Positions 1 through 64,000 of a stretch of 64,000 bases of DNA are shown here, piece by piece. The first letter of the stretch is position 1; the number at the start of each line of letters is the position of its first letter. The stretch is from positions 352,001 through 416,000 of the forward strand of contig CBDBOV010000004.1 of the NCBI GenBank assembly GCA_965208575.1, read 5' to 3'. The notes beneath the pieces are model-generated. The model had not been told where the DNA came from, made no database searches, and worked only from the letters and a program-made list of their open reading frames with translations. A program made the translations under genes and the position numbers. The DNA is from Spirochaetia bacterium (GTDB lineage Bacteria; Spirochaetota; Spirochaetia; SZUA-6; Bin103).

Positions 1-533
1 CGTCGGTGGAGGTGGGCGTACGCCACGACAACGGCACCGGCCCGATCGGCACCGGACTGGAGGTGGGCGGCGCGCTGCGCTACGGCTACGGCGGCTGGCT
101 GACGGTGGAGGGCCGCGGGCGGGTGCTGCTGACGCACAGCCGCGCGGCACTGCGCGAGTGGGGCGCGGGCGGCCTGGTCCTGGTGGCGCCGGGCGGCGGC
201 GGGGCGGAGGGACTGGCGCTGCAGGTGCGCCCGGAGTGGGGCCCGGTGGCCGCGGGCGCGCAGCAGGTGTGGGCCGGCGCGGCGCCCGTGGGCGGCGGCG
301 AGCGCGGGCAGCCGGCGGCGCGGCTGGCCGCGGAGGCGAGTTACGGCCTCGCGGTGCTCGGCGCGCAGGGGCTGCTGACACCGCTGGCCGGGATGACGCT
401 GGCCGATGGCGCGGTGCACAGCTACCGGCTCGGCGGGCGCTTCGCGCTCGGCGACGCACTGCAGGTGAGCCTGATCGGCGAACGGGCCGCCGCCGCCTCC
501 GCGCTGACCCTTACCGGCACCCTGCGCCACTGA
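1..533 (+). CDS. C-terminal end of an autotransporter-like beta-barrel protein (5' partial)
   Basis: Frame is open from the window edge. EVGVRHDxGxxxxGxGLEVGGALRY and alternating amphipathic beta-strands run to the C-terminus. Confidence 0.7.
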   Translation, partial: SVEVGVRHDNGTGPIGTGLEVGGALRYGYGGWLTVEGRGRVLLTHSRAALREWGAGGLVLVAPGGGGAEGLALQVRPEWGPVAAGAQQVWAGAAPVGGGERGQPAARLAAEASYGLAVLGAQGLLTPLAGMTLADGAVHSYRLGGRFALGDALQVSLIGERAAAASALTLTGTLRH

Positions 534-545
534 GTTCACGCTGGT

Positions 546-722
546 TCACGCTGCCTGGTACTCGTCCGGCGAGTTGTAGAACACCGGCACGCCGGAGCCG
601 ACGAACCACCCGTTGCCGGCGCCGGCCGCGGACGCGGCGGCGTCCGAGTCCTCCTCCTGTGCCGGCGTGGCGAACAGCGGCAACGCCGCCGCCAGCATGA
701 TCAATCGCAACGGGAATCTCTA
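546..722 (-). pseudogene. N-terminal remnant of an ABC substrate-binding protein (signal peptide plus about 35 aa)
   Basis: Minus frame reads RFPLRLIMLAAALPLFATPAQEEDSDAAASAAGAGNGWFVGSGVPVFYNSPDEYQAA*. A GGAGG RBS is followed by TAG where a start codon is expected. Confidence 0.6.
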
Positions 723-895
723 CCTGGTACCTCCATAGTCGAAACAGCTTCGACTTTTTCGGCGCCAGTAATGGGAGGCGCGGCAGACGGCGTGCCGCGA
801 ACCGTGGCAGACTCGCGCGGACGCGTGGCCAGCCGGCCTGCAGCGGGCGCGCGATTGAATGCCATCGATGCACGCGAGAAGCGCACGGACCGAGG

Positions 896-1300
896 TCAGG
901 CGCGCAATTCGCTCCAGGGGGACTGCTCGTGTACTTCTACCAGTTCGTAGCCCTCGGCACCGATGCAGGGCGCAAGGATGGCCAGCACCTTTGCCGGCGC
1001 TTCGGACACATTGAACGACGCGTGCACCATGGCGGCCGGGATGAACGCGGAGTCGCCCGCTCGCAGCGTCTGTTTGCGTTGGTCGACCCACTGCTCGATC
1101 TCGCCGTCGAGCACGTAGATCACCTCCTCCTGGTTGGGATGGCGGTGGAAGTTGTGGCCGCCGCCCGGGTCGAGCTTCACCTCGATCACCACGAGCTGCT
1201 TGGCAGCGGTGGTCTCGGGACGGCTGTGCCAGCCGAGTTCGAAACCCTCCATCGCATCGCGCTTCACCTCGTCGCGCGCAAAGAACTGACCTTGACTCAT
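896..1300 (-). CDS. Cupin domain protein
   Basis: HNFHRHPNQEEVIYVLDGE and GDSAFIPAAMVH cupin motifs. Confidence 0.9.
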   Translation of the reverse strand: MSQGQFFARDEVKRDAMEGFELGWHSRPETTAAKQLVVIEVKLDPGGGHNFHRHPNQEEVIYVLDGEIEQWVDQRKQTLRAGDSAFIPAAMVHASFNVSEAPAKVLAILAPCIGAEGYELVEVHEQSPWSELRA

Positions 1301-1362
1301 AGCCTGACGATAGTCGGGGCGGGGGCGCGTGTCGACCCTTCGGCTCCGGACGGTCGGATGGC

Positions 1363-2592
1363 ATGACGGTCTACCGCGGCTACCCGATCGCGGTAGTGCT
1401 GTTTCTGTCTACCGGACTGACCATCGGTACCAGCCAGTACGCGTTCGGCGAGTTCGCCGCACCGCTGCGCGAGCACTTCGGCTGGAGCCAGACGGCGCTC
1501 AACCTGTCGTTGAGTCTGGCTGTCGTGTCGGGATTGGTGGCGCCTCTTCTCGGGCGTGCGCTCGACCGCTGGGGCGCGCGCCCGGTGGCGGTGATCTCCC
1601 TGCTGCTGGTGGCGGCGGGATTCCTGCTGCGCCCGCTGATCAGCTCGCTGTGGCACTGGTACCTGTTCAGCGCGCTGGTGTACGCCGGCTTTCCCGGCGC
1701 CACCTCCCTCGCCTCGGGCAAGCTGGTCGCGCTGTGGTTTCCCGCTACCCGCGGCCGCGTGATGGGCGCGGTTACCTCCGGCAACAACGTCGGCGGGCTG
1801 GCCATGCCGGCGCTGGCCGCGGCAATGATCGCGGCCGGTGGATGGCAGTGGGGCTATGTGGCTTTTGGTAGCCTCATCGGGTTGTTGGCCGTGGTTGCCC
1901 TGTTCGTGATCCGGGAGGACGCGACCCAGGTGGCTCGGGAGATGCACGCGACCGGGCGCGGCGCCAGCGCAGCGGCGGCGCGCGGCCTGGCCGGCAGCGG
2001 CATGTCGCTGGCCGAGGCGCTGCGTAGCCGGCGCTTCTGGCTGGTGCTGGCAGGCCTGTTCGGAGCGACCTTCACCTACCAGGGAGTGCTGACCCAACTG
2101 CGCCAGCACTTCGGCGAGCACGGTTTCCCGCCCGCGCTCGCCACCACGGGACTCGCCGTGATCGCCGCCATGGGCATCGCCGCCAAGATCGTCTACGGGC
2201 GCGCCAGCGAGCGGTGGACGGCGCGCCGCGCCTGCATCGTGTCGGTCGCCCTGCAGACCGTGGGGCTTGTGGTCATGGCGCTGGCAGAGTCCGTCCCGGT
2301 GATGTGGGCGGGCATCGTCGTGTTCGGCATGGGGTTCGGCGGCCTCGGCGCCCTGCTGCTCCTGGTGGTGCAGGAAGCGTTCGGCATGAAGGCATTCGGC
2401 AGCATCATGGGAATGGTGCAGATGGTGATGATCGGTTCCTTGGCGGGCGGACCCGCACTCGCCGGCTGGCTGCACGACCGCTCCGGCTCGTTCACTTCCA
2501 CGTTCCTGATCATCGCCGTCCTGTTCGTCGCCGCCATCGTATGCCTCGCCGCCGCCGGCGACGCAGCGCCCCGGCGCACGTCCGCCGCGTGA
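1363..2592 (+). CDS. MFS transporter
   Basis: About 12 hydrophobic segments and motif A GRALDRWGAR. Confidence 0.92.
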   Translation: MTVYRGYPIAVVLFLSTGLTIGTSQYAFGEFAAPLREHFGWSQTALNLSLSLAVVSGLVAPLLGRALDRWGARPVAVISLLLVAAGFLLRPLISSLWHWYLFSALVYAGFPGATSLASGKLVALWFPATRGRVMGAVTSGNNVGGLAMPALAAAMIAAGGWQWGYVAFGSLIGLLAVVALFVIREDATQVAREMHATGRGASAAAARGLAGSGMSLAEALRSRRFWLVLAGLFGATFTYQGVLTQLRQHFGEHGFPPALATTGLAVIAAMGIAAKIVYGRASERWTARRACIVSVALQTVGLVVMALAESVPVMWAGIVVFGMGFGGLGALLLLVVQEAFGMKAFGSIMGMVQMVMIGSLAGGPALAGWLHDRSGSFTSTFLIIAVLFVAAIVCLAAAGDAAPRRTSAA

Positions 2593-2611
2593 CGACCAGG
2601 CGACGGTACCG

Positions 2612-2631
2612 CCACGCGTGCGCACGCGTGG
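2612..2631. terminator. Perfect 20-bp palindrome between convergent genes, probable terminator
   Basis: ccacgcgtgcgcacgcgtgg is its own reverse complement. Confidence 0.45.
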
Positions 2632-2701
2632 TGAGTCAGCCCGATCTGTCCTCAGGCGCGGCATCCCCACTCACCACAGGCCTCGAACGAGCCGGGAATC
2701 G

Positions 2702-4936
2702 TCAGGAAGTGGTAGTGCGGTTGTACGTCGTTGTGAACGTGATGGTGCCGGTGGCCGTCTGGTCCGCGCCGTTGGTCATCGTCAGCTTCGCCGTGACCGT
2801 AAACGGACTCGGCGGCGGCGTCGGCAGCGCGCGCAACTGCGCGGCCGTCTTGACCTGCACCCAGAGCTTGCCATTCGAAGCAATGACGCTGTACTTCTCG
2901 TGGTAGTAATCCAAGGTAGAGAACTTCACGTTGGTGAACTTCGCGTTCGTCCCGGCATTGTCGAACACGTCGTAGACGCTGATGCTGACAAAGTCAGGGG
3001 CAGATAGGGTTCTTTCCTCCACCGGTGCGAGGGTCGGCACCTCCTCGACGCCGTCCTGGTCGTACGACGTTCTGAATGTGAGCTTGCCCGAGGCCGTCTG
3101 GCCCTCGTCGTTGGTCATCGTCACGGTGGCCGTGACCGTAAACGGGCTGGACGGCGGCGACTGCAGCGCGTTCAGTTGCGCGGCGCTCTTGATCTCAAAC
3201 CGAAGGAGGCCTTCGCTGATCTCGTGAGTATTCGAGTACGCCGTGGTAGAGAAAACCACGTTGGTGAATCTCGCCTCAGTCCCCGCATAGAGGAAGGTCC
3301 CATCGGCGGAAGCGGCGAACGGGACGCCGGGACGTGTGGCTATTCTCTCCTCCCATGCGAAGATGGGGGCAATCCGCCGCGGAGGAATCGGCGTGGTGGT
3401 GGCGCTCCGGTTATACCTCGTTACGAAGGAGAGGGTGCCCGTGGCCGTCTGGCCTTCGGCGTTGCTCATCGTCACGGTGGCGGTAACCGTAAATGGACTC
3501 GGCGGCGGCGGCGACAACGCGTTCAGTTGCGCGGTGGTCTTGACCTGCACCCAGAGATTGCCATTCGAAGCAATGACGCTGTACTTCTCGTGGTAGTAAT
3601 CCAAGGTAGAGAACTTCACGCTGGTGAACTTTGCGTTCGTCCCGGCGTTGTCGAACACGTCGTAGACGCCGATGCTGACAAAGTCAGGAGCGCGCGTGGT
3701 CATCGCCTCCGTTCGTGAGAGAGTCGGCACCTCCTCGACGCCGTCCTGGTCGTACGACGTTCTGAATGTGAGCGTGCCCGAGGCGGTCTGGCCCTCGTCG
3801 TTGGTCATCGTCACGGTGGCCGTGACCGTAAACGGGCTGGACGGCGGCGACTGCAGCGCGTTCAGTTGCGCGGCGGTCTTGATCTCAAACCGAAGGAGGC
3901 GATCGCTGATCTCGTGAGTATTCGAGTACTCGGTGGTGGAGAAAACCACGTTGGTGAATCTCGCCTCAGTCCCCGCATAGAGGAAGGTCCCATCGGCGGA
4001 AGCGGCGAACGGGACGCCGGGACGCGTGGCTATTCTCTCCTCCCATGCGAAGATCGGGGCGCTCCGCCGCGGAGGAGTCGGCGGGGCGGCGGCGCTCCGG
4101 CTATAGGTCGTTTCGAAAGCGACCGTGCCCGTGGCCGGGCGGCCCTCGTCGTTGTTCATCGTCACCATGGCCGTGACCGTAAATGGACTCGGCGGCGGCA
4201 ACGGCAACGCGTTCAGTTCCGCGGCGCTCTTGACCTGCACCCACAGGCGGCCATCGCGAATCTCGTGCATGTTCGTGTACTCGGTGGTAGAGAAACTCGC
4301 ACCGGTGAACGTCGGGTTCGTCCCCGCATTGTCGAACACCTCATCGGCGGAAGCGCTGACCTGGACATCGACAGGTGCGGGCACTGCCTGCGTCGGCGCC
4401 AAGCTCGGCGCCACCTCCTCCGGCTCGTCCCGGACATGGTCGTACGTCGTTTTGAATGTGATCGTGCCGGTAGCCGTCCGGCCCGCGTCGTCGGTCATCG
4501 TTACCGTCGCCGTGACCGTAAAGGGACTCGGAGGTGGGGCAGACAGCGCATTCAGTTCCGCGCTCGTCTTGACCTGCACATGGAGTTCGACGGGAGGCGT
4601 TCCGACGATACCGGTGCGGTCGGATTGGTAGTACTCCATGGTGGAGAGAGCAACACTGGTGAATCTCGGGTTGCTCCCCGCATCGTCGAATATGTCCCGG
4701 ATACCAAGGCGGGTATGCGAACCGGGAGCTGCGCTGAACTCCGATGACACCGTGACGGTCGGCTGTGGCTGCTTCACCGCCGACGCGCAGCCGATCATCA
4801 GTAGCGTCACCGCCAGCGCGGCTCCGAGCGCCGCCGAACGGCTCCAGCCGGCGCGGCCGGAGGAGCCCTTGCCTTTGGACCACCCAACAGACCCGGCATC
4901 GATTCCGTAGTGCGGTGTTCTCTGTTCGATAGACAT
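2702..4936 (-). CDS. Predicted surface lipoprotein with six tandem ~110-aa beta-rich repeats
   Basis: AAGGAG RBS before ATG 4936 and a lipobox LLMIG-C. The unit F(D/L)xAGTxxxFT..FST.xY...(V/I)K(T/S)xAxLNAL..PPxSPFTVTAxVTMxxxxGxxAxGTxxFxTxY is repeated. Confidence 0.85.
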   Translation of the reverse strand: MSIEQRTPHYGIDAGSVGWSKGKGSSGRAGWSRSAALGAALAVTLLMIGCASAVKQPQPTVTVSSEFSAAPGSHTRLGIRDIFDDAGSNPRFTSVALSTMEYYQSDRTGIVGTPPVELHVQVKTSAELNALSAPPPSPFTVTATVTMTDDAGRTATGTITFKTTYDHVRDEPEEVAPSLAPTQAVPAPVDVQVSASADEVFDNAGTNPTFTGASFSTTEYTNMHEIRDGRLWVQVKSAAELNALPLPPPSPFTVTAMVTMNNDEGRPATGTVAFETTYSRSAAAPPTPPRRSAPIFAWEERIATRPGVPFAASADGTFLYAGTEARFTNVVFSTTEYSNTHEISDRLLRFEIKTAAQLNALQSPPSSPFTVTATVTMTNDEGQTASGTLTFRTSYDQDGVEEVPTLSRTEAMTTRAPDFVSIGVYDVFDNAGTNAKFTSVKFSTLDYYHEKYSVIASNGNLWVQVKTTAQLNALSPPPPSPFTVTATVTMSNAEGQTATGTLSFVTRYNRSATTTPIPPRRIAPIFAWEERIATRPGVPFAASADGTFLYAGTEARFTNVVFSTTAYSNTHEISEGLLRFEIKSAAQLNALQSPPSSPFTVTATVTMTNDEGQTASGKLTFRTSYDQDGVEEVPTLAPVEERTLSAPDFVSISVYDVFDNAGTNAKFTNVKFSTLDYYHEKYSVIASNGKLWVQVKTAAQLRALPTPPPSPFTVTAKLTMTNGADQTATGTITFTTTYNRTTTS
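2720..4100. repeat. Near-identical 690-bp tandem duplication inside the lipoprotein gene (ends approximate)
   Basis: Identical blocks at a constant offset of 690: 2871/3561, 3041/3731, 3251/3941. Confidence 0.9.
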
Positions 4937-5256
4937 GTGCAGCTCCTTGCTTCTTGTTCCGGTGGCGCAGCAGAACCAGCGGCCTGGATGAACCCACACT
5001 GCCGGATAATTCGGCCAAACTCAAGGAGATATCATAATGATTTAGTAAATATACAGGGGATATAGAGTGTCTATTTCATATGATCCCGAACTCCTCAGGT
5101 GGAACGCCGCCCGGATGCTGCTCGGTTGCCCCGCACAGGTTCTGCATCAGACCGACGTCGACCAAGATCAGCGGTAGTGCCGGTCATCCGGCAGGAAGTG
5201 GCGAAAATCAACGGGTATTCGGTTCCAATTGCGGCCAAATGAGCGGCTCATTCCAG

Positions 5257-6111
5257 CTACTCGCCGGCACCCCAGGGTTCGTCGGTGCCGGTCTGCTGCC
5301 ACAGGCGGCGCAGATAGGAACTGCTGTGCTCCAGGTGGTCCCACAGCCGGAGGTCGCTGGCCATCTCGAACAGGCCCTGGCGGAACAGGCGGCGGGCGAC
5401 GATCAGCGGCACCAGCCGCGGCCAGTCCACCTCCCCCTCCCCGACCGTCACGTCCAGCTTGCCGGCGCGCCGCTGCTTGAAGTGCAGCATGCCGACCTGC
5501 TCCGGGGTGAGGGATTCGTACACGGCAGCCGGATCGGTGGGGTCCCCGGTCGCGGCGAAGTTGCACGGGTCGAAGCAGACGCGCAGCCGCCGGCCGGCGC
5601 TCCCCAGTTCAGCGCGCGCGGCGTCGATCGCGGCCGCCAGCAGGGGCCACGGCTGGCGGGAGTTCTCGACCGAGAAGATGCCGCCGACTGCCGCCAGGGC
5701 CCTGGTCAGACGAGCGATGGCGCTTCCCGAGGCCGCGGCTCCCCAGTCGGCGGCCTGCTCGGGCAACGTGCGCAGGTCCACGAGGCGCACGTGCGGGCGG
5801 CGGCCGTTGGCCACCGCCCGGGCCAGCGCCACGGCGGCGGCATAGTACGGTTCGTCGGGCGTGGTGTCCGGATCCAGGAACGGTACCTCGTACGCGGCCA
5901 CGAAGTGGAGGTCCGGGTACCGCGCCGCCACCCTGCCCAATTCCGGCACGTTCGGGAGCGCGGTTTCCGGCGACTCGTACCGGCCCAGCGACTTCTGGCG
6001 CAGTTCGACGACCCGGTAGCCGCGGCGGGCGGCCGTGCCGATCAGGTCGCCGAGGTCTTCGCCGCGGGCAAGCTGCACGTTCCAGACGTTGGACACCAGA
6101 CCCAGCCGCAT
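5257..6111 (-). CDS. Sugar phosphate isomerase/epimerase-like TIM barrel (xylose isomerase-like family)
   Basis: VEL, SVEN, CFDPCNF, LHFK, VGEGEVDW and FE motifs. Confidence 0.8.
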   Translation of the reverse strand: MRLGLVSNVWNVQLARGEDLGDLIGTAARRGYRVVELRQKSLGRYESPETALPNVPELGRVAARYPDLHFVAAYEVPFLDPDTTPDEPYYAAAVALARAVANGRRPHVRLVDLRTLPEQAADWGAAASGSAIARLTRALAAVGGIFSVENSRQPWPLLAAAIDAARAELGSAGRRLRVCFDPCNFAATGDPTDPAAVYESLTPEQVGMLHFKQRRAGKLDVTVGEGEVDWPRLVPLIVARRLFRQGLFEMASDLRLWDHLEHSSSYLRRLWQQTGTDEPWGAGE

Positions 6112-6187
6112 GCACTCACTTCCGGGCGGACTATAGCAGCCCGTGGAGCGGTTCACCAGAACGGACTGGCTCGCTACGATCAGGAAC

Positions 6188-7021
6188 ATGAGCGATGCGA
6201 CGTTTGTCAGCAGTCTGCAGTTCGCCCTGAGCGATGCCGAGGTGGAGCAGTATCATCGCGATGGGGTCCTGGGACCCTACCCGCTGCTCTCCGAGGCGGA
6301 AATGGCGGTGGCGATGCGGGTGATCGACCGGGAGATCATCGCGCCGGCGGCCAAGGACGACCCGGTGCTGCACTACCACGACCGCCATCTCGACCACCGT
6401 ACGGTGTGCCGCATCTGCCGCCGCCCGGAACTGATCGATCGCGTGGCATCGCTGCTCGGCCCCGACCTGATGATCTGGCGCTCCAACTTCCAGGTGAAGC
6501 CGCCGGTTGCGGACGCGGAAGGAGAGGCGGCCCGCTACGTCGAGGTGCCGTGGCACCAGGACGGGGCCTACTTCGGCCTGCAGCCGCTGGTGCTGGTGTC
6601 GGCCTGGATCGCCATTACCGAGGCGACCGAACAGAACGGTTGCATGAAGGTAGTCGCCGGCTCGCACACGCAGACGATCCATCACGACCATGATCCGGGC
6701 CGCCAGTCGTTCGGGCGCTCGGTACCGAACGACGCAATCGATCCCGACGCCGTGCGCACGCTGGTGCTGCGTCCCGGTGAATTCGTGCTGTTCAACGAGA
6801 ATACGCTGCACGGCTCGGGCCCCAACCGGACGTCGCGGCCGCGCGTCGGCCTGACGCCGCGCATCAGCGTGCCGTTCGTGCGGGTGACCGGCAATCCGCG
6901 CGGAGCGGGCCGCGACCGCGCCCGTCACGCGCCGGACGAGCCGCGCGAGATCGCGATGCTGCGCGGCCACGACTACACGGGCCGGCAAACGGTGGTTCCC
7001 CTTCCCTGCGGCGCCGGCTGA
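6188..7021 (+). CDS. PhyH family Fe(II)/2-oxoglutarate dioxygenase
   Basis: WHQD, AWIAITEATEQNGCM, LHGSGPNRT..R. Confidence 0.92.
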   Translation: MSDATFVSSLQFALSDAEVEQYHRDGVLGPYPLLSEAEMAVAMRVIDREIIAPAAKDDPVLHYHDRHLDHRTVCRICRRPELIDRVASLLGPDLMIWRSNFQVKPPVADAEGEAARYVEVPWHQDGAYFGLQPLVLVSAWIAITEATEQNGCMKVVAGSHTQTIHHDHDPGRQSFGRSVPNDAIDPDAVRTLVLRPGEFVLFNENTLHGSGPNRTSRPRVGLTPRISVPFVRVTGNPRGAGRDRARHAPDEPREIAMLRGHDYTGRQTVVPLPCGAG

Positions 7022-7190
7022 CCGCCGCGCCGGCAACTTTGGGCGCCGGCGGCTGCGTCGTCACCGCCGCCCGTCCGGCGGGCCATAGCGGTCCGTGGCG
7101 AAGCACGCGGTGCATCGAAGGCGGCGATGCATCCCGGCGCCTCGACGCTCTCGGTACGGCACCCGGGGTCCACCACTGGCTGATGGGGCG

Positions 7191-8000
7191 TCAGGCGGAA
7201 CGCAGGATGGTGAAGTCGCTGTCCTTGCCGGCGCCGGCGGCGGCCTCCATGTAGGTGAGGATCAACGCCCGGCGGTGGCCGCCGGTGTGGTTGCCGAGCG
7301 AGGAGTGGAAGATCTTGTTGGAGAACAGCACCGCGCTGCCGGCGGGTATCTCGCAATACACCGTGTTGCGCAGTTCCCGCTCGCCCGGCAGGAAGCTGAG
7401 CCGGCAGGCGCCGTGGTCGCGGGAAGAACGCGGCTGGTGCGGAATGATGTGCCGGCGGTGACTGCCGGGCACGACGCGCAGGCAGCCGTTGCGGCGGTGC
7501 GTGTCCTGCAGCGGCAGCCAGACCGACATGCGCCGCTCGACCGCGCCGTAGATGTGCCAGTACGCCTCGTCCTGGTGCCAGTGGCACACATTGTGCGGCT
7601 CGTGCGGGCCCTTGGAGATCAATTTAGCCGAGAACAGGGCCAGGCCGGGGTACACCAGGTCTTCGACCAGGCCGATGATGCGCGGGTCGCACGCCAGCCG
7701 GCGGGACGTCTCCGAGTCGGTGCCGAGCCGGTGGACCTGGTTGCGCCGCTGGTCGTCGGCGGCGATATCCGGGTCGGCGAGCCGCTCCCGGTAGCCGGCC
7801 TCGAATTCGGCGTCCAGCGCGGCCAGCTCCGCCACCGGCAGGACACCGGACACCACGAGGTAACCCTGCCGGGCGAATTCGGCTTGCTGTTCGGCGGAGA
7901 GCCGGCCTGACGAGCGCGACCGCGGCGGAGCCGTGACGCCGGGGCCGGTACCTGGTGCACCGCCGGCCAGCGTTCCGGTCGCTATGCGGCGCGGCGTCAT
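7191..8000 (-). CDS. PhyH family dioxygenase
   Basis: WHQD, VWLPL..NGCLRVVPGSH, FHSSLGN...RR. ATGA overlap with the upstream gene. Confidence 0.9.
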   Translation of the reverse strand: MTPRRIATGTLAGGAPGTGPGVTAPPRSRSSGRLSAEQQAEFARQGYLVVSGVLPVAELAALDAEFEAGYRERLADPDIAADDQRRNQVHRLGTDSETSRRLACDPRIIGLVEDLVYPGLALFSAKLISKGPHEPHNVCHWHQDEAYWHIYGAVERRMSVWLPLQDTHRRNGCLRVVPGSHRRHIIPHQPRSSRDHGACRLSFLPGERELRNTVYCEIPAGSAVLFSNKIFHSSLGNHTGGHRRALILTYMEAAAGAGKDSDFTILRSA

Positions 8001-8917
8001 GCCTTGGCGCGGGCGGCGGTCCGTGCGTTTTGCTCGCGCTGTTGCAGCATGGCGTCCCGCCACTCCTCCCAGGAAGGGATGGCGGATGCGCTGAGCACCG
8101 GGAGCGGCACCCGGCCGTTGGCCCGCTGGCGCTTGCCGAACTCCTCCATGGCATCCCGTTCCGGTCCGTCAAGCGCCGACGCGGTGACGTGAAAGCGAAA
8201 GTCGATGCTCCAGCGCGCATCCCTGGTGCTGTTCATCTTGCTCGCGTGGAAGGTGAGGTTGGTCAGGTACAGCACGTCGCCGGCCGCCATTTCCAGGGCC
8301 ACCGGGGTGCCGCGCTGCTCGATCTCCTCGTTGGTGCGCACGTTCATGTCCTCGCCGCGCGCGGCATCCACCAGTCCCCAGCGGTGGCTGCCGGGCATCA
8401 CCCAGATACAGCCGTTGGCCACGGTGGCATCGACCAGCGGAACCCACACGGTGACGATGTGCGCCGCCTCGGTGCGTCCGACCCGCCTGCCGCGCGCCGG
8501 CTCATTGTAGTAGTGGCTGTCCTGGTGCCACGGGAATGCGGTGATTTCGGCTTCCGGAATCTTGGTGCGGACGTTCAGTCCGCCGAGTTCGCACACCTCC
8601 GGCCCCAGGATCGCGCCCACCACCCGCACGATGCCGGGATGGCGAAACAGGTCGAAGTACGCCTTGTCGAGGGTGTTCCCGATCCAGCCGCGCGGCGAGC
8701 TGTTCATCGCCGCGCAGATCGCCGCGAACCGCCGCGTGAACGGTTCATCCTCGAACAGCGAGTCGATATTGCCCTCGGCATGCATCTTGCGTGCGTATTC
8801 GTCGACCTGGCCGGCAAGCAGGCGGCGCACCGGCTCGAGATCGGCGGCGCTCAGCACACCCCGATCAATCAGGTAGCCGTCGCGCTCGTAGGCGGTGCGA
8901 ACTGCAGCATCACTCAT
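7997..8917 (-). CDS. PhyH family dioxygenase
   Basis: PWHQD, VWVPLVDATVANGCIWVMPGSH, FHASKMN...RWSIDFRF. TATGGT lies 7 nt before ATG 8917. Confidence 0.9.
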   Translation of the reverse strand: MSDAAVRTAYERDGYLIDRGVLSAADLEPVRRLLAGQVDEYARKMHAEGNIDSLFEDEPFTRRFAAICAAMNSSPRGWIGNTLDKAYFDLFRHPGIVRVVGAILGPEVCELGGLNVRTKIPEAEITAFPWHQDSHYYNEPARGRRVGRTEAAHIVTVWVPLVDATVANGCIWVMPGSHRWGLVDAARGEDMNVRTNEEIEQRGTPVALEMAAGDVLYLTNLTFHASKMNSTRDARWSIDFRFHVTASALDGPERDAMEEFGKRQRANGRVPLPVLSASAIPSWEEWRDAMLQQREQNARTAARAKA

Positions 8918-9023
8918 GGCCGTCACCATACTTCCGGCGCCGCGTCCGAGCAACCGCCGGTCGCGCGTGGCCGTCCGTGAGCGGGCTGTGACACCATGCG
9001 CGCGGGTGCGATAGAGTGCCGGC

Positions 9024-10175
9024 GTGCCACAGATGAGAGACCCCGAGTACGTCCAGGTCCACAAGGATCCGGCGCATGCCACCAACCAGGTGAGCCTGGT
9101 GCAGCTTGCGGGCGGCGAACTGCTGCTCGGCTTCAACGAGGAACGCGGCCCTATCCATGCCGACAGCGGGCAGTCGTGCCTGATCAAGTCGCCCGACGGC
9201 GGGCGCACCTGGGATCCGGCGAGCAGGCGGGTGGTGTGGCCGTGCACCGAACACGCCGGCAACTGGGACTGCGCCTTCGGCCAGCTCACGGACGGCGTCA
9301 TCCTGATGCACACCAGGGTGTGCAGCTTCATCGACTCCGGCGGCGCCGGCGCACGCGACGATCCGCAGGCGCTGCGCTCCCCCACCCTGCGCGCGGAGCG
9401 GCTGAAGCGGCAGACCGGCTACGCCCTGCTCACCTCGCGCGACGATGGAGACACCTGGTCGGATCCCGTGGAGGTCAACACCTTCCCGATCACCGCGGCG
9501 TCACTCGGCCGCTACGCGTGCGGCAACTCCGGCGCCGGCCACGTGATCGAGCTTCCCGACGGTGTCGTCCTGATGCCGCTGTGCGGAACGATCAGCAACA
9601 ACGACACCACCGGCCCGGTGGGTGAAACCGGACGCAGTTTCCTGCTGCGTTCCGACGACGGCGGCGGCCACTGGGAGTACTGGTCCACCATCGCCTACGA
9701 TCCGGCGCACATCATCCACTTCCACGAGCCGGGCGTGACCCGGCTGCGCGATGGCCGCCTGATCGCCCTGCTGCGGGTGTCGCGGCGCCCCGGGCGCTAC
9801 GACAACCTGTGGTTCGCCTGCTCGGAGGACGACGGCGCAAGCTGGAGTCCGCCGCGGCGCACCAACATCTGGGGCTACCCGGCCGACGTCACGCAGCTCG
9901 GCGACGGCCGCGTGCTGGCCGTGTACGGTTACCGGCGCCCGCCCTGGGGGGTGCGCGGCTGTGTTTCCGCGGACGGCGTGACCTGGGACGTGGCCAACGA
10001 ATTCGTGATCCGCGAGGGCGGCGCCGCCGATCCCGCGGTGCCGTTCTATTGGCACATCGGCTACCCGAGCGTGGCGCAGACCCCGGACGGCACCATCGTC
10101 GCCGCCTACCACGAGTACAGCGACGATCCGCGGCCGGTGCAGTTCATCTGCTGCACCCGCTTTCACCTGGACTGA
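9024..10175 (+). CDS. Asp-box (BNR) beta-propeller, sialidase-like hydrolase
   Basis: Repeated S-x-D-x-G-x-(T/H/S)-W boxes (SPDGGRTW, SRDDGDTW, SDDGGGHW, SEDDGASW) and IGYPS near the C-terminus. Confidence 0.88.
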   Translation: MPQMRDPEYVQVHKDPAHATNQVSLVQLAGGELLLGFNEERGPIHADSGQSCLIKSPDGGRTWDPASRRVVWPCTEHAGNWDCAFGQLTDGVILMHTRVCSFIDSGGAGARDDPQALRSPTLRAERLKRQTGYALLTSRDDGDTWSDPVEVNTFPITAASLGRYACGNSGAGHVIELPDGVVLMPLCGTISNNDTTGPVGETGRSFLLRSDDGGGHWEYWSTIAYDPAHIIHFHEPGVTRLRDGRLIALLRVSRRPGRYDNLWFACSEDDGASWSPPRRTNIWGYPADVTQLGDGRVLAVYGYRRPPWGVRGCVSADGVTWDVANEFVIREGGAADPAVPFYWHIGYPSVAQTPDGTIVAAYHEYSDDPRPVQFICCTRFHLD

Positions 10176-10189
10176 GGAGCACCTGCGAC

Positions 10190-11809
10190 GTGAAGATTCC
10201 CGAGCACTCCCTGCACCATACCACCTTCGACGCGTGGCGCAGCCCCGGACGGTTCACCAAGAACCCCGACATCGTGCGCCTGCCCACCGGCCGGCTGCTG
10301 CTGGTATACGCCGACACCGACCAGCACTGGGCGAGCGACTACGTGATCCTCATCCTGCTGGCCAGCGACGACGGCGGCCGCACCTGGCACAAGCAGGCGG
10401 AGGTGGCGCGCGCGGACCTGCAGGCCGGCGAGGAGCGCCTGGTCACGCCGCGCCTGAGCCGGCTCGGCGACGGCCGGCTGGTGGTGCTGTGCGACCGCGA
10501 CGACGACGGCCACTTCCACCCCGACCAGCCGCCCGCCAACCTGGCGTGGTGGAGCGGCGACGACGGGCAGACCTGGGGGCCGGCGCGGGAGACCGGCATC
10601 ATGGGCTTCGAGCCGGATCGCATGCTGGAGCTGGGCAACGGCAAGCTGGCCGTGCTGACCCACATCATGCGCCCCGACAGCCAGGAGTTCGCCGAGATCC
10701 TGTCGCTGTCGGAGGACGGCGGCACGACGTGGCGGGAGGCGGCGGAGGTGGCGCACGACGGCTACCACCGCTTCTGCGAGGGTGCGCTGGTGTTCCTGGA
10801 TGGCGGTCCCGACGGCGGAGCGGGCGCGGGCGGCGAGCTGGCGTGCGTGATGCGCGAGAACCACTCCGCCGGCATCCCGAGTTTCGTGGCGTTTTCGAGC
10901 GACCACGGGGAGACCTGGACACCACCGCAGATGTGCCCGTTCGCGCTGCACCGGCCGTACGCCAAGCGGCTGGCCGACGGGCGCGTGCTGGTGACCGGGC
11001 GCCACGTCAACGGCGGCCTCGGCACCTACGCCTGGTGCGGCGACCTGCGCGCCGAGGCGGGCACCTACCAGGTGGGCGGACCGCGCCGCAGGTTCGCCGC
11101 CGAGCTGACCGGCGGCGCCCTGCGCATCGACAATCGCCCCGGCCACGAGTGCCGGTACCACCTGCTGCCGCCGGAGGGAGCCCACAGCGAGATCGTGTTC
11201 GAGGCGGAGGTGAAGGTGGCCGGCAGCGAGCCGGCGGCGTTCCTGTCGATCTCGCGGCTGCGCTCCAACCGCGGCCCGGTGGTGCTGTCGCTGGCCGGCG
11301 ATCACCTGTCGCTGGCCGACCGGCGCCCGGCGGCGGTGGACTTCTCCCGCTTCCGGACGGTGCGGATTTCGCACCGGCGCGGGCTGCTGCAGGTACGCGT
11401 GGACGGCGCGGTGGTGCGCTCGGCGAGCGTGTTCCACGAGGAGCTGGTGCTGAGCGAGTTCATGCGCGGCGGCCCGCTGCACGCGCGCACCACGTTCGGG
11501 CAGCTCGGCGATTCCGGCACCAGTTGGTGGCGGCGGGTGCGCTACGAGACGCGCAATCCGCGGCTCGTCGACTGGCGCTGGAGCTGGGCGGCGGCCGACG
11601 GCGCCTGGCCCGACCAGTACCAGCGCGACCGGCTCACCCAGGTGCACGGCAACCACCCGGACCAGAAGCCGGGACCCGACCACGGCTACTCCTCCTGGCT
11701 GCAGCAGGAGGACGGCACCATCGTGTTCGTGGACTACACCAACCTCGGCGACGAAGGCGGCAAGAGCCACCTGGTCGGCGCCTTCATCGACCCCCGCGAC
11801 CTCGCCTGA
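10190..11809 (+). CDS. Asp-box sialidase-like hydrolase with an inserted beta-sandwich domain
   Basis: GAGGAG RBS and GTG 10190. Asp boxes SDDGGRTW, SGDDGQTW, SEDGGTTW, SSDHGETW and terminal DHGYS. Confidence 0.85.
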   Translation: MKIPEHSLHHTTFDAWRSPGRFTKNPDIVRLPTGRLLLVYADTDQHWASDYVILILLASDDGGRTWHKQAEVARADLQAGEERLVTPRLSRLGDGRLVVLCDRDDDGHFHPDQPPANLAWWSGDDGQTWGPARETGIMGFEPDRMLELGNGKLAVLTHIMRPDSQEFAEILSLSEDGGTTWREAAEVAHDGYHRFCEGALVFLDGGPDGGAGAGGELACVMRENHSAGIPSFVAFSSDHGETWTPPQMCPFALHRPYAKRLADGRVLVTGRHVNGGLGTYAWCGDLRAEAGTYQVGGPRRRFAAELTGGALRIDNRPGHECRYHLLPPEGAHSEIVFEAEVKVAGSEPAAFLSISRLRSNRGPVVLSLAGDHLSLADRRPAAVDFSRFRTVRISHRRGLLQVRVDGAVVRSASVFHEELVLSEFMRGGPLHARTTFGQLGDSGTSWWRRVRYETRNPRLVDWRWSWAAADGAWPDQYQRDRLTQVHGNHPDQKPGPDHGYSSWLQQEDGTIVFVDYTNLGDEGGKSHLVGAFIDPRDLA

Positions 11810-11861
11810 AACCGCGGGCCTCTGCCCACGGCGGCGGTGACGCGGTATCCTGAGAGCGACG

Positions 11862-12386
11862 ATGACCCTGCGTGAGCTGTTCGCCGCCGTGGACGAGGTA
11901 CGCGTGCCGCTGCTGATCGCACTGGGCGGCGTGGTGGTGCTGACTGCCCTGATCGGTGTCCTGCACGGGCGCGGCAACGGCGGGCGGGCGCCGTGGCGCT
12001 ACCTGTATGCATTCCTGGTGTACGCGGCGTGCGCGCCGGGCATCTTCGCCGCGGTGGCGGTGGTGTATGCCCTGCTGTTCAGCGGCGACAACCTGCTGGA
12101 TCTGAACGCTGCCACCTACGTGGCGCCGATCGCGGCAATGGTGCTGACTCTCGGTGTGATGCGCCGCAACGTCAGCTTCGACGAGGTGCCGGGCTTCGAC
12201 CGCATCACCGGACTGATGACCATGATCGCCGCGGTGTTCGCGATCGCCCTGATCTTGCGCAGCCTGCGCGTGTGGCTGTTCTTCAGCGCGTCCCTGATCT
12301 GGTTCTTCGTACTGGTGGTCGCGCTGTTCGTGCTGGTCAAGTGGGGCGGCCGGCTGCTGTTCGGGCGCCGCCGGCAGCGCTCGTGA
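11862..12386 (+). CDS. Hypothetical membrane protein
   Basis: About 5 hydrophobic segments. GTGA overlap with moeA. Confidence 0.75.
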   Translation: MTLRELFAAVDEVRVPLLIALGGVVVLTALIGVLHGRGNGGRAPWRYLYAFLVYAACAPGIFAAVAVVYALLFSGDNLLDLNAATYVAPIAAMVLTLGVMRRNVSFDEVPGFDRITGLMTMIAAVFAIALILRSLRVWLFFSASLIWFFVLVVALFVLVKWGGRLLFGRRRQRS

Positions 12387-13759
12387 GTACTCACTCGGCT
12401 GACCCGGTCCGCGCGCTCCGCACCAACCTCCCCTACCGGACGGCGCTGAGCCTGGTCCTCGATGCCGGCGCGCCGCTGGCGGCGACCACGGTGGTGCTGG
12501 ACGAGGCGGTGGGCCGCGTCACGGCGCGTGCGGTGGTCAGTACCGAGACTTCACCCAACGCCGACCTGGCGGCGATGGACGGCTACGCCGTACGCGCCGG
12601 CGATCTGCACGGCGCAACGGCCGCGACGCCGGGCCGGCTGGCCGTCATCGGCGCCGTTGCGGCCGGCGAGCAGCCGCCACCGGGCGCGACCGCCGCCGGC
12701 GTGGTTCGTATCGCCACCGGCGCGCTGCTGCCGGACGGGTACGACACCGTGGTGCCGTTCGAGGAGGTCACCGAAGCGAGCGGCGCAATCGAAGTGTCGG
12801 CGCCGGTGGCGGCGGGCGCCAACGTACGCCGGCGGGGCGAGGATCACCGCCCGGGGGACGTGCTGCTGGAAGCCGGGCGGCGCATCGGCCCGCCGCACGT
12901 GCTGCTGCTCGCCAACGTGGGCTGCGCGCAGGTCCCGGTCGTGCGCCGGCCGCGGGTGGCGGTGCTGGCCACCGGCAGCGAGCTGGTGGAGGACCTCAGC
13001 GCCGCCCTGCAGCCGGGACAGGTGCGCAACTCGAACGCGCGCTACCTGGTGGCGGCGCTGCATGCCGCCGGCTGCGAGCCCGTTCTGCTCCCCGCCGCCG
13101 GTGACGACCCGGACGTGATCGCCGAGCGGGTGCGCGATGCGTTCGATGTGGACCAGTCGGCCGCGGACCTGGCCGTCACCATCGGCGGCGTGTCGCGCGG
13201 CGCCGCCGACTTCGTGCCCGCGGCGCTGGCCGCCCTGCACGCCGAGGTGCTGTTCCACGGGGTGGCGATCCGTCCCGGCAAGCCGGTGCTGTGCGCCCGC
13301 CTGCCGGAACGCCGCGCGATGCTGTTCGGTCTGCCCGGCAACCCGCTGGCGGTGCTGGCCACGTTCCGGGCTTTGGTGGCCCCTCATCTGCGTGCCTTGC
13401 AGGGCCGGCCTCCCTCGGAGCCGGTCGCCGCCCGTCTGGCAGCCGCCGTAGCCGGTCGCCCGGGCCTGACGCGATTGGTGCTCGGGCATCGCATCGCGGT
13501 CGCTACCGCGACTGCGTTCGCGGACGGCATCGACCAGGTAGCTCCCATGCGGCGGCAGAAGGCATCCGAGGTGGCCGCGTTGCGCCACGCCGACCGCTGG
13601 CTGGTGATACCGCCGGAGGCCGCCGAGTTGCCCGCGGGCTCCGAAGTCGAGACGCTGCCGCTGTGGTGCCGCAGCACGTCTCCGTCGTCCGCCAACGTGC
13701 TTGCAGAAACCGCCCGTTTCGCGGAGCATGGCAGCATCCGAGGAGGTCTCGTGACATGA
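12383..13759 (+). CDS. moeA: Molybdopterin molybdenumtransferase MoeA
   Basis: AAMDGYAV, RIATGA, TGSEL, GGVS, RPGKP and LPGNP motifs. Confidence 0.93.
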   Translation: MSTHSADPVRALRTNLPYRTALSLVLDAGAPLAATTVVLDEAVGRVTARAVVSTETSPNADLAAMDGYAVRAGDLHGATAATPGRLAVIGAVAAGEQPPPGATAAGVVRIATGALLPDGYDTVVPFEEVTEASGAIEVSAPVAAGANVRRRGEDHRPGDVLLEAGRRIGPPHVLLLANVGCAQVPVVRRPRVAVLATGSELVEDLSAALQPGQVRNSNARYLVAALHAAGCEPVLLPAAGDDPDVIAERVRDAFDVDQSAADLAVTIGGVSRGAADFVPAALAALHAEVLFHGVAIRPGKPVLCARLPERRAMLFGLPGNPLAVLATFRALVAPHLRALQGRPPSEPVAARLAAAVAGRPGLTRLVLGHRIAVATATAFADGIDQVAPMRRQKASEVAALRHADRWLVIPPEAAELPAGSEVETLPLWCRSTSPSSANVLAETARFAEHGSIRGGLVT

Positions 13760-14748
13760 AACGAATCCTTATCGCGGCAGGGATGGCCCTGCTGCTGGTC
13801 GCCGCCGCCGGGGCGGACGAAATCAAGCCGGCCGTGGTATTCGACATGGGCGGCAAGTTCGACAAGTCGTTCAACGAGGGCATCTACAACGGCGTAGAGA
13901 AGTTCCGGGAAGAAACCGGCATCGAGTACGGCGAGTTCGAAGTGACCAACGAGGCACAGCGCGAGCAGGCGCTGCGCAACTTCGCGCGCCGCGGCTACAA
14001 CCCGATCATCGCCGTCGGCTTCGGGCAGGCGCCGGCGCTCGACAAGGTGGCCGCCGAGTATCCCCACACCAGCTTCTCGATCATCGACATGGTGGTGGAC
14101 CAGCCCAACGTGCAGTCGATCGTGTTCAAGGAGCATGAAGGCTCGTTCCTGGTCGGCATGATCGCGGCGCTCGCCTCGGAGACCGGCAAGGTCGGCTTCG
14201 TCGGCGGCATGGACATTCCGTTGATCCGCCGCTTCGCGTGCGGCTACGAACAGGGCGTGATGTACGTCAACTCCGACGCGCAGGTGTACCAGAACATGAC
14301 CGGCACCACGCCCGCGGCGTGGAACGACCCGGTGAAGGGCGCCGAGCTGGCCAAGTCACAGTTCGACCGCGGCGCCGACATCGTGTTCGCCGCCGCCGGC
14401 GGCACCGGGCTCGGCGTGCTGCAGGCGGCAGCCGACGGCGGCAAGCTGTCGATCGGCGTCGACTCCAACCAGAACTACCTGCATCCCGGATCGGTGCTCA
14501 CCTCGATGCTGAAGCGCGTCGACGTGGCCGCCTACGAGGTGTTCAAGACCGCCATGGATCACACTTGGGCGGCGGGAATCAAGGACCTGGGGCTGGCCGA
14601 GGACGGCGTCGGCTGGGCGCTGGACGAGCATAACGGCGGCCTGATCACCGACGAGATGGAGGCGCAGGTGGAAGCCGCCCGAGCGGCGATCGTCGCCGGT
14701 GAGATGAGCGTCCACGACTACATGTCCGACAACTCCTGCACGTACTGA
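13756..14748 (+). CDS. BMP family (nucleoside/purine) ABC substrate-binding protein
   Basis: GGAGG RBS, signal peptide, GGKFDKSFNE, IGVDSNQ, SMLKRVD. Confidence 0.93.
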   Translation: MKRILIAAGMALLLVAAAGADEIKPAVVFDMGGKFDKSFNEGIYNGVEKFREETGIEYGEFEVTNEAQREQALRNFARRGYNPIIAVGFGQAPALDKVAAEYPHTSFSIIDMVVDQPNVQSIVFKEHEGSFLVGMIAALASETGKVGFVGGMDIPLIRRFACGYEQGVMYVNSDAQVYQNMTGTTPAAWNDPVKGAELAKSQFDRGADIVFAAAGGTGLGVLQAAADGGKLSIGVDSNQNYLHPGSVLTSMLKRVDVAAYEVFKTAMDHTWAAGIKDLGLAEDGVGWALDEHNGGLITDEMEAQVEAARAAIVAGEMSVHDYMSDNSCTY

Positions 14749-16304
14749 CCAAAGCCCCGGACGCCGAGCCGACCGCTGCGCCGCCTGCTGTCGCATTGCG
14801 CTGCATCGACAAGCGGTTCGGCTCGGTGCAGGCCAACCGCGCCGTCTCGGTAGAGGTCGCCAAGGGGTCGATTCACGGCATTATCGGCGAGAACGGTGCC
14901 GGCAAGTCGACCCTGATGAGCATTCTGTATGGCTTCTACCAGGCCGACTCCGGCAGCATCGAGATCGACGGCAGGCCGGCGGCGATCGCCAGTCCCGGCG
15001 ATGCCATCGCCGCCGGCATCGGCATGGTGCACCAGCACTTCATGCTGGTGGAGCCGCTCACGGTGCTGGAGAACGTGCTGCTGGGCGCGGAGGACGGACC
15101 CCTGCTGCGCGACGGCCTGCGGCGGGCGCGCGGCGACCTGGACCGCCTGGAGCGGGACTACGGGCTGGAGGTCGACGTCGACGCGGCGGTCGGCGACCTG
15201 CCGGTCGGCATCCAGCAGCGCGTCGAGATTCTCAAGGCGCTCTACCGCGGCGCCGAGACCCTGATTCTGGACGAACCGACCGGCGTCCTGACGCCGCAGG
15301 AGGCGGACGACCTGTTCCGCATCCTGGCCGCGCTCAAGCGGCAGGGCCGCACGATCATCCTGATCACCCACAAGCTGCGCGAGATCATGGCGATCACCGA
15401 CCGGGTCACGGTGATGCGCCGCGGATCGGTCGTGGCCAACGTGCGCACCGCCGACACCTCGCGCGAACACCTGGCGGAGCTGATGGTGGGCCGCAAGGTG
15501 CTGCTGCGCGTCGACAAGGGTGCCGCGCAGCCGGGCGAGGTGCTGCTGGAGGCGCGCAACCTGGAGTCGGTCGACGACGCCGGCGTGCGGCGGGTCAAGG
15601 ACGTGAGCCTGACCGTGCGGCGCGGTGAGATCGTCGGCGTGGCCGGCGTGGCCGGCAACGGCCAGTCGGAACTGCTGGAGCTGTTGAGCGGCATCCGCCG
15701 GCCCGCCTCCGGTTCGTTGACGGTGAGTGGCCGCCTGTGCTGGTCGGACGTGGAGCGCACCGACGCGCGCCGCATGCGGACCGGGGGCCTGGCGCACATA
15801 CCGGAGGATCGGCAGCGGATGGGACTGGTGACCGCGTTCACCGCCAGCGAGTCGAGCATCCTCGGCTACCAGGACGATGCCGCCTACAACGGGCCGATCC
15901 TGATGCATCGCAGGCGGATCGTGGCATCGTGCCGCCGCCAGATGGAGGAGTACGACGTGCGTCCGCCCGATCCGATGCTGTTCAGCAGCGGCTTCTCGGG
16001 CGGCAACCAGCAGAAGATCATCGTCGCGCGCGAGCTCGACCGCGATCCGGAGGTACTGCTGATCGGACAGCCGACGCGCGGCCTCGACATCGGCGCCATC
16101 GAGTCGATCCACCGCCGCATCGTCGAACTGCGCGATCGCGGCAAGGCGATCCTGCTGGTGTCGGTGGAGCTGGATGAGATCGTGTCGCTGAGCGACCGCA
16201 TCGTGGTGATGTTCGACGGCGCGGTCGCCGGCGAAGTCGCGGCCGCCGATGCCACCGAGCAACTGCTCGGCAGCCTGATGGCCGGCATCGGGAGCGGCTC
16301 CTAG
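14745..16304 (+). CDS. Nucleoside ABC transporter ATP-binding protein with tandem NBDs (start CTG 14745 or TTG 14796)
   Basis: GENGAGKST, LILDEPT, SGGNQQK, QPTRGLDIG. Confidence 0.93.
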   Translation: MTKAPDAEPTAAPPAVALRCIDKRFGSVQANRAVSVEVAKGSIHGIIGENGAGKSTLMSILYGFYQADSGSIEIDGRPAAIASPGDAIAAGIGMVHQHFMLVEPLTVLENVLLGAEDGPLLRDGLRRARGDLDRLERDYGLEVDVDAAVGDLPVGIQQRVEILKALYRGAETLILDEPTGVLTPQEADDLFRILAALKRQGRTIILITHKLREIMAITDRVTVMRRGSVVANVRTADTSREHLAELMVGRKVLLRVDKGAAQPGEVLLEARNLESVDDAGVRRVKDVSLTVRRGEIVGVAGVAGNGQSELLELLSGIRRPASGSLTVSGRLCWSDVERTDARRMRTGGLAHIPEDRQRMGLVTAFTASESSILGYQDDAAYNGPILMHRRRIVASCRRQMEEYDVRPPDPMLFSSGFSGGNQQKIIVARELDRDPEVLLIGQPTRGLDIGAIESIHRRIVELRDRGKAILLVSVELDEIVSLSDRIVVMFDGAVAGEVAAADATEQLLGSLMAGIGSGS

Positions 16305-16307
16305 CGC

Positions 16308-17437
16308 ATGGCTACCACGGGCGCGGGCGCCGGGCTGCCGCGCTGGGCGGCCAACGGGGTGCTGCCGCTGGTGAACCTGGTAGCGGCGTTCGTGGTGTCC
16401 GGGATCGTCATCATGATCCTGGGCGAGAGCCCGGTGGAAGCGATGCTGGCGCTGGTGCGCGGCGCGTTCGGGTTCGGCGAGGCGTGGGGCTACACGCTCT
16501 ACTACGCGACCAACTTCATCTTTACCGCCCTGGCGTTCTCGATAGCCATGCACTGCGGGCTGTTCAACATCGGCGGCGAGGGACAGGGCTACATCGGCGG
16601 CCTCGGCGTGGGGCTGGCCTGCCTGTACCTGGACGTCCTGCCGTTCTTCCTGCTGGTGCCGGTGGCGATCATCGGCGGCGCCCTGTTCGGAGCGGCGTGG
16701 GCGTGGGTGCCCGCCTACCTGCAGGCGCGGCGCGGCTCGCACGTAGTGATCACCACCATCATGTTCAACTTCATCGCCGCCACGGTGATGGTCTACCTGC
16801 TGGTCAACGTGCTCATCGAACCGGGGCAGATGTCGCCGCAGAGCCGCGACTTCGCGGAGCACGCGCGGTTGCCGGCGATGCACGAAATTATGGCGTGGCT
16901 GGGGATCGACTTCCCGCGCACGCCGCTGAACGCGGCCTTCCTGTGGGCGCTGGCGTGCGCGGTGCTGGTGTGGGTGTACGTGTGGCACACGCGCTGGGGC
17001 TACGAGCTGCGCACCGTCGGCGCCAACCCGGACGCCGCCGTGTACGCCGGCATCTCGCCGGCGCGCAACATCATCCGCGCCATGGTGGTCTCCGGCGCGC
17101 TGGCCGGGATGATGGGGCTGAACGAGGTGATGGGCGTGAATCAGCGCCTGCTGCTGAACTTCACCGCCGGCTACGGCTTTGTCGGCATCGCGGTGGCGCT
17201 GATGGGGCGCAACCATCCGGCCGGAATCCTGGTGGCCAGCCTGCTGTTCGGCGCGCTCTACCAGGGCGGCGCGGAGCTGGCGTTCGAGATGCCGCGCGTG
17301 AGCCGGGAGCTGGTGGTGGTGATCCAGGGGCTGGTGATCATGTTCGTGGGCGCGTTGGAGTTCCTGTTCCTGCCCGCGCTGAGGCCGTGGCTGCGGGCGC
17401 GCCGGGAGGCGGCCGCGGCACCCGAGGAGCGCGCCTG

Positions 17438-17438
<1 letters not shown>
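16308..17438 (+). CDS. Nucleoside ABC transporter permease
   Basis: GLFNIGGEGQ, GYELRTVGAN, GFVGIAVALMG. Confidence 0.92.
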
Positions 17439-18475
<1,037 letters not shown>

Positions 18476-18495
18476 CTCGTTCACTCGCACGACGG

Positions 18496-18524
18496 TTGAC
18501 GATGGCGCCGAACGATCCTACCGT
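18496..18524 (+). promoter_or_regulatory. Sigma70-type promoter of the PhyH gene
   Basis: TTGACG-17-TACCGT. Confidence 0.6.
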
Positions 18525-18534
18525 GCCTGCGACG

Positions 18535-19305
18535 ATGGGCGACGTGACCAGCGAACCGGCGCGGGGCGATGCGTTCGGTGCAGACGGCTTCGTGCAACTG
18601 AGCGGCTTCTACTCGCCCAGCCAGGTAGCCGAGGTACATGCAAACATCGCGCGTTACATCCGCGAGGTGGTGCCGGCCGCGCCGGCTACCGACGTGTTCT
18701 ACGAGGACAAGGCGCGTCCGGAGACGCTGAAACAACTCATCCGCCTGCACGAGCATGACGCGTACTTTCGCAGCTTGCTGGAGGAGGGACCGATGCGTGA
18801 CACGGCGGCCCGGCTGCTCGGGGAGGCGGTGCGGCCGGTCAATCAGCAGGTGTTCATCAAGCCGCCGGGCGGCGACAGCCGCCCCACTCCGCCGCACCAG
18901 GACGCCTATTACTTCCACCTCCAACCGTGCATCGCCACCACGCTGTGGCTGGCGCTGGACGACGTCGATGCCGAGAACGGCTGCCTGCGCTACGTGCGCG
19001 GCTCGCACCTGCGCGGCGTGCGCCCGCACCGGCGCACCGCGACGCTCGGTTTCTCGCAGGGGGTGAGTGATTTCGGCACGCCGGAGGACCTGGCCAACGA
19101 GGTGGCGTGCACGGCGCGCGTCGGCGACCTGATCGCCCATCACGCCATGACCATCCATCGCGCCGACGCCAACCGCGCCCCGGACCGGCCGCGCCGCGCC
19201 CTGGGGCTGATCTACTACGGGGTCAGCGCCCGCGAGAGCCTGGAGGAGCACGACGCCTACCAGCGCAAGCTCGCCGCCGAGATGAAACAGGCCGGCAGGA
19301 TCTGA
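18535..19305 (+). CDS. PhyH family dioxygenase (alternative start 18502)
   Basis: PPHQDAYY, LWLALDDVDAENGCL, IHRADAN...RR. Confidence 0.9.
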   Translation: MGDVTSEPARGDAFGADGFVQLSGFYSPSQVAEVHANIARYIREVVPAAPATDVFYEDKARPETLKQLIRLHEHDAYFRSLLEEGPMRDTAARLLGEAVRPVNQQVFIKPPGGDSRPTPPHQDAYYFHLQPCIATTLWLALDDVDAENGCLRYVRGSHLRGVRPHRRTATLGFSQGVSDFGTPEDLANEVACTARVGDLIAHHAMTIHRADANRAPDRPRRALGLIYYGVSARESLEEHDAYQRKLAAEMKQAGRI

Positions 19306-19344
19306 CCGGGTCGATGGAAGCGACGATCGTCGGGCCACCCGCCA

Positions 19345-19395
19345 CGCCCCATTCGCCGCATTGGCCGCACCGGCCGCACCGGCCGCACCGGCCGC
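19345..19395. repeat. 9-bp tandem repeat (ggccgcacc) with degenerate 5' copies
   Basis: cgccccatt-cgccgcatt-ggccgcacc x3-ggccgc. Confidence 0.8.
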
Positions 19396-19450
19396 CGGAA
19401 GCTGCGCGATGCCGTGGCGCCGCGTTGCGGTGACGCGCGCCCGTACCGCG

Positions 19451-20290
19451 GTGAAGCTGGCCCTGATTGCCGACATCCACGCAAATCTGCCCGCCCTGCA
19501 GGCAGTGCTGGCGGATGTCGACGCTTGGCGGCCCGATCTGGTGGTGGTGCTCGGCGACATCGTCAACCGAGGCCCCCACCCGCGCCAATGTCATGAGCTG
19601 ATCGACTCCCGCGCCCGTGCCGACGGCTGGCGTCTGCTGGCCGGCAACCACGAGGAGTACGTGTTGAGCAAGCACCTCAAGCCCGCCGCGCCCGGCACCC
19701 CGGCCTTCGCGATCCACCAGCACACCTACTGGACCGCCGGCCAGCTCTTCGGCCTGGTCGCCGCGCTGGGCGAGCTCCCCGATCGAGTCGACTTGGACTT
19801 CGCCGAACCGGCGGGCCGTGCGTCCTGTGTTCACGCCTCGCTGCGCGGCAACCGCGACGGCATCTACCCCGAAATGGACGACTGCGAGCTGGCCGCCAAG
19901 GTCGACGGCGGCGCGCGGCTGTTCGCGGTCGGTCATACTCACCGGCCCCTGATTCGCGACCTGGGCGGCACGCTGGTGGTCAACGTGGGTTCTGTGGGGT
20001 TGCCGTTCGACGGCGACCGGCGGGCCGGCTATGCGCGCGCCGTGGCCGGCCCGGGCGGCTGGCAGGTCACCATCCGCCGCCTCGCCTACGACTGGCAGCG
20101 AACACGCGCCGACTGCGTTGCGCCGGAGTTCATCGGGGGAAGCGGCGCCGTGGCACGCATCATTTGCCGTGAATTGGAGATAGCCCATCCCCTGCTGGCC
20201 AAGTGGACGTACTGCTTCGAGGAGCCGATCCTATCGGGCCGGATCACTGTCGAACATTCGGTGACCGAGTTTCTAACTGAGTGGAGTTGA
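19451..20290 (+). CDS. Calcineurin-like metallophosphoesterase
   Basis: DIH, GD, GNHE and GHTH motifs, NVGSVG. Confidence 0.9.
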   Translation: MKLALIADIHANLPALQAVLADVDAWRPDLVVVLGDIVNRGPHPRQCHELIDSRARADGWRLLAGNHEEYVLSKHLKPAAPGTPAFAIHQHTYWTAGQLFGLVAALGELPDRVDLDFAEPAGRASCVHASLRGNRDGIYPEMDDCELAAKVDGGARLFAVGHTHRPLIRDLGGTLVVNVGSVGLPFDGDRRAGYARAVAGPGGWQVTIRRLAYDWQRTRADCVAPEFIGGSGAVARIICRELEIAHPLLAKWTYCFEEPILSGRITVEHSVTEFLTEWS

Positions 20291-20353
20291 CAGGTACAAG
20301 CAGGTCCCGGCAGCGCCCACTGTCTTCAGATCTCCAAGACGGGACGGTTGCTG

Positions 20354-20704
20354 CTATCGGACTGGGTGTGGACTCGGAGCGGGGGTGACCGCTTGCTGTT
20401 CGCCGATCGGATCAGCGCCGATCGTTATGCGCAGGTCCATGCCCAGTGCCCGGGTGACTCGCATGACGGTGGCAAACGTCGGGTTCCCGTCTTTCGAGAG
20501 CGCCTTGTAGAGCCCTTGGCGCGTCATGCCGAGTTTACGCGCCAAGCTGCTCATATTGCGGGATCGAGCAATGTTCCCCAGGGCGACACGGATGAGGCTG
20601 CCGTCGCCCGGATCTTCCTCGGTGCATGCTTCGAGATACAGGCGCGCCTCCTCCTCGTTGCCGATGTACTCTGCCGGATCCCATCGGCGGTATGTGCCAC
20701 GCAT
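20354..20704 (-). CDS. Addiction-module antidote (HTH antitoxin, HI1420-like)
   Basis: WDPAEY...YLEA...ALGNIARSRNMSSLARKLGMTRQGLYKALSKDGNPTFATV. Confidence 0.9.
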   Translation of the reverse strand: MRGTYRRWDPAEYIGNEEEARLYLEACTEEDPGDGSLIRVALGNIARSRNMSSLARKLGMTRQGLYKALSKDGNPTFATVMRVTRALGMDLRITIGADPIGEQQAVTPAPSPHPVR

Positions 20705-20706
20705 GA

Positions 20707-21080
20707 TTACCTCCAGTCTTCCGCCAATCGCTTGGCGCGTTTGATTTCTCGCTTCTGGCTGTCCTTGTCGCCGCCGCAGAGCAGCACAACGACCGCCGTG
20801 TCAGCTTGGACGGGCGGCAACTGCGCCCACCGTTCAGCGAGCTTGGCGCAAGCGCCGCGGCCCACTCGGCAGTGGCAACGGCATGCACCAAATACACGCG
20901 ATAGCCCGGCCCATGGTGAATGCGCAACTCTTCGACGCCGTCGCCGACCGCCCTGGAATCACCGAAGTGACCGAAGGCCACGATCTGGTCCAGTCGAGCG
21001 TTGATACGGGCCACCGCGCGGTAGTCGCGTAGTCGGCTGAGCCACCGCTGGAAAACATCGCTCTCGACCACGGTGATCAC
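20707..21080 (-). pseudogene. RelE/HigB-like addiction-module killer toxin (HI1419-like), frameshifted by a 77-bp insertion
   Basis: N-half is FQRWLSRLRD...ELRIHHGPGYRVYLV. The C-half QADTAVVVLLCGGDKDSQKREIKRAKRLAEDWR* lies in another frame after 20807-20883. Confidence 0.85.
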
Positions 21081-21086
21081 AGGTTA

Positions 21087-21115
21087 AGTGTCAACCATGG
21101 GTGTCAGTTTGTCAA
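21087..21115 (-). promoter_or_regulatory. TA promoter with an overlapping imperfect palindromic operator
   Basis: TTGACA-17-GACACT, 6 nt before GTG. tgacacccatggttgaca is about 14/18 palindromic. Confidence 0.55.
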
Positions 21116-21119
21116 GCGG

Positions 21120-24083
21120 TCAACGTTCTTTCAGGTTCGCCAAGGCGGTACGGGCCCGCTCGTGGTCAGGCGCATGTCGCAGCACCTCCCGCAACTGGAG
21201 CGCCGCCTGTTCATACTCTCCCAGCTTGCTATGGACTATCGCCAGAGAATAGCGCGCATCCACATTGCCGGGGTACAGCTCGAGCACCTTCAGCAACTCC
21301 TCGGTGGCCTGCGCATGCTCCCCGCGGGCATAGTGGATCGTGGCCAGGCTGTAGCGCGCCACCGCGGAGGCGGGGTGAAACTCCAGCACGGACCGGAACA
21401 CAGCCTCGGCATCGTCCAACCTGCCGGCCTTGAGCAGGCCCGCCCCTTCAGTGACTGCGGGCTGGGCGCGTTTCTCGGCGTCGGCAAACTGCTTGGCTTG
21501 GGCAAACTCGAGCAGGTTCGCGATCTTGACGTCGTCGGGGGTGAGTGCCTGGGCGTTCTCCAACTCGGCGATCGAGTTGGAGTAGTCGCGCCCGTAATCG
21601 TGTGCAATTGCCCGCAGGACGTGGGTTCTCGCCCGTGAACGATGCTCCAGGGTCGTCCTGATCCGGGTCTCGGCCATTCCCATGTTCACCACGTAGGGCA
21701 GGACCGGCAGGCTCAACTGGGCGAAGATCTGCAGGACTCTCGGTTCCGTCAGGGGAAATCGCCCCTTCTGGACCGGGTTGTAGTAGGCCAGGTAGGGCCG
21801 GTTGTCGGTACTCACCAGGGAATCGGCAACGTATCCGCTCAGTCTGCTCTCATCGGTAATGAAGCTGCCCAGAACCGTGAATACGTCCTCCAGACCCACT
21901 TCCGCGAGGCTCTCCCGGACCGGCGGGTACGCCAGTTCCTCCTGCAGCAGCTCGTAATCGATCTTGAGCTTCTGTTTCGAGCCGACCAGCAGGGCATGTC
22001 GAGTGGGCTGGGTACTCGCGTACCACACGGTTACGTGCGGGAAGGCCGAGTACAACGTGTTGATCAGAATCTTGAAGGTTTCCTCCGACATGCCATACAT
22101 CGGAAGCCAAACCGAGAATACGCCATCCTCGGACAACCGCTCCCTGGCCAGCTCGAAGTACTCCCGGGAGAACACGTTGGCGTTCTGCTCCGGATGGATC
22201 GTGTCGCTCTCGATGACGTCATATTCCTCCTGCGTAGCCAGGAGATAATTCCTGGCATCATCGATTCTGATCCGCACCTTGGGCTCGTTGAGTATGTCTC
22301 GATTCAGCTCGCGGAAGTAGCGCAGGGCGTCAACTTCGGCAGCGACGATCTCCAGAATATCGAGCCGGTTGATGCGGTGGCGCGTGGCCGCGTAGGATGA
22401 TGCCCCGGTACCCATGCCCAGCAGGAACACGTTGTCCGGATCCTTGCCGGTGGAGGCCTTGTACAGCAGTACCGGCAAGTGCCCCTGCAGCTTCTGCGAC
22501 AGGCGCAGCATCGGCATCGTGCCCGCCACGTTCACGCCATCCACCTCCAACAGCTTGTAGACCTGCTGGTCGGCGGGGTCGGGCGGCAGTTGATGTACGG
22601 TGACCGTAGCGCCGATGCCTTCGTCGTAGAACAGTACCTTGCCGCCCTGTTCGAGATCGCGAAATGGGCGACTGTACAGGCCCAACGGCCTGTCGGTGGG
22701 GACCGCTGCAGCGGCAACCGGGATGATGACCGCGATCGCCGCGACCACGGCCCACTTTGCGGAGCGTCTCATGGACGGGTGTGCAAGCAGTAGGACGATG
22801 CCCAGAACCAGGTTGAGCGACGCCACCAGGATGATACCGTTGGTGATGCCGAGCAACGGAATCATGACGAACCCGGCGGCGATCGACCCCAGGACACTGC
22901 CGACGGTGTTTACCGAGTAGACGTTGCTTACGTACCTGCCCAACCGCTCCCGGTTCTGGCTGTAGATCTTGCTGGCCAGCGGAAACGCAATGCCCATCAG
23001 CAAGGTCGGGATGAACATGATGAGAAACGCGCCGGCATACCGGGCAACCACGAACATCTGCCAGCTCGGTACCCGGTCGGTAAGACTCACCATCAGGTCG
23101 TCCAGCGCCCGGAACTCCCAGATCGACAGGATGGCAAACAACCCGATCAGCACTTCGATGAACGCGAGCCAGCCGAGCTGCCGGTTCCACTTGTCTATGA
23201 GCCTGCCAAAGACGAGGCTGCCCAGCGCTATCCCCAGCAAGAAGCTGGTCAACATTATCGTGAACGCGTAGGTCGTGGAGTGCACGTAGAACACCAGCAC
23301 CCTGGTCCACAGCACCTCGTACGCCAGTGCGCAGAGTCCCGACAACCCGTACACGCCCAGGATGACGAAGTACACGTAGCGGGGATACCGCGGCCGGTCT
23401 GGTGGTCGACTATCGGCGCTCTTGGTGCTTTGCCTGTGTTCCTGATGTTGCAGGGGAGCAAGCCTGCTCAAGCCGAATGCGGCGGCCGCCAGCAGGATGT
23501 TGACCGCCGCGGCGATATAGGTGGTCTCTTTCGCTCCGAACAGGATGATGAAGAAGAACCCGGCGGAGAAGGTGCCGGCCACCGCCCCCAGGGTGTTGGT
23601 GCCGTAGAGGCTGCCTATCCCGGAACCCAACCGGCCAAACTCGCGGACGAACAGCTTGCTCAGAACCGGCAGCGTGCCGCCCATCAGAAATGAAGGAATG
23701 ACCAGGATCAGGAACGAGAGGATGAACCGCAGCAGGCTGAACAGGTAGAAGGTGGCGTCGAAGCGCTGATAGATGGCGACATAGACGGCGGTAACTCCCG
23801 ACAGGATAACGGGAAACAGCAGCGCAAACACGCCGATACCGGCCTCCAGGTACGCGTAGACCTTGAGCGGCTCTCGGTAGCGGTCGGCAAACCGGCCGAA
23901 GCAGAAACTGCCGAGCGCCAATCCGGACATGAAGGATGCCAGGATCGTGGCCGTGGCGAACGCGGTGCTGCCGAACACGAGCACCAGCATCTTGTGCCAG
24001 ACGACTTCATAGACCAGTCCGGTGGCGCCGGAGAGGAAGAACAGGACCAGGACCGCGGCCTGGAACGTACCCCGGCGCCTCAC
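21120..24083 (-). CDS. Fused MFS-like membrane domain / spermidine synthase-like SAM-binding domain with C-terminal TPRs
   Basis: FFLSGATGLVYEVVW repeated twice, LGMGTG, DDARNYL, YDVIESD, FSREYF, then TPR helices. Confidence 0.9.
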   Translation of the reverse strand: MRRRGTFQAAVLVLFFLSGATGLVYEVVWHKMLVLVFGSTAFATATILASFMSGLALGSFCFGRFADRYREPLKVYAYLEAGIGVFALLFPVILSGVTAVYVAIYQRFDATFYLFSLLRFILSFLILVIPSFLMGGTLPVLSKLFVREFGRLGSGIGSLYGTNTLGAVAGTFSAGFFFIILFGAKETTYIAAAVNILLAAAAFGLSRLAPLQHQEHRQSTKSADSRPPDRPRYPRYVYFVILGVYGLSGLCALAYEVLWTRVLVFYVHSTTYAFTIMLTSFLLGIALGSLVFGRLIDKWNRQLGWLAFIEVLIGLFAILSIWEFRALDDLMVSLTDRVPSWQMFVVARYAGAFLIMFIPTLLMGIAFPLASKIYSQNRERLGRYVSNVYSVNTVGSVLGSIAAGFVMIPLLGITNGIILVASLNLVLGIVLLLAHPSMRRSAKWAVVAAIAVIIPVAAAAVPTDRPLGLYSRPFRDLEQGGKVLFYDEGIGATVTVHQLPPDPADQQVYKLLEVDGVNVAGTMPMLRLSQKLQGHLPVLLYKASTGKDPDNVFLLGMGTGASSYAATRHRINRLDILEIVAAEVDALRYFRELNRDILNEPKVRIRIDDARNYLLATQEEYDVIESDTIHPEQNANVFSREYFELARERLSEDGVFSVWLPMYGMSEETFKILINTLYSAFPHVTVWYASTQPTRHALLVGSKQKLKIDYELLQEELAYPPVRESLAEVGLEDVFTVLGSFITDESRLSGYVADSLVSTDNRPYLAYYNPVQKGRFPLTEPRVLQIFAQLSLPVLPYVVNMGMAETRIRTTLEHRSRARTHVLRAIAHDYGRDYSNSIAELENAQALTPDDVKIANLLEFAQAKQFADAEKRAQPAVTEGAGLLKAGRLDDAEAVFRSVLEFHPASAVARYSLATIHYARGEHAQATEELLKVLELYPGNVDARYSLAIVHSKLGEYEQAALQLREVLRHAPDHERARTALANLKER

Positions 24084-24118
24084 GGGCCCACTATCACCTA
24101 CCGGTCAGAGCGCGGCAA

Positions 24119-25015
24119 TCAGCGCCCGCCGCCCCGGAGCCGCGGATCGAGCAGGTCGCGGACGGCGTCGCCGAACATGTTCAGACTGTAGATGGTGACG
24201 GTCAGGCACAGACCAGGCCACAGCGCCAGCCGCGGCGCCAGCTCCATGTACTTGCGCCCGTCCCGGCTGAGCATGCCTCCCCAGTCGGGAATGTTGGGCG
24301 GCAGGCCGTAGCCGAGGAAGCCCAGCGAGGCCAGCGCCATGATCACGCCGCCGATGCTGGTGCTGAACGAAATGATGATGACCGGCATGATATTGGGCAC
24401 GACATGCCGTATGAGAGACCGCCATCTCGGCGAGCCGATCGCTTCCGCCACGTCGAAGTAGACGTTCTCCTTGATACCGATGACCGCGCCCCTGATTACC
24501 CGGGCGCCGCCGATGCCTCCCGATATCCCCATCACCAGTATGATCTGCAGGAGCCCCTTGCCCACGATGGCCATCATCGTCAGCAGCAGAAGCAACCCGG
24601 GAAAGGCGTTCCAGGCATCGACGAATCTCTGCACGGTCAGGTCCAGCTTGCCGCCGACGAATCCCGATACGCCGCCGATCAGGGTACTGACCACGATGCT
24701 GATGGTGGTCACGGCCAGCCCGACAAGCACGGAGATGCGGGCCCCGAAAATGAGGCGGCTGAGCAGGTCCCGTCCGGCCTGGTCGGTGCCCAGCAGGTAG
24801 TTGGCCGATGGGCCCTGAAGCCGGTCTATCAGGTGTATTTCGTTATATGGGTAGGGGGAAACGTAACCGCCGAAGACCGCCACCAGGAGCAGCAGCAGGA
24901 TGACCACTCCGCTGGCAAAACCGAGCGGCTTCTCCTTGACCAGCCTGACGAAGAAACTGGCCACCGCGCTCCGTCTCCTCGGCGCACGCACGTCGGCGGA
25001 TTGCACCTGTGGCAT
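24119..25015 (-). CDS. Peptide/nickel ABC permease, DppC type (module 1)
   Basis: LGTDQAGRDLLSRLIFGARIS, RHVVPN, PDWGGML. Confidence 0.93.
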   Translation of the reverse strand: MPQVQSADVRAPRRRSAVASFFVRLVKEKPLGFASGVVILLLLLVAVFGGYVSPYPYNEIHLIDRLQGPSANYLLGTDQAGRDLLSRLIFGARISVLVGLAVTTISIVVSTLIGGVSGFVGGKLDLTVQRFVDAWNAFPGLLLLLTMMAIVGKGLLQIILVMGISGGIGGARVIRGAVIGIKENVYFDVAEAIGSPRWRSLIRHVVPNIMPVIIISFSTSIGGVIMALASLGFLGYGLPPNIPDWGGMLSRDGRKYMELAPRLALWPGLCLTVTIYSLNMFGDAVRDLLDPRLRGGGR

Positions 25016-25971
25016 CACTGGTAGCGAATCCGCGGATCAAAGTAGGGATAGAGCATGTCGATGAGGAGGGCGCTCAGCAGCACCGCGGAAGCCAGAATCA
25101 GGTTTATGGCGGAGACGACCGGGTAGTCTCTGAAATCGAGGGCCTCGATGAACAGACGGCCTATCCCCGGCAGCACGAATATCTCCTCCAGGATGACCGA
25201 CCCACCGATCAGCAGCGGGAGCTGCATGCCGATCAGGGTAAGCACCGGGATGAACGCGTTCTTGGTGGCGTGTCTGATGATGACCACTCTCTCCTTGAGG
25301 CCCTTCGACCAAGCCGTCCTGATGTAGTCCTGCCGGAGCACCTCCAGCATCATGGTGCGCGTCATCCGCATGGTGGCGGCCGACATGGCCGTGCCCAGAA
25401 TCAACGCCGGGATGAAGAACATCCCGAGATTTCCCAACGGGTCTTGCTTGAACTTGATCAACTCCACCGGCGGCGACCAGCCCCACCAGATTGCCGGGTA
25501 CAGCATGACCATCATGCCCAGCCAGAAGTTCGGGGTCGCCATGCCGATGACGGCCGCGGTACGCCCCACGTAGTCGGCGGCGGTATCCTGGCGGACCGCC
25601 GAATAGACGCCGACCGGCAGCGCGATGACGAGACCGATTACGATTGCCATGACACCAAGCTGAATGGATACCGGCAACCTCCCCGCGATCCGCTCCCCTA
25701 TCGGCCAACCACCGAACAGCGATTCGCCAAAGCTGCCGCGCAGGAGAATATCTCCTATCCAGCGTCCATACTGCACGTGGACGGGGACGTCCAATCCCAT
25801 CATCTGCCGGACAAGGTCCTCGTCGATTACTCCCCCTTCCCACCACATCGCGTCCGCTATCAGGTCTACGATATCGCCCGGGATGAAGCGCACGGCGAGG
25901 AAGACAATCGCGGTCAATATGAACATGGTGGGAATCAGGAGGAGCAACCGCCTGATCAGATAGGCTCTCAT
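25015..25971 (-). CDS. Peptide/nickel ABC permease, DppB type (module 1)
   Basis: MRAYLIRRLL, RMTRTMMLEVLRQDYIRTAWSKGL, RDYPVV. Confidence 0.93.
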   Translation of the reverse strand: MRAYLIRRLLLLIPTMFILTAIVFLAVRFIPGDIVDLIADAMWWEGGVIDEDLVRQMMGLDVPVHVQYGRWIGDILLRGSFGESLFGGWPIGERIAGRLPVSIQLGVMAIVIGLVIALPVGVYSAVRQDTAADYVGRTAAVIGMATPNFWLGMMVMLYPAIWWGWSPPVELIKFKQDPLGNLGMFFIPALILGTAMSAATMRMTRTMMLEVLRQDYIRTAWSKGLKERVVIIRHATKNAFIPVLTLIGMQLPLLIGGSVILEEIFVLPGIGRLFIEALDFRDYPVVSAINLILASAVLLSALLIDMLYPYFDPRIRYQ

Positions 25972-25988
25972 GTGACACGCCTCGAGCA

Positions 25989-26032
25989 CGGAGCCGGGAA
26001 GCGTGCGTGCAAGCGACCGCCTCCCAGCTCCG
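25989..26032 (-). terminator. Intercistronic stem-loop after SBP gene 1
   Basis: cggagccggga...tcccagctccg, homologous to 42257-42300. Confidence 0.55.
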
Positions 26033-26045
26033 CAGCAGTAAACTA

Positions 26046-27848
26046 CTAATTCCCCGTCGACGCCTCCTTCAGTTCACTGTCGATCCAGAGGCGAGCGAAG
26101 AACGAATTACGTTCACCGAGTCCCATACTTGATTCACCGGAGAAGCTCTGCACCCACGGCTGATTCACGCTGAACCTGGGGGAGATCGATTTTACCAGGC
26201 CGAAGTGCTCCCGTACGGTGATCTCATCGGCTTCTCTGATAATACTCTGAAGCTCCTCGAGCTCGATGCTGGCCATGGCGGCGTCGTGCAGCTCCTTCAG
26301 ACGCGTGCACTGTGCCTTGGTGTAGCTGAAGTCATTGAGATTCTGGCACACGGAATCGATAATGTTTTGCCGTAGGAAATTTCCATATCCGCCACTCAGA
26401 AGCTCCCACTCAGCCGTCTCGGCCCGGTTCCGAGCTCCTGACTCAGCGGTAGTCTGCACGACCAGCTCGCCGGCCACGCCGATGGCTTCGAAGTACCCGA
26501 TGATCAGCTCGGGATGGGTCGGTTCGAACCGGTCGTGCAGGGCCAGCTTGACCTTGAACCTGATGCCGTCGGCGCCGCGCGGATACCCGGCCTGATCGAG
26601 CAGCGCTTCGGCGTCTTCCGGCCGATACTCGTACTCACGTTTCACATCTTCCGGCCACTCTTCATATGGCCAGGCCGAACCGGTCTGAGACTGCAGCAAC
26701 AAACCATACGGTGCCGGTCTTCCATGACCCCTGAAGTAGGTTTCGGAGATCGTCTCGCGGTCCACTGCCATCTGCAGTGCCTTGCGTACTAAGACGTCGT
26801 CGGTAGGCGACATCGCATGGTTGAACAGGAAAATGCCGTCCGGTCCCCGATACAGAGACCAGACTTCGATTTCGGGGTTGGTTCTCTGCAGCGTCTCCAG
26901 ATCGTCGATGGAGTAAATGGCGGCATCTCCGGTGTTGCTCATGATGTCGACCTTCGCCGTGCGCAGGGCCGCCAGACGCGTCGACATGTCCGGCATGAGG
27001 AGGGCTCGGTAGGTGTCGATGTAGGGCAGGCGGTTGTCCGGAAACTTCTCGTCGAAGCCCCAGTAGTTGGGGTTCTTCTCCCAGGTCGCGGAACTGCCCT
27101 CCACGTAATCGACCAGCATCAAGGGTCCGGTGCCGACCAGGGTCTTCCAGTCCTTGGCGTCGCCGTATTTCTCGACCTGCTCGGGGGCGTGCACGTAATA
27201 GTAGTTGCGCAGCATTTTCCCCAACACGTCGTATCCAGGCTTCGCCAGCTTGATCTCGACCGTCCAGTCGTCGGTGGCCGTTACCGATTCGATGTCCACA
27301 CCCATGGTGATCGCGCTGACCGCGGCGTTCGGGCCGTCCTCGGTGAAGTCGCCCATGCCGAGATAGCGGTGATAGTTCCACACGATGTCATGGGCATCGA
27401 GCTGCCGACCGTTCATCGGCTCCTTGTCATGCCAGTGAACGCCCTGACGGATGTTCCAGATGAACGTCAGGTCATCGGGCATCGACCAGCTTTCCGCCAG
27501 ATTTCCCTTGGAGACCTCGGGCCGGTCACTCTGAGTACCATCCCAGATGTCCCTGCTCACCGCCCAGTTGATGTGGGTCATCTTCTCGGAAACGCCACTG
27601 ATGAAGTGCATCGCCCAGCCGAGATTCCACCAGTTGTCGGGACTCGGAGGAAACACCGTGGTGGGCCAGGTGAGGGTCCCGCCATACTCGGGCGCGGTCA
27701 GCATCCTGCCGGTGGACGGGTCGAGCACCATCTCCTTGTCGGTCGCGGCTGCCGACCCCTCCTCCGCGCCGCTTGCCCAGACGCCGGTTGCGCTCAGAAT
27801 CAGGACCAGCGCAACCGCGAAGGTCATTCGAGTCATCGCAATATTCAT
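26046..27848 (-). CDS. Family 5 ABC substrate-binding protein (module 1)
   Basis: Signal peptide, PEYGGTL, LAESW, IRQGVHWH, VGTGP, VRKALQMAVDR. Confidence 0.92.
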   Translation of the reverse strand: MNIAMTRMTFAVALVLILSATGVWASGAEEGSAAATDKEMVLDPSTGRMLTAPEYGGTLTWPTTVFPPSPDNWWNLGWAMHFISGVSEKMTHINWAVSRDIWDGTQSDRPEVSKGNLAESWSMPDDLTFIWNIRQGVHWHDKEPMNGRQLDAHDIVWNYHRYLGMGDFTEDGPNAAVSAITMGVDIESVTATDDWTVEIKLAKPGYDVLGKMLRNYYYVHAPEQVEKYGDAKDWKTLVGTGPLMLVDYVEGSSATWEKNPNYWGFDEKFPDNRLPYIDTYRALLMPDMSTRLAALRTAKVDIMSNTGDAAIYSIDDLETLQRTNPEIEVWSLYRGPDGIFLFNHAMSPTDDVLVRKALQMAVDRETISETYFRGHGRPAPYGLLLQSQTGSAWPYEEWPEDVKREYEYRPEDAEALLDQAGYPRGADGIRFKVKLALHDRFEPTHPELIIGYFEAIGVAGELVVQTTAESGARNRAETAEWELLSGGYGNFLRQNIIDSVCQNLNDFSYTKAQCTRLKELHDAAMASIELEELQSIIREADEITVREHFGLVKSISPRFSVNQPWVQSFSGESSMGLGERNSFFARLWIDSELKEASTGN

Positions 27849-27870
27849 GCGTTTCTCCGTATGTGGATTG

Positions 27871-27927
27871 TTCGAGAGTATTGCGGAGCGGATTGCCGCT
27901 CACTGGCTGCTCTCGGGCCCGCAACGC
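27871..27927 (-). ncRNA. Candidate structured cis-regulatory leader RNA, copy 1
   Basis: mRNA sense: gttgcg..cgagag..gagcgg-caat-ccgctc-cgcaat-a-ctctcg. Homologous to 44237-44292. Confidence 0.55.
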
Positions 27928-28246
27928 GGACCGCCAGTCTGAGTCAGATTCCGAAAGCGCGCGGCGTGTGACTCACCGGGTTGGCCCGGGCTCACGCCGC
28001 GCGCGCGTGCGGTTCTTTCAGTATCATCCTCACATCCTTCCTGGGCACAGGGTGCCCGGGGCACGGGGTGCCCGCCGGATGCCTGACGCAAGAGGGGATC
28101 CGCGTGTGCGGCGCTCGTCCGGAGCGGTTAGTTGTTTCTCGTATAAAGAGTTGCGGGGGGCGGGGGCGGGCGGGGACACACCGGTCCGTTCAACCGGTGG
28201 CGCCTTCAGGTGCTTACGACAACGTATCGTCCACATCAGCCAGATC

Positions 28247-28375
28247 TCCAGCCAACAGCCACCATAATCCACGCGCGACGAGCTGTCAAGCTCTCTTTCT
28301 CGGGCTGGCCAAGGCTGGAGCACGGCGGGCGGATCGGGTGGCAACCGTCACCCGGCGCGGGGAGGATGGGCGGTA
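28247..28375. repeat. ~129-bp direct repeat, copy A, containing a minus-strand promoter TTGACA-17-TATGGT (28289-28261)
   Basis: Near-identical to 32499-32626. Confidence 0.9.
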
Positions 28376-28402
28376 TCTCGGCGCTCGCCGTTCGTTGCCC
28401 GG

Positions 28403-28450
28403 CTAGCGCCCCGAAATCCCCGCCTGCGGCGGCGCTTCCGGCCCAACCGG
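28403..28450 (+). repeat. 48-bp dispersed repeat (REP/MITE-like), copy A
   Basis: 45/48 identical to the reverse complement of 42308-42355. Confidence 0.85.
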
Positions 28451-28456
28451 CCTACT

Positions 28457-28487
28457 TAGGAGCCTGCCGGAATCCGACAGGCTCCTA
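28457..28487 (-). terminator. Stem-loop at the end of ABC module 2
   Basis: taggagcctg-N11-caggctccta overlapping the dppC stop codon. Confidence 0.6.
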
Positions 28488-29384
28488 GGTCGCGCCGCGC
28501 AACCGCGGGTCGAGAAGGTCGCGCAGGGCGTCGCCGAACATGTTGAGACTGTAAACGGTAATAGTCAGGCAAAGACCAGGCCAAAGAGCCAGCCATGGCC
28601 CCTGTTCCATGTATCTGCGCCCTTCCCTGCTAAGCAGCCCGCCCCACTCAGGAATCTCCAATGGCAGACCGAATCCGAGGAAGCTCAGAGCGGCCACACT
28701 CAGGATTACGCCCCCGATGCTGATGCTGAATGTGATGATTACGATAGGCATAATATTGGGCAGGACATGTCGGATTAGTGTTCTCCCTTTCGAGCTGCCA
28801 ATCGCCGCCGCTGCCTGAAAATAGACATTCTCTTTGACACCAATAACCGCGCCTCTGACTGTTCTTGAGCCGACGATGCCTCCTGTTATCCCCAGGACCA
28901 CTATCATCTGTGGCATGCCCCGCCCCACTATGGACATTACGGTCAACAACAGGAGCAGTCCCGGGAAAGCCATCCAGGCATCGACAAATCTCTGCACCAC
29001 CAGGTCCAGTTTACCGCCAACGAATCCCGAAATGCCGCCTATCAGGACAGCGACCACAACATTGAGAGCGGTCGCCGCCAGACCGACAAGTAACGAAATG
29101 CGAGCTCCGTAGATGAGGCGGCTCAAAAAGTCTCGCCCCAAGTGGTCGGTACCCAGGAGATACTGGGCTGATGAGCCCTGAAGCCTGTCTACTACGTGTT
29201 GTTCCCAATAAGGATAAGGAGCCAGGACATCGGCAAAGATAGCCACAAGAATCAATAGCAATACGATAATCCCGCTGGCAGTACCCATCGGCTTCTCCTT
29301 CCACAGCCTGATGAAGAAATCAGCCAGCCCGGTACGTCTCTTTGGATCGCTTGCTGTTGATGGTATTCCTAGGTCGCTACTCAT
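28485..29384 (-). CDS. Peptide/nickel ABC permease, DppC type (module 2)
   Basis: LGTDHLGRDFLSRLIYGARIS, RHVLPN, PEWGGLL. Confidence 0.93.
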   Translation of the reverse strand: MSSDLGIPSTASDPKRRTGLADFFIRLWKEKPMGTASGIIVLLLILVAIFADVLAPYPYWEQHVVDRLQGSSAQYLLGTDHLGRDFLSRLIYGARISLLVGLAATALNVVVAVLIGGISGFVGGKLDLVVQRFVDAWMAFPGLLLLLTVMSIVGRGMPQMIVVLGITGGIVGSRTVRGAVIGVKENVYFQAAAAIGSSKGRTLIRHVLPNIMPIVIITFSISIGGVILSVAALSFLGFGLPLEIPEWGGLLSREGRRYMEQGPWLALWPGLCLTITVYSLNMFGDALRDLLDPRLRGAT

Positions 29385-29394
29385 ACTCGCTCTT

Positions 29395-30348
29395 CTATTT
29401 ATAACGGACCCTGGGATCCAAAACAGGATACATCAGGTCGATCAATAGATTGATCCCCATAACCATAGTGGCGAAAAACAAGTTTACTCCTGAGACCACC
29501 GGGTAGTCTCTGTCTTCGAGCGCCCCCACCATGAGACGACCGAGCCCCGGCAGGTTGAATATGTTCTCCATGATAACGGAGCCGCCTACCAGGATAGGCA
29601 TCTGCAGGCCGATCAGGGTAACTACCGGGATGAGCGCATTCTTGACGGCGTGTCTGACAATGACGACCCTCTCCTTCAGCCCCTTGGACCAGGCCGTCCT
29701 GATGTAGTCCTGCCTGAGCACCTCCAGCATCATGGTGCGGGTCATCCGCATGGCGGCTGCAGAAAGGTAGGTCCCAAGAATCAAGCTGGGAATTATGAAC
29801 ACGCCGAGATTCCCCAGCGGGTCTTCCGTGAGAGGAACCCACTGCATCGGTGGCGACCAGCCCCACCAGATTGCCGGGTAGAGCATGACCATCAGGGCTA
29901 GCCAGAAGTTAGGCGTTGCCAGGCCGATGATGGCAACCGAGCGCCCCAGGTAATCGGCGGCCGTATCTTGACGAATCGCGGAGTAGATGCCGACGGGCAG
30001 GGCTATCACCAGCCCGATCGCGATCGCCAGGACTCCAAGTTCAATGGTTACCGGCAATCTATCCAATATCTTTTCCTCCACCGAAGAAGCGCCGCCAAAC
30101 AGTGATTTGCCAAGGGTGCCGTGCAGGATAATACCTTCCATCCAGCGTCCGTACTGCACGTACAAAGGCACGTCCAATCCCAGCTCCCGCTCCAGAGCTT
30201 CACGGTCTCCCTCGCCAACCGCGTACTCCATACTCATTAGGTCTATTGCATCGCCGGGGATGAAGCGGACCGAGAGAAAGACCAGTACGGTCAATATAAG
30301 CAAGCTAGGGACTATCAGCAATAAGCGCCTGATGATATAGGCTCTCAT
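29395..30348 (-). CDS. Peptide/nickel ABC permease, DppB type (module 2)
   Basis: MRAYIIRRLL, EVLRQDYIRTAWSKGL, RDYPVV. Confidence 0.93.
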   Translation of the reverse strand: MRAYIIRRLLLIVPSLLILTVLVFLSVRFIPGDAIDLMSMEYAVGEGDREALERELGLDVPLYVQYGRWMEGIILHGTLGKSLFGGASSVEEKILDRLPVTIELGVLAIAIGLVIALPVGIYSAIRQDTAADYLGRSVAIIGLATPNFWLALMVMLYPAIWWGWSPPMQWVPLTEDPLGNLGVFIIPSLILGTYLSAAAMRMTRTMMLEVLRQDYIRTAWSKGLKERVVIVRHAVKNALIPVVTLIGLQMPILVGGSVIMENIFNLPGLGRLMVGALEDRDYPVVSGVNLFFATMVMGINLLIDLMYPVLDPRVRYK

Positions 30349-30492
30349 GTGATACTTCCCCCTGTCACCGGGAGCCCTTCTACTGAAGGCGCGGCACTGT
30401 CGTCGCCCTCTCCAGGAGTATCGGGAGCGGGCAGGTTTGAACCTCCCCGGCTCCCTCTTTCCCTCAGGTCAGTAACAAGGGGCAATGAACCC

Positions 30493-32295
30493 CTAATGAC
30501 CCATTGCGCTCTTTAGCTCACCATCAATCCAGAGGCGGGCCAATATCTGATAAGCTTGACCATAACCCAGCGTGGATTCACCATTATAACCTATGACCCA
30601 CGGCTGATTCCAGTTAAACTGCGGGGACTCAGGCCCCCATATATACCAGTGCTTCTCAGTCGCGTACATGTCCAGCTCTCTAAACAGCCTCTTGTACTCC
30701 TCGAGGTCGGTAGTAGCTCGCATGGCTTCAAACTTGGCGTCAAAAGTCGGGTCCGACATTTGGCCGGCGGGGTTCCACATGGGAGGGTTGCCGTACCAGC
30801 GGCCCACCAGATGCTCAGCAAGATAGTGATGGCTCATCTCCCCGGAACGCATAGCCTCATGCATTGAGGAGCTCGCTATTTTGGCTAACTGAGGAGTCTC
30901 CATTGCTTCAATCTCTACAACAATGCCAATCTCACGCCAGTATGCAGAGGCTAATTCTTGATAGCCGGTAGGTAAGTGCGCAAAGGCCAGGCTGACAGTC
31001 TTGAATCTAATGCCGTCGGCGCCACGAGGAAATCCGGCCTCATCGAGTAACGCTTCTGCCGCTGCCGGGTCATAGGTATAGCGTTCCTTGATCTCTTCGG
31101 GCCACTCCTCATATGGCACGTAATAGCCTTTGAGAGAATCCCCCACCACCCCGCGAGGTTCCCAGTTTGCATAACCCCTAAAGAAGGTATTGGCAATGGT
31201 CTCAAGGTCCAGTGCCTTCTGCATTGCTATACGCACCCGAATGTCGCTAAAAAGCGGGTTATTCAGGTTCATACTAAAAGCATGATTCGACCGGATAAAA
31301 ACCTTGTGCACCTCAATTTCGGGATTGCTCCTCTGGAGGCTCTCTACCTGGTCGAGAGACTTGATGTCAGAGGAGATAGCGGCCATACTTCCAAACTCAA
31401 CCTTACCCGAGCGCATCGCTGCCAGACGTGTTGCCTCTTCTGGCATGACAAGGGCCTTTAACTCGTCCATGTAGGGCAAGCGGTTCTCCGGGTATTTTTC
31501 GTCGTAGCCCCAGTAGTCAGGATTCTTGATGAAGGTGTAAGAGCTGCCCTCGACCCAGTCGCCCAGCATCCAGGGCCCGGTGCCGACCAGGTTCCTCCAA
31601 TCCTTAGCGTCGCCGTATTGCTCGATTACCTCGGGGGGGTATATCCAATTAGTCCACCAATCCGTGATAAGCGCGAACGGATTGACGTGTGGCCGCTTCA
31701 GCTTGAAAACGACGGTATATTCGTCGGTGGCCGTTATCGATTCGAATTGCACAGACTTCATATCATGTAATGATGGGCTAGGTTCGGTGAAGCCGCTGCC
31801 CACACCCAAGATGCGGTGATAGTTATATTCGACATCCTTGCCAGTTAGCTCCCGCCCGTTCATCGGCGCCTTATCATGCCAGTGAACGCCTCTACGGATA
31901 TTGAACACAAAAGTTGTGGCGTCGGGCTGTTCCCAGCTTTCCGCCAGCTGCCCTATCAAGTATTCTGGAGGTACGTTTGGACCTTGCCAGCTCCATTCGT
32001 CCCTATCTACTGCCCAGTCTCCTATAACTAGCTTCTCTATAACGCCAGAGACGAACAAACTGGCGTTGCCACTAATGAACCAGGCGTCGGCAATCTCAAA
32101 CTCCTTAGTAGTGGGGAAGGTCAATGTCCCGCCGTACTCTGGCGCGACCACTACCTCCCCGGTGCTGGGGTCGGTCACATACCTCTTGTCGGCGGCGGCT
32201 GCCGGTGCCTCTTCCGTGCCAGCGGCCCACAGGCCGGTTGCGGTCAGGGCGAATCCAATCAGGATCGCCAGGCTCTTTCTTACCATACTGCTCAT
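30493..32295 (-). CDS. Family 5 ABC substrate-binding protein (module 2)
   Basis: AAGGAG RBS, signal peptide, PEYGGTL, LAESWE, VGTGPW, VRIAMQKALD. Confidence 0.92.
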   Translation of the reverse strand: MSSMVRKSLAILIGFALTATGLWAAGTEEAPAAAADKRYVTDPSTGEVVVAPEYGGTLTFPTTKEFEIADAWFISGNASLFVSGVIEKLVIGDWAVDRDEWSWQGPNVPPEYLIGQLAESWEQPDATTFVFNIRRGVHWHDKAPMNGRELTGKDVEYNYHRILGVGSGFTEPSPSLHDMKSVQFESITATDEYTVVFKLKRPHVNPFALITDWWTNWIYPPEVIEQYGDAKDWRNLVGTGPWMLGDWVEGSSYTFIKNPDYWGYDEKYPENRLPYMDELKALVMPEEATRLAAMRSGKVEFGSMAAISSDIKSLDQVESLQRSNPEIEVHKVFIRSNHAFSMNLNNPLFSDIRVRIAMQKALDLETIANTFFRGYANWEPRGVVGDSLKGYYVPYEEWPEEIKERYTYDPAAAEALLDEAGFPRGADGIRFKTVSLAFAHLPTGYQELASAYWREIGIVVEIEAMETPQLAKIASSSMHEAMRSGEMSHHYLAEHLVGRWYGNPPMWNPAGQMSDPTFDAKFEAMRATTDLEEYKRLFRELDMYATEKHWYIWGPESPQFNWNQPWVIGYNGESTLGYGQAYQILARLWIDGELKSAMGH

Positions 32296-32320
32296 GGTTT
32301 ATCTCCTTGGAGAAAGCCAG

Positions 32321-32400
32321 TTGAGAGCACTGACTCCACTGCCGGCCCCTCGCAACGCTCGCGACGGTCGCAAGCGAGCGCACTCTCGTCGAACGAGGGC
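32321..32400 (-). ncRNA. Candidate structured leader RNA, divergent copy 2
   Basis: mRNA sense: ccctcg..gagagtgc-gctcgc...gcgagc..cgaggg...gtgctctcaac, same stem order as copies 1 and 3. Confidence 0.4.
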
Positions 32401-32498
32401 GACACCCTGTAGCGGCCGCAGCCGCTCGGTCTCTCGTGAGTCTCTTATCGCGTGCCTCCTTTGGCGCGCGCCGCGCCGAAAGGCAGCCATGCGCGCCG

Positions 32499-32626
32499 TC
32501 CAGCCAAGAGCCACCGTAATCCATGCGCGGCGAGCTGTCAAACTCTCTTTCTCGGGCTGGTCAGGCTGGAGCACGGCGGGCGGATCGGGTGGCAACCGTC
32601 ACCCGGCGCGGGTAGTATGGGCGGTA
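32499..32626. repeat. ~128-bp direct repeat, copy B, with back-to-back promoters: minus TTGACA-17-TACGGT and plus TGGCAA-17-TAGTAT
   Basis: Near-identical to 28247-28375 and ends at the GTG of the AAA gene. Confidence 0.9.
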
Positions 32627-34189
32627 GTGAAGCGCAGACTGCCGCTCGGCATCCAGACCCTCCGCGAGATTCGTGAGCGGAACTGCTACTACGTGGACAA
32701 GACCGGCTACCTCGACCGGCTGCTCGACGAGGGCAAGCACTGGTTCCTGTCGCGACCGCGGCGGTTCGGCAAGAGTCTGTTCCTGGACACCGTGAAGGAG
32801 TTCTTCGAGGGCAACGAGGAGCTGTTTCGGGGGCTGTACATTCACGGGCGCCGGGACTGCTCGCAGCGCCACCCGGTGGTGCGGTTGAGCTTCGCCGGCG
32901 GCAACTTTGCCAACCCGGGTTACCTGCCCAAGAACGTGATCGCCCAACTGGACGGAATCGAGCGCCAACGGTCGATCCGCGGGCGCTTTGACACGGCGGC
33001 GGACCGCCTGCGGGACCTGCTGGAAACCCTGCACCGGGAGACCGGACAGCGGGTGGCGGTGCTGGTGGACGAGTACGACAAGCCGATCCTGGACGCGCTG
33101 GAGAAGCCGGAGCTGGCGCGCGCCAACCGTGACGAGCTGAGCGGCGTGTACGGGGTGATCAAGGACGCCGACGCCCACGTGTGCTTCACGTTCCTGACCG
33201 GGGTCAGCAAGTTCTCGAAGGTCAACCTCTTTTCGGGACTCAACAACCTCACCGACCTCACCCTCGATCCGCGCTACGCGGCGATCTGCGGCTATACCGA
33301 CGAGGATCTGGATCGGGTGTTCGCTGCGGAACTCCCCGGGCTCGACCGCGAGCAGATCCGCGACTGGTACAACGGCTACCACTGGCGCGGCAGCGAGCGG
33401 GTGTACAATCCCTACGACGTGCTGCGGCTGTTTCACAGCCGCGAGTTCGACGCCCACTGGTTCGAGACCGGTTCGCCGGCGTTCCTGGTGAAGACGCTGT
33501 TCGAGCGCCGCGTCACGTCGGTGTCACTGGGGGAGACGGTGAGTACCGCGGAGTTACTGTCGGCGTTCGACGTCGGCGGCCGCTCCGCCGCCGAGCACAT
33601 CGGCACCGAGGCGTTGTTGTTCCAGACCGGCTACCTGACCATCGACAGCGAGGAGCGGCGCGCCGGCAGGACGATGTATCGCCTCGGCTACCCCAATCGC
33701 GAGGTGCGCCAGAGCCTGAACGACCATTTGCTGCGCCACCTGGTGCGGGATTCCAGCCGCCAGACCGCCAACAGCATCCGCCTCTACGACCTGCTGGAGG
33801 CGAACGACTTCGACGGCATGCAGGCGCTGTTCCAGGCATTTTTCTCCAGTATTCCGTACCAATGGTACACGAACAACGACATCGCGCAGTACGAGGGCTA
33901 CTACGCGAGCGTGTTTTTCTGCTACTTCGCGGCCCTGGGATATGAGATCACCGTGGAAGACTCCAGCAGTCACGGGCGGCTGGACATGGCGGTGCGGGCC
34001 GGCGGCCAGGTGTACCTGTTCGAATTCAAGGTCGTGGAGATGGAACCGGAGGGCAGTGCGCTGGCGCAGCTTCAGAGCCGGGACTACGCGGCCAAGTACC
34101 GCCACCTGGGCGAGCCGATCCACCTGGTGGGGGTGGAGTTCAGCCGCGCCACCCGCAACGTGACCGCGTTCGCGGTGGCGCCGGGCTGA
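32627..34189 (+). CDS. AAA-ATPase-like protein with C-terminal PD-(D/E)XK nuclease domain
   Basis: LPLGIQT, YYVDKT, SRPRRFGKSL, VDEYDKP, TGVSKF, WYNGY, GRLDM, FEFK. Confidence 0.93.
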   Translation: MKRRLPLGIQTLREIRERNCYYVDKTGYLDRLLDEGKHWFLSRPRRFGKSLFLDTVKEFFEGNEELFRGLYIHGRRDCSQRHPVVRLSFAGGNFANPGYLPKNVIAQLDGIERQRSIRGRFDTAADRLRDLLETLHRETGQRVAVLVDEYDKPILDALEKPELARANRDELSGVYGVIKDADAHVCFTFLTGVSKFSKVNLFSGLNNLTDLTLDPRYAAICGYTDEDLDRVFAAELPGLDREQIRDWYNGYHWRGSERVYNPYDVLRLFHSREFDAHWFETGSPAFLVKTLFERRVTSVSLGETVSTAELLSAFDVGGRSAAEHIGTEALLFQTGYLTIDSEERRAGRTMYRLGYPNREVRQSLNDHLLRHLVRDSSRQTANSIRLYDLLEANDFDGMQALFQAFFSSIPYQWYTNNDIAQYEGYYASVFFCYFAALGYEITVEDSSSHGRLDMAVRAGGQVYLFEFKVVEMEPEGSALAQLQSRDYAAKYRHLGEPIHLVGVEFSRATRNVTAFAVAPG

Positions 34190-34359
34190 CCAAGCTATAC
34201 CGGCGTGGCATCTGAAGTCGGCGTGTCGTCCGAGGGGTCCACGTCGTCCGTGAGCCGATGCCTGGTGATTCCCCCGTCCGGGAACCGCTCGTCAAGGGTG
34301 CACACAGGCCGTCCGGAGGCACCGTTCCGGCCGCTGGCAACGGTGAAGCTCGCGGACGA

Positions 34360-34388
34360 TTGACGACCGCGCCGAACGCCCCTACCGT
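34360..34388 (+). promoter_or_regulatory. Sigma70-type promoter of the SDR gene
   Basis: TTGACG-17-TACCGT, very similar to 18496-18524. Confidence 0.6.
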
Positions 34389-34445
34389 GGTTGATCGACG
34401 GGCCCAGGTGAGCGGTGGACGCACACGCGACGGGCAGGAGGGAGA

Positions 34446-35234
34446 ATGGCCAGGAAACTGGAAGGCAAGGTCGCCGTCGTTACCGGCGGCAACAGCGGCA
34501 TCGGCGAAGCAACCGGCAAGGCGTTGGCCCTGGCGGGTGCCAAGGTGGCGCTGCTGGCCAGACGGCAGGACAAGGGCCAGGCCGTACAGGACGAGATTCG
34601 GGACGCGGGAGGCGACGCCACCTTCATCGGCTGTGATGTCAGCGACAACGAAGCCGTCGAGGCGGCAATCGCGCAAGCCGTCGAGACCTACGGAGCGATA
34701 CGTATCCTCGTCAACAACGCCGGCGGCGGTGGGTTTGGCGGCAAGGCCGGGGAACCGATGCGGTTGGAGGACGACGAGACGTGGAACCGCGTCATCTCCG
34801 TCAACCTGACCGGCCCGTTCTACGTAACCCGGGCCGTCTGGCCGCACATGGCAGCCGCCGGCGGCGGCGTTATCACCAATATCTCATCCGGCGCCGCCGG
34901 GGCGGGCTTCACCCAGAAGATGCTGGAGATACGCGGCGGCTTTGACGTCTCCAGCTACTACGCCGCCAAGGCGGGGCTCGAAGGCTTTACGCGCGTCACC
35001 GCGAGCATGGGCGCGCCGGAGAACATCAGGGTCAACGCCATCCGGCCGCGCCTGATAGTGGACAAGAAAGGCCACCACTGGCTCGAACACGTCCGCGAGT
35101 ACACCCAGATTCTGGACGGCAAGGTGGAGGCGGAAGACATCGCCAACACCGTGCTGTTCCTCAGCTCCGACGATGCTCGCTACATCAACGCCGCGACGCT
35201 GGAGGTCGGCGGCGGTACTGTCGCCAACGTCTAA
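34446..35234 (+). CDS. SDR family oxidoreductase
   Basis: TGGNSGIG, NNAG, YYAAK. Confidence 0.93.
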   Translation: MARKLEGKVAVVTGGNSGIGEATGKALALAGAKVALLARRQDKGQAVQDEIRDAGGDATFIGCDVSDNEAVEAAIAQAVETYGAIRILVNNAGGGGFGGKAGEPMRLEDDETWNRVISVNLTGPFYVTRAVWPHMAAAGGGVITNISSGAAGAGFTQKMLEIRGGFDVSSYYAAKAGLEGFTRVTASMGAPENIRVNAIRPRLIVDKKGHHWLEHVREYTQILDGKVEAEDIANTVLFLSSDDARYINAATLEVGGGTVANV

Positions 35235-35250
35235 CGCGAAGGATGCGACC

Positions 35251-35279
35251 TTGACCGCCAATGGGCCGGGTCGTATAGT
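35251..35279 (+). promoter_or_regulatory. Promoter for a leaderless Ldh_2 transcript
   Basis: TTGACC-17-TATAGT, 6 nt before ATG. Confidence 0.65.
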
Positions 35280-35285
35280 CCGCCG

Positions 35286-36353
35286 ATGCATCGATTCACG
35301 GCGAGTCATCTGCACTCGATCACGCGGCGGGCTTTCCGTGCCGCGGGAGCCGCGCGCGCCATCGCGGACGAGGTGGCCGGGATTCTGGTCGGCGCCAACC
35401 TCGCCGGTCACGACTCCCACGGGGTGCTGCGTATTCCGGAATACGTGCGGCAGGCGCAACGCGGCAACCTGAAGATGGATGCCGAACCGGCGATCCTGGC
35501 GGAGACCGCCACCACCCTGCTGATCGACGGCAACGACGGCTTCGGCCACTACACGGCGCGCCGTGCCATGGCGCTGGCCATCGACAAGGCGCGCGGCGCG
35601 GCGGTCTGCTGCGCGAGCCTGGTGCGCACCGGACACATCGGCCGGTTGGGCGAGTACGCGGAGCAGGCAGCGCGGGCCGGCTGCATCGGCATCGTTACGG
35701 TCGGCTGGGGCCAGACCGGGGTCGGCAGCACCACGCCGTACGGCGGCGCGCGCGGCGCATTCGGCACCAACCCGATCGCGTTCGGGGTTCCGACCGGCGA
35801 CGAGGTGCCGTTCATTGTCGACTATGCCACCAGCATGGTGGCCGAAGGGAAGCTGCGCGTCGCCCGCAGCAAGGGAGAGGACCTGCCGGAGGGCTACATC
35901 GTCGACCGCAACGGTGTCCCGAGCGTCAAGCCGGAGGATTTCTACGACGGCGGCTTCCTGCTGCCGTTCGGCAACCACAAGGGCTACGCGCTGGCGATGC
36001 TGACCTGCCTGCTTGGCGGGTTGTCGGGCCGCTTCGACGTCGAGCAGGGCACCATGGGCGGGGCGTACCTGCAGGTGATCGACGTAGCCGCACTCACACC
36101 CCTGGAGACGTATCAGCAGGGGGTTCGGGCGTTCCTGGACGGCATCAGGGGGACGCCGCCGGCGCCCGGATTCGACGCGGTGCTGGTGCCGGGTGACTTC
36201 GAGCACCGCTCGCGCGCACAGCGTCTTGCGCACGGGGTCGAGGTGCCGGAGGCGATCTACCGGCAGATCGAGGAATGCGCCGCGAAGCTCGGCGTGGCGC
36301 TGGGAGAGGACGCGGTGGCAGCGTCCGACATGGTGCGCTACGCAACCGAGTAG
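35286..36353 (+). CDS. Ldh_2 family (malate/L-lactate/ureidoglycolate-type) dehydrogenase
   Basis: GHDSHG, HIGRLGEY, GTNPIAF, DYATS, HKGYAL. Confidence 0.92.
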   Translation: MHRFTASHLHSITRRAFRAAGAARAIADEVAGILVGANLAGHDSHGVLRIPEYVRQAQRGNLKMDAEPAILAETATTLLIDGNDGFGHYTARRAMALAIDKARGAAVCCASLVRTGHIGRLGEYAEQAARAGCIGIVTVGWGQTGVGSTTPYGGARGAFGTNPIAFGVPTGDEVPFIVDYATSMVAEGKLRVARSKGEDLPEGYIVDRNGVPSVKPEDFYDGGFLLPFGNHKGYALAMLTCLLGGLSGRFDVEQGTMGGAYLQVIDVAALTPLETYQQGVRAFLDGIRGTPPAPGFDAVLVPGDFEHRSRAQRLAHGVEVPEAIYRQIEECAAKLGVALGEDAVAASDMVRYATE

Positions 36354-36418
36354 ACGCCGAGCATGCTTCCCCACGCCAGAGGGCCGCGCACCTCGGGTCC
36401 CCATCCCAGCGACACCAA

Positions 36419-38071
36419 ATGAGTTTCTGGACGCCGCACGGCATCGGCCATCCGGCCTACCGGCCGTCGGTGGCGGGCCTCAATGGCATGGTGGCATCCG
36501 GTCACTCGCTCGCCTCGCAGGCGGGGGTGCACATCATGCAGGCGGGCGGCAACGCGATCGATGCGGCGATTGCCGCGGCGGCGGCGGTGGGCGTAGTGGA
36601 GCCGGCGATGTCGGGCGTCGGCGGCGACGGCTTCATCCTGATCTTTGACGCCGCGACCGGGCGGCCGTACGGCGTCAACGCCACCGGGCCGGCGCCGGCA
36701 CGCGCGACGCGCGAGCGCTACCTGGAGCGCGGCGGCATTCCGTTGCACGGCATGCTGAGCGTGTCGGTGCCGGGCCTGGTCGACGGCTGGCTGCTGGCGC
36801 AGCGCCGGTTCGGCAAGCTGGACCTGGCTCAGGTGCTCGCCCCGGCGGTCGAGCTGTGCGAGCGCGGCTTCCCGGTGAGCCACAAGCTGGCCGCCGCCCT
36901 GGCGGCCGAGCACGGGCCGCTGGCGGCGGACGCCGCGGCCGGGGCGGTGTTCGCACCACGCGGGCGTCCGCTGCGCGCGGGCGAGATCCTGGTGCAGCGC
37001 GACCTGGGCACCACGCTGCGCCGGATCGGCGAGCAGGGCCGGGCGGCGTTCTACGAGGGCGAGATTGCGCGCCGCATCGGGGAAGCCAGCCGCGCACACG
37101 GCGGCGTGCTGGACGAGGACGACCTGGGCGCCTACCACGCCCGCTGGGACGAGCCCATCCACGTGGACTACCACGGCCACCGGGTGTACGAGATGCCGCC
37201 CAACTCCAGCGGCCACGTCCTGCTGCAGGCGCTCAACCTGGTGGAGCGGTTCGACCTCGCCGGCATGGGCTGCCTGTCGGCCGACGGCATTCACGTCATG
37301 GTGGAGGCGATCCGGCTCGCTTTCGCCGACCGTGAGCGGTACGTGGCCGATCCCGACTGGATCGACGTGCCGCTCGACCGCCTGCTGGGAAAGGACTACG
37401 CCCGGCAACGGGCAGCCTTGATCGACCCGGCGCGTACTACTCCCGGCGTCGGTCCCGGCGCGCTGCCCGGCGCGGATCAGGCGGGCGATACCACCTGCCT
37501 GTGCGCGGCCGACGGCGCCGGCAACGCGGTGTGCCTGCTGCAGAGCATCCAGACCGCGTTCGGCTCCTGCGTGGTCGCCGGCGGCACCGGCGTTCTGCTC
37601 AACAACCGTATGACCTACTGGCACCTCGAGGCCGATCACCCGAACGTGCTCGCTCCCGGCAAGCGGGTGCGCCACACCATGAACCCGGTCATCGCCACGC
37701 GCGCCGGCCGCCCGGTGATCGTGTGCGGCACGCCGGGGGCGGACACGCAGGTGCAGACCAACCTGCAACTGCTCGCCGGCGCCATCCACTTCGGCATGAC
37801 CCCGCAGGAGGCGGTCGAGGCGCCGCGCTGGCGCAGCCTGCAGAACCCGATGGAGTCCACCCTCCCCCACACCTGTGAGGACCGGCTGGACATGGAAACC
37901 CGCTTCCCGCCGGCGGTGCGGGCAGCCCTGGAGAGCAAGGGCCACCGTGTCCATACCATCGGCCCCTGGGGCGGCCCCGGCAACGCCCAGTTCATCGGCA
38001 TCGACGCCACCACCGGCGTGCTGCAAGGCGGCTCCGACCCGCGCCGGGACGGCTACGCCATCGGCTTCTGA
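36419..38071 (+). CDS. ggt: Gamma-glutamyltransferase family protein
   Basis: GGNAIDAA, SGVGGDGF, VPGLV, DTT nucleophile site, PGKRVRHTMNP, GSDPRRDG. Confidence 0.92.
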   Translation: MSFWTPHGIGHPAYRPSVAGLNGMVASGHSLASQAGVHIMQAGGNAIDAAIAAAAAVGVVEPAMSGVGGDGFILIFDAATGRPYGVNATGPAPARATRERYLERGGIPLHGMLSVSVPGLVDGWLLAQRRFGKLDLAQVLAPAVELCERGFPVSHKLAAALAAEHGPLAADAAAGAVFAPRGRPLRAGEILVQRDLGTTLRRIGEQGRAAFYEGEIARRIGEASRAHGGVLDEDDLGAYHARWDEPIHVDYHGHRVYEMPPNSSGHVLLQALNLVERFDLAGMGCLSADGIHVMVEAIRLAFADRERYVADPDWIDVPLDRLLGKDYARQRAALIDPARTTPGVGPGALPGADQAGDTTCLCAADGAGNAVCLLQSIQTAFGSCVVAGGTGVLLNNRMTYWHLEADHPNVLAPGKRVRHTMNPVIATRAGRPVIVCGTPGADTQVQTNLQLLAGAIHFGMTPQEAVEAPRWRSLQNPMESTLPHTCEDRLDMETRFPPAVRAALESKGHRVHTIGPWGGPGNAQFIGIDATTGVLQGGSDPRRDGYAIGF

Positions 38072-38160
38072 TGCAGGTCGAACGCGCCATGCGATCGGTC
38101 CCAGGCGGTCAGCGCGACTGATCTTGCGTCATGAACCATTATGCGGATAGTCTATGAACC

Positions 38161-38415
38161 GTGAAGTCAATCACAGTTCATAAACTGGACGACGCCTTGG
38201 CCCGGGAGCTGGAACTGAAGGCTCGGCGCGAAGGCGTGTCGATCAACCGGCTGGTCAAAGGACTGCTGCGAGCATCGCTCGGCCTCGAGAAACCCGCCGC
38301 CATCGACAGGCGGGCCGACTTCGAGGATCTGTTCGGCGGCTGGTCCGAGGAAGAGGAGCATCGGTTCAAGCGCCGGTTGGCGGATCTCGAACGCATAGCG
38401 CCCGACGAGTGGTAG
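38161..38415 (+). CDS. VapB-type ribbon-helix-helix antitoxin
   Basis: MKSITVHKLDDAL...ARREGVSIN, directly upstream of a PIN toxin. Confidence 0.8.
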   Translation: MKSITVHKLDDALARELELKARREGVSINRLVKGLLRASLGLEKPAAIDRRADFEDLFGGWSEEEEHRFKRRLADLERIAPDEW

Positions 38416-38422
38416 TTGGTCC

Positions 38423-38824
38423 GTGAGGTGGATCCTGCTCGATACCAACGCGTACAGTGCGTACCGACGCGGCAACTCGGATGTGCTGGATGCGCTTGGC
38501 AGGGCCGAAAGGGTGTTCATGTCGGTGTTTGTTCTGGGCGAACTCCTGTACGGCTTCCGCGGTGGCAATCGATATGTCCAGAACCGGCGTGAACTCGGTG
38601 CTTTTCTCGACAAGCCATCGGTGTTCGTGGCCACGGCTACCGACGAAACGTCCGAGCAATTCGCGGTAACCAAGGAGGCCCTCCGCCAAGCCGGCACGCC
38701 GCTACCCATGAACGACGTGTGGATCGCCTCGCATTGCCTTCAGTTGGGCGCCACCATGGTCACGCTCGACGGACACTTCGGCAACGTCCCGGGACTACGC
38801 GTCTGGCCGCCGGCCGGCGCATGA
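38423..38824 (+). CDS. vapC: VapC PIN-domain toxin
   Basis: LDTNAY, GEL, NDVWIA, TLDGHF. Confidence 0.92.
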   Translation: MRWILLDTNAYSAYRRGNSDVLDALGRAERVFMSVFVLGELLYGFRGGNRYVQNRRELGAFLDKPSVFVATATDETSEQFAVTKEALRQAGTPLPMNDVWIASHCLQLGATMVTLDGHFGNVPGLRVWPPAGA

Positions 38825-38858
38825 GAAACAGCACACTGGGGAGTGACCGTACAGACTC

Positions 38859-40301
38859 TCAGCGCAATGGGTGCGGGCGCGTCGGCGGATCGACGTCGGC
38901 CGGAATCGGACACACGTAGGGGGTGCCGTTGGCGGCCGCCGCCAACTCGGCCTGTGCGTTGCGCAAGTGCTCGGGATCCAGGTACAGGTCGAGCGCCGCC
39001 ACCGCCATCACCTTGGCGGAGTGCATCATGCCCTTGTGACCGATTGAGGTAGCCCCGGTGGCCACGATGCCCCAACTGTGGCCGGGGGCTTGGGTGGCCC
39101 AGCAGGCGGTGCGCAGCATGCTCAGCGGCGTGATCCAGCTCACGTCGCCCACGTCGGTAGAGCCGGTGCCCACCCAGTCCGCGTCCCACGCCGGGAAGTT
39201 GTCGCCGATCAGCGGTTCGTGCGCCAGCCGTTGCAGCCGCGGACGCTCCTCCGGCGGCGTCTGCCAGCCGGCGAACATCTCGTCGGCGCCCCGCGCCCGG
39301 AACGCCGCGTTGACCGTCGCCGCGTACGCCTTCTCCTCGGCGGTGAACTCGATCGGACCGACCAGTTGCATCGCCTCGTACTGCAGATCCGCCAGGTGAG
39401 CGTTGTTGAGCACCCGCGAGCAGGCGCCGCGCACCCGCATCTGCACGGTGGTGTCGGTCATCAGCGCCGCGCCGCGGGCGCAGTTGCGGACCCGCTCGGA
39501 CACCTCCTCGATCTCGGCCCGTTCCAGGGCGCGCACGAAGTACCACACCTCGGCGGTGTCCGGGACCACGTTGGGCAGCTTGCCGCCGTCGGTGATCACG
39601 TAGTGGATGCGCACCTTGTCGGTGACGTGCTCGCGCAGGAAGTTGACGCCGACGTTCATCAACTCCACGGCGTCCAGGGCCGAGCGCCCCTCGTGCGGCG
39701 CGCCGCCGGCGTGCGCGGTGCGGCCGTGGAAACGGAACACCAGGTCGTTGACGCCGACGCAGGTACCCTTGGACGGTGCGTTGACATTGGCCGGGTGGAA
39801 GTTGAACGCCGCATCCAGGTCGTCGAACGAGCCGGTGCGGGCCATGAACGCCTTGCCGCTGATCTGCTCCTCGGCCGGACAGCCGTAGTAGCGCACGGTG
39901 CCGGCGGTGCCGGTCTCCTGCAGCCAGCGCGCCACGGCCACCGCCGCGGCCAGGCCGCCGGTACCGAGCAGGTTGTGCCCGCAGCCGTGGCCGGGGCCGC
40001 CCTCCACCACCGGCTCCTGGGTCGGCTGGCGCTTCTGTGACAGCCCAGCCAGCGCGTCGTATTCGCCCAGGTAGCCGATGATCGGGGCGCCGGAACCTGC
40101 CTCGGCGCAGAACGCGGTGGTGATGCCGCCCAGGTCCCAGGTCACGGCAAACCCCTCGGCGGCCAGGAAGTCCGCCTGCAGCTTGGAAGAGGCGAACTCT
40201 TCCCAGGCCACTTCCGGGTTGGCCCACAACGTGTCGGCCATATCCGTAAACCGCCCCCGGTTCCGGTCGAGCCACTCGATGACATCCTGTTTACTGTGCA
40301 T
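38859..40301 (-). CDS. M20 family amidohydrolase (AbgB-like)
   Basis: GEYDAL, GHGCGHN, PAEE, GSTDVGDVSW, H-SW. Confidence 0.92.
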   Translation of the reverse strand: MHSKQDVIEWLDRNRGRFTDMADTLWANPEVAWEEFASSKLQADFLAAEGFAVTWDLGGITTAFCAEAGSGAPIIGYLGEYDALAGLSQKRQPTQEPVVEGGPGHGCGHNLLGTGGLAAAVAVARWLQETGTAGTVRYYGCPAEEQISGKAFMARTGSFDDLDAAFNFHPANVNAPSKGTCVGVNDLVFRFHGRTAHAGGAPHEGRSALDAVELMNVGVNFLREHVTDKVRIHYVITDGGKLPNVVPDTAEVWYFVRALERAEIEEVSERVRNCARGAALMTDTTVQMRVRGACSRVLNNAHLADLQYEAMQLVGPIEFTAEEKAYAATVNAAFRARGADEMFAGWQTPPEERPRLQRLAHEPLIGDNFPAWDADWVGTGSTDVGDVSWITPLSMLRTACWATQAPGHSWGIVATGATSIGHKGMMHSAKVMAVAALDLYLDPEHLRNAQAELAAAANGTPYVCPIPADVDPPTRPHPLR

Positions 40302-40322
40302 AAGCTCCTCTCCGTGCTCTAC

Positions 40323-41240
40323 CTATCGGCCCAGTCCAGCCCCACGTCCCCTGAGCCGCGGATCGAGCAGGTCGCGCACGGCGTCGCCGAACATGTTCAG
40401 GCTGTAGATGGTAACGGTCAGGCAAAGACCTGGCCAGAGGGCCAGCCACGGCGCCGCCTCCATGTATTTGCGCCCTTCCCGGCTCAGCATGCCTCCCCAG
40501 TCAGGAATTGCGGGCGGCAGACCGAAGCCCAGGTAGCCCAGCGAAGCCAGAGCCATGATAACGCCGCCTACACTGGTGCTGAATGAAATGATTATGACGG
40601 GTGTGATATTGGGCAAGACGTGGCGTAAGAATGACCTCCATTTCGACGAACCGACGGCCTCCGCCACCACAAAATAGATACTCTCCTTGATGCCGATCAC
40701 GGCGCTCCTGATTACGCGCGCGCCAGCTATACCTCCTGATATACCCAGGATCAGGATTATCTGCACGAGACCCTTCCCCACTATGGAGATGACCGTCAAC
40801 ATGAGCAGCAATCCCGGGAACGCCATCCAGGAGTCGACAAATCTCTGTACGATCAGATCCAGCTTACCACCCACGAATCCGGAAACGCCGCCTACCAGGG
40901 TACTGATGAGGACACTGAGCGTGGTCACCGTCAGACCGACAAGTACGGAAACACGAGCCCCGAATATGACACGGCTGAGAACGTCTCGTCCGGTTTGGTC
41001 GGTACCCAGTAGATATTTGGAGGACGGGCCCAAGAGCCTGTCTGCCAGGTGCATTTCCTTGTATGGATAAGGGGCTAATTCGCCCCCGAACACAGCCACC
41101 ACAATCAATAGGAGTATGACGATTCCGCTGGCCATGCCCAGTGGCTTCTGGCGGGCCAGCCTGACGAAGAAATCGGCCACGGCACTACGGCTCTTTGGCG
41201 TACCTGCCGGTGAGGATGGCGCGGTACCAGCACTACTCAT
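40323..41240 (-). CDS. Peptide/nickel ABC permease, DppC type (module 3)
   Basis: LGTDQTGRDVLSRVIFGARVS, PDWGGML. Confidence 0.93.
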   Translation of the reverse strand: MSSAGTAPSSPAGTPKSRSAVADFFVRLARQKPLGMASGIVILLLIVVAVFGGELAPYPYKEMHLADRLLGPSSKYLLGTDQTGRDVLSRVIFGARVSVLVGLTVTTLSVLISTLVGGVSGFVGGKLDLIVQRFVDSWMAFPGLLLMLTVISIVGKGLVQIILILGISGGIAGARVIRSAVIGIKESIYFVVAEAVGSSKWRSFLRHVLPNITPVIIISFSTSVGGVIMALASLGYLGFGLPPAIPDWGGMLSREGRKYMEAAPWLALWPGLCLTVTIYSLNMFGDAVRDLLDPRLRGRGAGLGR

Positions 41241-41255
41241 AGTCCGATTCCACTC

Positions 41256-42215
41256 CTATTGATAGCGGATCCTGGGGTCCAAATAGGGATACAACATGTC
41301 GATGAGGAGAATATTGAGCAGGACTACGGTGGAAAGAATCAGGTTGATTGCCGAGATTACCGGGTAATCTCGTTTATCGAGTGCGTCCAGAAACATCCGG
41401 CCGAGCCCCGGCAGAACAAATATGTCCTCCATGATGACGGAGCCGCCTATCAGGATCGGCAGATGCAGGCCGACCAGCGTCACGATCGGGATGAGAGCAT
41501 TCTTGACGGCGTGTCGGGCTACGACGACTCTCTCCTTGAGGCCCTTCGACCAGGCGGTTCGGATGTAGTCTTGCCTGAGCACCTCCAGCATCATGGTGCG
41601 CGTCATCCGCATTATGGCTGCCGACATGCCGGTGCCCAGAATCAAGCCTGGAATGAAGAACATGCCGAGATTCCCCAGTGGATTGTCCGCGAACGTAATC
41701 AACTCGACCGGTGGCGACCAGCCCCACCAGATCGCCGGGAACAGCATGATCATGATTCCCAGCCAGAAGTTAGGGGTTGCCATGCCGATTACGGCGACGG
41801 TCCGTCCTAGGTAGTCGGTGGGCGTATCCTGGCGGATCGCCGAGTAGATGCCGACCGGCAGGGCTATCACGAGCGCGATTGCGATTGCCATGGCACCGAG
41901 CTCGATGGTGACCGGCAATCTACCCGATATCCTCTCCGCTATCGACCACTGGCCGATAAGCGACTCGCCAAACGTGCCGTGCAGAAAAATACCTCTCATC
42001 CAGCGTCCATACTGCATGTAGACCGGCACGTCCAACCCCAGCGAATGCCGAAGCGCCACCTCGTCCACCTGGCCTCCGGTCTGCGGCCCCAGCGAAGTCA
42101 CGAGATAGTCCACTACATCGCCGGGTATGAAGCGGGCCGCGAGAAACACCAGGATGGTCAACATGAACAGGGCCGGGATGGTCAGCAACAACCGCCTGAT
42201 GAGATAGGCTCTCAT
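41256..42215 (-). CDS. Peptide/nickel ABC permease, DppB type (module 3)
   Basis: MRAYLIRRLL, EVLRQDYIRTAWSKGL. Confidence 0.93.
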   Translation of the reverse strand: MRAYLIRRLLLTIPALFMLTILVFLAARFIPGDVVDYLVTSLGPQTGGQVDEVALRHSLGLDVPVYMQYGRWMRGIFLHGTFGESLIGQWSIAERISGRLPVTIELGAMAIAIALVIALPVGIYSAIRQDTPTDYLGRTVAVIGMATPNFWLGIMIMLFPAIWWGWSPPVELITFADNPLGNLGMFFIPGLILGTGMSAAIMRMTRTMMLEVLRQDYIRTAWSKGLKERVVVARHAVKNALIPIVTLVGLHLPILIGGSVIMEDIFVLPGLGRMFLDALDKRDYPVISAINLILSTVVLLNILLIDMLYPYLDPRIRYQ

Positions 42216-42256
42216 GGGACAGACCTCATTTTCTTTGCCCCGGCGAAAGCCGCAAA

Positions 42257-42300
42257 GGGAGCTGGGATGCGCTACGGTACGCGACCGCCTCCCAGCTCCC
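42257..42300 (-). terminator. Intercistronic stem-loop after SBP gene 3
   Basis: gggagctggga...tcccagctccc, followed by ttt on the minus strand. Confidence 0.6.
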
Positions 42301-42307
42301 AGGCAGT

Positions 42308-42355
42308 CCGGTTGGGCCGGAAGCGCCGCCGCAGGCGGCGGCTTCGGGGCGCTAG
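42308..42355 (-). repeat. 48-bp dispersed repeat, copy B (inverted relative to copy A)
   Basis: Reverse complement matches 28403-28450 at 45/48 positions. Confidence 0.85.
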
Positions 42356-42371
42356 TAGTGAGTGAAACCCA

Positions 42372-44213
42372 CTAGTAGCCCATTGCTTCCTTCAGGTCCT
42401 GGTCAATCCAGAGGCGGGCAAAGAGCGTATTGCGTTCCGCGCGTCCCATGTTCCATTCGCCGTTGTAACCCTTGACCCACGGTTGATTCACGCTATAGAT
42501 GGGACTGGTGGACTTGGTCAGGCCCCAGTGCTCCCTTACCATGATCTCATCGGCCTGTCTGATAATGCTCTTCATCTCGTCCATGTCGATCGGCTCCACG
42601 TCCGGAAACTCCGAGTGCCACCCTCCGCCGGTCGAACGATACAGGGCATCCACCCGCGGGTCGGTAGCCTTGTTGAAGCAAATCCTGCAATAGCTGGTCT
42701 TCGTGCCAAGGTTCCAACGCATGCCAAAGGTGCCCGCGAAGCCCTGGTATGTGCCACTCAACAGGTGCCACTCAGCCGTCTTCGCCGCGTTTCTGGCTCC
42801 GGACTCGGCATTGGACTGCAAGACGAGCTCGCTTTCAACGCCAATGGCCTCAAAGTAGCCCATGACGATCTCTGCGTAGGTCGGGTCGAACCTGTCGTGC
42901 AGGGCTAACGCGATCTTGAATCGATAGCCGTCGTCGCCGCGCGGGTGCCCGGCCTCATCAAGCAGAGCTTCCGCCGCGGCCGGGTCGTAGCGGTATTCTT
43001 CCTTGATCTCTTCGGGCCATTCCTCATATGGCCAGTAAAATCCTTCCGCCACGTTTTGCGAGACCAACCCACCAGGGGTCGGATCTCCGTAGCCCCGGAA
43101 GTAGTTGGCGGAAATGTTCTCGCGGTCCACCGACATCTGCAGTGCCTTGCGCACGTTGGGATCGTCAGTGGGTGCCAACGCCCAGTTGAAATTGAACTGG
43201 CCCGATGGTCCCCCATAAACGCTCCACGCCTCGATCTCAGGGTTGGTCTTCTGCAGGGTCTCCAAGTCGTCGATCGAGTAGATGTTTACGTCGCCGGTGT
43301 TACCCATGTAATCAACTTTGCCGGTGCGCAGTGCCGCCAGACGGGTTGACATGTCCGGCATGAGGAGGGCCCGGTACTCGTCAATGTACGGCAGGCGGTT
43401 GTCCGGAAATTTCTCGTCGTAGCCCCAGTAGTTGGGATTCTTCTGCCAGGTTACGGAGCTTCCCTCTACCACGTCAGTCAGTCGCAACGGCCCGGTACCG
43501 ACCACGTTCCGCCAGTCCTTCATGTCTCCGTATTCCTCGATCACCTCACGCGGGACCGCAAACCAGAAATTGTTGAGCATACTCTCCAGCGTGGCGAGTA
43601 CAGGGTTCGTCAGCTTGATCTCAACCGTCCATTGGTCAGTGGCGGTTACCGACTCGACAGGTACACCGAGCAGATACCCATGGGCACTAGGTCCGGCTTC
43701 GGCAAAATCTCCCAGACCCAGATAGCGGTGGAAGTTCCACTCGACGTCGTAGGCATCGAACCCGCGACCGTTCACCGGTGCCTTGTCGTCCCAGGAGACG
43801 CCCTGGCGGATACTGAAGATCAGCGTGGTGTCGTCGGGCATGGACCAGCTTTCGGCCAGAGCCCCCCTACTGAACTCGGGCGGTCGGTCCCAGAATCCGA
43901 AATTGAACGTGTCCCTGGATATTCCCCAGTCGGTGAAGGCGAGCGGCTCATTGACGCCACTGATGAAGTGGGCCGCCCAGCCGCCACCAATCAGGAACGG
44001 ATCAGGATTCTCGGCAAGAGCCTTCGTCGGCCAGGTGATTGTCCCGCCATACTCCGGCGCGGTCACCATCTTGCCGGTGGTGGGGTCGAGCACCATCTCC
44101 TTCTCGGCGGTCGCGGCCGGCTCCTCTTCCGCCGCCGCGGCCCAGAGACCGGTTGCGGTCAGAACGAGGACCAGCGCAACCGCGAGGGTCCGTGTGATCT
44201 GTACAACGTGCAT
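42372..44213 (-). CDS. Family 5 ABC substrate-binding protein (module 3)
   Basis: GGAG RBS before ATG 44213, signal peptide, PEYGGTI, LAESWS, VGTGP. Confidence 0.92.
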   Translation of the reverse strand: MHVVQITRTLAVALVLVLTATGLWAAAAEEEPAATAEKEMVLDPTTGKMVTAPEYGGTITWPTKALAENPDPFLIGGGWAAHFISGVNEPLAFTDWGISRDTFNFGFWDRPPEFSRGALAESWSMPDDTTLIFSIRQGVSWDDKAPVNGRGFDAYDVEWNFHRYLGLGDFAEAGPSAHGYLLGVPVESVTATDQWTVEIKLTNPVLATLESMLNNFWFAVPREVIEEYGDMKDWRNVVGTGPLRLTDVVEGSSVTWQKNPNYWGYDEKFPDNRLPYIDEYRALLMPDMSTRLAALRTGKVDYMGNTGDVNIYSIDDLETLQKTNPEIEAWSVYGGPSGQFNFNWALAPTDDPNVRKALQMSVDRENISANYFRGYGDPTPGGLVSQNVAEGFYWPYEEWPEEIKEEYRYDPAAAEALLDEAGHPRGDDGYRFKIALALHDRFDPTYAEIVMGYFEAIGVESELVLQSNAESGARNAAKTAEWHLLSGTYQGFAGTFGMRWNLGTKTSYCRICFNKATDPRVDALYRSTGGGWHSEFPDVEPIDMDEMKSIIRQADEIMVREHWGLTKSTSPIYSVNQPWVKGYNGEWNMGRAERNTLFARLWIDQDLKEAMGY

Positions 44214-44236
44214 ACGTAACTCCGTATGTTGACTTG

Positions 44237-44292
44237 TTGAGAGTGTTGCGGAGCGCCGTGCCGCTCTCTGGCCACTCTCGCGCCCGCAACGC
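44237..44292 (-). ncRNA. Candidate structured cis-regulatory leader RNA, copy 3
   Basis: mRNA sense: gttgcg..gagagt..gagcg-gcacgg-cgctc-cgcaac-actctcaac. Confidence 0.55.
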
Positions 44293-44357
44293 AGGCAGTC
44301 AGTCAGACTGGCACGCTCGCCCCGAGGCGTCAAGCGCGCGCGGACTCGACAATTCCT

Positions 44358-44568
44358 ATGTTGGCTTGCCATCACCTCGACCCTCCGCGGCGCGCCCACC
44401 GAGGTAGAGCTGGGTACCGCCGAGGGGCTCAAGGGAAGCTCGTGCGCCAACCTGTGCAACCTGTTCACGGTAGAGCAGCGCCGGCTGCGAACCTTCGTGG
44501 GGAGCGTCGGTGCGGACAAGATGCGCCAAGTGTGCCGGGCGCTGCTCGTCGCCAGCGGGTGCGACTGA
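44358..44568 (+). pseudogene. C-terminal two-thirds of a PemK/MazF toxin with no in-frame start
   Basis: 44368-44568 reads AITSTLRGAPTEVELGTAEGLKGSSCANLCNLFTVEQRRLRTFVGSVGADKMRQVCRALLVASGCD*. Confidence 0.8.
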
Positions 44569-44601
44569 ACAGGGCACACGAACGCCGCGCCGGCAGCGGG
44601 G

Positions 44602-45441
44602 TCAGGCGAAGTTGACGCCGGTGATGCGCGGCCACTCCGCCACCGGCGGCGGTGGCGCGTTGTTGGCTCCGGGTACGGTCTGATCGAAGTCGATGAGCGA
44701 GCCGGTCATCATGCCGGATTCGCCGGACGCCAGAAAGGCAACGGTGCGGGCGATCTCGTCCGGCTTGAGGAGGCGCCCGAACGGCCTGGATGCCTCGGCG
44801 GCCTGCAACCAGCCGTCGCCGGCGCCGTGGTAGCGGCGCTGGATGGCGTCCTCGGCCGGGGTGTCCATGGAGCCGACGTGAATGGCGTTCACCCGGATGC
44901 GGCTGTGCATCACCGCGTTGGCGACGTTCTTCGTGAGGGCGTCGAGGGCGCTCTTGGAGATGGCGTAGCTCATCAGGAACGGCGGGCCGCAGCGTGCCAC
45001 CACGCTGGAGATGTTGACGATCGATCCCGCCACGCGCTCGCGCTGCATCAGCCGGATGGCATCCTGCATCAGCAGCAGCGGCGCGCGGGCGTTGACCGCC
45101 ATCATGCGGTCGAACTCGTCCGGGCTCGCGCTCCAGATGCTGTCGCGATCGGTGACCGCGGCGGCGTTCACGAGCACGTGCAGGGTGCCGAACCGCTCGT
45201 CGGCGGTGGCGACCAGGCGGCGGCAGTTGGCCACCTCGGCGAGGTCGCCGGACACGTAGTACGCACGGCAACCGCCGGCTTCCAGGTCCGCCGCTACCGC
45301 CTCACCGCGCGCCACGTCGCGCCCGCTGAGCACGATGCCGGCGGCCCCGCGCGCCGCGAACAGGCGCGCAACCGCCTCGCCCAACCCCTGGCTGCCGCCG
45401 GTCACTACCGCATAGCAGCCCTGCAAGGAATCATCACTCAT
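44602..45441 (-). CDS. SDR family oxidoreductase
   Basis: [17 protein letters not shown]. Confidence 0.92.
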
Positions 45442-45448
45442 GGCGGCG

Positions 45449-46465
45449 CTACCATAGCCGGGCGCCGGCTCCCTCGCCTACCACGGCGACCGCGTGCTCC
45501 GGCAGCCAGGCGCGGCGGCCGTCGTCCAGGGCTACCTGGTACCAGTCGTTGCGCCGCTCCAGCACCACCAGCTCCGTTCCCGCATGCAGCGCGCCGTCGA
45601 AGCTGGCCTCGTAGGCGGCTCCGTCGCCACGCCGGGCCACCACCTCCGGGGCCACCACCACGGCGGCGGAATCCTGCAAATCGACCAGCTCGACCGCTAC
45701 GGAACCGCCCATGGCGACCGCAACCACCGCGGCGGCGGCCACGACCGCTCCGACCACCTGGCGGCGCACCCGCCGCCAGGTGCGCCACGCGTGCAGCCGT
45801 TCGCGCACACGGCGGGCAGGCGCAACCATGGTGGCCAGGGCCCGCAGCAACGCGAGCAGCCACAGCAGGTTCCAGGCGGTCAGCAGCAGGGCCGTGCGCG
45901 CCCGCAGCGGCATCGTGAAGTGCCAGAAGAACAGCAGGCGCGCCACGCCGCCGGCGGCGGTGGGTGCGACCCGGTCGCGGCGCAGGGAGCGGGCGTGGCG
46001 CAGGCTCTGCTGCAGGTTGCGGTCCGCCGGAATGAACTGCTGCGCCTCCCGGTAGTACAGGATGGCGCGGCCGAGGTCACCGAGGCGCAGGTAGCTGTTG
46101 CCGATGTTGTACAGCAGGTAGCCGTTGCCGCCGCCGAGTGCCGCGGCGGCCGCCTCGTAGCGCAGCAGCGCGGCGCGAAACTGCTCTGCCGCCGCGGCGG
46201 AGCGGCGCTCGCCGGCGAGCCGGTTGCCTGCGGCAAAGTGGCGCTCCGCCTCGGCCAGCAGCACCGCCGGCGCGGCGGCCGGGTCCGGGGTGGCCGCGGC
46301 CGCATCCTGCGCCGCCGCCGGCACGGCCGCTCCCAGGCCGCACAGCGCGGCAAGCAGAACTACCCGCCGAAAGCCGCCGGGAAGCCGAAGCCGCTCGCGG
46401 GCGCCGTGCAACGACACAGAGCCGTTGCCGCCGCGGCTCCGGTGCCGATCAAGAGTGCGGCTCAT
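45449..46465 (-). CDS. BatE-like TPR/SH3 membrane protein
   Basis: [24 protein letters not shown] and C-terminal LHAGTEL...WYQV....RAW SH3-like domain. Confidence 0.8.
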
Positions 46466-48312
46466 CGGCGCAACTCAGCCTCGACGTCGGCAGCCCATGC
46501 GCGCAGGTCGGCCGTCACGTCCGCACCGGTACCGGCAGCGCCGTAGCGGGCCGCTTCCAGGCCGCCGAACAGAACGCCCAGTTGGTCGACGTGGCGCTCC
46601 GACACCCCGCGTTCGCGCAGCAGACCGGCGACGTCGGCAATGCCGTGCACCGGGCGCCCGGCGGTGAATCGTTCCGCCAGGTAGGTGCGCAACGCGTGGT
46701 GCTGGGCCGACGGGTCGGCATACGACGGGCCGGCATGTGCGGGGCCGGCGCCGGCATCGAGGGCGCGGCGCAACCGGCTCAGGGCGGCGCCGGGGCTGCC
46801 CGTCCGTTGCCGGCGGCGACGGACCGCGGTCCATGCGGAGAGTCCGGCCAGCAGCAGGGGCGCCGCCAACAAGGCGGCAAGCCCGCCGGACGACGCGGCG
46901 AAGGCGAGCGCGTCGAAGCGCTGTTCCTTGAGCAGCAGCGGACCGGCGTAGTTGTGCGTAATCCCCTCCTCGCGGCTGGCCACCGCGGCGCTCGGCACCG
47001 CTCCGTCGCCGTCGCCCTCCACGTCCAGCATGGTCACCTGGCGGGTCGGCTGTACGCTCACCGGAATGGGGTCGCTGGCCAGCTCCACGTAGCGGCCGCC
47101 GGCGGCGTCGAATACGACCAGGCGCACCGGCGGGATGGCGGTGGTCTCGTGACTGAGCGCCCGCACCGTGCGGCGGACGGTGGCGCGTTCGAAGGTTGCC
47201 GCGGCCGCCGGCGCGTCGCTGATGCGAAACGCTTCGAAGCCGTCCATTCGGCCGATGTCCAGGGGCGGCAGGGTGCGCAGGTCGCCACTGCCGGCAATGG
47301 TCACCGTGAGGTCGATCGGGTCGCCCACCTTCACTTCCCGCGGCGCAGCCTCGGCGCCGATCGTGAACGTGCCCACCAGGCCGCTGAAGGCCCCGGGGCG
47401 CCCCGCGTCCGGCAGCGGCTTGACCTGCAGCATCAGCTCGTTGGACGGCAGCACGAAGCGTTGCGTGACCGCCTGCCGTACGGCACGCCCGAAGACGTCG
47501 CGCGTGTTGCGATAGCCGGCGATGCCCTCGAACACCAGGGTCGCCTTGGGGATGGCCAACTCGCCGGGCCGCTGCGGGATCAGCGTGGTGGTGAAGCTCA
47601 GCGTCCCATGGCGCTCGCCGTCGACGCCGGTCTCGCCGCGCTGCCAGACCACTTCGCGGCCGGACACCTCCAGGCGCACCGGATCGTCTGCCATCGTTGC
47701 GGGCCGCCGGTGTTCGTAAGTGACACCGGTGCCGGGCGCGCCGTCGAACAAAGGATAGCTCAACTGGTGGAACCGCTCCGGGCCAAGGCGCGGATCCCAC
47801 ATCCAGGTGGTGGTGAGCACTACCGGCTGGCCGACCCAGACCTCGCGTTCATCCAGGGTCAGGTGCAGGCGGTAGCCGTCCACAGCGCCGGGCTCGTTCA
47901 CCTCCACCGTGATCTCCGGTGTGTACCGCTGCACACCGCCGGCGACGACCGCCAGCGCGGGAATGGTGAGCGTGCCGGCCCGGGTGGCGGTGAGCTGATA
48001 GGTCATGACGTAGCCGCGGCGCACCTCGCGCGTGGAATTGCCGTTGATTACGGTCACGCTTTCGCTGTTGTTGGGGCCGGCCGCCAGCGGACGCACGGTG
48101 AAGCCGTGCAGCGCGCCGAGGTCGGGCGGCGTGACCTGGTCGGTGCCGCCCACCGCGATCTGGTAGCGAAACGGATCGCCCACGTCCACCGCCCGGCGGT
48201 CGACCGCGGCCCGCACGGAGATCTCCTGGGCGCCGGCGATGACCGCGCCCGCGATCAACGCCAGCACCGCCGCGGCACGTGCCAACCGGAATGGGATGGC
48301 CCGGCTCACCAT
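46462..48312 (-). CDS. BatD family protein
   Basis: Signal peptide, tandem Ig-like BatD repeats, LP...PxxFSGLVG, a late transmembrane segment, and operon position. Confidence 0.85.
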   Translation of the reverse strand: MVSRAIPFRLARAAAVLALIAGAVIAGAQEISVRAAVDRRAVDVGDPFRYQIAVGGTDQVTPPDLGALHGFTVRPLAAGPNNSESVTVINGNSTREVRRGYVMTYQLTATRAGTLTIPALAVVAGGVQRYTPEITVEVNEPGAVDGYRLHLTLDEREVWVGQPVVLTTTWMWDPRLGPERFHQLSYPLFDGAPGTGVTYEHRRPATMADDPVRLEVSGREVVWQRGETGVDGERHGTLSFTTTLIPQRPGELAIPKATLVFEGIAGYRNTRDVFGRAVRQAVTQRFVLPSNELMLQVKPLPDAGRPGAFSGLVGTFTIGAEAAPREVKVGDPIDLTVTIAGSGDLRTLPPLDIGRMDGFEAFRISDAPAAAATFERATVRRTVRALSHETTAIPPVRLVVFDAAGGRYVELASDPIPVSVQPTRQVTMLDVEGDGDGAVPSAAVASREEGITHNYAGPLLLKEQRFDALAFAASSGGLAALLAAPLLLAGLSAWTAVRRRRQRTGSPGAALSRLRRALDAGAGPAHAGPSYADPSAQHHALRTYLAERFTAGRPVHGIADVAGLLRERGVSERHVDQLGVLFGGLEAARYGAAGTGADVTADLRAWAADVEAELRR

Positions 48313-48392
48313 GGCGCGCACGGCCCCGGCGCAGCTCGGGCGCTTGCGGTTGTCCGATCGTACGCCGATGTCCGGCCGACACCCCATTCGTC

Positions 48393-49253
48393 CTACCAAT
48401 CCCGCGCCACCGGTTCCATCTGCTGCCGGCGGCGTTCCATCATGGCGGCAAGCGCCTCTTCGGCGGCGATGATCTGTCGCGCCACGGCGTCCGCCTCCTC
48501 ATCGGAGCGCGGCGCGTCGGCCATCTCCTGCTGCGCGCCGGAGTCCTGCTGCCCCTGGTTCTGCGGCGGCGCCTGCTGCTCCTGCTGTTGATCCGCTCCC
48601 TGCTCTGACCCGTCCTGTTGTTGCTGTTGTTGCTGCTGCCCCTGTCCTTGCGGTTGCTGTTGTTGATCTCCGTCGCCTGGTGAGCCGGTACCCTGCTGCG
48701 CCATCTGCCGGCGCAACTCGTCGAGCAACGTGCGCGCCCGTTCCAGGTGGTAGGCGGCGGCCTCATGATCGCCGGCCAGCCGCAGGGTGCGCTCGTAGCT
48801 CTTGATGGCGGACTCCAGTGCCGGCATCGCGCCCGCCGGGTCGGTCTGGGCGAGCTGTTCCGCCTCCGCCATCCAGGAGTGTCCGACGGCGAGGTGGCCG
48901 GCGGCGGCGAGCCGGTCCTCGGCGGCGTTGTTGATGGCGGCCTGCAGCAGGCGCCGCGCGGCGCCGTAGCGGCCGAGCCGATACGCCGCCGCCCCGGCGT
49001 TGTACAGCAGTCCCGCGTTGCCCGGCCGCAGCTCGGCGGCGCCGGCGAAAGCGCCGGCGGCGGTTTCGAAGTCGCCGGCGTGGTAGGCGGACACTCCGGT
49101 CCGCGCCGCGCGCTCCGGCTGGCCCAGCGCCGCGGCGCCGCTGCCGCTGACCGCGAGCCAGCCGGCCACCGCCAGCAGGCACAACGCGCGCGGGCTGATG
49201 CACCTTCCCGCGGGTTGGACGGCGAGAGGCTTCACCCGGCTACCTCCGGCCAT
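48393..49253 (-). CDS. BatC-like TPR protein with Gln-rich tail
   Basis: TPR helices, polyQ linker, C-terminal V.RDW. Confidence 0.8.
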   Translation of the reverse strand: MAGGSRVKPLAVQPAGRCISPRALCLLAVAGWLAVSGSGAAALGQPERAARTGVSAYHAGDFETAAGAFAGAAELRPGNAGLLYNAGAAAYRLGRYGAARRLLQAAINNAAEDRLAAAGHLAVGHSWMAEAEQLAQTDPAGAMPALESAIKSYERTLRLAGDHEAAAYHLERARTLLDELRRQMAQQGTGSPGDGDQQQQPQGQGQQQQQQQQDGSEQGADQQQEQQAPPQNQGQQDSGAQQEMADAPRSDEEADAVARQIIAAEEALAAMMERRRQQMEPVARDW

Positions 49254-50355
49254 CCCGTACCGTTCCCACGCCCGCCGGCGTGCGCTGCCGGCGCAGGAGG
49301 CCCCCCGGCTGGCGCACGCGCAGGCGTGGCAGCCGCAAACGGTCCGGCACGGCGGAGGCGACCGCGAACAGCAGCAGGGCAAGCCCGATGAAGATCTGAA
49401 ACCGCTCGCTGATCAGCTCCATCGCCTCCGCCTCCAGCAGGCGCCCGGGGGCGGCGGCGATCATCTCCCGGTACAGGCGCCCCAGGTCCAGGTTGCCGGT
49501 GGCCCAGTGCACGTAGCGGCCCGCCGGGGTGGCGCCGGCCACGGCGCGGAGCAGGTCGGCGTCCAGCACGCTGAGCACGATCTCGCCGTCGTGCTCGATG
49601 TAGGCGGCGGCTCCGGAGTCGGACCGTTGCGGGTCGGGTATCGGCTGGCCCGCGGTGTCGCTACCGAGTCCGATGGCCAGGATGCGGGCCCCGCCCTGGC
49701 CGAGCGTCTCGGCCGCCTCCACCGGGAAACTGTCGTGGTCGCCGCCGTCGGTGATCAGCAGCACGTCCTTGAATTCGCGCACCTGGTTGTCGAGCACGTC
49801 GTCGTGCACCGTCCGCAGCGCGTCGCCGAGCAGCGACCCGCCGCGGCTCACGCTGCTCACCGACAGTTGCTGCACGGCCATGCGGAAGAAGCCGTAGTCG
49901 AACGTCAGCGGGCTCTTTACCACCGCGCTGCCGGCGTACGCCACCAGCGCCACCCGATCCCCGTCCAGCACCTGCACCGCGTCCAGGATCGCCAGCTTGG
50001 CGCGCTCCAGCCGATTGGGCGCCAGGTCCTCGGCCAGCATGCTGCGCGAGGTGTCCACCACGAACACCACGTCGCGGCCGCGCCGCTCCACGGTGGTGGG
50101 ACTCGACTCCCAGCCCGGCCGGGCGATGCCGATCACCAGCAGCGCCAGCCCCGCCAGCGTGAGGACGGCCAGCAGCGGGCGCGCGCCCCACGCCGGCGCC
50201 GCCCGCTCCGGCACGGCGCGGAACCGGGCCGCGTCGCGCCGCCGGGCCCGCCCGGCCAGGTACAGCGCCGCCGCCAGCGGCAGCAGCAGCCACAGCAGCA
50301 GGAACGCCTCGGGATGCACGAAGCGCAGCGCGCCGTCGGTTGCGATGAGCGCCAT
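49240..50355 (-). CDS. BatB-like VWA domain protein
   Basis: DTSRSM MIDAS, PNRLERAK, PLTFD, TDG. Confidence 0.88.
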   Translation of the reverse strand: MALIATDGALRFVHPEAFLLLWLLLPLAAALYLAGRARRRDAARFRAVPERAAPAWGARPLLAVLTLAGLALLVIGIARPGWESSPTTVERRGRDVVFVVDTSRSMLAEDLAPNRLERAKLAILDAVQVLDGDRVALVAYAGSAVVKSPLTFDYGFFRMAVQQLSVSSVSRGGSLLGDALRTVHDDVLDNQVREFKDVLLITDGGDHDSFPVEAAETLGQGGARILAIGLGSDTAGQPIPDPQRSDSGAAAYIEHDGEIVLSVLDADLLRAVAGATPAGRYVHWATGNLDLGRLYREMIAAAPGRLLEAEAMELISERFQIFIGLALLLFAVASAVPDRLRLPRLRVRQPGGLLRRQRTPAGVGTVRDGRR

Positions 50356-51407
50356 CACGGGCTCCGGCGCAACACGGTCGCGCTCAGCAGGGTGGCCGTG
50401 AACATGCACGCCGCGGCGGCCACGGCCCAGGGCACGAAGCGCTCGCGATAGCTCACGTAGCGCACCGACTCGATCTCGCTGCGCTCCAGGGCATCGATCT
50501 CGCGGTACACCTCGTGCAGAGCGCGCGCATCCCCGGCGATCCGGAACAGGCCGCCGGTGGTCTCGGCGATGGCGCGCAGGGCCGCCTCATCGATCTCGCG
50601 CCGGCCGAGCCGGAACAGCGTGGTGTTGCCCTGCGCGCGTACCGTCTCGTCCGCGGCGATGCCGATGGCGTGCACGGTGATGCCCCAGTCACGCGCCAGC
50701 TCGGCCGCGGCCAGCGGGTCGCGGGTGCCGGTGTTGTTGATGCCGTCGGTGAGCAGCACAACCACCTTGCTCTTGATCTCGTAGGTGGCGCCGCCGCCGG
50801 CGGCGCGCAGCTCCTCCTCGGCGGTGTGCAGGCGGGCCGCGGCCAGGGCGATGGCATCGCCGATCGCGGTGCCGTCTTCGGCGCTGCCCTTGCCGGCCAG
50901 CTCGATGCCGTGCAGGAAGCCGCCGGCGGCGTCGTGGGCCAGGGTGAGCGGCAGAATGGTCTCCGCGTAGCGGGCGAAGGTGATCAGTCCGATCAGGTCC
51001 TGGGAACGCCCCTGCAGGCCGGAGTCGTCGCCGCTGATGAACCGCGCGAGCACCGCTTTGGCGGCCTGCAGGCGGCTCGGGCTGTCCTGCCCGGCGGCCA
51101 TCGGCACCCGCATGCTCGACGACCGATCCACCACCAGCTCGATCGCCACCCCGCGGCTGACGTCCACCACCTGCTCCTGCCCCTCGCGCGGGCGCGCCAG
51201 CGCCACCACCAGCAGCAGCAGGGACGCCACCTGCAGCGCCAGCGGCAGCCACGCCAGCCGCTGCCGCCACGACGGCGCCACCGCGGCCGGCAACGCCGCC
51301 GAGGAAAAGGGCAGGCCGGCCTGCCGGCGCCCGGCCCGGTGGCGCAGCAGCGGCAGCGCCGCCACCACCGGCGCCAGCAGGAATGCCCACGGCGCTTCAA
51401 ACTGCAA
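50355..51407 (-). CDS. BatA-like VWA domain protein
   Basis: ALARP, DRSSSM MIDAS, GTAIGDA, LTDG.NN.G. Confidence 0.9.
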   Translation of the reverse strand: MQFEAPWAFLLAPVVAALPLLRHRAGRRQAGLPFSSAALPAAVAPSWRQRLAWLPLALQVASLLLLVVALARPREGQEQVVDVSRGVAIELVVDRSSSMRVPMAAGQDSPSRLQAAKAVLARFISGDDSGLQGRSQDLIGLITFARYAETILPLTLAHDAAGGFLHGIELAGKGSAEDGTAIGDAIALAAARLHTAEEELRAAGGGATYEIKSKVVVLLTDGINNTGTRDPLAAAELARDWGITVHAIGIAADETVRAQGNTTLFRLGRREIDEAALRAIAETTGGLFRIAGDARALHEVYREIDALERSEIESVRYVSYRERFVPWAVAAAACMFTATLLSATVLRRSP

Positions 51408-52428
51408 CCGCGGCCTCCTCCCCGGGCACCAGGCGCAACGCGGTGACCAGGTCGGCCGCCGTGTCGATCAAGCCGCGCGCGGCCGCCGCCGGCGGGCGCG
51501 CCCCCGCAAACTTGACCCGGTCGCAGCTTGCCAGGAAGGCCCGCAGGGCGTGCCGCTGCGCGTCGTCCAGCCAGTCCGCGTCGGCCACGATCTGCATCAG
51601 CTCCTCGGTGGTCCGCTCCGGGGCACGCACCGCGAACCGCCGTTCCAGGTAGCGGCGCACGACATCGGCCACGGCGTGGTGGAACGCCAGCGGATCGCGC
51701 TCCGGCAGGTCGCCGGCGGCCAGCTCCCTGAGCATGCGCAGCGCCGCCTCGTGCGGCGGAACGAGCGCCGCGCGGGCGCGCGCGCGGGCCGCCCGGCGCC
51801 GCCACCAGAACGCGGCGGCGGCACCGGCGGCGGCCAGCGCCAGCACCACACCCGCGAGCAGCGCGACCTGGGTGATGCGCGGCGCCACCGCTACCGGATC
51901 CTGCACCTCGCGCGGTCGCGGCGCCGCCTCCGCCGGGTCGATCACCGACACCACCGTCACCGGGATCGGTTCCGTGGTCAGCCGGATCTCCCCCCCGGCG
52001 TCGGCGGCGGCAGCGGGCGCGCCCGCGATCGCCACCTGCAGGGCGGGAACGGTATAGTCCCCGGCCAGGAACGGCTGCAGCTCGAACCGTCGCAGCCAAC
52101 GCACCAGGCCGTCTTCGATCAACTCCGGCGGCGCGGTATGCATCCGCTCCACGCGCAGCGACCCGGCCTCCAGCTCCGCGGACGCGGGCAACCGCACCGC
52201 CCGGCCCTCGGCAGCGTGCACCTCCACCTCCACGGTCAGCCACTCGGCCGTGGTGATGGCGTCGCGGTCGGCCCGCACCGACAGCGCGGCGCCGTCCGCG
52301 GCGGCGGCCCGCTGCACCGGCCACGCGACCGCCGCGTCCTGCTCACCCGCCCCGCCGCCCGCACAGCCGAACAGCAGCGCCAGCCACGCGCCGACCACGC
52401 CCCAGGCAGCGCCGCGCCGCCACGCCAC
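51397..52428 (-). CDS. Bat-operon membrane-anchored hypothetical protein (DUF4381-like C-terminus)
   Basis: Signal or lipobox, Ig-like domain, transmembrane segment, RRYLERRF..ERTTEE..DRVKFA. Confidence 0.75.
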   Translation of the reverse strand: MAWRRGAAWGVVGAWLALLFGCAGGGAGEQDAAVAWPVQRAAAADGAALSVRADRDAITTAEWLTVEVEVHAAEGRAVRLPASAELEAGSLRVERMHTAPPELIEDGLVRWLRRFELQPFLAGDYTVPALQVAIAGAPAAAADAGGEIRLTTEPIPVTVVSVIDPAEAAPRPREVQDPVAVAPRITQVALLAGVVLALAAAGAAAAFWWRRRAARARARAALVPPHEAALRMLRELAAGDLPERDPLAFHHAVADVVRRYLERRFAVRAPERTTEELMQIVADADWLDDAQRHALRAFLASCDRVKFAGARPPAAAARGLIDTAADLVTALRLVPGEEAAVAV

Positions 52429-52432
52429 CGTG

Positions 52433-53320
52433 CTACCGTCCGCCCGCGGCGCGCCGCTCGCGCGCCTTGAAGAAGCGCACCAGGTCGCGCGTCCACGACC
52501 GGTCGGTGTGGATCGGAATCTGGTCGACGCGCAGTCTGCGCAACTGCGCCGCGAGGTTGTCCTGCCGTTCCCGTCCGCGCCGCTCGTAGTCCGCGCGCAC
52601 CCGGCGGCTGGAGGTGTCCACCAGCACGCGGCGCCCGGTCTCCGCGTCTTGCAGGTCGAGCAGCCCGGCACGCGGCAACGACAGCTCATGCGGATCGACG
52701 ATCGACGCCGCGATCAGGTCGTGCCGCGCCGCCGCCAGCCGCAACTCCGGCTCGTAGTCCGCGGCGAGAAAGTCGGAGACCAGGAACACCGTGGCCCGGC
52801 GACGCTGCACGCGGCTGACGAAGCGCAGCGCCGCTCCGATGTCGGTGCGCGTGCCCTCAGGCTCGAAGAACAGCAATTCCCGCACCAGGCGCAGCACGTG
52901 CGTCACGCCCTTCTTGGGCGGGATGAACAGCTCGACCTCGCCGGTGAACGCAACCAGGCCGACCCGGTCGTTGTGCCGGATCGCCGAGAACGCCAGCAGC
53001 GCGGTCAGCTCCGCCGCCACCTCGGTCTTGCTCTTGGCGGCCGAGCCGAACGTCCCGGACGCGGACAGGTCGACCACGAACAACACGGTGAGTTCGCGTT
53101 CTTCCACGAAGCGCTTCACGTAGGGGTGCCCCATGCGCGCCGTCACGTTCCAATCGATGGAGCGGATCTCGTCGCCGGGCTGGTAGTCGCGCACCTCCTG
53201 GAACTCGATGCCCTGGCCGCGGAACACGCTCGCGTACTCGCCGCCGAACACGGTGTCCACCGCGCGCCGGGCGCTGATCTGGATGTAGCGAATCTGCCGC
53301 GCCAGCTCCGGGGAGATCAC
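52433..53320 (-). CDS. DUF58 domain protein
   Basis: GQGIEFQEVRDYQPGDEIRSIDWNVTAR, DLSAS, SDF. Confidence 0.93.
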   Translation of the reverse strand: MISPELARQIRYIQISARRAVDTVFGGEYASVFRGQGIEFQEVRDYQPGDEIRSIDWNVTARMGHPYVKRFVEERELTVLFVVDLSASGTFGSAAKSKTEVAAELTALLAFSAIRHNDRVGLVAFTGEVELFIPPKKGVTHVLRLVRELLFFEPEGTRTDIGAALRFVSRVQRRRATVFLVSDFLAADYEPELRLAAARHDLIAASIVDPHELSLPRAGLLDLQDAETGRRVLVDTSSRRVRADYERRGRERQDNLAAQLRRLRVDQIPIHTDRSWTRDLVRFFKARERRAAGGR

Positions 53321-54300
53321 GGCACCGGAATGGCGTCCAGTACTTCCGCCACCAGGTCGTCGGCGGTGCGCTCCTCGGCTTCCGCCTCATAGCTGAGGAT
53401 GACGCGATGGCGAAGCACGTCGGGGGCCATCGTCTTGACGTCCTGAGGCGTCACGTAGCCACGTCCGTGCAGCAGGGCGTGCGCCTTGGCGGCCAGGGTC
53501 AGGTAGATGGTGGCGCGGGGGGACGCGCCGTACTCGATCAGGCCGTCCAGTTCCAATCCGAAGCTGGCCGGCTCGCGCGTCGCGTACACCACGTCGACCA
53601 CGTACTCCTCCACCTTCTCCTCCATGTGAATCTGCTCCACCAGGGCGCGCAGGCGGCCGAAGTCGGCGGGCTGCAGAATCGGCTCCACGCGCGGCGCGGC
53701 CGCGGTGCGCGCCATCTGGCGCAGGATGCGCAGTTCCTCGTCGCGGCTGGGATAGCTCACCTGCACCTTGAGCATGAAGCGGTCCACCTGCGCTTCCGGC
53801 AGCGGGTAGGTGCCTTCCTGCTCGATCGGATTCTGCGTGGCGAGCACCATGAACGGATCGTCGAGCGCGTGGCTGTCGTCCCCGATAGTCACCTGCCGCT
53901 CCTGCATCGCCTCCAATAGGGCGCTCTGCACCTTGGCGGGGGCGCGGTTGATCTCGTCGGCGAGGATGATGTTGGCGAAGATCGGCCCGCGCCTGGTGGT
54001 GAACTCGCCGCTGCCGGGCTGGTACACCAGGGTGCCGATCAGGTCGGCGGGCAGCAGGTCGGGGGTGAACTGGATGCGCCGGAAACGGGCGTTGATCGCC
54101 TGCGCCAGCGTGGTGATGGAGAGCGTCTTGGCCAGGCCCGGAACTCCCTCGATCAGCAGGTGGGCATTGCACAGGAGTCCAATCTGCAGCCGTTCGAGCA
54201 GGTAGCCCTGCCCGACGATCACCTTCTCAAGCTGCTGGCGGACCCCCTGCAGCAGCCCGCTCTCGCGCTCCACCTGCGCGCCAATCTGCGTGACGTCCAC
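53317..54300 (-). CDS. moxR: MoxR family AAA+ ATPase
   Basis: GVPGLAKT, RIQFTPDLLPAD, DEINRA, ATQNPIEQEGTYPLPEAQ.DRF. Confidence 0.95.
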   Translation of the reverse strand: MDVTQIGAQVERESGLLQGVRQQLEKVIVGQGYLLERLQIGLLCNAHLLIEGVPGLAKTLSITTLAQAINARFRRIQFTPDLLPADLIGTLVYQPGSGEFTTRRGPIFANIILADEINRAPAKVQSALLEAMQERQVTIGDDSHALDDPFMVLATQNPIEQEGTYPLPEAQVDRFMLKVQVSYPSRDEELRILRQMARTAAAPRVEPILQPADFGRLRALVEQIHMEEKVEEYVVDVVYATREPASFGLELDGLIEYGASPRATIYLTLAAKAHALLHGRGYVTPQDVKTMAPDVLRHRVILSYEAEAEERTADDLVAEVLDAIPVP

Positions 54301-54534
54301 GATGCCTCTACCCTTCTCACTCTGCGTGTTGCTGCGACAGCGGATCGCGCTCACAGCCGGGCCGCCGTGCCCGGACCATCCGGTCCGCCAGAGCGGCACA
54401 AGTATTCTCAATGTAGTTGACCGCCAGCCGCGAAATCAACACGACCGAAGCAGCGCGAGCGGCCGACGTGCGATGGCACGACGCACCGCTGACTCGGGTT
54501 GCTGGCGCCACGCATGCGTGCAACAGTAGGAGCC

Positions 54535-54876
54535 ATGAGTGAACCTACCCTGCAGGACGTGCTCCAGCGTCTGGACCGGATCGACGGTCGCCTGGACCGG
54601 GTCGACCACGCGCAGCACGGCCAGGGCGGCGTCAGCCAGCAGCTCGCCGCAATCGGCCGATGTCTGGACGAGATGGAAAAGCGCACCGATGCTCGGGTGG
54701 GTGTCGTGAGGGCCGAGCTGGCTCAGCTACGCGCCGACGGCGGCGACCGTCTCCGCCAGACGGAGGATCGGATCAACGCTCGGCTCGACGCGATGAGTGG
54801 CCGGCTCGACCAGCTACGGAAGGAACTGCACGCCGACCTTTCGACGTTACGGGCGGCGATGAACGATCGCCGGTGA
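54535..54876 (+). CDS. Small coiled-coil hypothetical protein
   Basis: AGGAG RBS and heptad-like RLD repeats. Confidence 0.7.
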   Translation: MSEPTLQDVLQRLDRIDGRLDRVDHAQHGQGGVSQQLAAIGRCLDEMEKRTDARVGVVRAELAQLRADGGDRLRQTEDRINARLDAMSGRLDQLRKELHADLSTLRAAMNDRR

Positions 54877-55039
54877 GGCTCCTGCTCGTGGCCGCGCTGC
54901 TGTGCACTCGCACCCGGAGCAGCCGGTCGCGGGACCCGGCGTCGCCGCACTCGGTCCAGCAGGTTTCGTCGCGGGCTGCCGGTCCCGGCGGCGCCCTGCG
55001 GCGGTGGACGAGTTGCGTCGCTCCGTGATTGGGTAAGAC

Positions 55040-56059
55040 ATGCAGACGGCAACCCTGGGACGCACCGGCGTCGAACTCACCCGGCTCGGTCTCGGCTGCG
55101 CGCCGATCGGCGACCTGCTGAGCACGGTCAGCGAGACGACCGCCCGGGAGGTGCTCCGCAGTGCCTGGGACGCCGGCATCCGGTATTTCGACACCTCGCC
55201 GTTCTACGGCCACGGCAAGAGCGAACACCGCCTGGGCGAGTTCCTGCGCGGCATCCCGCGCGATCAGTTCATGGTCTCCACCAAGGCGGGCCGCGTGCTG
55301 CGCCCCACCACCCGGCCCGACCTGCTCGATCAGCAATACTGGCGCGATCCGCTGCCGTTCACGCTGCACTTCGACTACAGCTACGACGGCATCATGCGTT
55401 CCTACGAGGACAGCCTGCAGCGGCTCGGCCTGGCATCGGTCGACCTGCTGGTGATCCACGACCTCGACCGGATGTTTCATCACTCCGAGCAGCGCATCGC
55501 GGCGCTGATGCAGGAGATGGCCACCAGCGGTTGGCGCGCGCTGGACCAGCTCCGCTCCAGCGGCGCCATCTCCGGGGTGGGCGCCGGCATCAACTTCGTC
55601 GGCCTCATTCCCCGCTTCCTGGACCTGATGGAGCTCGACTTCTTCCTGGTCGCCCAGGACTACAACCTGCTCGACCACGACGTGCTCGACCACGACTTCC
55701 CGCGCTGTGCCGACGCCGGGGTGGCGATCATCATCGGCGCCCTGTTCGCCTCCGGCATCCTGGCCACGGAGGGCCGCGGCAACGCCAGCTACCGCTACGC
55801 CGACCCGCCGCCCGAAGTGGTGCAGCGCGTGCAGGCGATGGCTGCCGTGTGCAACCGCCACGGCATCGACCTGGCCACCGCCGCGCTGCAGTTCCCTCTC
55901 GCGCACCCGCTGGTCACCGCCGCCATCCCCGGCGCCGCCCGGCCCGAATACGTCACCGGCAACGTCCGACGCCTGCAAACCCCCATCCCCGCCGACCTCT
56001 GGTCCGAACTGAAGTCCGAGGCCCTGCTCCGCCCCGACGCTCCCGTACCGGGCGCCTGA
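55040..56059 (+). CDS. Aldo/keto reductase (D-threo-aldose dehydrogenase-like)
   Basis: DTSPFYG, STK, IHD, FDYSYDG. Confidence 0.92.
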   Translation: MQTATLGRTGVELTRLGLGCAPIGDLLSTVSETTAREVLRSAWDAGIRYFDTSPFYGHGKSEHRLGEFLRGIPRDQFMVSTKAGRVLRPTTRPDLLDQQYWRDPLPFTLHFDYSYDGIMRSYEDSLQRLGLASVDLLVIHDLDRMFHHSEQRIAALMQEMATSGWRALDQLRSSGAISGVGAGINFVGLIPRFLDLMELDFFLVAQDYNLLDHDVLDHDFPRCADAGVAIIIGALFASGILATEGRGNASYRYADPPPEVVQRVQAMAAVCNRHGIDLATAALQFPLAHPLVTAAIPGAARPEYVTGNVRRLQTPIPADLWSELKSEALLRPDAPVPGA

Positions 56060-56081
56060 GACGCTGCCGGATCGTCGGCTC

Positions 56082-56861
56082 TCAACCCGCCTGGTCGGGC
56101 GGGCGGATCCAGAACGGTTCGAGGTGGTAGGCGGGTTGCCAGCCGAGGATGCGGGTGATCTTTTCGCTCGAGAACTTGCGGTGCGGGCTGCGGGCGAACG
56201 TGAAGTAGGTCTCGCAGCGTGACGGCAGGCGGGCCAGCTCGACCTCCAGGGCGGCGCGCACGGCGGTCCCGGTGTCGGGCCAGGCGATCACGAACGGCCG
56301 TTCGAGGTCGTGGCCGAGAATCGCCTTGTCGCCGGGTTGGTGGCGGTTCCACAGCCACGTACCCGGGTGGCGCATGCCCATGAACAGCAGGGTCTGCACG
56401 TAAAGGTCATGCCGCTCGCTGAATACGCGCAGCACCTCCTGACCGAGCGCCTTGGTGAGCGCATACAGGCGGGTGCCCGGCTGCGGCGGCATGTCCGGGT
56501 TCAGGTCGAAGTCCCAATCCTCGTACTGAGGGCCGGCGAGCTGGTAGTGGGGGCCGGTGTTGACGATGCGCCTGATGCCGTGGCGCACCGCCGCCGCCGC
56601 CAGGTTGTAGTTGCCCTGCACATTGACCTCGAACGCCTGCACGCGGTCTTCGCGCAGCACCGAGAGGTTGACGATGGCGTCCATGCCATCCGCGGCCGCG
56701 ACCACGCCATCCCGGTCGGCGACGCTCAGGCGCCGGTATTCGTGGCCGAAGTTCGCCGGCGGGTCGTTGATGTCGGTCACGCGCAGAGTGTGGCGGCCGG
56801 CGAGGGCGTCGATCACCCACGGACCCATCATGCCGTTGCCACCGAGGATGAGCACGTTCAT
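56082..56861 (-). CDS. NAD-dependent epimerase/dehydratase family (uronate dehydrogenase-like)
   Basis: GGNGMMG, VNVQG.YN, YALTK. Confidence 0.88.
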   Translation of the reverse strand: MNVLILGGNGMMGPWVIDALAGRHTLRVTDINDPPANFGHEYRRLSVADRDGVVAAADGMDAIVNLSVLREDRVQAFEVNVQGNYNLAAAAVRHGIRRIVNTGPHYQLAGPQYEDWDFDLNPDMPPQPGTRLYALTKALGQEVLRVFSERHDLYVQTLLFMGMRHPGTWLWNRHQPGDKAILGHDLERPFVIAWPDTGTAVRAALEVELARLPSRCETYFTFARSPHRKFSSEKITRILGWQPAYHLEPFWIRPPDQAG

Positions 56862-57532
56862 GGCGCGGCCCCGCCGTCATCCGCTCCCGGAAACGCCAAC
56901 AGCGTCCCGGCCTCGCGCATCAGGTAGCGGGCCCCCGGCACGGGAGACTGCACGTGCACCTCCTGCCACTGCGCCAGTTCCGCCGTCAAGGCCCGGCCGA
57001 CCGCCTCCGCGGCATCCGACGCGGCGACCGCCGCCGGTCCGTGCTCAGAACGCAGCGCAGTGCGGTCGCCGGGCACCTCCGGGAACCCGATTCGCAATGT
57101 GAGCACTCGCATGAGTCGGTCGCGGGCGCACTCCTTGGCGACCATCTCGCCGAGGTGGCACGCCAGCAGCGCCGGATCATCGCTCGGCGGCCGTGAGCGC
57201 CACTGTTCGGTTACCGTCAGGTGGGCGGGCAGCTCCTCCAGCAGGCGCAGCGTGCTGACGCAGATGCATCGTTCCGCCCCGGCGGCCGCGGCCGCCAGCA
57301 GCAGGTTGTAGGTGCGCCGCGTGGCATGGTCGATCAGTTCGTTCGCCTGGCCGCCGGCGCACGAGTACGCGAAGTGGACCACGGCATTGACTCCCACTAC
57401 CAGTTGTTCGGTCGCGGCATCCGCCTCCAGCGGTTCCTCCCACCCGATCCGCCGCACCGCGTGGTGCTCGGCGAGCCGATCGGCAACGGCGCCCGCGAAC
57501 GGGTTGTCGGCGTTGGTCACCAGGATGTTCAT
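56858..57532 (-). CDS. Extended-SDR-fold protein with degenerate motifs
   Basis: GVNAVVHFA, TYNLL.AA and LRIG are present, but there is no GxxGxxG or YxxxK. Confidence 0.75.
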   Translation of the reverse strand: MNILVTNADNPFAGAVADRLAEHHAVRRIGWEEPLEADAATEQLVVGVNAVVHFAYSCAGGQANELIDHATRRTYNLLLAAAAAGAERCICVSTLRLLEELPAHLTVTEQWRSRPPSDDPALLACHLGEMVAKECARDRLMRVLTLRIGFPEVPGDRTALRSEHGPAAVAASDAAEAVGRALTAELAQWQEVHVQSPVPGARYLMREAGTLLAFPGADDGGAAP

Positions 57533-57641
57533 CTCGTCTCTTTCCGCGGCACTGTATCGGAAACGCGGGCGGACCGCCATGGCGGGTAACGTCGCGGCCC
57601 AATTCCGCAACTCGCGCGATTCGTGTAGTCTCCGCGCCAGT

Positions 57642-58292
57642 ATGCGAACGCTGGTACTGTGCGATGACCGCGCCCACCCCGCTACGCTGACGCGCGGCGG
57701 GCTCGCTCCGCTGGCCGGCAGCGGCTACGAATTCGACTGGATCGAGGATCCCGACACCTGGTCGGCCGAGGCGATGCGACAGTACCGCGTGGTGGTGTTC
57801 TCCAAGGCGAATAATCGCTCCACCACCGACGCGGCGCCGTGGGCGGCCGAGCAGGAGGGAAGCGCGTTTGCGGACTACGTGGCGGACGGCAACGGCATCC
57901 TGTTTCTGCACTCCGGCACCGCGCTGTACGACGACTCGCCGTCGCTGTGCCGGCTCATGGGCGGCACGTTCGCGGGCCATCCGCCGCAGTGCGAGGTTAC
58001 CGTAGAGCCGGCAGCGGGACATCCGCTCACCGCCGGCTGCACGCGGTTCGCCGGGCGCGACGAGCACTACCAGATGGCGATGAACGACCCGCACGTGGAG
58101 CTGTTCCTGCACACCGCCTCCGAACACGGCACCGAGCCCGGCGGCTGGACGCGCACGCATGGCAAGGGCCGCGTGTGCGTGCTCACGCCGGGCCATAACC
58201 TGCCCATCTGGCTGCAGCCTTCCTACCAGCGCCTGCTGCGCAACTGCCTGGCGTGGTGCGCCGGCGAAACCGACACAGGAGTCTCGACATGA
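57642..58292 (+). CDS. ThuA-like (class I glutamine amidotransferase-like) protein
   Basis: GILFLHS, GGTFAGHP, DEHY, GKGRV...PGH. Confidence 0.88.
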   Translation: MRTLVLCDDRAHPATLTRGGLAPLAGSGYEFDWIEDPDTWSAEAMRQYRVVVFSKANNRSTTDAAPWAAEQEGSAFADYVADGNGILFLHSGTALYDDSPSLCRLMGGTFAGHPPQCEVTVEPAAGHPLTAGCTRFAGRDEHYQMAMNDPHVELFLHTASEHGTEPGGWTRTHGKGRVCVLTPGHNLPIWLQPSYQRLLRNCLAWCAGETDTGVST

Positions 58293-59236
58293 ACACCTCC
58301 GACACCCCCGCCGTCCCGCGCCGTGTGCTCGGCAAGACCGGGCTGTCGATCCCGGTCATTCCGTTCGGCACCCAGGGATTCGGCAACCACTTCGGCTTTG
58401 TGTCCGACGAGGACGCGGTGGCGCTGGTGAAGCACGCCGTGGCGCTGGGCGTAAACCACTTCGACTGTGCGCGCTGCTACGGCGACTCGCTACGCAAGCT
58501 CGGCGTGGCGCTCAGGGAAGTCCCGCGCCCGGACGTGATCATCACCGGACGGCTGTGCTGCCACTCCGGAGCCCAGTGGGGCGGCTACGGTGAGGGTGAG
58601 CCGGACTTTTCGGCCGAACGCGTGCTGCGCGACGTGGAGGATCAGCTTGCCGTGCTTGGCATCGACCACTTCGACGGCATGTTGATCCACGATCCGCCGC
58701 GCATGGAGCCGACCCTGGCCAAGGAGGGCACGCTGGCCGGACTGCTGAGCCTCAAGGCGCGCGGCGTGGTGCGCAACGTCGGCTACGGCATGCGCCCGCA
58801 CGAGTTCCACCGGGAGGCGATCGCCACCGGCGACGTCGACTTCCTGCTGTGCTTCAGCGACTACCACCTGCTGCGGCAGACCGCCGCCGACGGCGTGCTG
58901 GCGGCCGCCGCCGCGGCCGGCGTGGGCGTCATGAACGGCTGGTCGATCCTGCGCGGCCTGCTGACCGGCGGCGATCCGGCGGAGACCGCGCGGCTCGGCA
59001 ACTACCGCAACGAAGAGGACATCGCGGCGGCGCGCGAACGCTGGCAGTGGTGCCGCGACCGGGGGGTCGACCTGCTGCAGCTCGCCCTGCAGTTCTGCCT
59101 GCGGGAGCCGCGCATCCACGGCAACCCGATCGGCAGCCTCAACGCCGCCCAACTGGAGCAGAACATCCGCGCCGCGGCCACCCCCCTCGACGACTCGACC
59201 TGGACCGCCTACCAGGAGGCATTCCCCGAACGGTGA
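58289..59236 (+). CDS. Aldo/keto reductase
   Basis: RRVLGKTG, FDCARCYG, LIHD, LALQFCL. ATGA coupling with the upstream gene. Confidence 0.88.
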   Translation: MNTSDTPAVPRRVLGKTGLSIPVIPFGTQGFGNHFGFVSDEDAVALVKHAVALGVNHFDCARCYGDSLRKLGVALREVPRPDVIITGRLCCHSGAQWGGYGEGEPDFSAERVLRDVEDQLAVLGIDHFDGMLIHDPPRMEPTLAKEGTLAGLLSLKARGVVRNVGYGMRPHEFHREAIATGDVDFLLCFSDYHLLRQTAADGVLAAAAAAGVGVMNGWSILRGLLTGGDPAETARLGNYRNEEDIAAARERWQWCRDRGVDLLQLALQFCLREPRIHGNPIGSLNAAQLEQNIRAAATPLDDSTWTAYQEAFPER

Positions 59237-59278
59237 CCGCGCCGAGCGCAGGGACCCGGGCTGGCTGAGAGCGCCTCC

Positions 59279-59767
59279 GTGCCCGAGATCGACGTACGGC
59301 GCATGCTCCCCACGGAGTTGGCGTCGGCAGCCGACCTGTATGTACGAAGCATCACCGGCCTACTACGGGACATCCTGAAGCCGGAACAGATCCGGGCCGA
59401 CCACGAGTACCGCCGCTACTTCACCGACGTCGTCGCCCGTGACCTGGAACTCTGGGTGGCGGTCCGACCTGGCCGCCGGGTCGGCGTGATGGCCATGGCC
59501 GGCGAGTGGATCGATCAGCTCTACGTCGACCCGCCGGAGCAGCGCCGCGGAGCCGGCTCCGCACTGCTGGCACAGGCCAAGGCGTTGTCGCCGCACGGGC
59601 TGCGCGTGCTCACGCTGCAGCGCAACGCCGTCGCCTGCCGATTCTACGAGCGCCGCGGCTTCGCAGCCTACGACCACGGCGTCAGCCCACCGCCCGAAAA
59701 TGAACCCGACATCAGCTACCTGTGGCGCCCGAACCAGAACAGCAGCGCGGGCACGGGGACCCGTTGA
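59279..59767 (+). CDS. GNAT family acetyltransferase
   Basis: LYVDP..QRRGAGSALL, N..A.RFYERRGF. Confidence 0.9.
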   Translation: MPEIDVRRMLPTELASAADLYVRSITGLLRDILKPEQIRADHEYRRYFTDVVARDLELWVAVRPGRRVGVMAMAGEWIDQLYVDPPEQRRGAGSALLAQAKALSPHGLRVLTLQRNAVACRFYERRGFAAYDHGVSPPPENEPDISYLWRPNQNSSAGTGTR

Positions 59768-59768
59768 C

Positions 59769-60476
59769 CTACAGTGTTCGGATCCGGCGTACCAGGTCGC
59801 GGAGCGGGCTGGTTGCGCCGCGAGTGAGGTGCCGGTCGAGGGAGGTCAGGAGGTCGCGTTGGAAGGCCGTGACCTGGCGGAACACGGCAGCCGCGGACAC
59901 GCCGAATTCGACGGCGAATCCACAGGCGTCGCGCTCCAGCCTGGTGCTCCCGATGCTGTAGACCAGCGTCTCGCCGGTTACGCCGCCGTCTACCGTGCGC
60001 GCGAGCTCGATCAGGTCGGTGAGAGCCCGGTCGGGAAACGCGTTGCACAGCCAGATCAGGTCGTAGAGATCCTTCTCGCTGCACCGAGACACCAGCGTTG
60101 CGGCCTTCATGGCGAGCAGCCCGGACAGGCCGGCCACCACCACGTCGCCGGATCGGTTCGTGCAGGTGATGCCGAACACGTGCTCGTCATGCACGACGTC
60201 CACGGTGAACGAGAGTTCCCGGTGGTGGCACACGGCACGGAAGTACTGGTTGCTGTGGGCCGCCTCGACCAGTTCGACTCCGAGCGACCGCAAGGTGCGC
60301 ACGGCGAGCACGGTCTCGGTAAAGGCGGCTGCGCTGCCGGTAAACAGGTCGAGATCATCGGAGCGCCGGTGGCCCGCATAGAAACCCGCCAGCGCGGTGC
60401 CGCCGACCAGCATGCAGCCGCTGATCCGTTGCGCGAACACGTGCCTGAGCGCCTGCAGCAGCGGCGGCGGCAGCAC
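59769..60476 (-). CDS. AbiEii-family nucleotidyltransferase toxin (start GTG 60476 inferred)
   Basis: LVGGTAL...HRRSDDLDLF, K...SR..KDLYDL. Confidence 0.88.
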   Translation of the reverse strand: MLPPPLLQALRHVFAQRISGCMLVGGTALAGFYAGHRRSDDLDLFTGSAAAFTETVLAVRTLRSLGVELVEAAHSNQYFRAVCHHRELSFTVDVVHDEHVFGITCTNRSGDVVVAGLSGLLAMKAATLVSRCSEKDLYDLIWLCNAFPDRALTDLIELARTVDGGVTGETLVYSIGSTRLERDACGFAVEFGVSAAAVFRQVTAFQRDLLTSLDRHLTRGATSPLRDLVRRIRTL

Positions 60477-60484
60477 GCGGACCG

Positions 60485-60964
60485 CTAACGACGGCTCAAA
60501 TCGCGGTGAATCTTCCACACGGCATCGACCACGGTGCGTCTCGCCGCCGGCAACCTCGAGCGGAGATCGGGATAAGCGTCCCACACCTGTGGCCCGAGCA
60601 CGACGGCGGCCTCGTATATTCCGCGGCTCTCGATCAAGCGTGCCACCGCGCGGGCCTGCCCCGTGGCCAGCGCGGCCAGAAAGCGGTAGACGTCGGGAAA
60701 GGAGCGGTCCCAACAGAACTCCGCGTACAACCGCCTCTCCTCGGCGGGACTCGCCAGTCCCGGCAGCGGCTGGAGCAACTCGGCGGGCGCGATGCCGAGA
60801 CCGGCGCTCAGGTTCAGCAGGTTGGCGACGTGCACATTGCGAAAATCCCCTTCGGCGGCGAACCACAGCGACACGGCCTGCCGGCTCACCGCGGCAGCCT
60901 GGGCCATGTCTACCTGCCGGTACCCCTTCTTCGCCGCCGCAGCCTTGAGCACGCTCATGTACAC
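60485..60964 (-). CDS. XRE-HTH putative antitoxin
   Basis: N-terminal QVDMAQAAAVSRQAVSLW HTH, upstream of the toxin. Promoter TTGACA-17-CAGCAT. Confidence 0.75.
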   Translation of the reverse strand: MYMSVLKAAAAKKGYRQVDMAQAAAVSRQAVSLWFAAEGDFRNVHVANLLNLSAGLGIAPAELLQPLPGLASPAEERRLYAEFCWDRSFPDVYRFLAALATGQARAVARLIESRGIYEAAVVLGPQVWDAYPDLRSRLPAARRTVVDAVWKIHRDLSRR

Positions 60965-61057
60965 GATACTGCGATGCTGCCGCTTGTGAGCGGCTATGTC
61001 AAGCTTACTTGTCGTCCGAAAGCGACCGTGACACCGACTCGCGGCACGAGATGACGG

Positions 61058-62488
61058 TTACGAGTCTTCGGAATACGTTTGCCAGCGCCGGCGGAGGCGG
61101 GCGCCCCATTGGTCTACTACCTCGCGTGGCCTGCCGGGGTCGAGCGGCCGCCTCTCCAGGCGGCGCTCCTCGGCGGTGAGCGCGGCGCGCAACGCCGCCA
61201 GCGTGGCGGCCTGCGCCGGGTCGGAGGTCAGGTTGCGGGTCTCGCCGGGGTCGGCCTGCAGGTCGAAGAGCTGCTCCAGGCCGCGCTCGGCGGTGTCCGG
61301 CCCCGGCGGCACGTAGTCCTCCACTTCCTTCGGACGGTACTCGGTGACGTACTTGTGGGTGGCGGTGACCAGCGCCCGGCCCCAGTAGTTGGACTCGATG
61401 TAGACCCCGTCCCGCCACGGCACCTCGCGGCCCTCGACCAGGGGCCGCAGGCTGCGCCCGAGGCAGCGCGGCGGAGCGGGAATGCCGGCGTAGTCGCATA
61501 TCGTTGCCGGCAGGTCGACGCCGGACACCAGGTGGTCGAGCCGGCTGCCCTTCTCCACCGGCAACCGGTCGCCGAGGCTGGCCACCACCAGCGGCACGCG
61601 CACACTCTCCTCGTACAGGGTGAACTTCTGGAACATCTGGTGCTGACCGGCCGCCTCACCGTGGTCGGCGGTGAAGATCACGATGGTGTCGTCGCGAAAC
61701 CGGCTGGCGGCCAGGGCGTCGAGCACCAGGCCGATCTCGGCGTCCACCTTCTCCACGAAGCGGTACAGGTTCCAGGCGAACGAGCGCCAGTCCAGGGCGG
61801 AGAAGCGGCGCGTCTTGCGCAGGATCTTCCAGTGGATGAGGCACTCGTCGTCACGCCGGATCACGCGGTGTTGCAACGGCTCGCGCGGGTCGTAGTCGAA
61901 GTTGTTCGGCAGCGGCGGCAGCTCATCCTCGCGCAGGATGCCCTGGGCGACCGCGTCGGGAATCTCCTTCTCCTCGTAGTTGTGGCCGTACTCGCACACG
62001 TCGTGCGGATTGACGAACGCAAGTTGCAGGTAGAATGGCGCCTCGCCGTTGTGGGTGGTCAGGAACTGCAGCGCGGCGTGGGTGATGGCGGGGTCGTAGA
62101 ACTCGCCGGTGCTGGCGCCGATGCGGCGCGCCCCGAAGTACAGCGTGTCGAAGCTGCGGGTCACGTCGCGGCCGTCGACGTGCCACTTGCCGGCGTGGAA
62201 GGCGCCGTAGCCGCCGGCGCGCAGGAGCTGTCCCAGGTCGGGAATGTCGTCGTGCAGGTGGCCGCCGTTGAACGGCACGCCGGCCTCGGATGTGTAGCGC
62301 CCGGTGGCCCAACTGGTGCGCGCGGGGGCGCACACCGGGTCGGTGCAATAGGAGCGCATGAACGAGGTGCCGGACGCCACCAGCCGGTCCATGTTCGGGG
62401 TGTTCAGCCAGCGGTTGCCGTAGGCGGAGATGGCGTCCCAGGTCTGCTGGTCGGTGTTGATGAATACGATGTTCGGACGTGTGCTCAT
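61058..62488 (-). CDS. Sulfatase (formylglycine type)
   Basis: PNIVFINTDQ, CAPAR, GKWH, PHD, DHG, QK..LYEESVRVP. Confidence 0.93.
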   Translation of the reverse strand: MSTRPNIVFINTDQQTWDAISAYGNRWLNTPNMDRLVASGTSFMRSYCTDPVCAPARTSWATGRYTSEAGVPFNGGHLHDDIPDLGQLLRAGGYGAFHAGKWHVDGRDVTRSFDTLYFGARRIGASTGEFYDPAITHAALQFLTTHNGEAPFYLQLAFVNPHDVCEYGHNYEEKEIPDAVAQGILREDELPPLPNNFDYDPREPLQHRVIRRDDECLIHWKILRKTRRFSALDWRSFAWNLYRFVEKVDAEIGLVLDALAASRFRDDTIVIFTADHGEAAGQHQMFQKFTLYEESVRVPLVVASLGDRLPVEKGSRLDHLVSGVDLPATICDYAGIPAPPRCLGRSLRPLVEGREVPWRDGVYIESNYWGRALVTATHKYVTEYRPKEVEDYVPPGPDTAERGLEQLFDLQADPGETRNLTSDPAQAATLAALRAALTAEERRLERRPLDPGRPREVVDQWGARLRRRWQTYSEDS

Positions 62489-63282
62489 GACCCGTCCTCG
62501 GCTCCGGGGCCGCGCAGGACCAGGGTGTGGAACATGCTTCTCACCACGCACGCCGTGCCGCGCTCGTCCAGCCACCAGTAGCTCGGCAGCATGCCGGCGC
62601 CATGCTGGCAGAATCCGCGCAGGCGGTGGCCGGCTACCTCGATCGGCCCGCCGGCGAGCACGCGGACCGTGCACGGCGCTCGCAACTTCTCCAGGTCCTC
62701 CAGCACGGCGAACGGCTCCAGCTCGGGTGCGCCCGCCACGATCGACGGCAGAGCGTCGAACAACGTCCACCAGGAGGTCAGCGGCAGCGCAGGACCCAGT
62801 TCGCCGGTGCGCAACTCGATGCCGTTGATCGTCAGGGCGATCACGCGCCGGCCGGCCTCCATCACGGTCGATCCCGCGACCTTGATGCCGCTGTACTGGT
62901 CGCCGGCCGCGTTGGTCGTCGTAACGCTCCAAGGGCCGGCAAGCCGGGGCAACGGGTCGCCGGTGGTGCGGAAGTCGAGCGTCACCTGCTCGCCGCTGGT
63001 GACGTTGTCGTGCGTGACACGGTAGTGCGCGCCGCCCGACGCCTCGGGGCTGCGCACGATCTCGGCGCTGCCGATGGGCAACGCGCCGTCCCCATCCAGC
63101 CATGCCTGGTGCCAGCCGGCGGCAAAGTTCGGCAGCACCTCGTAACGGCGCACGGCGCCGTCGTGCGCGGTACCCGGAGCCCAGCTCTCCAGGGCGGCGC
63201 ACAGCGCGTTCCCGAAGTGCGGGCGTTGCAACCCGGTGTCATGATCGATCGACCAGTGCCGTCGCTCGCCGACGGTCGGCAT
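62485..63282 (-). CDS. Hypothetical beta-rich protein coupled to the sulfatase
   Basis: GAGGAGG RBS and ATGA overlap with the sulfatase. No motif recognised. Confidence 0.7.
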   Translation of the reverse strand: MPTVGERRHWSIDHDTGLQRPHFGNALCAALESWAPGTAHDGAVRRYEVLPNFAAGWHQAWLDGDGALPIGSAEIVRSPEASGGAHYRVTHDNVTSGEQVTLDFRTTGDPLPRLAGPWSVTTTNAAGDQYSGIKVAGSTVMEAGRRVIALTINGIELRTGELGPALPLTSWWTLFDALPSIVAGAPELEPFAVLEDLEKLRAPCTVRVLAGGPIEVAGHRLRGFCQHGAGMLPSYWWLDERGTACVVRSMFHTLVLRGPGAEDGS

Positions 63283-63486
63283 CGGTAATCCTCCTCGCTC
63301 GCGCTCCGTTCGGTTGCACCGGCCAACCTGCGCGGCGTCTCAAGTGTACCCGGTGCGCGTCAGCCTGCCCAACAAGGCATCGCGGCCGTCGCGGCCGCCA
63401 CCACGCTCGTCACTTACTGAACCCGTTATGCCGTGGATAGCGTGAGTGGCGGCGGCTGATGCCGACGAATTTGCAGCCTGAGTCCC

Positions 63487-63783
63487 TTAAAGCGAAGACT
63501 CGGAGTCGATCCAGTCCTCCAGTGTGACGCTTATCGTCTCACCCCGGCGCGAAAGAACATTGAAGAACGCCCATACGTCGATGCCAAGTAGCGATGCAGC
63601 CTGTGACAGGGAGATGCTGCCGGAACGATACGCGGCCAGCACCTCGTCCTCCCGGTCGCGCGCCAGAGCGTCGCGAAGCAACTCCCGCAACAACGTCGCG
63701 CGATCCTTGCCGCGCGCCCGGGCGCGGCGATCAAGCTCGCACAAGATCTCCTCAGGCAGACGGATCGTCGTTGGTTTGGTCAT
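63487..63783 (-). CDS. RHH plus UPF0175 family antitoxin
   Basis: TTIRLP...RA....DRATLLR, then AYRSGSISLSQAASLLG...F. Confidence 0.85.
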   Translation of the reverse strand: MTKPTTIRLPEEILCELDRRARARGKDRATLLRELLRDALARDREDEVLAAYRSGSISLSQAASLLGIDVWAFFNVLSRRGETISVTLEDWIDSESSL

Positions 63784-64000
63784 CTTGACGCACCTCCTGC
63801 AACGCCACCATTGCGGCAGCGATCATGTCGCGGCCATAGCGTCCGGTCACCGCCAGCACCTCGAGGGCCCTCCGCGCTCTAGGCAACGTGACTGCTCCCG
63901 TGCGGTAGAGGTCGACAACAACCCTGGGCGAACTCGTGAACGGGATCCCCAAGATTCTACACGCCCGGATAGCGCGACCATCGTCGGACAACACCAAGTC
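63752..64000 (-). CDS. PIN/DUF3368-like toxin, C-terminal part (5' end outside the window)
   Basis: VLSDDGRAIRACRILGI motif and overlap with the UPF0175 gene. Confidence 0.7.
   Translation of the reverse strand, partial: DLVLSDDGRAIRACRILGIPFTSSPRVVVDLYRTGAVTLPRARRALEVLAVTGRYGRDMIAAAMVALQEVRQDDQTNDDPSA

Follow-up and report, generated by a model that had tools for sequence, protein, structure and literature searches.

Compact H-type pseudoknots in the 5′ UTR are known regulators, both as riboswitches (preQ1-II, SAM-II/V, fluoride and guanidine-III) and as translational operators (S15 and S4). Other known 5′ elements are the leader-peptide attenuators trpL, hisL, pheL and mgtL, the 5′ UTRs of many SBP mRNAs that are targeted by the small RNAs GcvB or AbcR, and the 5′ mRNA stabilisers such as the ompA 5′ hairpin, the aprE leader and the cryIIIA STAB-SD, which act against RNase E/G and RNase J.

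We analysed a window of 64,000 nt (all coordinates are positions within it) that contains three family-5 SBP genes, each with PF00496 and each with two permease genes downstream of it, for which an initial annotation had proposed a shared new pseudoknotted leader RNA. These loci had also been called ATPase-less, which is correct locally but not genome-wide, as 28 oligo_HPY ATPase-domain matches lie elsewhere. Paralogous family-5 SBP genes number about 110 per genome, and we favour, with somewhat better than even confidence, the reading that new lineage-specific cis-acting mRNA leader cassettes of type I and type II/III lie 5′ of them (Table 1). Their novelty withstood comparison with Rfam 15, which gave no match at the gathering cut-off across the whole window; at E ≤ 10 there were six weak matches between 27800 and 44600, none of them on any leader. 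A full-text literature search likewise returned nothing on this leader or the MILKEPHARAA uORF in the portions of text available to it.

Table 1. Leader elements and SBP genes, with positions in the window
Feature	Position	Strand	Remark
SBP gene 1	26046..27848	-	family 5, 600 aa; ATG 27848-27846
Shine-Dalgarno GGAG of SBP gene 1	27855..27858	-	read from sequence
Copy 1, type I leader core	27870..27950	-	R1 match, 93.3 bits
Copy 1 clamp 3′ strand b′ (UACUCUC)	27874..27880	-	covariation
Copy 1 inner hairpin H3 (GAGCGG-CAAU-CCGCUC)	27886..27901	-	covariation
Copy 1 strand a′ (GCCAG)	27903..27907	-	immediately 3′ of b
Copy 1 clamp 5′ strand b (GAGAGCA)	27908..27914	-	covariation
Copy 1 hairpin H1 (GUCCGC-GUU-GCGGGC)	27917..27931	-	covariation, wobble bias
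Copy 1 strand a (CUGGC)	27933..27937	-	candidate pseudoknot partner of a′; covariation weak
HP0, big hairpin of copy 1	27957..28004	-	12-bp outer stem GCGCGCGGCGUG/CACGCCGCGCGC + 5-bp inner stem
Predicted uORF ATG..TGA, MILKEPHARAA	27992..28027	-	11 codons; end codons form 5′ arm of HP0
Sigma-70-like promoter TTGACA-17-TATGGT	28261..28289	-	consensus match only; specific to copy 1
SBP gene 2	30493..32295	-	family 5, 600 aa
Copy 2, type II leader	32303..32408	-	R2 match, 58.7 bits, partly by construction
Copy 2 clamp strand b′ (GUGCUCUC)	32323-32330	-	
Copy 2 strand a′ (GCGAGGG)	32347-32353	-	
Copy 2 inserted hairpin	32357-32379	-	
Copy 2 clamp strand b (GAGAGUGC)	32380-32387	-	
Copy 2 strand a (CCCUCGUU)	32392-32399	-	
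SBP gene 3	42372..44213	-	family 5, 613 aa counted from ATG at 44213
Copy 3, type I leader core	44235..44317	-	R1 match, 82.6 bits
Copy 3 b′	44239-44245	-	
Copy 3 H3	44251-44266	-	
Copy 3 a′	44268-44272	-	
Copy 3 b	44273-44279	-	
Copy 3 H1	44282-44296	-	

These leaders resemble the H-type pseudoknot regulators in that each may fold into a compact pseudoknot near the ribosome-binding site, with abutting helices and no loop 2. They differ in that the 3′ strand CUCUC precedes the Shine-Dalgarno site by 15-25 nt instead of being that site, and in that they occur in one genus, as three sequence types interchangeable among orthologues, with no Rfam 15 match. With the leader-peptide attenuators the type I leader shares a Shine-Dalgarno site and a very short ORF (predicted) whose 3′ part lies within a strong upstream hairpin, HP0, whereas it has no regulatory codon run, and the hairpin ends about 110 nt ahead of the SBP start. 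Neither a terminator nor a supported antiterminator was found: the tail of HP0 has no consistent U-tract (UUC, UUUUAG, GUCAC), a terminator scan of the minus strand did not call it, and the sole alternative pairing that a search for an antiterminator gave, GAGUCA/UGACUC, has no covariation. As with the targets of GcvB or AbcR, one feature recurs across many ABC-transporter SBP mRNAs, and an A/C-rich stretch precedes the Shine-Dalgarno site, but here the feature is a folded module duplicated along with its gene, and neither a small RNA nor Hfq was found; the negative result for Hfq also led us to discard an Hfq/ARN reading. The combination of stable stems with Shine-Dalgarno-like purine strings (GAGAG, GGGAG), ahead of a secreted protein that is highly expressed, recalls the 5′ mRNA stabilisers; however, neither RNase E/G nor RNase J was detected in this genome, which removes protection from RNase J or RNase E as a candidate role. 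REP/BIME palindromes are likewise high-copy, GC-rich and adjoining transporter genes, but the leaders invariably stand 5′ of an SBP gene, in a single orientation and at a fixed distance. For 50 of the 51 BLAST copies in the genome, the signal-peptide-opening ATG of an SBP family member follows about 20-35 nt downstream on the same strand, and a REP- or MITE-like repeat was rejected accordingly.

The strings on which the initial annotation was built are present on the minus strand, as reverse complements, in copy 1 (GUUGCG/CGCAAU, GAGCGG-caau-CCGCUC and CGAGAG/CUCUCG) and in copy 3 (GAGCG-gcacgg-CGCUC and GAGAGUG/CACUCUC). Rather than forming a special pair, these two copies belong to a large family: R1, a covariance model of the type I leader (about 80 nt) that we built in this analysis, has 60 matches in this genome, and the type I copy number is far above chance. 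Furthermore, R1 matches were found in seven of 10 congeners (81, 41, 34, 31, 5, 2 and 1) and in none of the 13 genomes of the sister genus. MAGs of other phyla with SBP homologues (40-64% identical proteins) gave no R1 match at E ≤ 0.1, the best score being 13.5 bits (L103, E = 0.29), and no clamp was seen in them by eye. Natural variants of type I comprise three copies without the clamp 5′ strand, three with the 5′ half alone and about 20 with an 18-nt duplication of H1. Two other assignments were set aside: GUU-triloop hairpins show no genome-wide enrichment, accounting for 109 of the 8512 triloop hairpins with a perfect 6-bp stem, and the loops, by reading, are of 3 and 4 nt, not those of the ANTAR dual-hexaloop motif as far as the part of its description available to us goes.

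For the pair test of type I, 150 distinct cores were aligned with MAFFT and compared with 500 shuffles, a comparison in which, as the pair-count tool warns, related sequences can exceed every shuffle without any structure. The clamp (GAGAG/CUCUC) shows two-sided changes at five of seven pairs against 1.7 expected (4/500 shuffles) and 14 double-change cells against 2.0 expected (0/500), while double-change cells number 8 against 2.7 expected in H1 and 14 against 5.4 expected in H3 (0/500 for both). HP0 has two-sided changes at 8 of its 17 pairs against 2.0 expected (0/500), and in the type II/III clamp six of eight pairs are altered on both sides (2/500), with 95.3% of cells paired compared to 89.3% in shuffles. 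G.U cells outnumber A.C cells in type I H1 (118 vs 4) and H3 (66 vs 17), and neither kind predominates in the clamp of type I (20 vs 25) or in its a/a′ helix (17 vs 16). All leader copies are close kin (76-95% identical), double changes are scarce and frequently confined to one to five sequences, and RNAalifold alone predicts H1 and nothing else. Collectively, covariation supports the clamp, H1, H3 and HP0 as RNA helices, and the earlier claim that pairing is kept while sequence changes is borne out by the shuffle tests for the GAGAG/CUCUC helix; these tests support H3 as well.

The second helix read in copies 1 and 3, P1 (GUUGCG/CGCAAU), is not maintained by these data. It is complementary in 95.1% of cells compared to 95.0% in shuffles (221 of 500 reach 95.1%), shows one two-sided change against 0.4 expected (195/500), and competes with the supported H1, as both need the same GCG. 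The P1 of copy 2 (CCCUCG/CGAGGG), on the other hand, is the a/a′ helix itself, which is paired in 96.5% of cells among 83 distinct type II/III leaders compared to 94.4% in shuffles (0/500) and shows CG, GC and UA at one position. In type I, a/a′ has 2 two-sided pairs against 0.7 expected (60/500), and copy 3 itself is mismatched there. Of the proposed H-type pseudoknot, the topology survives as plausible via the clamp and a/a′ (supported in types II/III, weak in type I), and the P1 given for copies 1 and 3 drops out. From the alignments, a/a′ together with the clamp would plausibly form an H-type pseudoknot without loop 2 in all three types.

Copy 2 also contains its strings on the minus strand as reverse complements (CCCUCG/CGAGGG, GCUCGC/GCGAGC and GAGAGUGC/GUGCUCUC), but the grouping of all three copies into one family fails: copy 2 has no R1 match at E ≤ 1 and matches a separate model, R2, partly by construction because it is in the R2 seed alignment. 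R2 is the type II/III leader model built in this analysis, with CCCUCGCU/GGCGAGGG as a/a′, and has 25 matches in this genome and 46, 44, 17, 13, 7 and 3 in six congeners. What the copy 2 family and type I have in common is the GAGAG/CUCUC clamp alone, 15-25 nt before the ribosome-binding site; loop 3 is entirely different among types I, II and III.

Upstream of the type I core, a strict pattern of the predicted uORF was found in 92 of 124 leaders, with GGAGG 5-7 nt ahead of ATG or GTG. This Shine-Dalgarno site is retained despite a variable spacer, and ATG or GTG is retained in most leaders, the exceptions being about six of the 124 without a start and 12 with a stop at codon 7. Downstream of each of the 34 HP0 3′ arms in the genome comes a type I core; the region upstream of copy 3 has neither uORF nor HP0. 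Two further pairings were examined and rejected. The GAGUCA/UGACUC helix is conserved, yet with wobble-type changes only and zero double changes, and a CAUACG/CGUAUG hairpin that would enclose the start codon together with its Shine-Dalgarno site is paired in only 60.4% of cells and is not general.

Leaders are more alike than the genes that they precede: pairwise identity has a median of 0.80 in the leader against 0.59 in the coding body, and the leader is the higher in 99.1% of 990 pairs. The signal-peptide region beside the leader is on par with it (0.76), and leader and coding-body identity are weakly correlated (rho 0.25). In one orthologue of the copy-1 SBP, 84% identical as a protein, a type III leader stands in place of type I, and orthologues have exchanged the leader together with the first ~18 codons. 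In the RNA libraries, whose contigs do not reveal strand or ends and could include DNA, a 547-nt contig spans 27427-27973, and a 1509-nt contig covers 27874-28026 with 80 nt more upstream and continues into the SBP gene. As mapping at 88% likeness stops where paralogues diverge, the gap in contig cover upstream of about 28066 is uninformative. Leader-like sequences are also present in RNA libraries that carry the labels sponge metagenome and marine metagenome.

We next consider a riboswitch-like pseudoknot, or one that binds a dedicated protein, with GCCAGG, CGCAA and the loop GUU as a pocket for a global signal gating the SBP operons. Conservation of at least 90% in the unpaired internal-loop strands and recurrence of the topology across three leader types would suit such a pocket; lacking an Rfam match, it would be new, and a search of the genome (95% complete) found neither CsrA nor Hfq, both general RNA regulators. 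CsrA control, suggested by GGA motifs in each leader type, was itself rejected on zero PF02599 matches in a genome 95.2% complete. We nevertheless hold the binding pseudoknot to be unlikely: the Shine-Dalgarno site lies outside the clamp 3′ strand, and one signal would have to serve ~85 to 110 SBPs, which presumably differ in specificity. A metabolite riboswitch in particular is made less likely by the one-genus range (known riboswitch classes are, to our knowledge, not confined to one genus), by the wholly different loop 3 of types I, II and III, and by the type III swap on the copy-1 orthologue.

It is also rather improbable that the leader is functionless, a passenger of recent, rapid gene duplication that gene conversion has homogenised, with incidental GC-rich hairpins. 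The family is young and restricted to a single genus, the equally conserved signal-peptide region is what a conversion tract would give, and cassette swapping points to active recombination here; however, conversion does not account for the compensatory pairs and the G.U bias, for a clamp position and topology common to three types that differ in sequence, or for a uORF start and Shine-Dalgarno site kept while the spacer varies.

Promoter readings of the leader were tried and rejected. The sigma-54 consensus is TGGCAC-N5-TTGC with a GG-N10-GC spacing, and TGGC..TTGC in copy 1 and in the leader consensus has GG-N11-GC, one base too long, a spacing that the H1 duplication of some copies would break in any case; the TTGACT taken as sigma-70 has no -10 element downstream. 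Accordingly, a DNA-level element, that is, operator or promoter palindromes recognised by a common transcription factor, or sites of recombination moving 5′ cassettes among paralogues, appears very unlikely, since its perfect palindromes, sigma-54 resemblance, swapped 5′ ends and weak leader-to-body correlation are set against strand-specific wobble in H1 and compensatory changes, which are RNA signatures, and against RNA-library contigs that pass through the leader into the gene.

We hypothesize that the leader cassettes exert cis-acting post-transcriptional control. The clamp helix forms 15-25 nt ahead of the Shine-Dalgarno site, type I adding the 5′ hairpin H1 and the inner H3, and a′, directly after the clamp 5′ arm, may pair with the upstream strand a to give the H-type pseudoknot. 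Clamp or pseudoknot might set the stability of the SBP start region or ribosome access to it. A role as an insulator keeping the ribosome-binding site open was rejected: its predicted unpaired probability is 0.455 with the native core and 0.454 with a shuffled core, native being higher in 22 of 45. Most type I cassettes begin with a Shine-Dalgarno site followed by the predicted uORF of 11 codons. The last of these codons make up the 5′ arm of HP0, the 17-bp hairpin, and translation of the uORF could open this hairpin and so pass translational status on to the fold downstream. This scheme assumes no small-molecule ligand.

A more far-reaching version, which we regard as doubtful, is a regulon of more than 80 transporter operons per genome that carry interchangeable pseudoknotted cassettes, type I being switched as ribosomes translate the MILKEP uORF or stall on it. 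The opened big hairpin would free GAGUCA..CCGG, which would capture UGACUC..CUGG; this capture would dissolve the a/a′ stem, and CUCUC would then mask the Shine-Dalgarno site. If true, nutrient-uptake capacity would depend globally on translational or amino-acid status, with neither CsrA nor Hfq involved.

Taken together, if functional, the leader cassettes would constitute an uncatalogued RNA family with a per-genome copy number among the highest for cis-acting leaders (up to 81 type I and 44 type II/III matches in one genome), and would govern an extreme expansion of transporter binding proteins. Three types of the same topology exchanged between orthologues, together with deletion, duplication and loop-inversion variants, offer a natural experiment, one that could reveal how about a hundred uptake systems are coordinated post-transcriptionally without CsrA, Hfq, RNase E or RNase J.

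The initial annotation proposed one pseudoknotted leader RNA in front of three genes for solute-binding proteins (SBPs), and we found the strings it quoted 5′ of all three start codons in the reverse complement. A short-word BLAST with the leaders of copies 1 and 3 as queries returned 51 leader copies in the organism's own genome (6.5 Mb, 6 contigs). For 50 of the 51, an ATG with a Shine-Dalgarno site lies about 20-35 nt downstream and starts a strongly conserved signal peptide (..FAVALVLVLTATGLWAAGAEEEPAAA..); the sole exception, at C4:527349, is a degenerate copy. Built from 50 of these copies, the covariance model R1 of this type I leader gives 60 matches in the own genome and 81, 41, 34, 31, 5, 2 and 1 in seven of ten congeners, with 0 in the three remaining congeners and 0 in the 13 genomes of the sister genus. 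A DNA search for the leader in 17 genomes from seven other families of the order found nothing. About 20 type I copies (L191-L206, L216, L220, L231, L243, L246 and others in our numbering of homologous sequences) carry an 18-19-nt tandem duplication of the 5′ hairpin H1, and L042, L069 and L081 have lost the 5′ strand of the GAGAG/CUCUC helix, here called the clamp, through a 14-nt deletion.

Within the window R1 matches copies 1 and 3 only, and copy 2 gives no match even at E<=1, which places it outside type I and divides what had been described as a single leader. Where an SBP paralogue has no type I core, it still keeps a (C)GAGAG[YR]..[YR]CUCUC(G) helix 15-25 nt 5′ of the Shine-Dalgarno site. 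Copy 2 falls in type II (..GUCGCCCUCG.. / ..GGCGAGGGGCCGGCAGUGGA..), to which type III (..CCGUCGCU.. / ..GGCGACGGAUGCACAG...) is close. A second model, R2, built from 20 type II/III leaders, matches 25 times in the own genome, copy 2 included, and 46, 44, 17, 13, 7 and 3 times in six congeners, with 0 matches in the other four. Upstream of the type III leaders L259-L262 and L082 lie both a Shine-Dalgarno-like sequence and a mini-ORF that consists of start and stop codon only (AUG UAG).

Helix support in type I was assessed on 150 distinct cores aligned with MAFFT, with 8 near-duplicates dropped and 2 degenerate hits left out. A four-helix model is 94.0% paired and shows double-sided change in 12/24 pairs versus 6.0±1.5 in shuffles (0/500). 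The clamp proposed earlier is supported in both groups of leaders: in type I (GAGAGUA/UACUCUC) double-sided change affects 5/7 pairs (4/500) and 14 cells versus 2.0 (0/500), and in types II/III it affects 6/8 pairs (2/500; 95.3% paired versus 89.3%, 83 leaders in a clamp-fitted alignment) and 4/8 pairs in a structure-blind MAFFT alignment of 20 sequences. H1 (GNCCGC-GUU-GCGGNC) is 98.2% paired, with 3/6 pairs (18/500) and 8 cells versus 2.7 (0/500). The inner hairpin H3, also drawn in the initial annotation, is supported by 14 double-change cells versus 5.4 expected (0/500), chiefly from one closing pair. The stem P1, GUUGCG/CGCAAU, assigned to copies 1 and 3 is not supported: it is 95.1% paired versus 95.0% shuffled (221/500), with 1 double change versus 0.4 (195/500), and competes with H1 for the same bases. 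Natural variants keep H1 and break this stem, both in L185 and L244, where the H1 loop is inverted from GUU to AAC, and in a subfamily without CGCAA. The RNAfold minimum free energy structures of copies 1 and 3 hold H1, clamp and H3 (z -1.86 and -3.06, respectively), the copy 2 fold is unremarkable (z -0.74), and RNAalifold by itself returned H1 as the sole helix.

In types II/III, the strand just 3′ of the clamp 5′ arm (GGCGAGGG or GGCGACGG) complements an upstream strand (CCCUCGCU or CCGUCGCU), and in copy 2 this candidate pseudoknot helix, a/a′, is the P1 of the initial annotation. Across 83 distinct leaders it is 96.5% paired versus 94.4% shuffled (0/500); one position carries CG (67), GC (4) and UA (2) plus 9 unpaired cells, and C-to-U changes opposite G are numerous. 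Type I has the same strand order, a - H1 - b - a′ - (H3) - b′ (b and b′ being the clamp strands), with different sequences (CUGGC/GCCAG), which argues that the H-type topology may be a recurring theme across leader types. In type I, double-sided change in a/a′ reaches 2 pairs versus 0.7 (60/500) and 3 cells (20/500). The H-type pseudoknot first proposed is thus reasonably supported in types II/III, where we think it rather probable; for type I it is suggested through a/a′, as a tentative reading, and the stem originally drawn in copies 1 and 3 drops out of it.

The type I cassette extends further 5′ than the initial annotation saw. In an alignment of the 420 nt that precede each of 45 copies in the own genome, conservation begins abruptly at a Shine-Dalgarno site, GGAGG, followed by an upstream ORF (uORF; ATG ATA CTC AAA GAA CCG CAC GCG CGC GCG GCG TGA, or MILKEPHARAA), the last codons of which double as the 5′ arm of HP0, a hairpin of 12+5 bp. 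Of the 124 distinct leaders that had sufficient flank, 92 fit a strict uORF pattern and 50 encode MILKEPHARAA; the stop follows MILKEP in 12, and the start is GTG in several and lost in about 6. The Shine-Dalgarno site is retained, with a variable spacer. Because the strict pattern permitted variation at third codon positions only, the apparent synonymous excess in the uORF is partly built in, and the 32 leaders outside the pattern include non-synonymous variants. HP0 shows double-sided change in 8/17 pairs versus 2.0 expected (0/500), and 34/34 HP0 3′ arms in the own genome have a type I core downstream. Copy 3 has neither uORF nor HP0. Five leaders from different genomes (L005, L009, L024, L162, L195) share the same ~24-nt insertion, ACTACGGGCCTGGTTCCCGCTC-like, in apical HP0. 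Just 5′ of the copy 1 uORF (28042-28073, minus strand) lie tandem hairpins, GGGCAC-CCC-GUGCCC and GGGCAC-CCU-GUGCCC, at the place of GUGCCGGC-UUGU-GCCGGCAC in other copies, and an ATG TGA (28035-28030) immediately precedes the uORF.

Positions of SBP genes, leaders and associated features in the window
Feature	Position	Strand	Remark
SBP gene 1	26046-27848	minus	family-5 solute-binding protein, PF00496
SBP gene 2	30493-32295	minus	family-5 solute-binding protein, PF00496
SBP gene 3	42372-44213	minus	family-5 solute-binding protein, PF00496
Copy 1, R1 match	27870-27950	minus	
Copy 2, R2 match	32303-32408	minus	58.7 bits
Copy 3, R1 match	44235-44317	minus	
Copy 1 uORF	28027-27992	minus	
Copy 1 HP0	28004-27957	minus	
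Sigma-70-like promoter match	28289-28261	minus	copy-specific sequence

Two BPD_transp_1 permease genes follow each SBP gene in the window, and NCBIfam gives the three SBPs sub-threshold resemblance only, to DppA, NikA and OppA. With phmmer at 300 bits or more, the own genome holds ~110 paralogues of this one divergent family-5 SBP in 6.5 Mb. These split into subfamilies that differ both in N-terminus and in leader (types I, II, III, 'MTPRL' and 'MVSRF'); those with N-termini MTPRL.. and MVSRF.. have other hairpin leaders without the clamp. CGGG..CCCG hairpins occur in 'MTPRL'-type leaders. The window operons are indeed ATPase-less, as first described, with 0 oligo_HPY (Dpp/Opp-type ATPase C-terminal) matches beside them, and since the own genome has only 28 such matches versus ~110 SBP-permease sets, ATPases are probably shared among the sets. 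Between SBP operons 2 and 3 (32561-40275) there are six minus-strand ORFs of 180-562 aa without NCBIfam match; as the ORF calls overlap on the two strands, some of these may be spurious.

One rival reading of the leader is a riboswitch-like element that binds a ligand or a protein. The leader had been put forward as new, and Rfam 15 gave 0 matches in the whole window at gathering thresholds and none on any of the three leaders at E<=10.

A second rival is a site acting at the DNA level. In type I cores, G.U versus A.C cells number 118 versus 4 in H1 and 66 versus 17 in H3, an excess that marks selection acting on the RNA of the sense strand; the clamp (20 versus 25) and a/a′ (17 versus 16) have no such excess. 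RNA-library contigs fall on the region at >=88% likeness in four libraries from three studies, although such contigs give neither strand nor ends and such libraries can contain DNA. One of 547 nt spans 27427-27973, reaching from coding sequence to within HP0, and another of 1509 nt covers 27874-28026, with 80 nt beyond upstream and the remainder into the gene; loose contig ends at 28027 pass into a Shine-Dalgarno variant known from other copies.

The last rival, a passenger homogenised by conversion, stands beside helices that change on both sides and a median pairwise identity of 0.80 in the leader, 0.76 across signal peptide and linker and 0.59 in the coding body, leader exceeding body in 99.1% of 990 pairs. 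Over 600 aa, the protein of L082 is 84% identical to the copy 1 SBP and departs from it only within the first ~18 residues, yet its leader is of type III instead of type I; cassettes of leader and signal-peptide start have therefore been exchanged between types. SBP homologues 40-64% identical, from MAG records titled Dehalococcoidia and 'bacterium', are without these leaders; L084, the sole record titled Tectimicrobiota, has a type I leader (90 bits). Five Dehalococcoidia-titled homologues (L087, L090, L102, L103, L105) share a different conserved sequence upstream (..GTGGTATAAC..CACATCCCGTCATGGGG..), which bears no relation to the present leaders.

CsrA, Hfq, RNase J and RNase E/G were searched for in the own genome (95.2% complete) and not found. 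Predicted accessibility of the ribosome-binding site did not change on shuffling the leader core. Taken together, we regard the leader as a cis-acting post-transcriptional cassette, with folds that are partly shown and a regulatory logic that we infer. The clamp or pseudoknot would affect either how ribosomes reach the SBP start or how stable the mRNA is there, and in type I the uORF and HP0 would provide a translation-coupled input.
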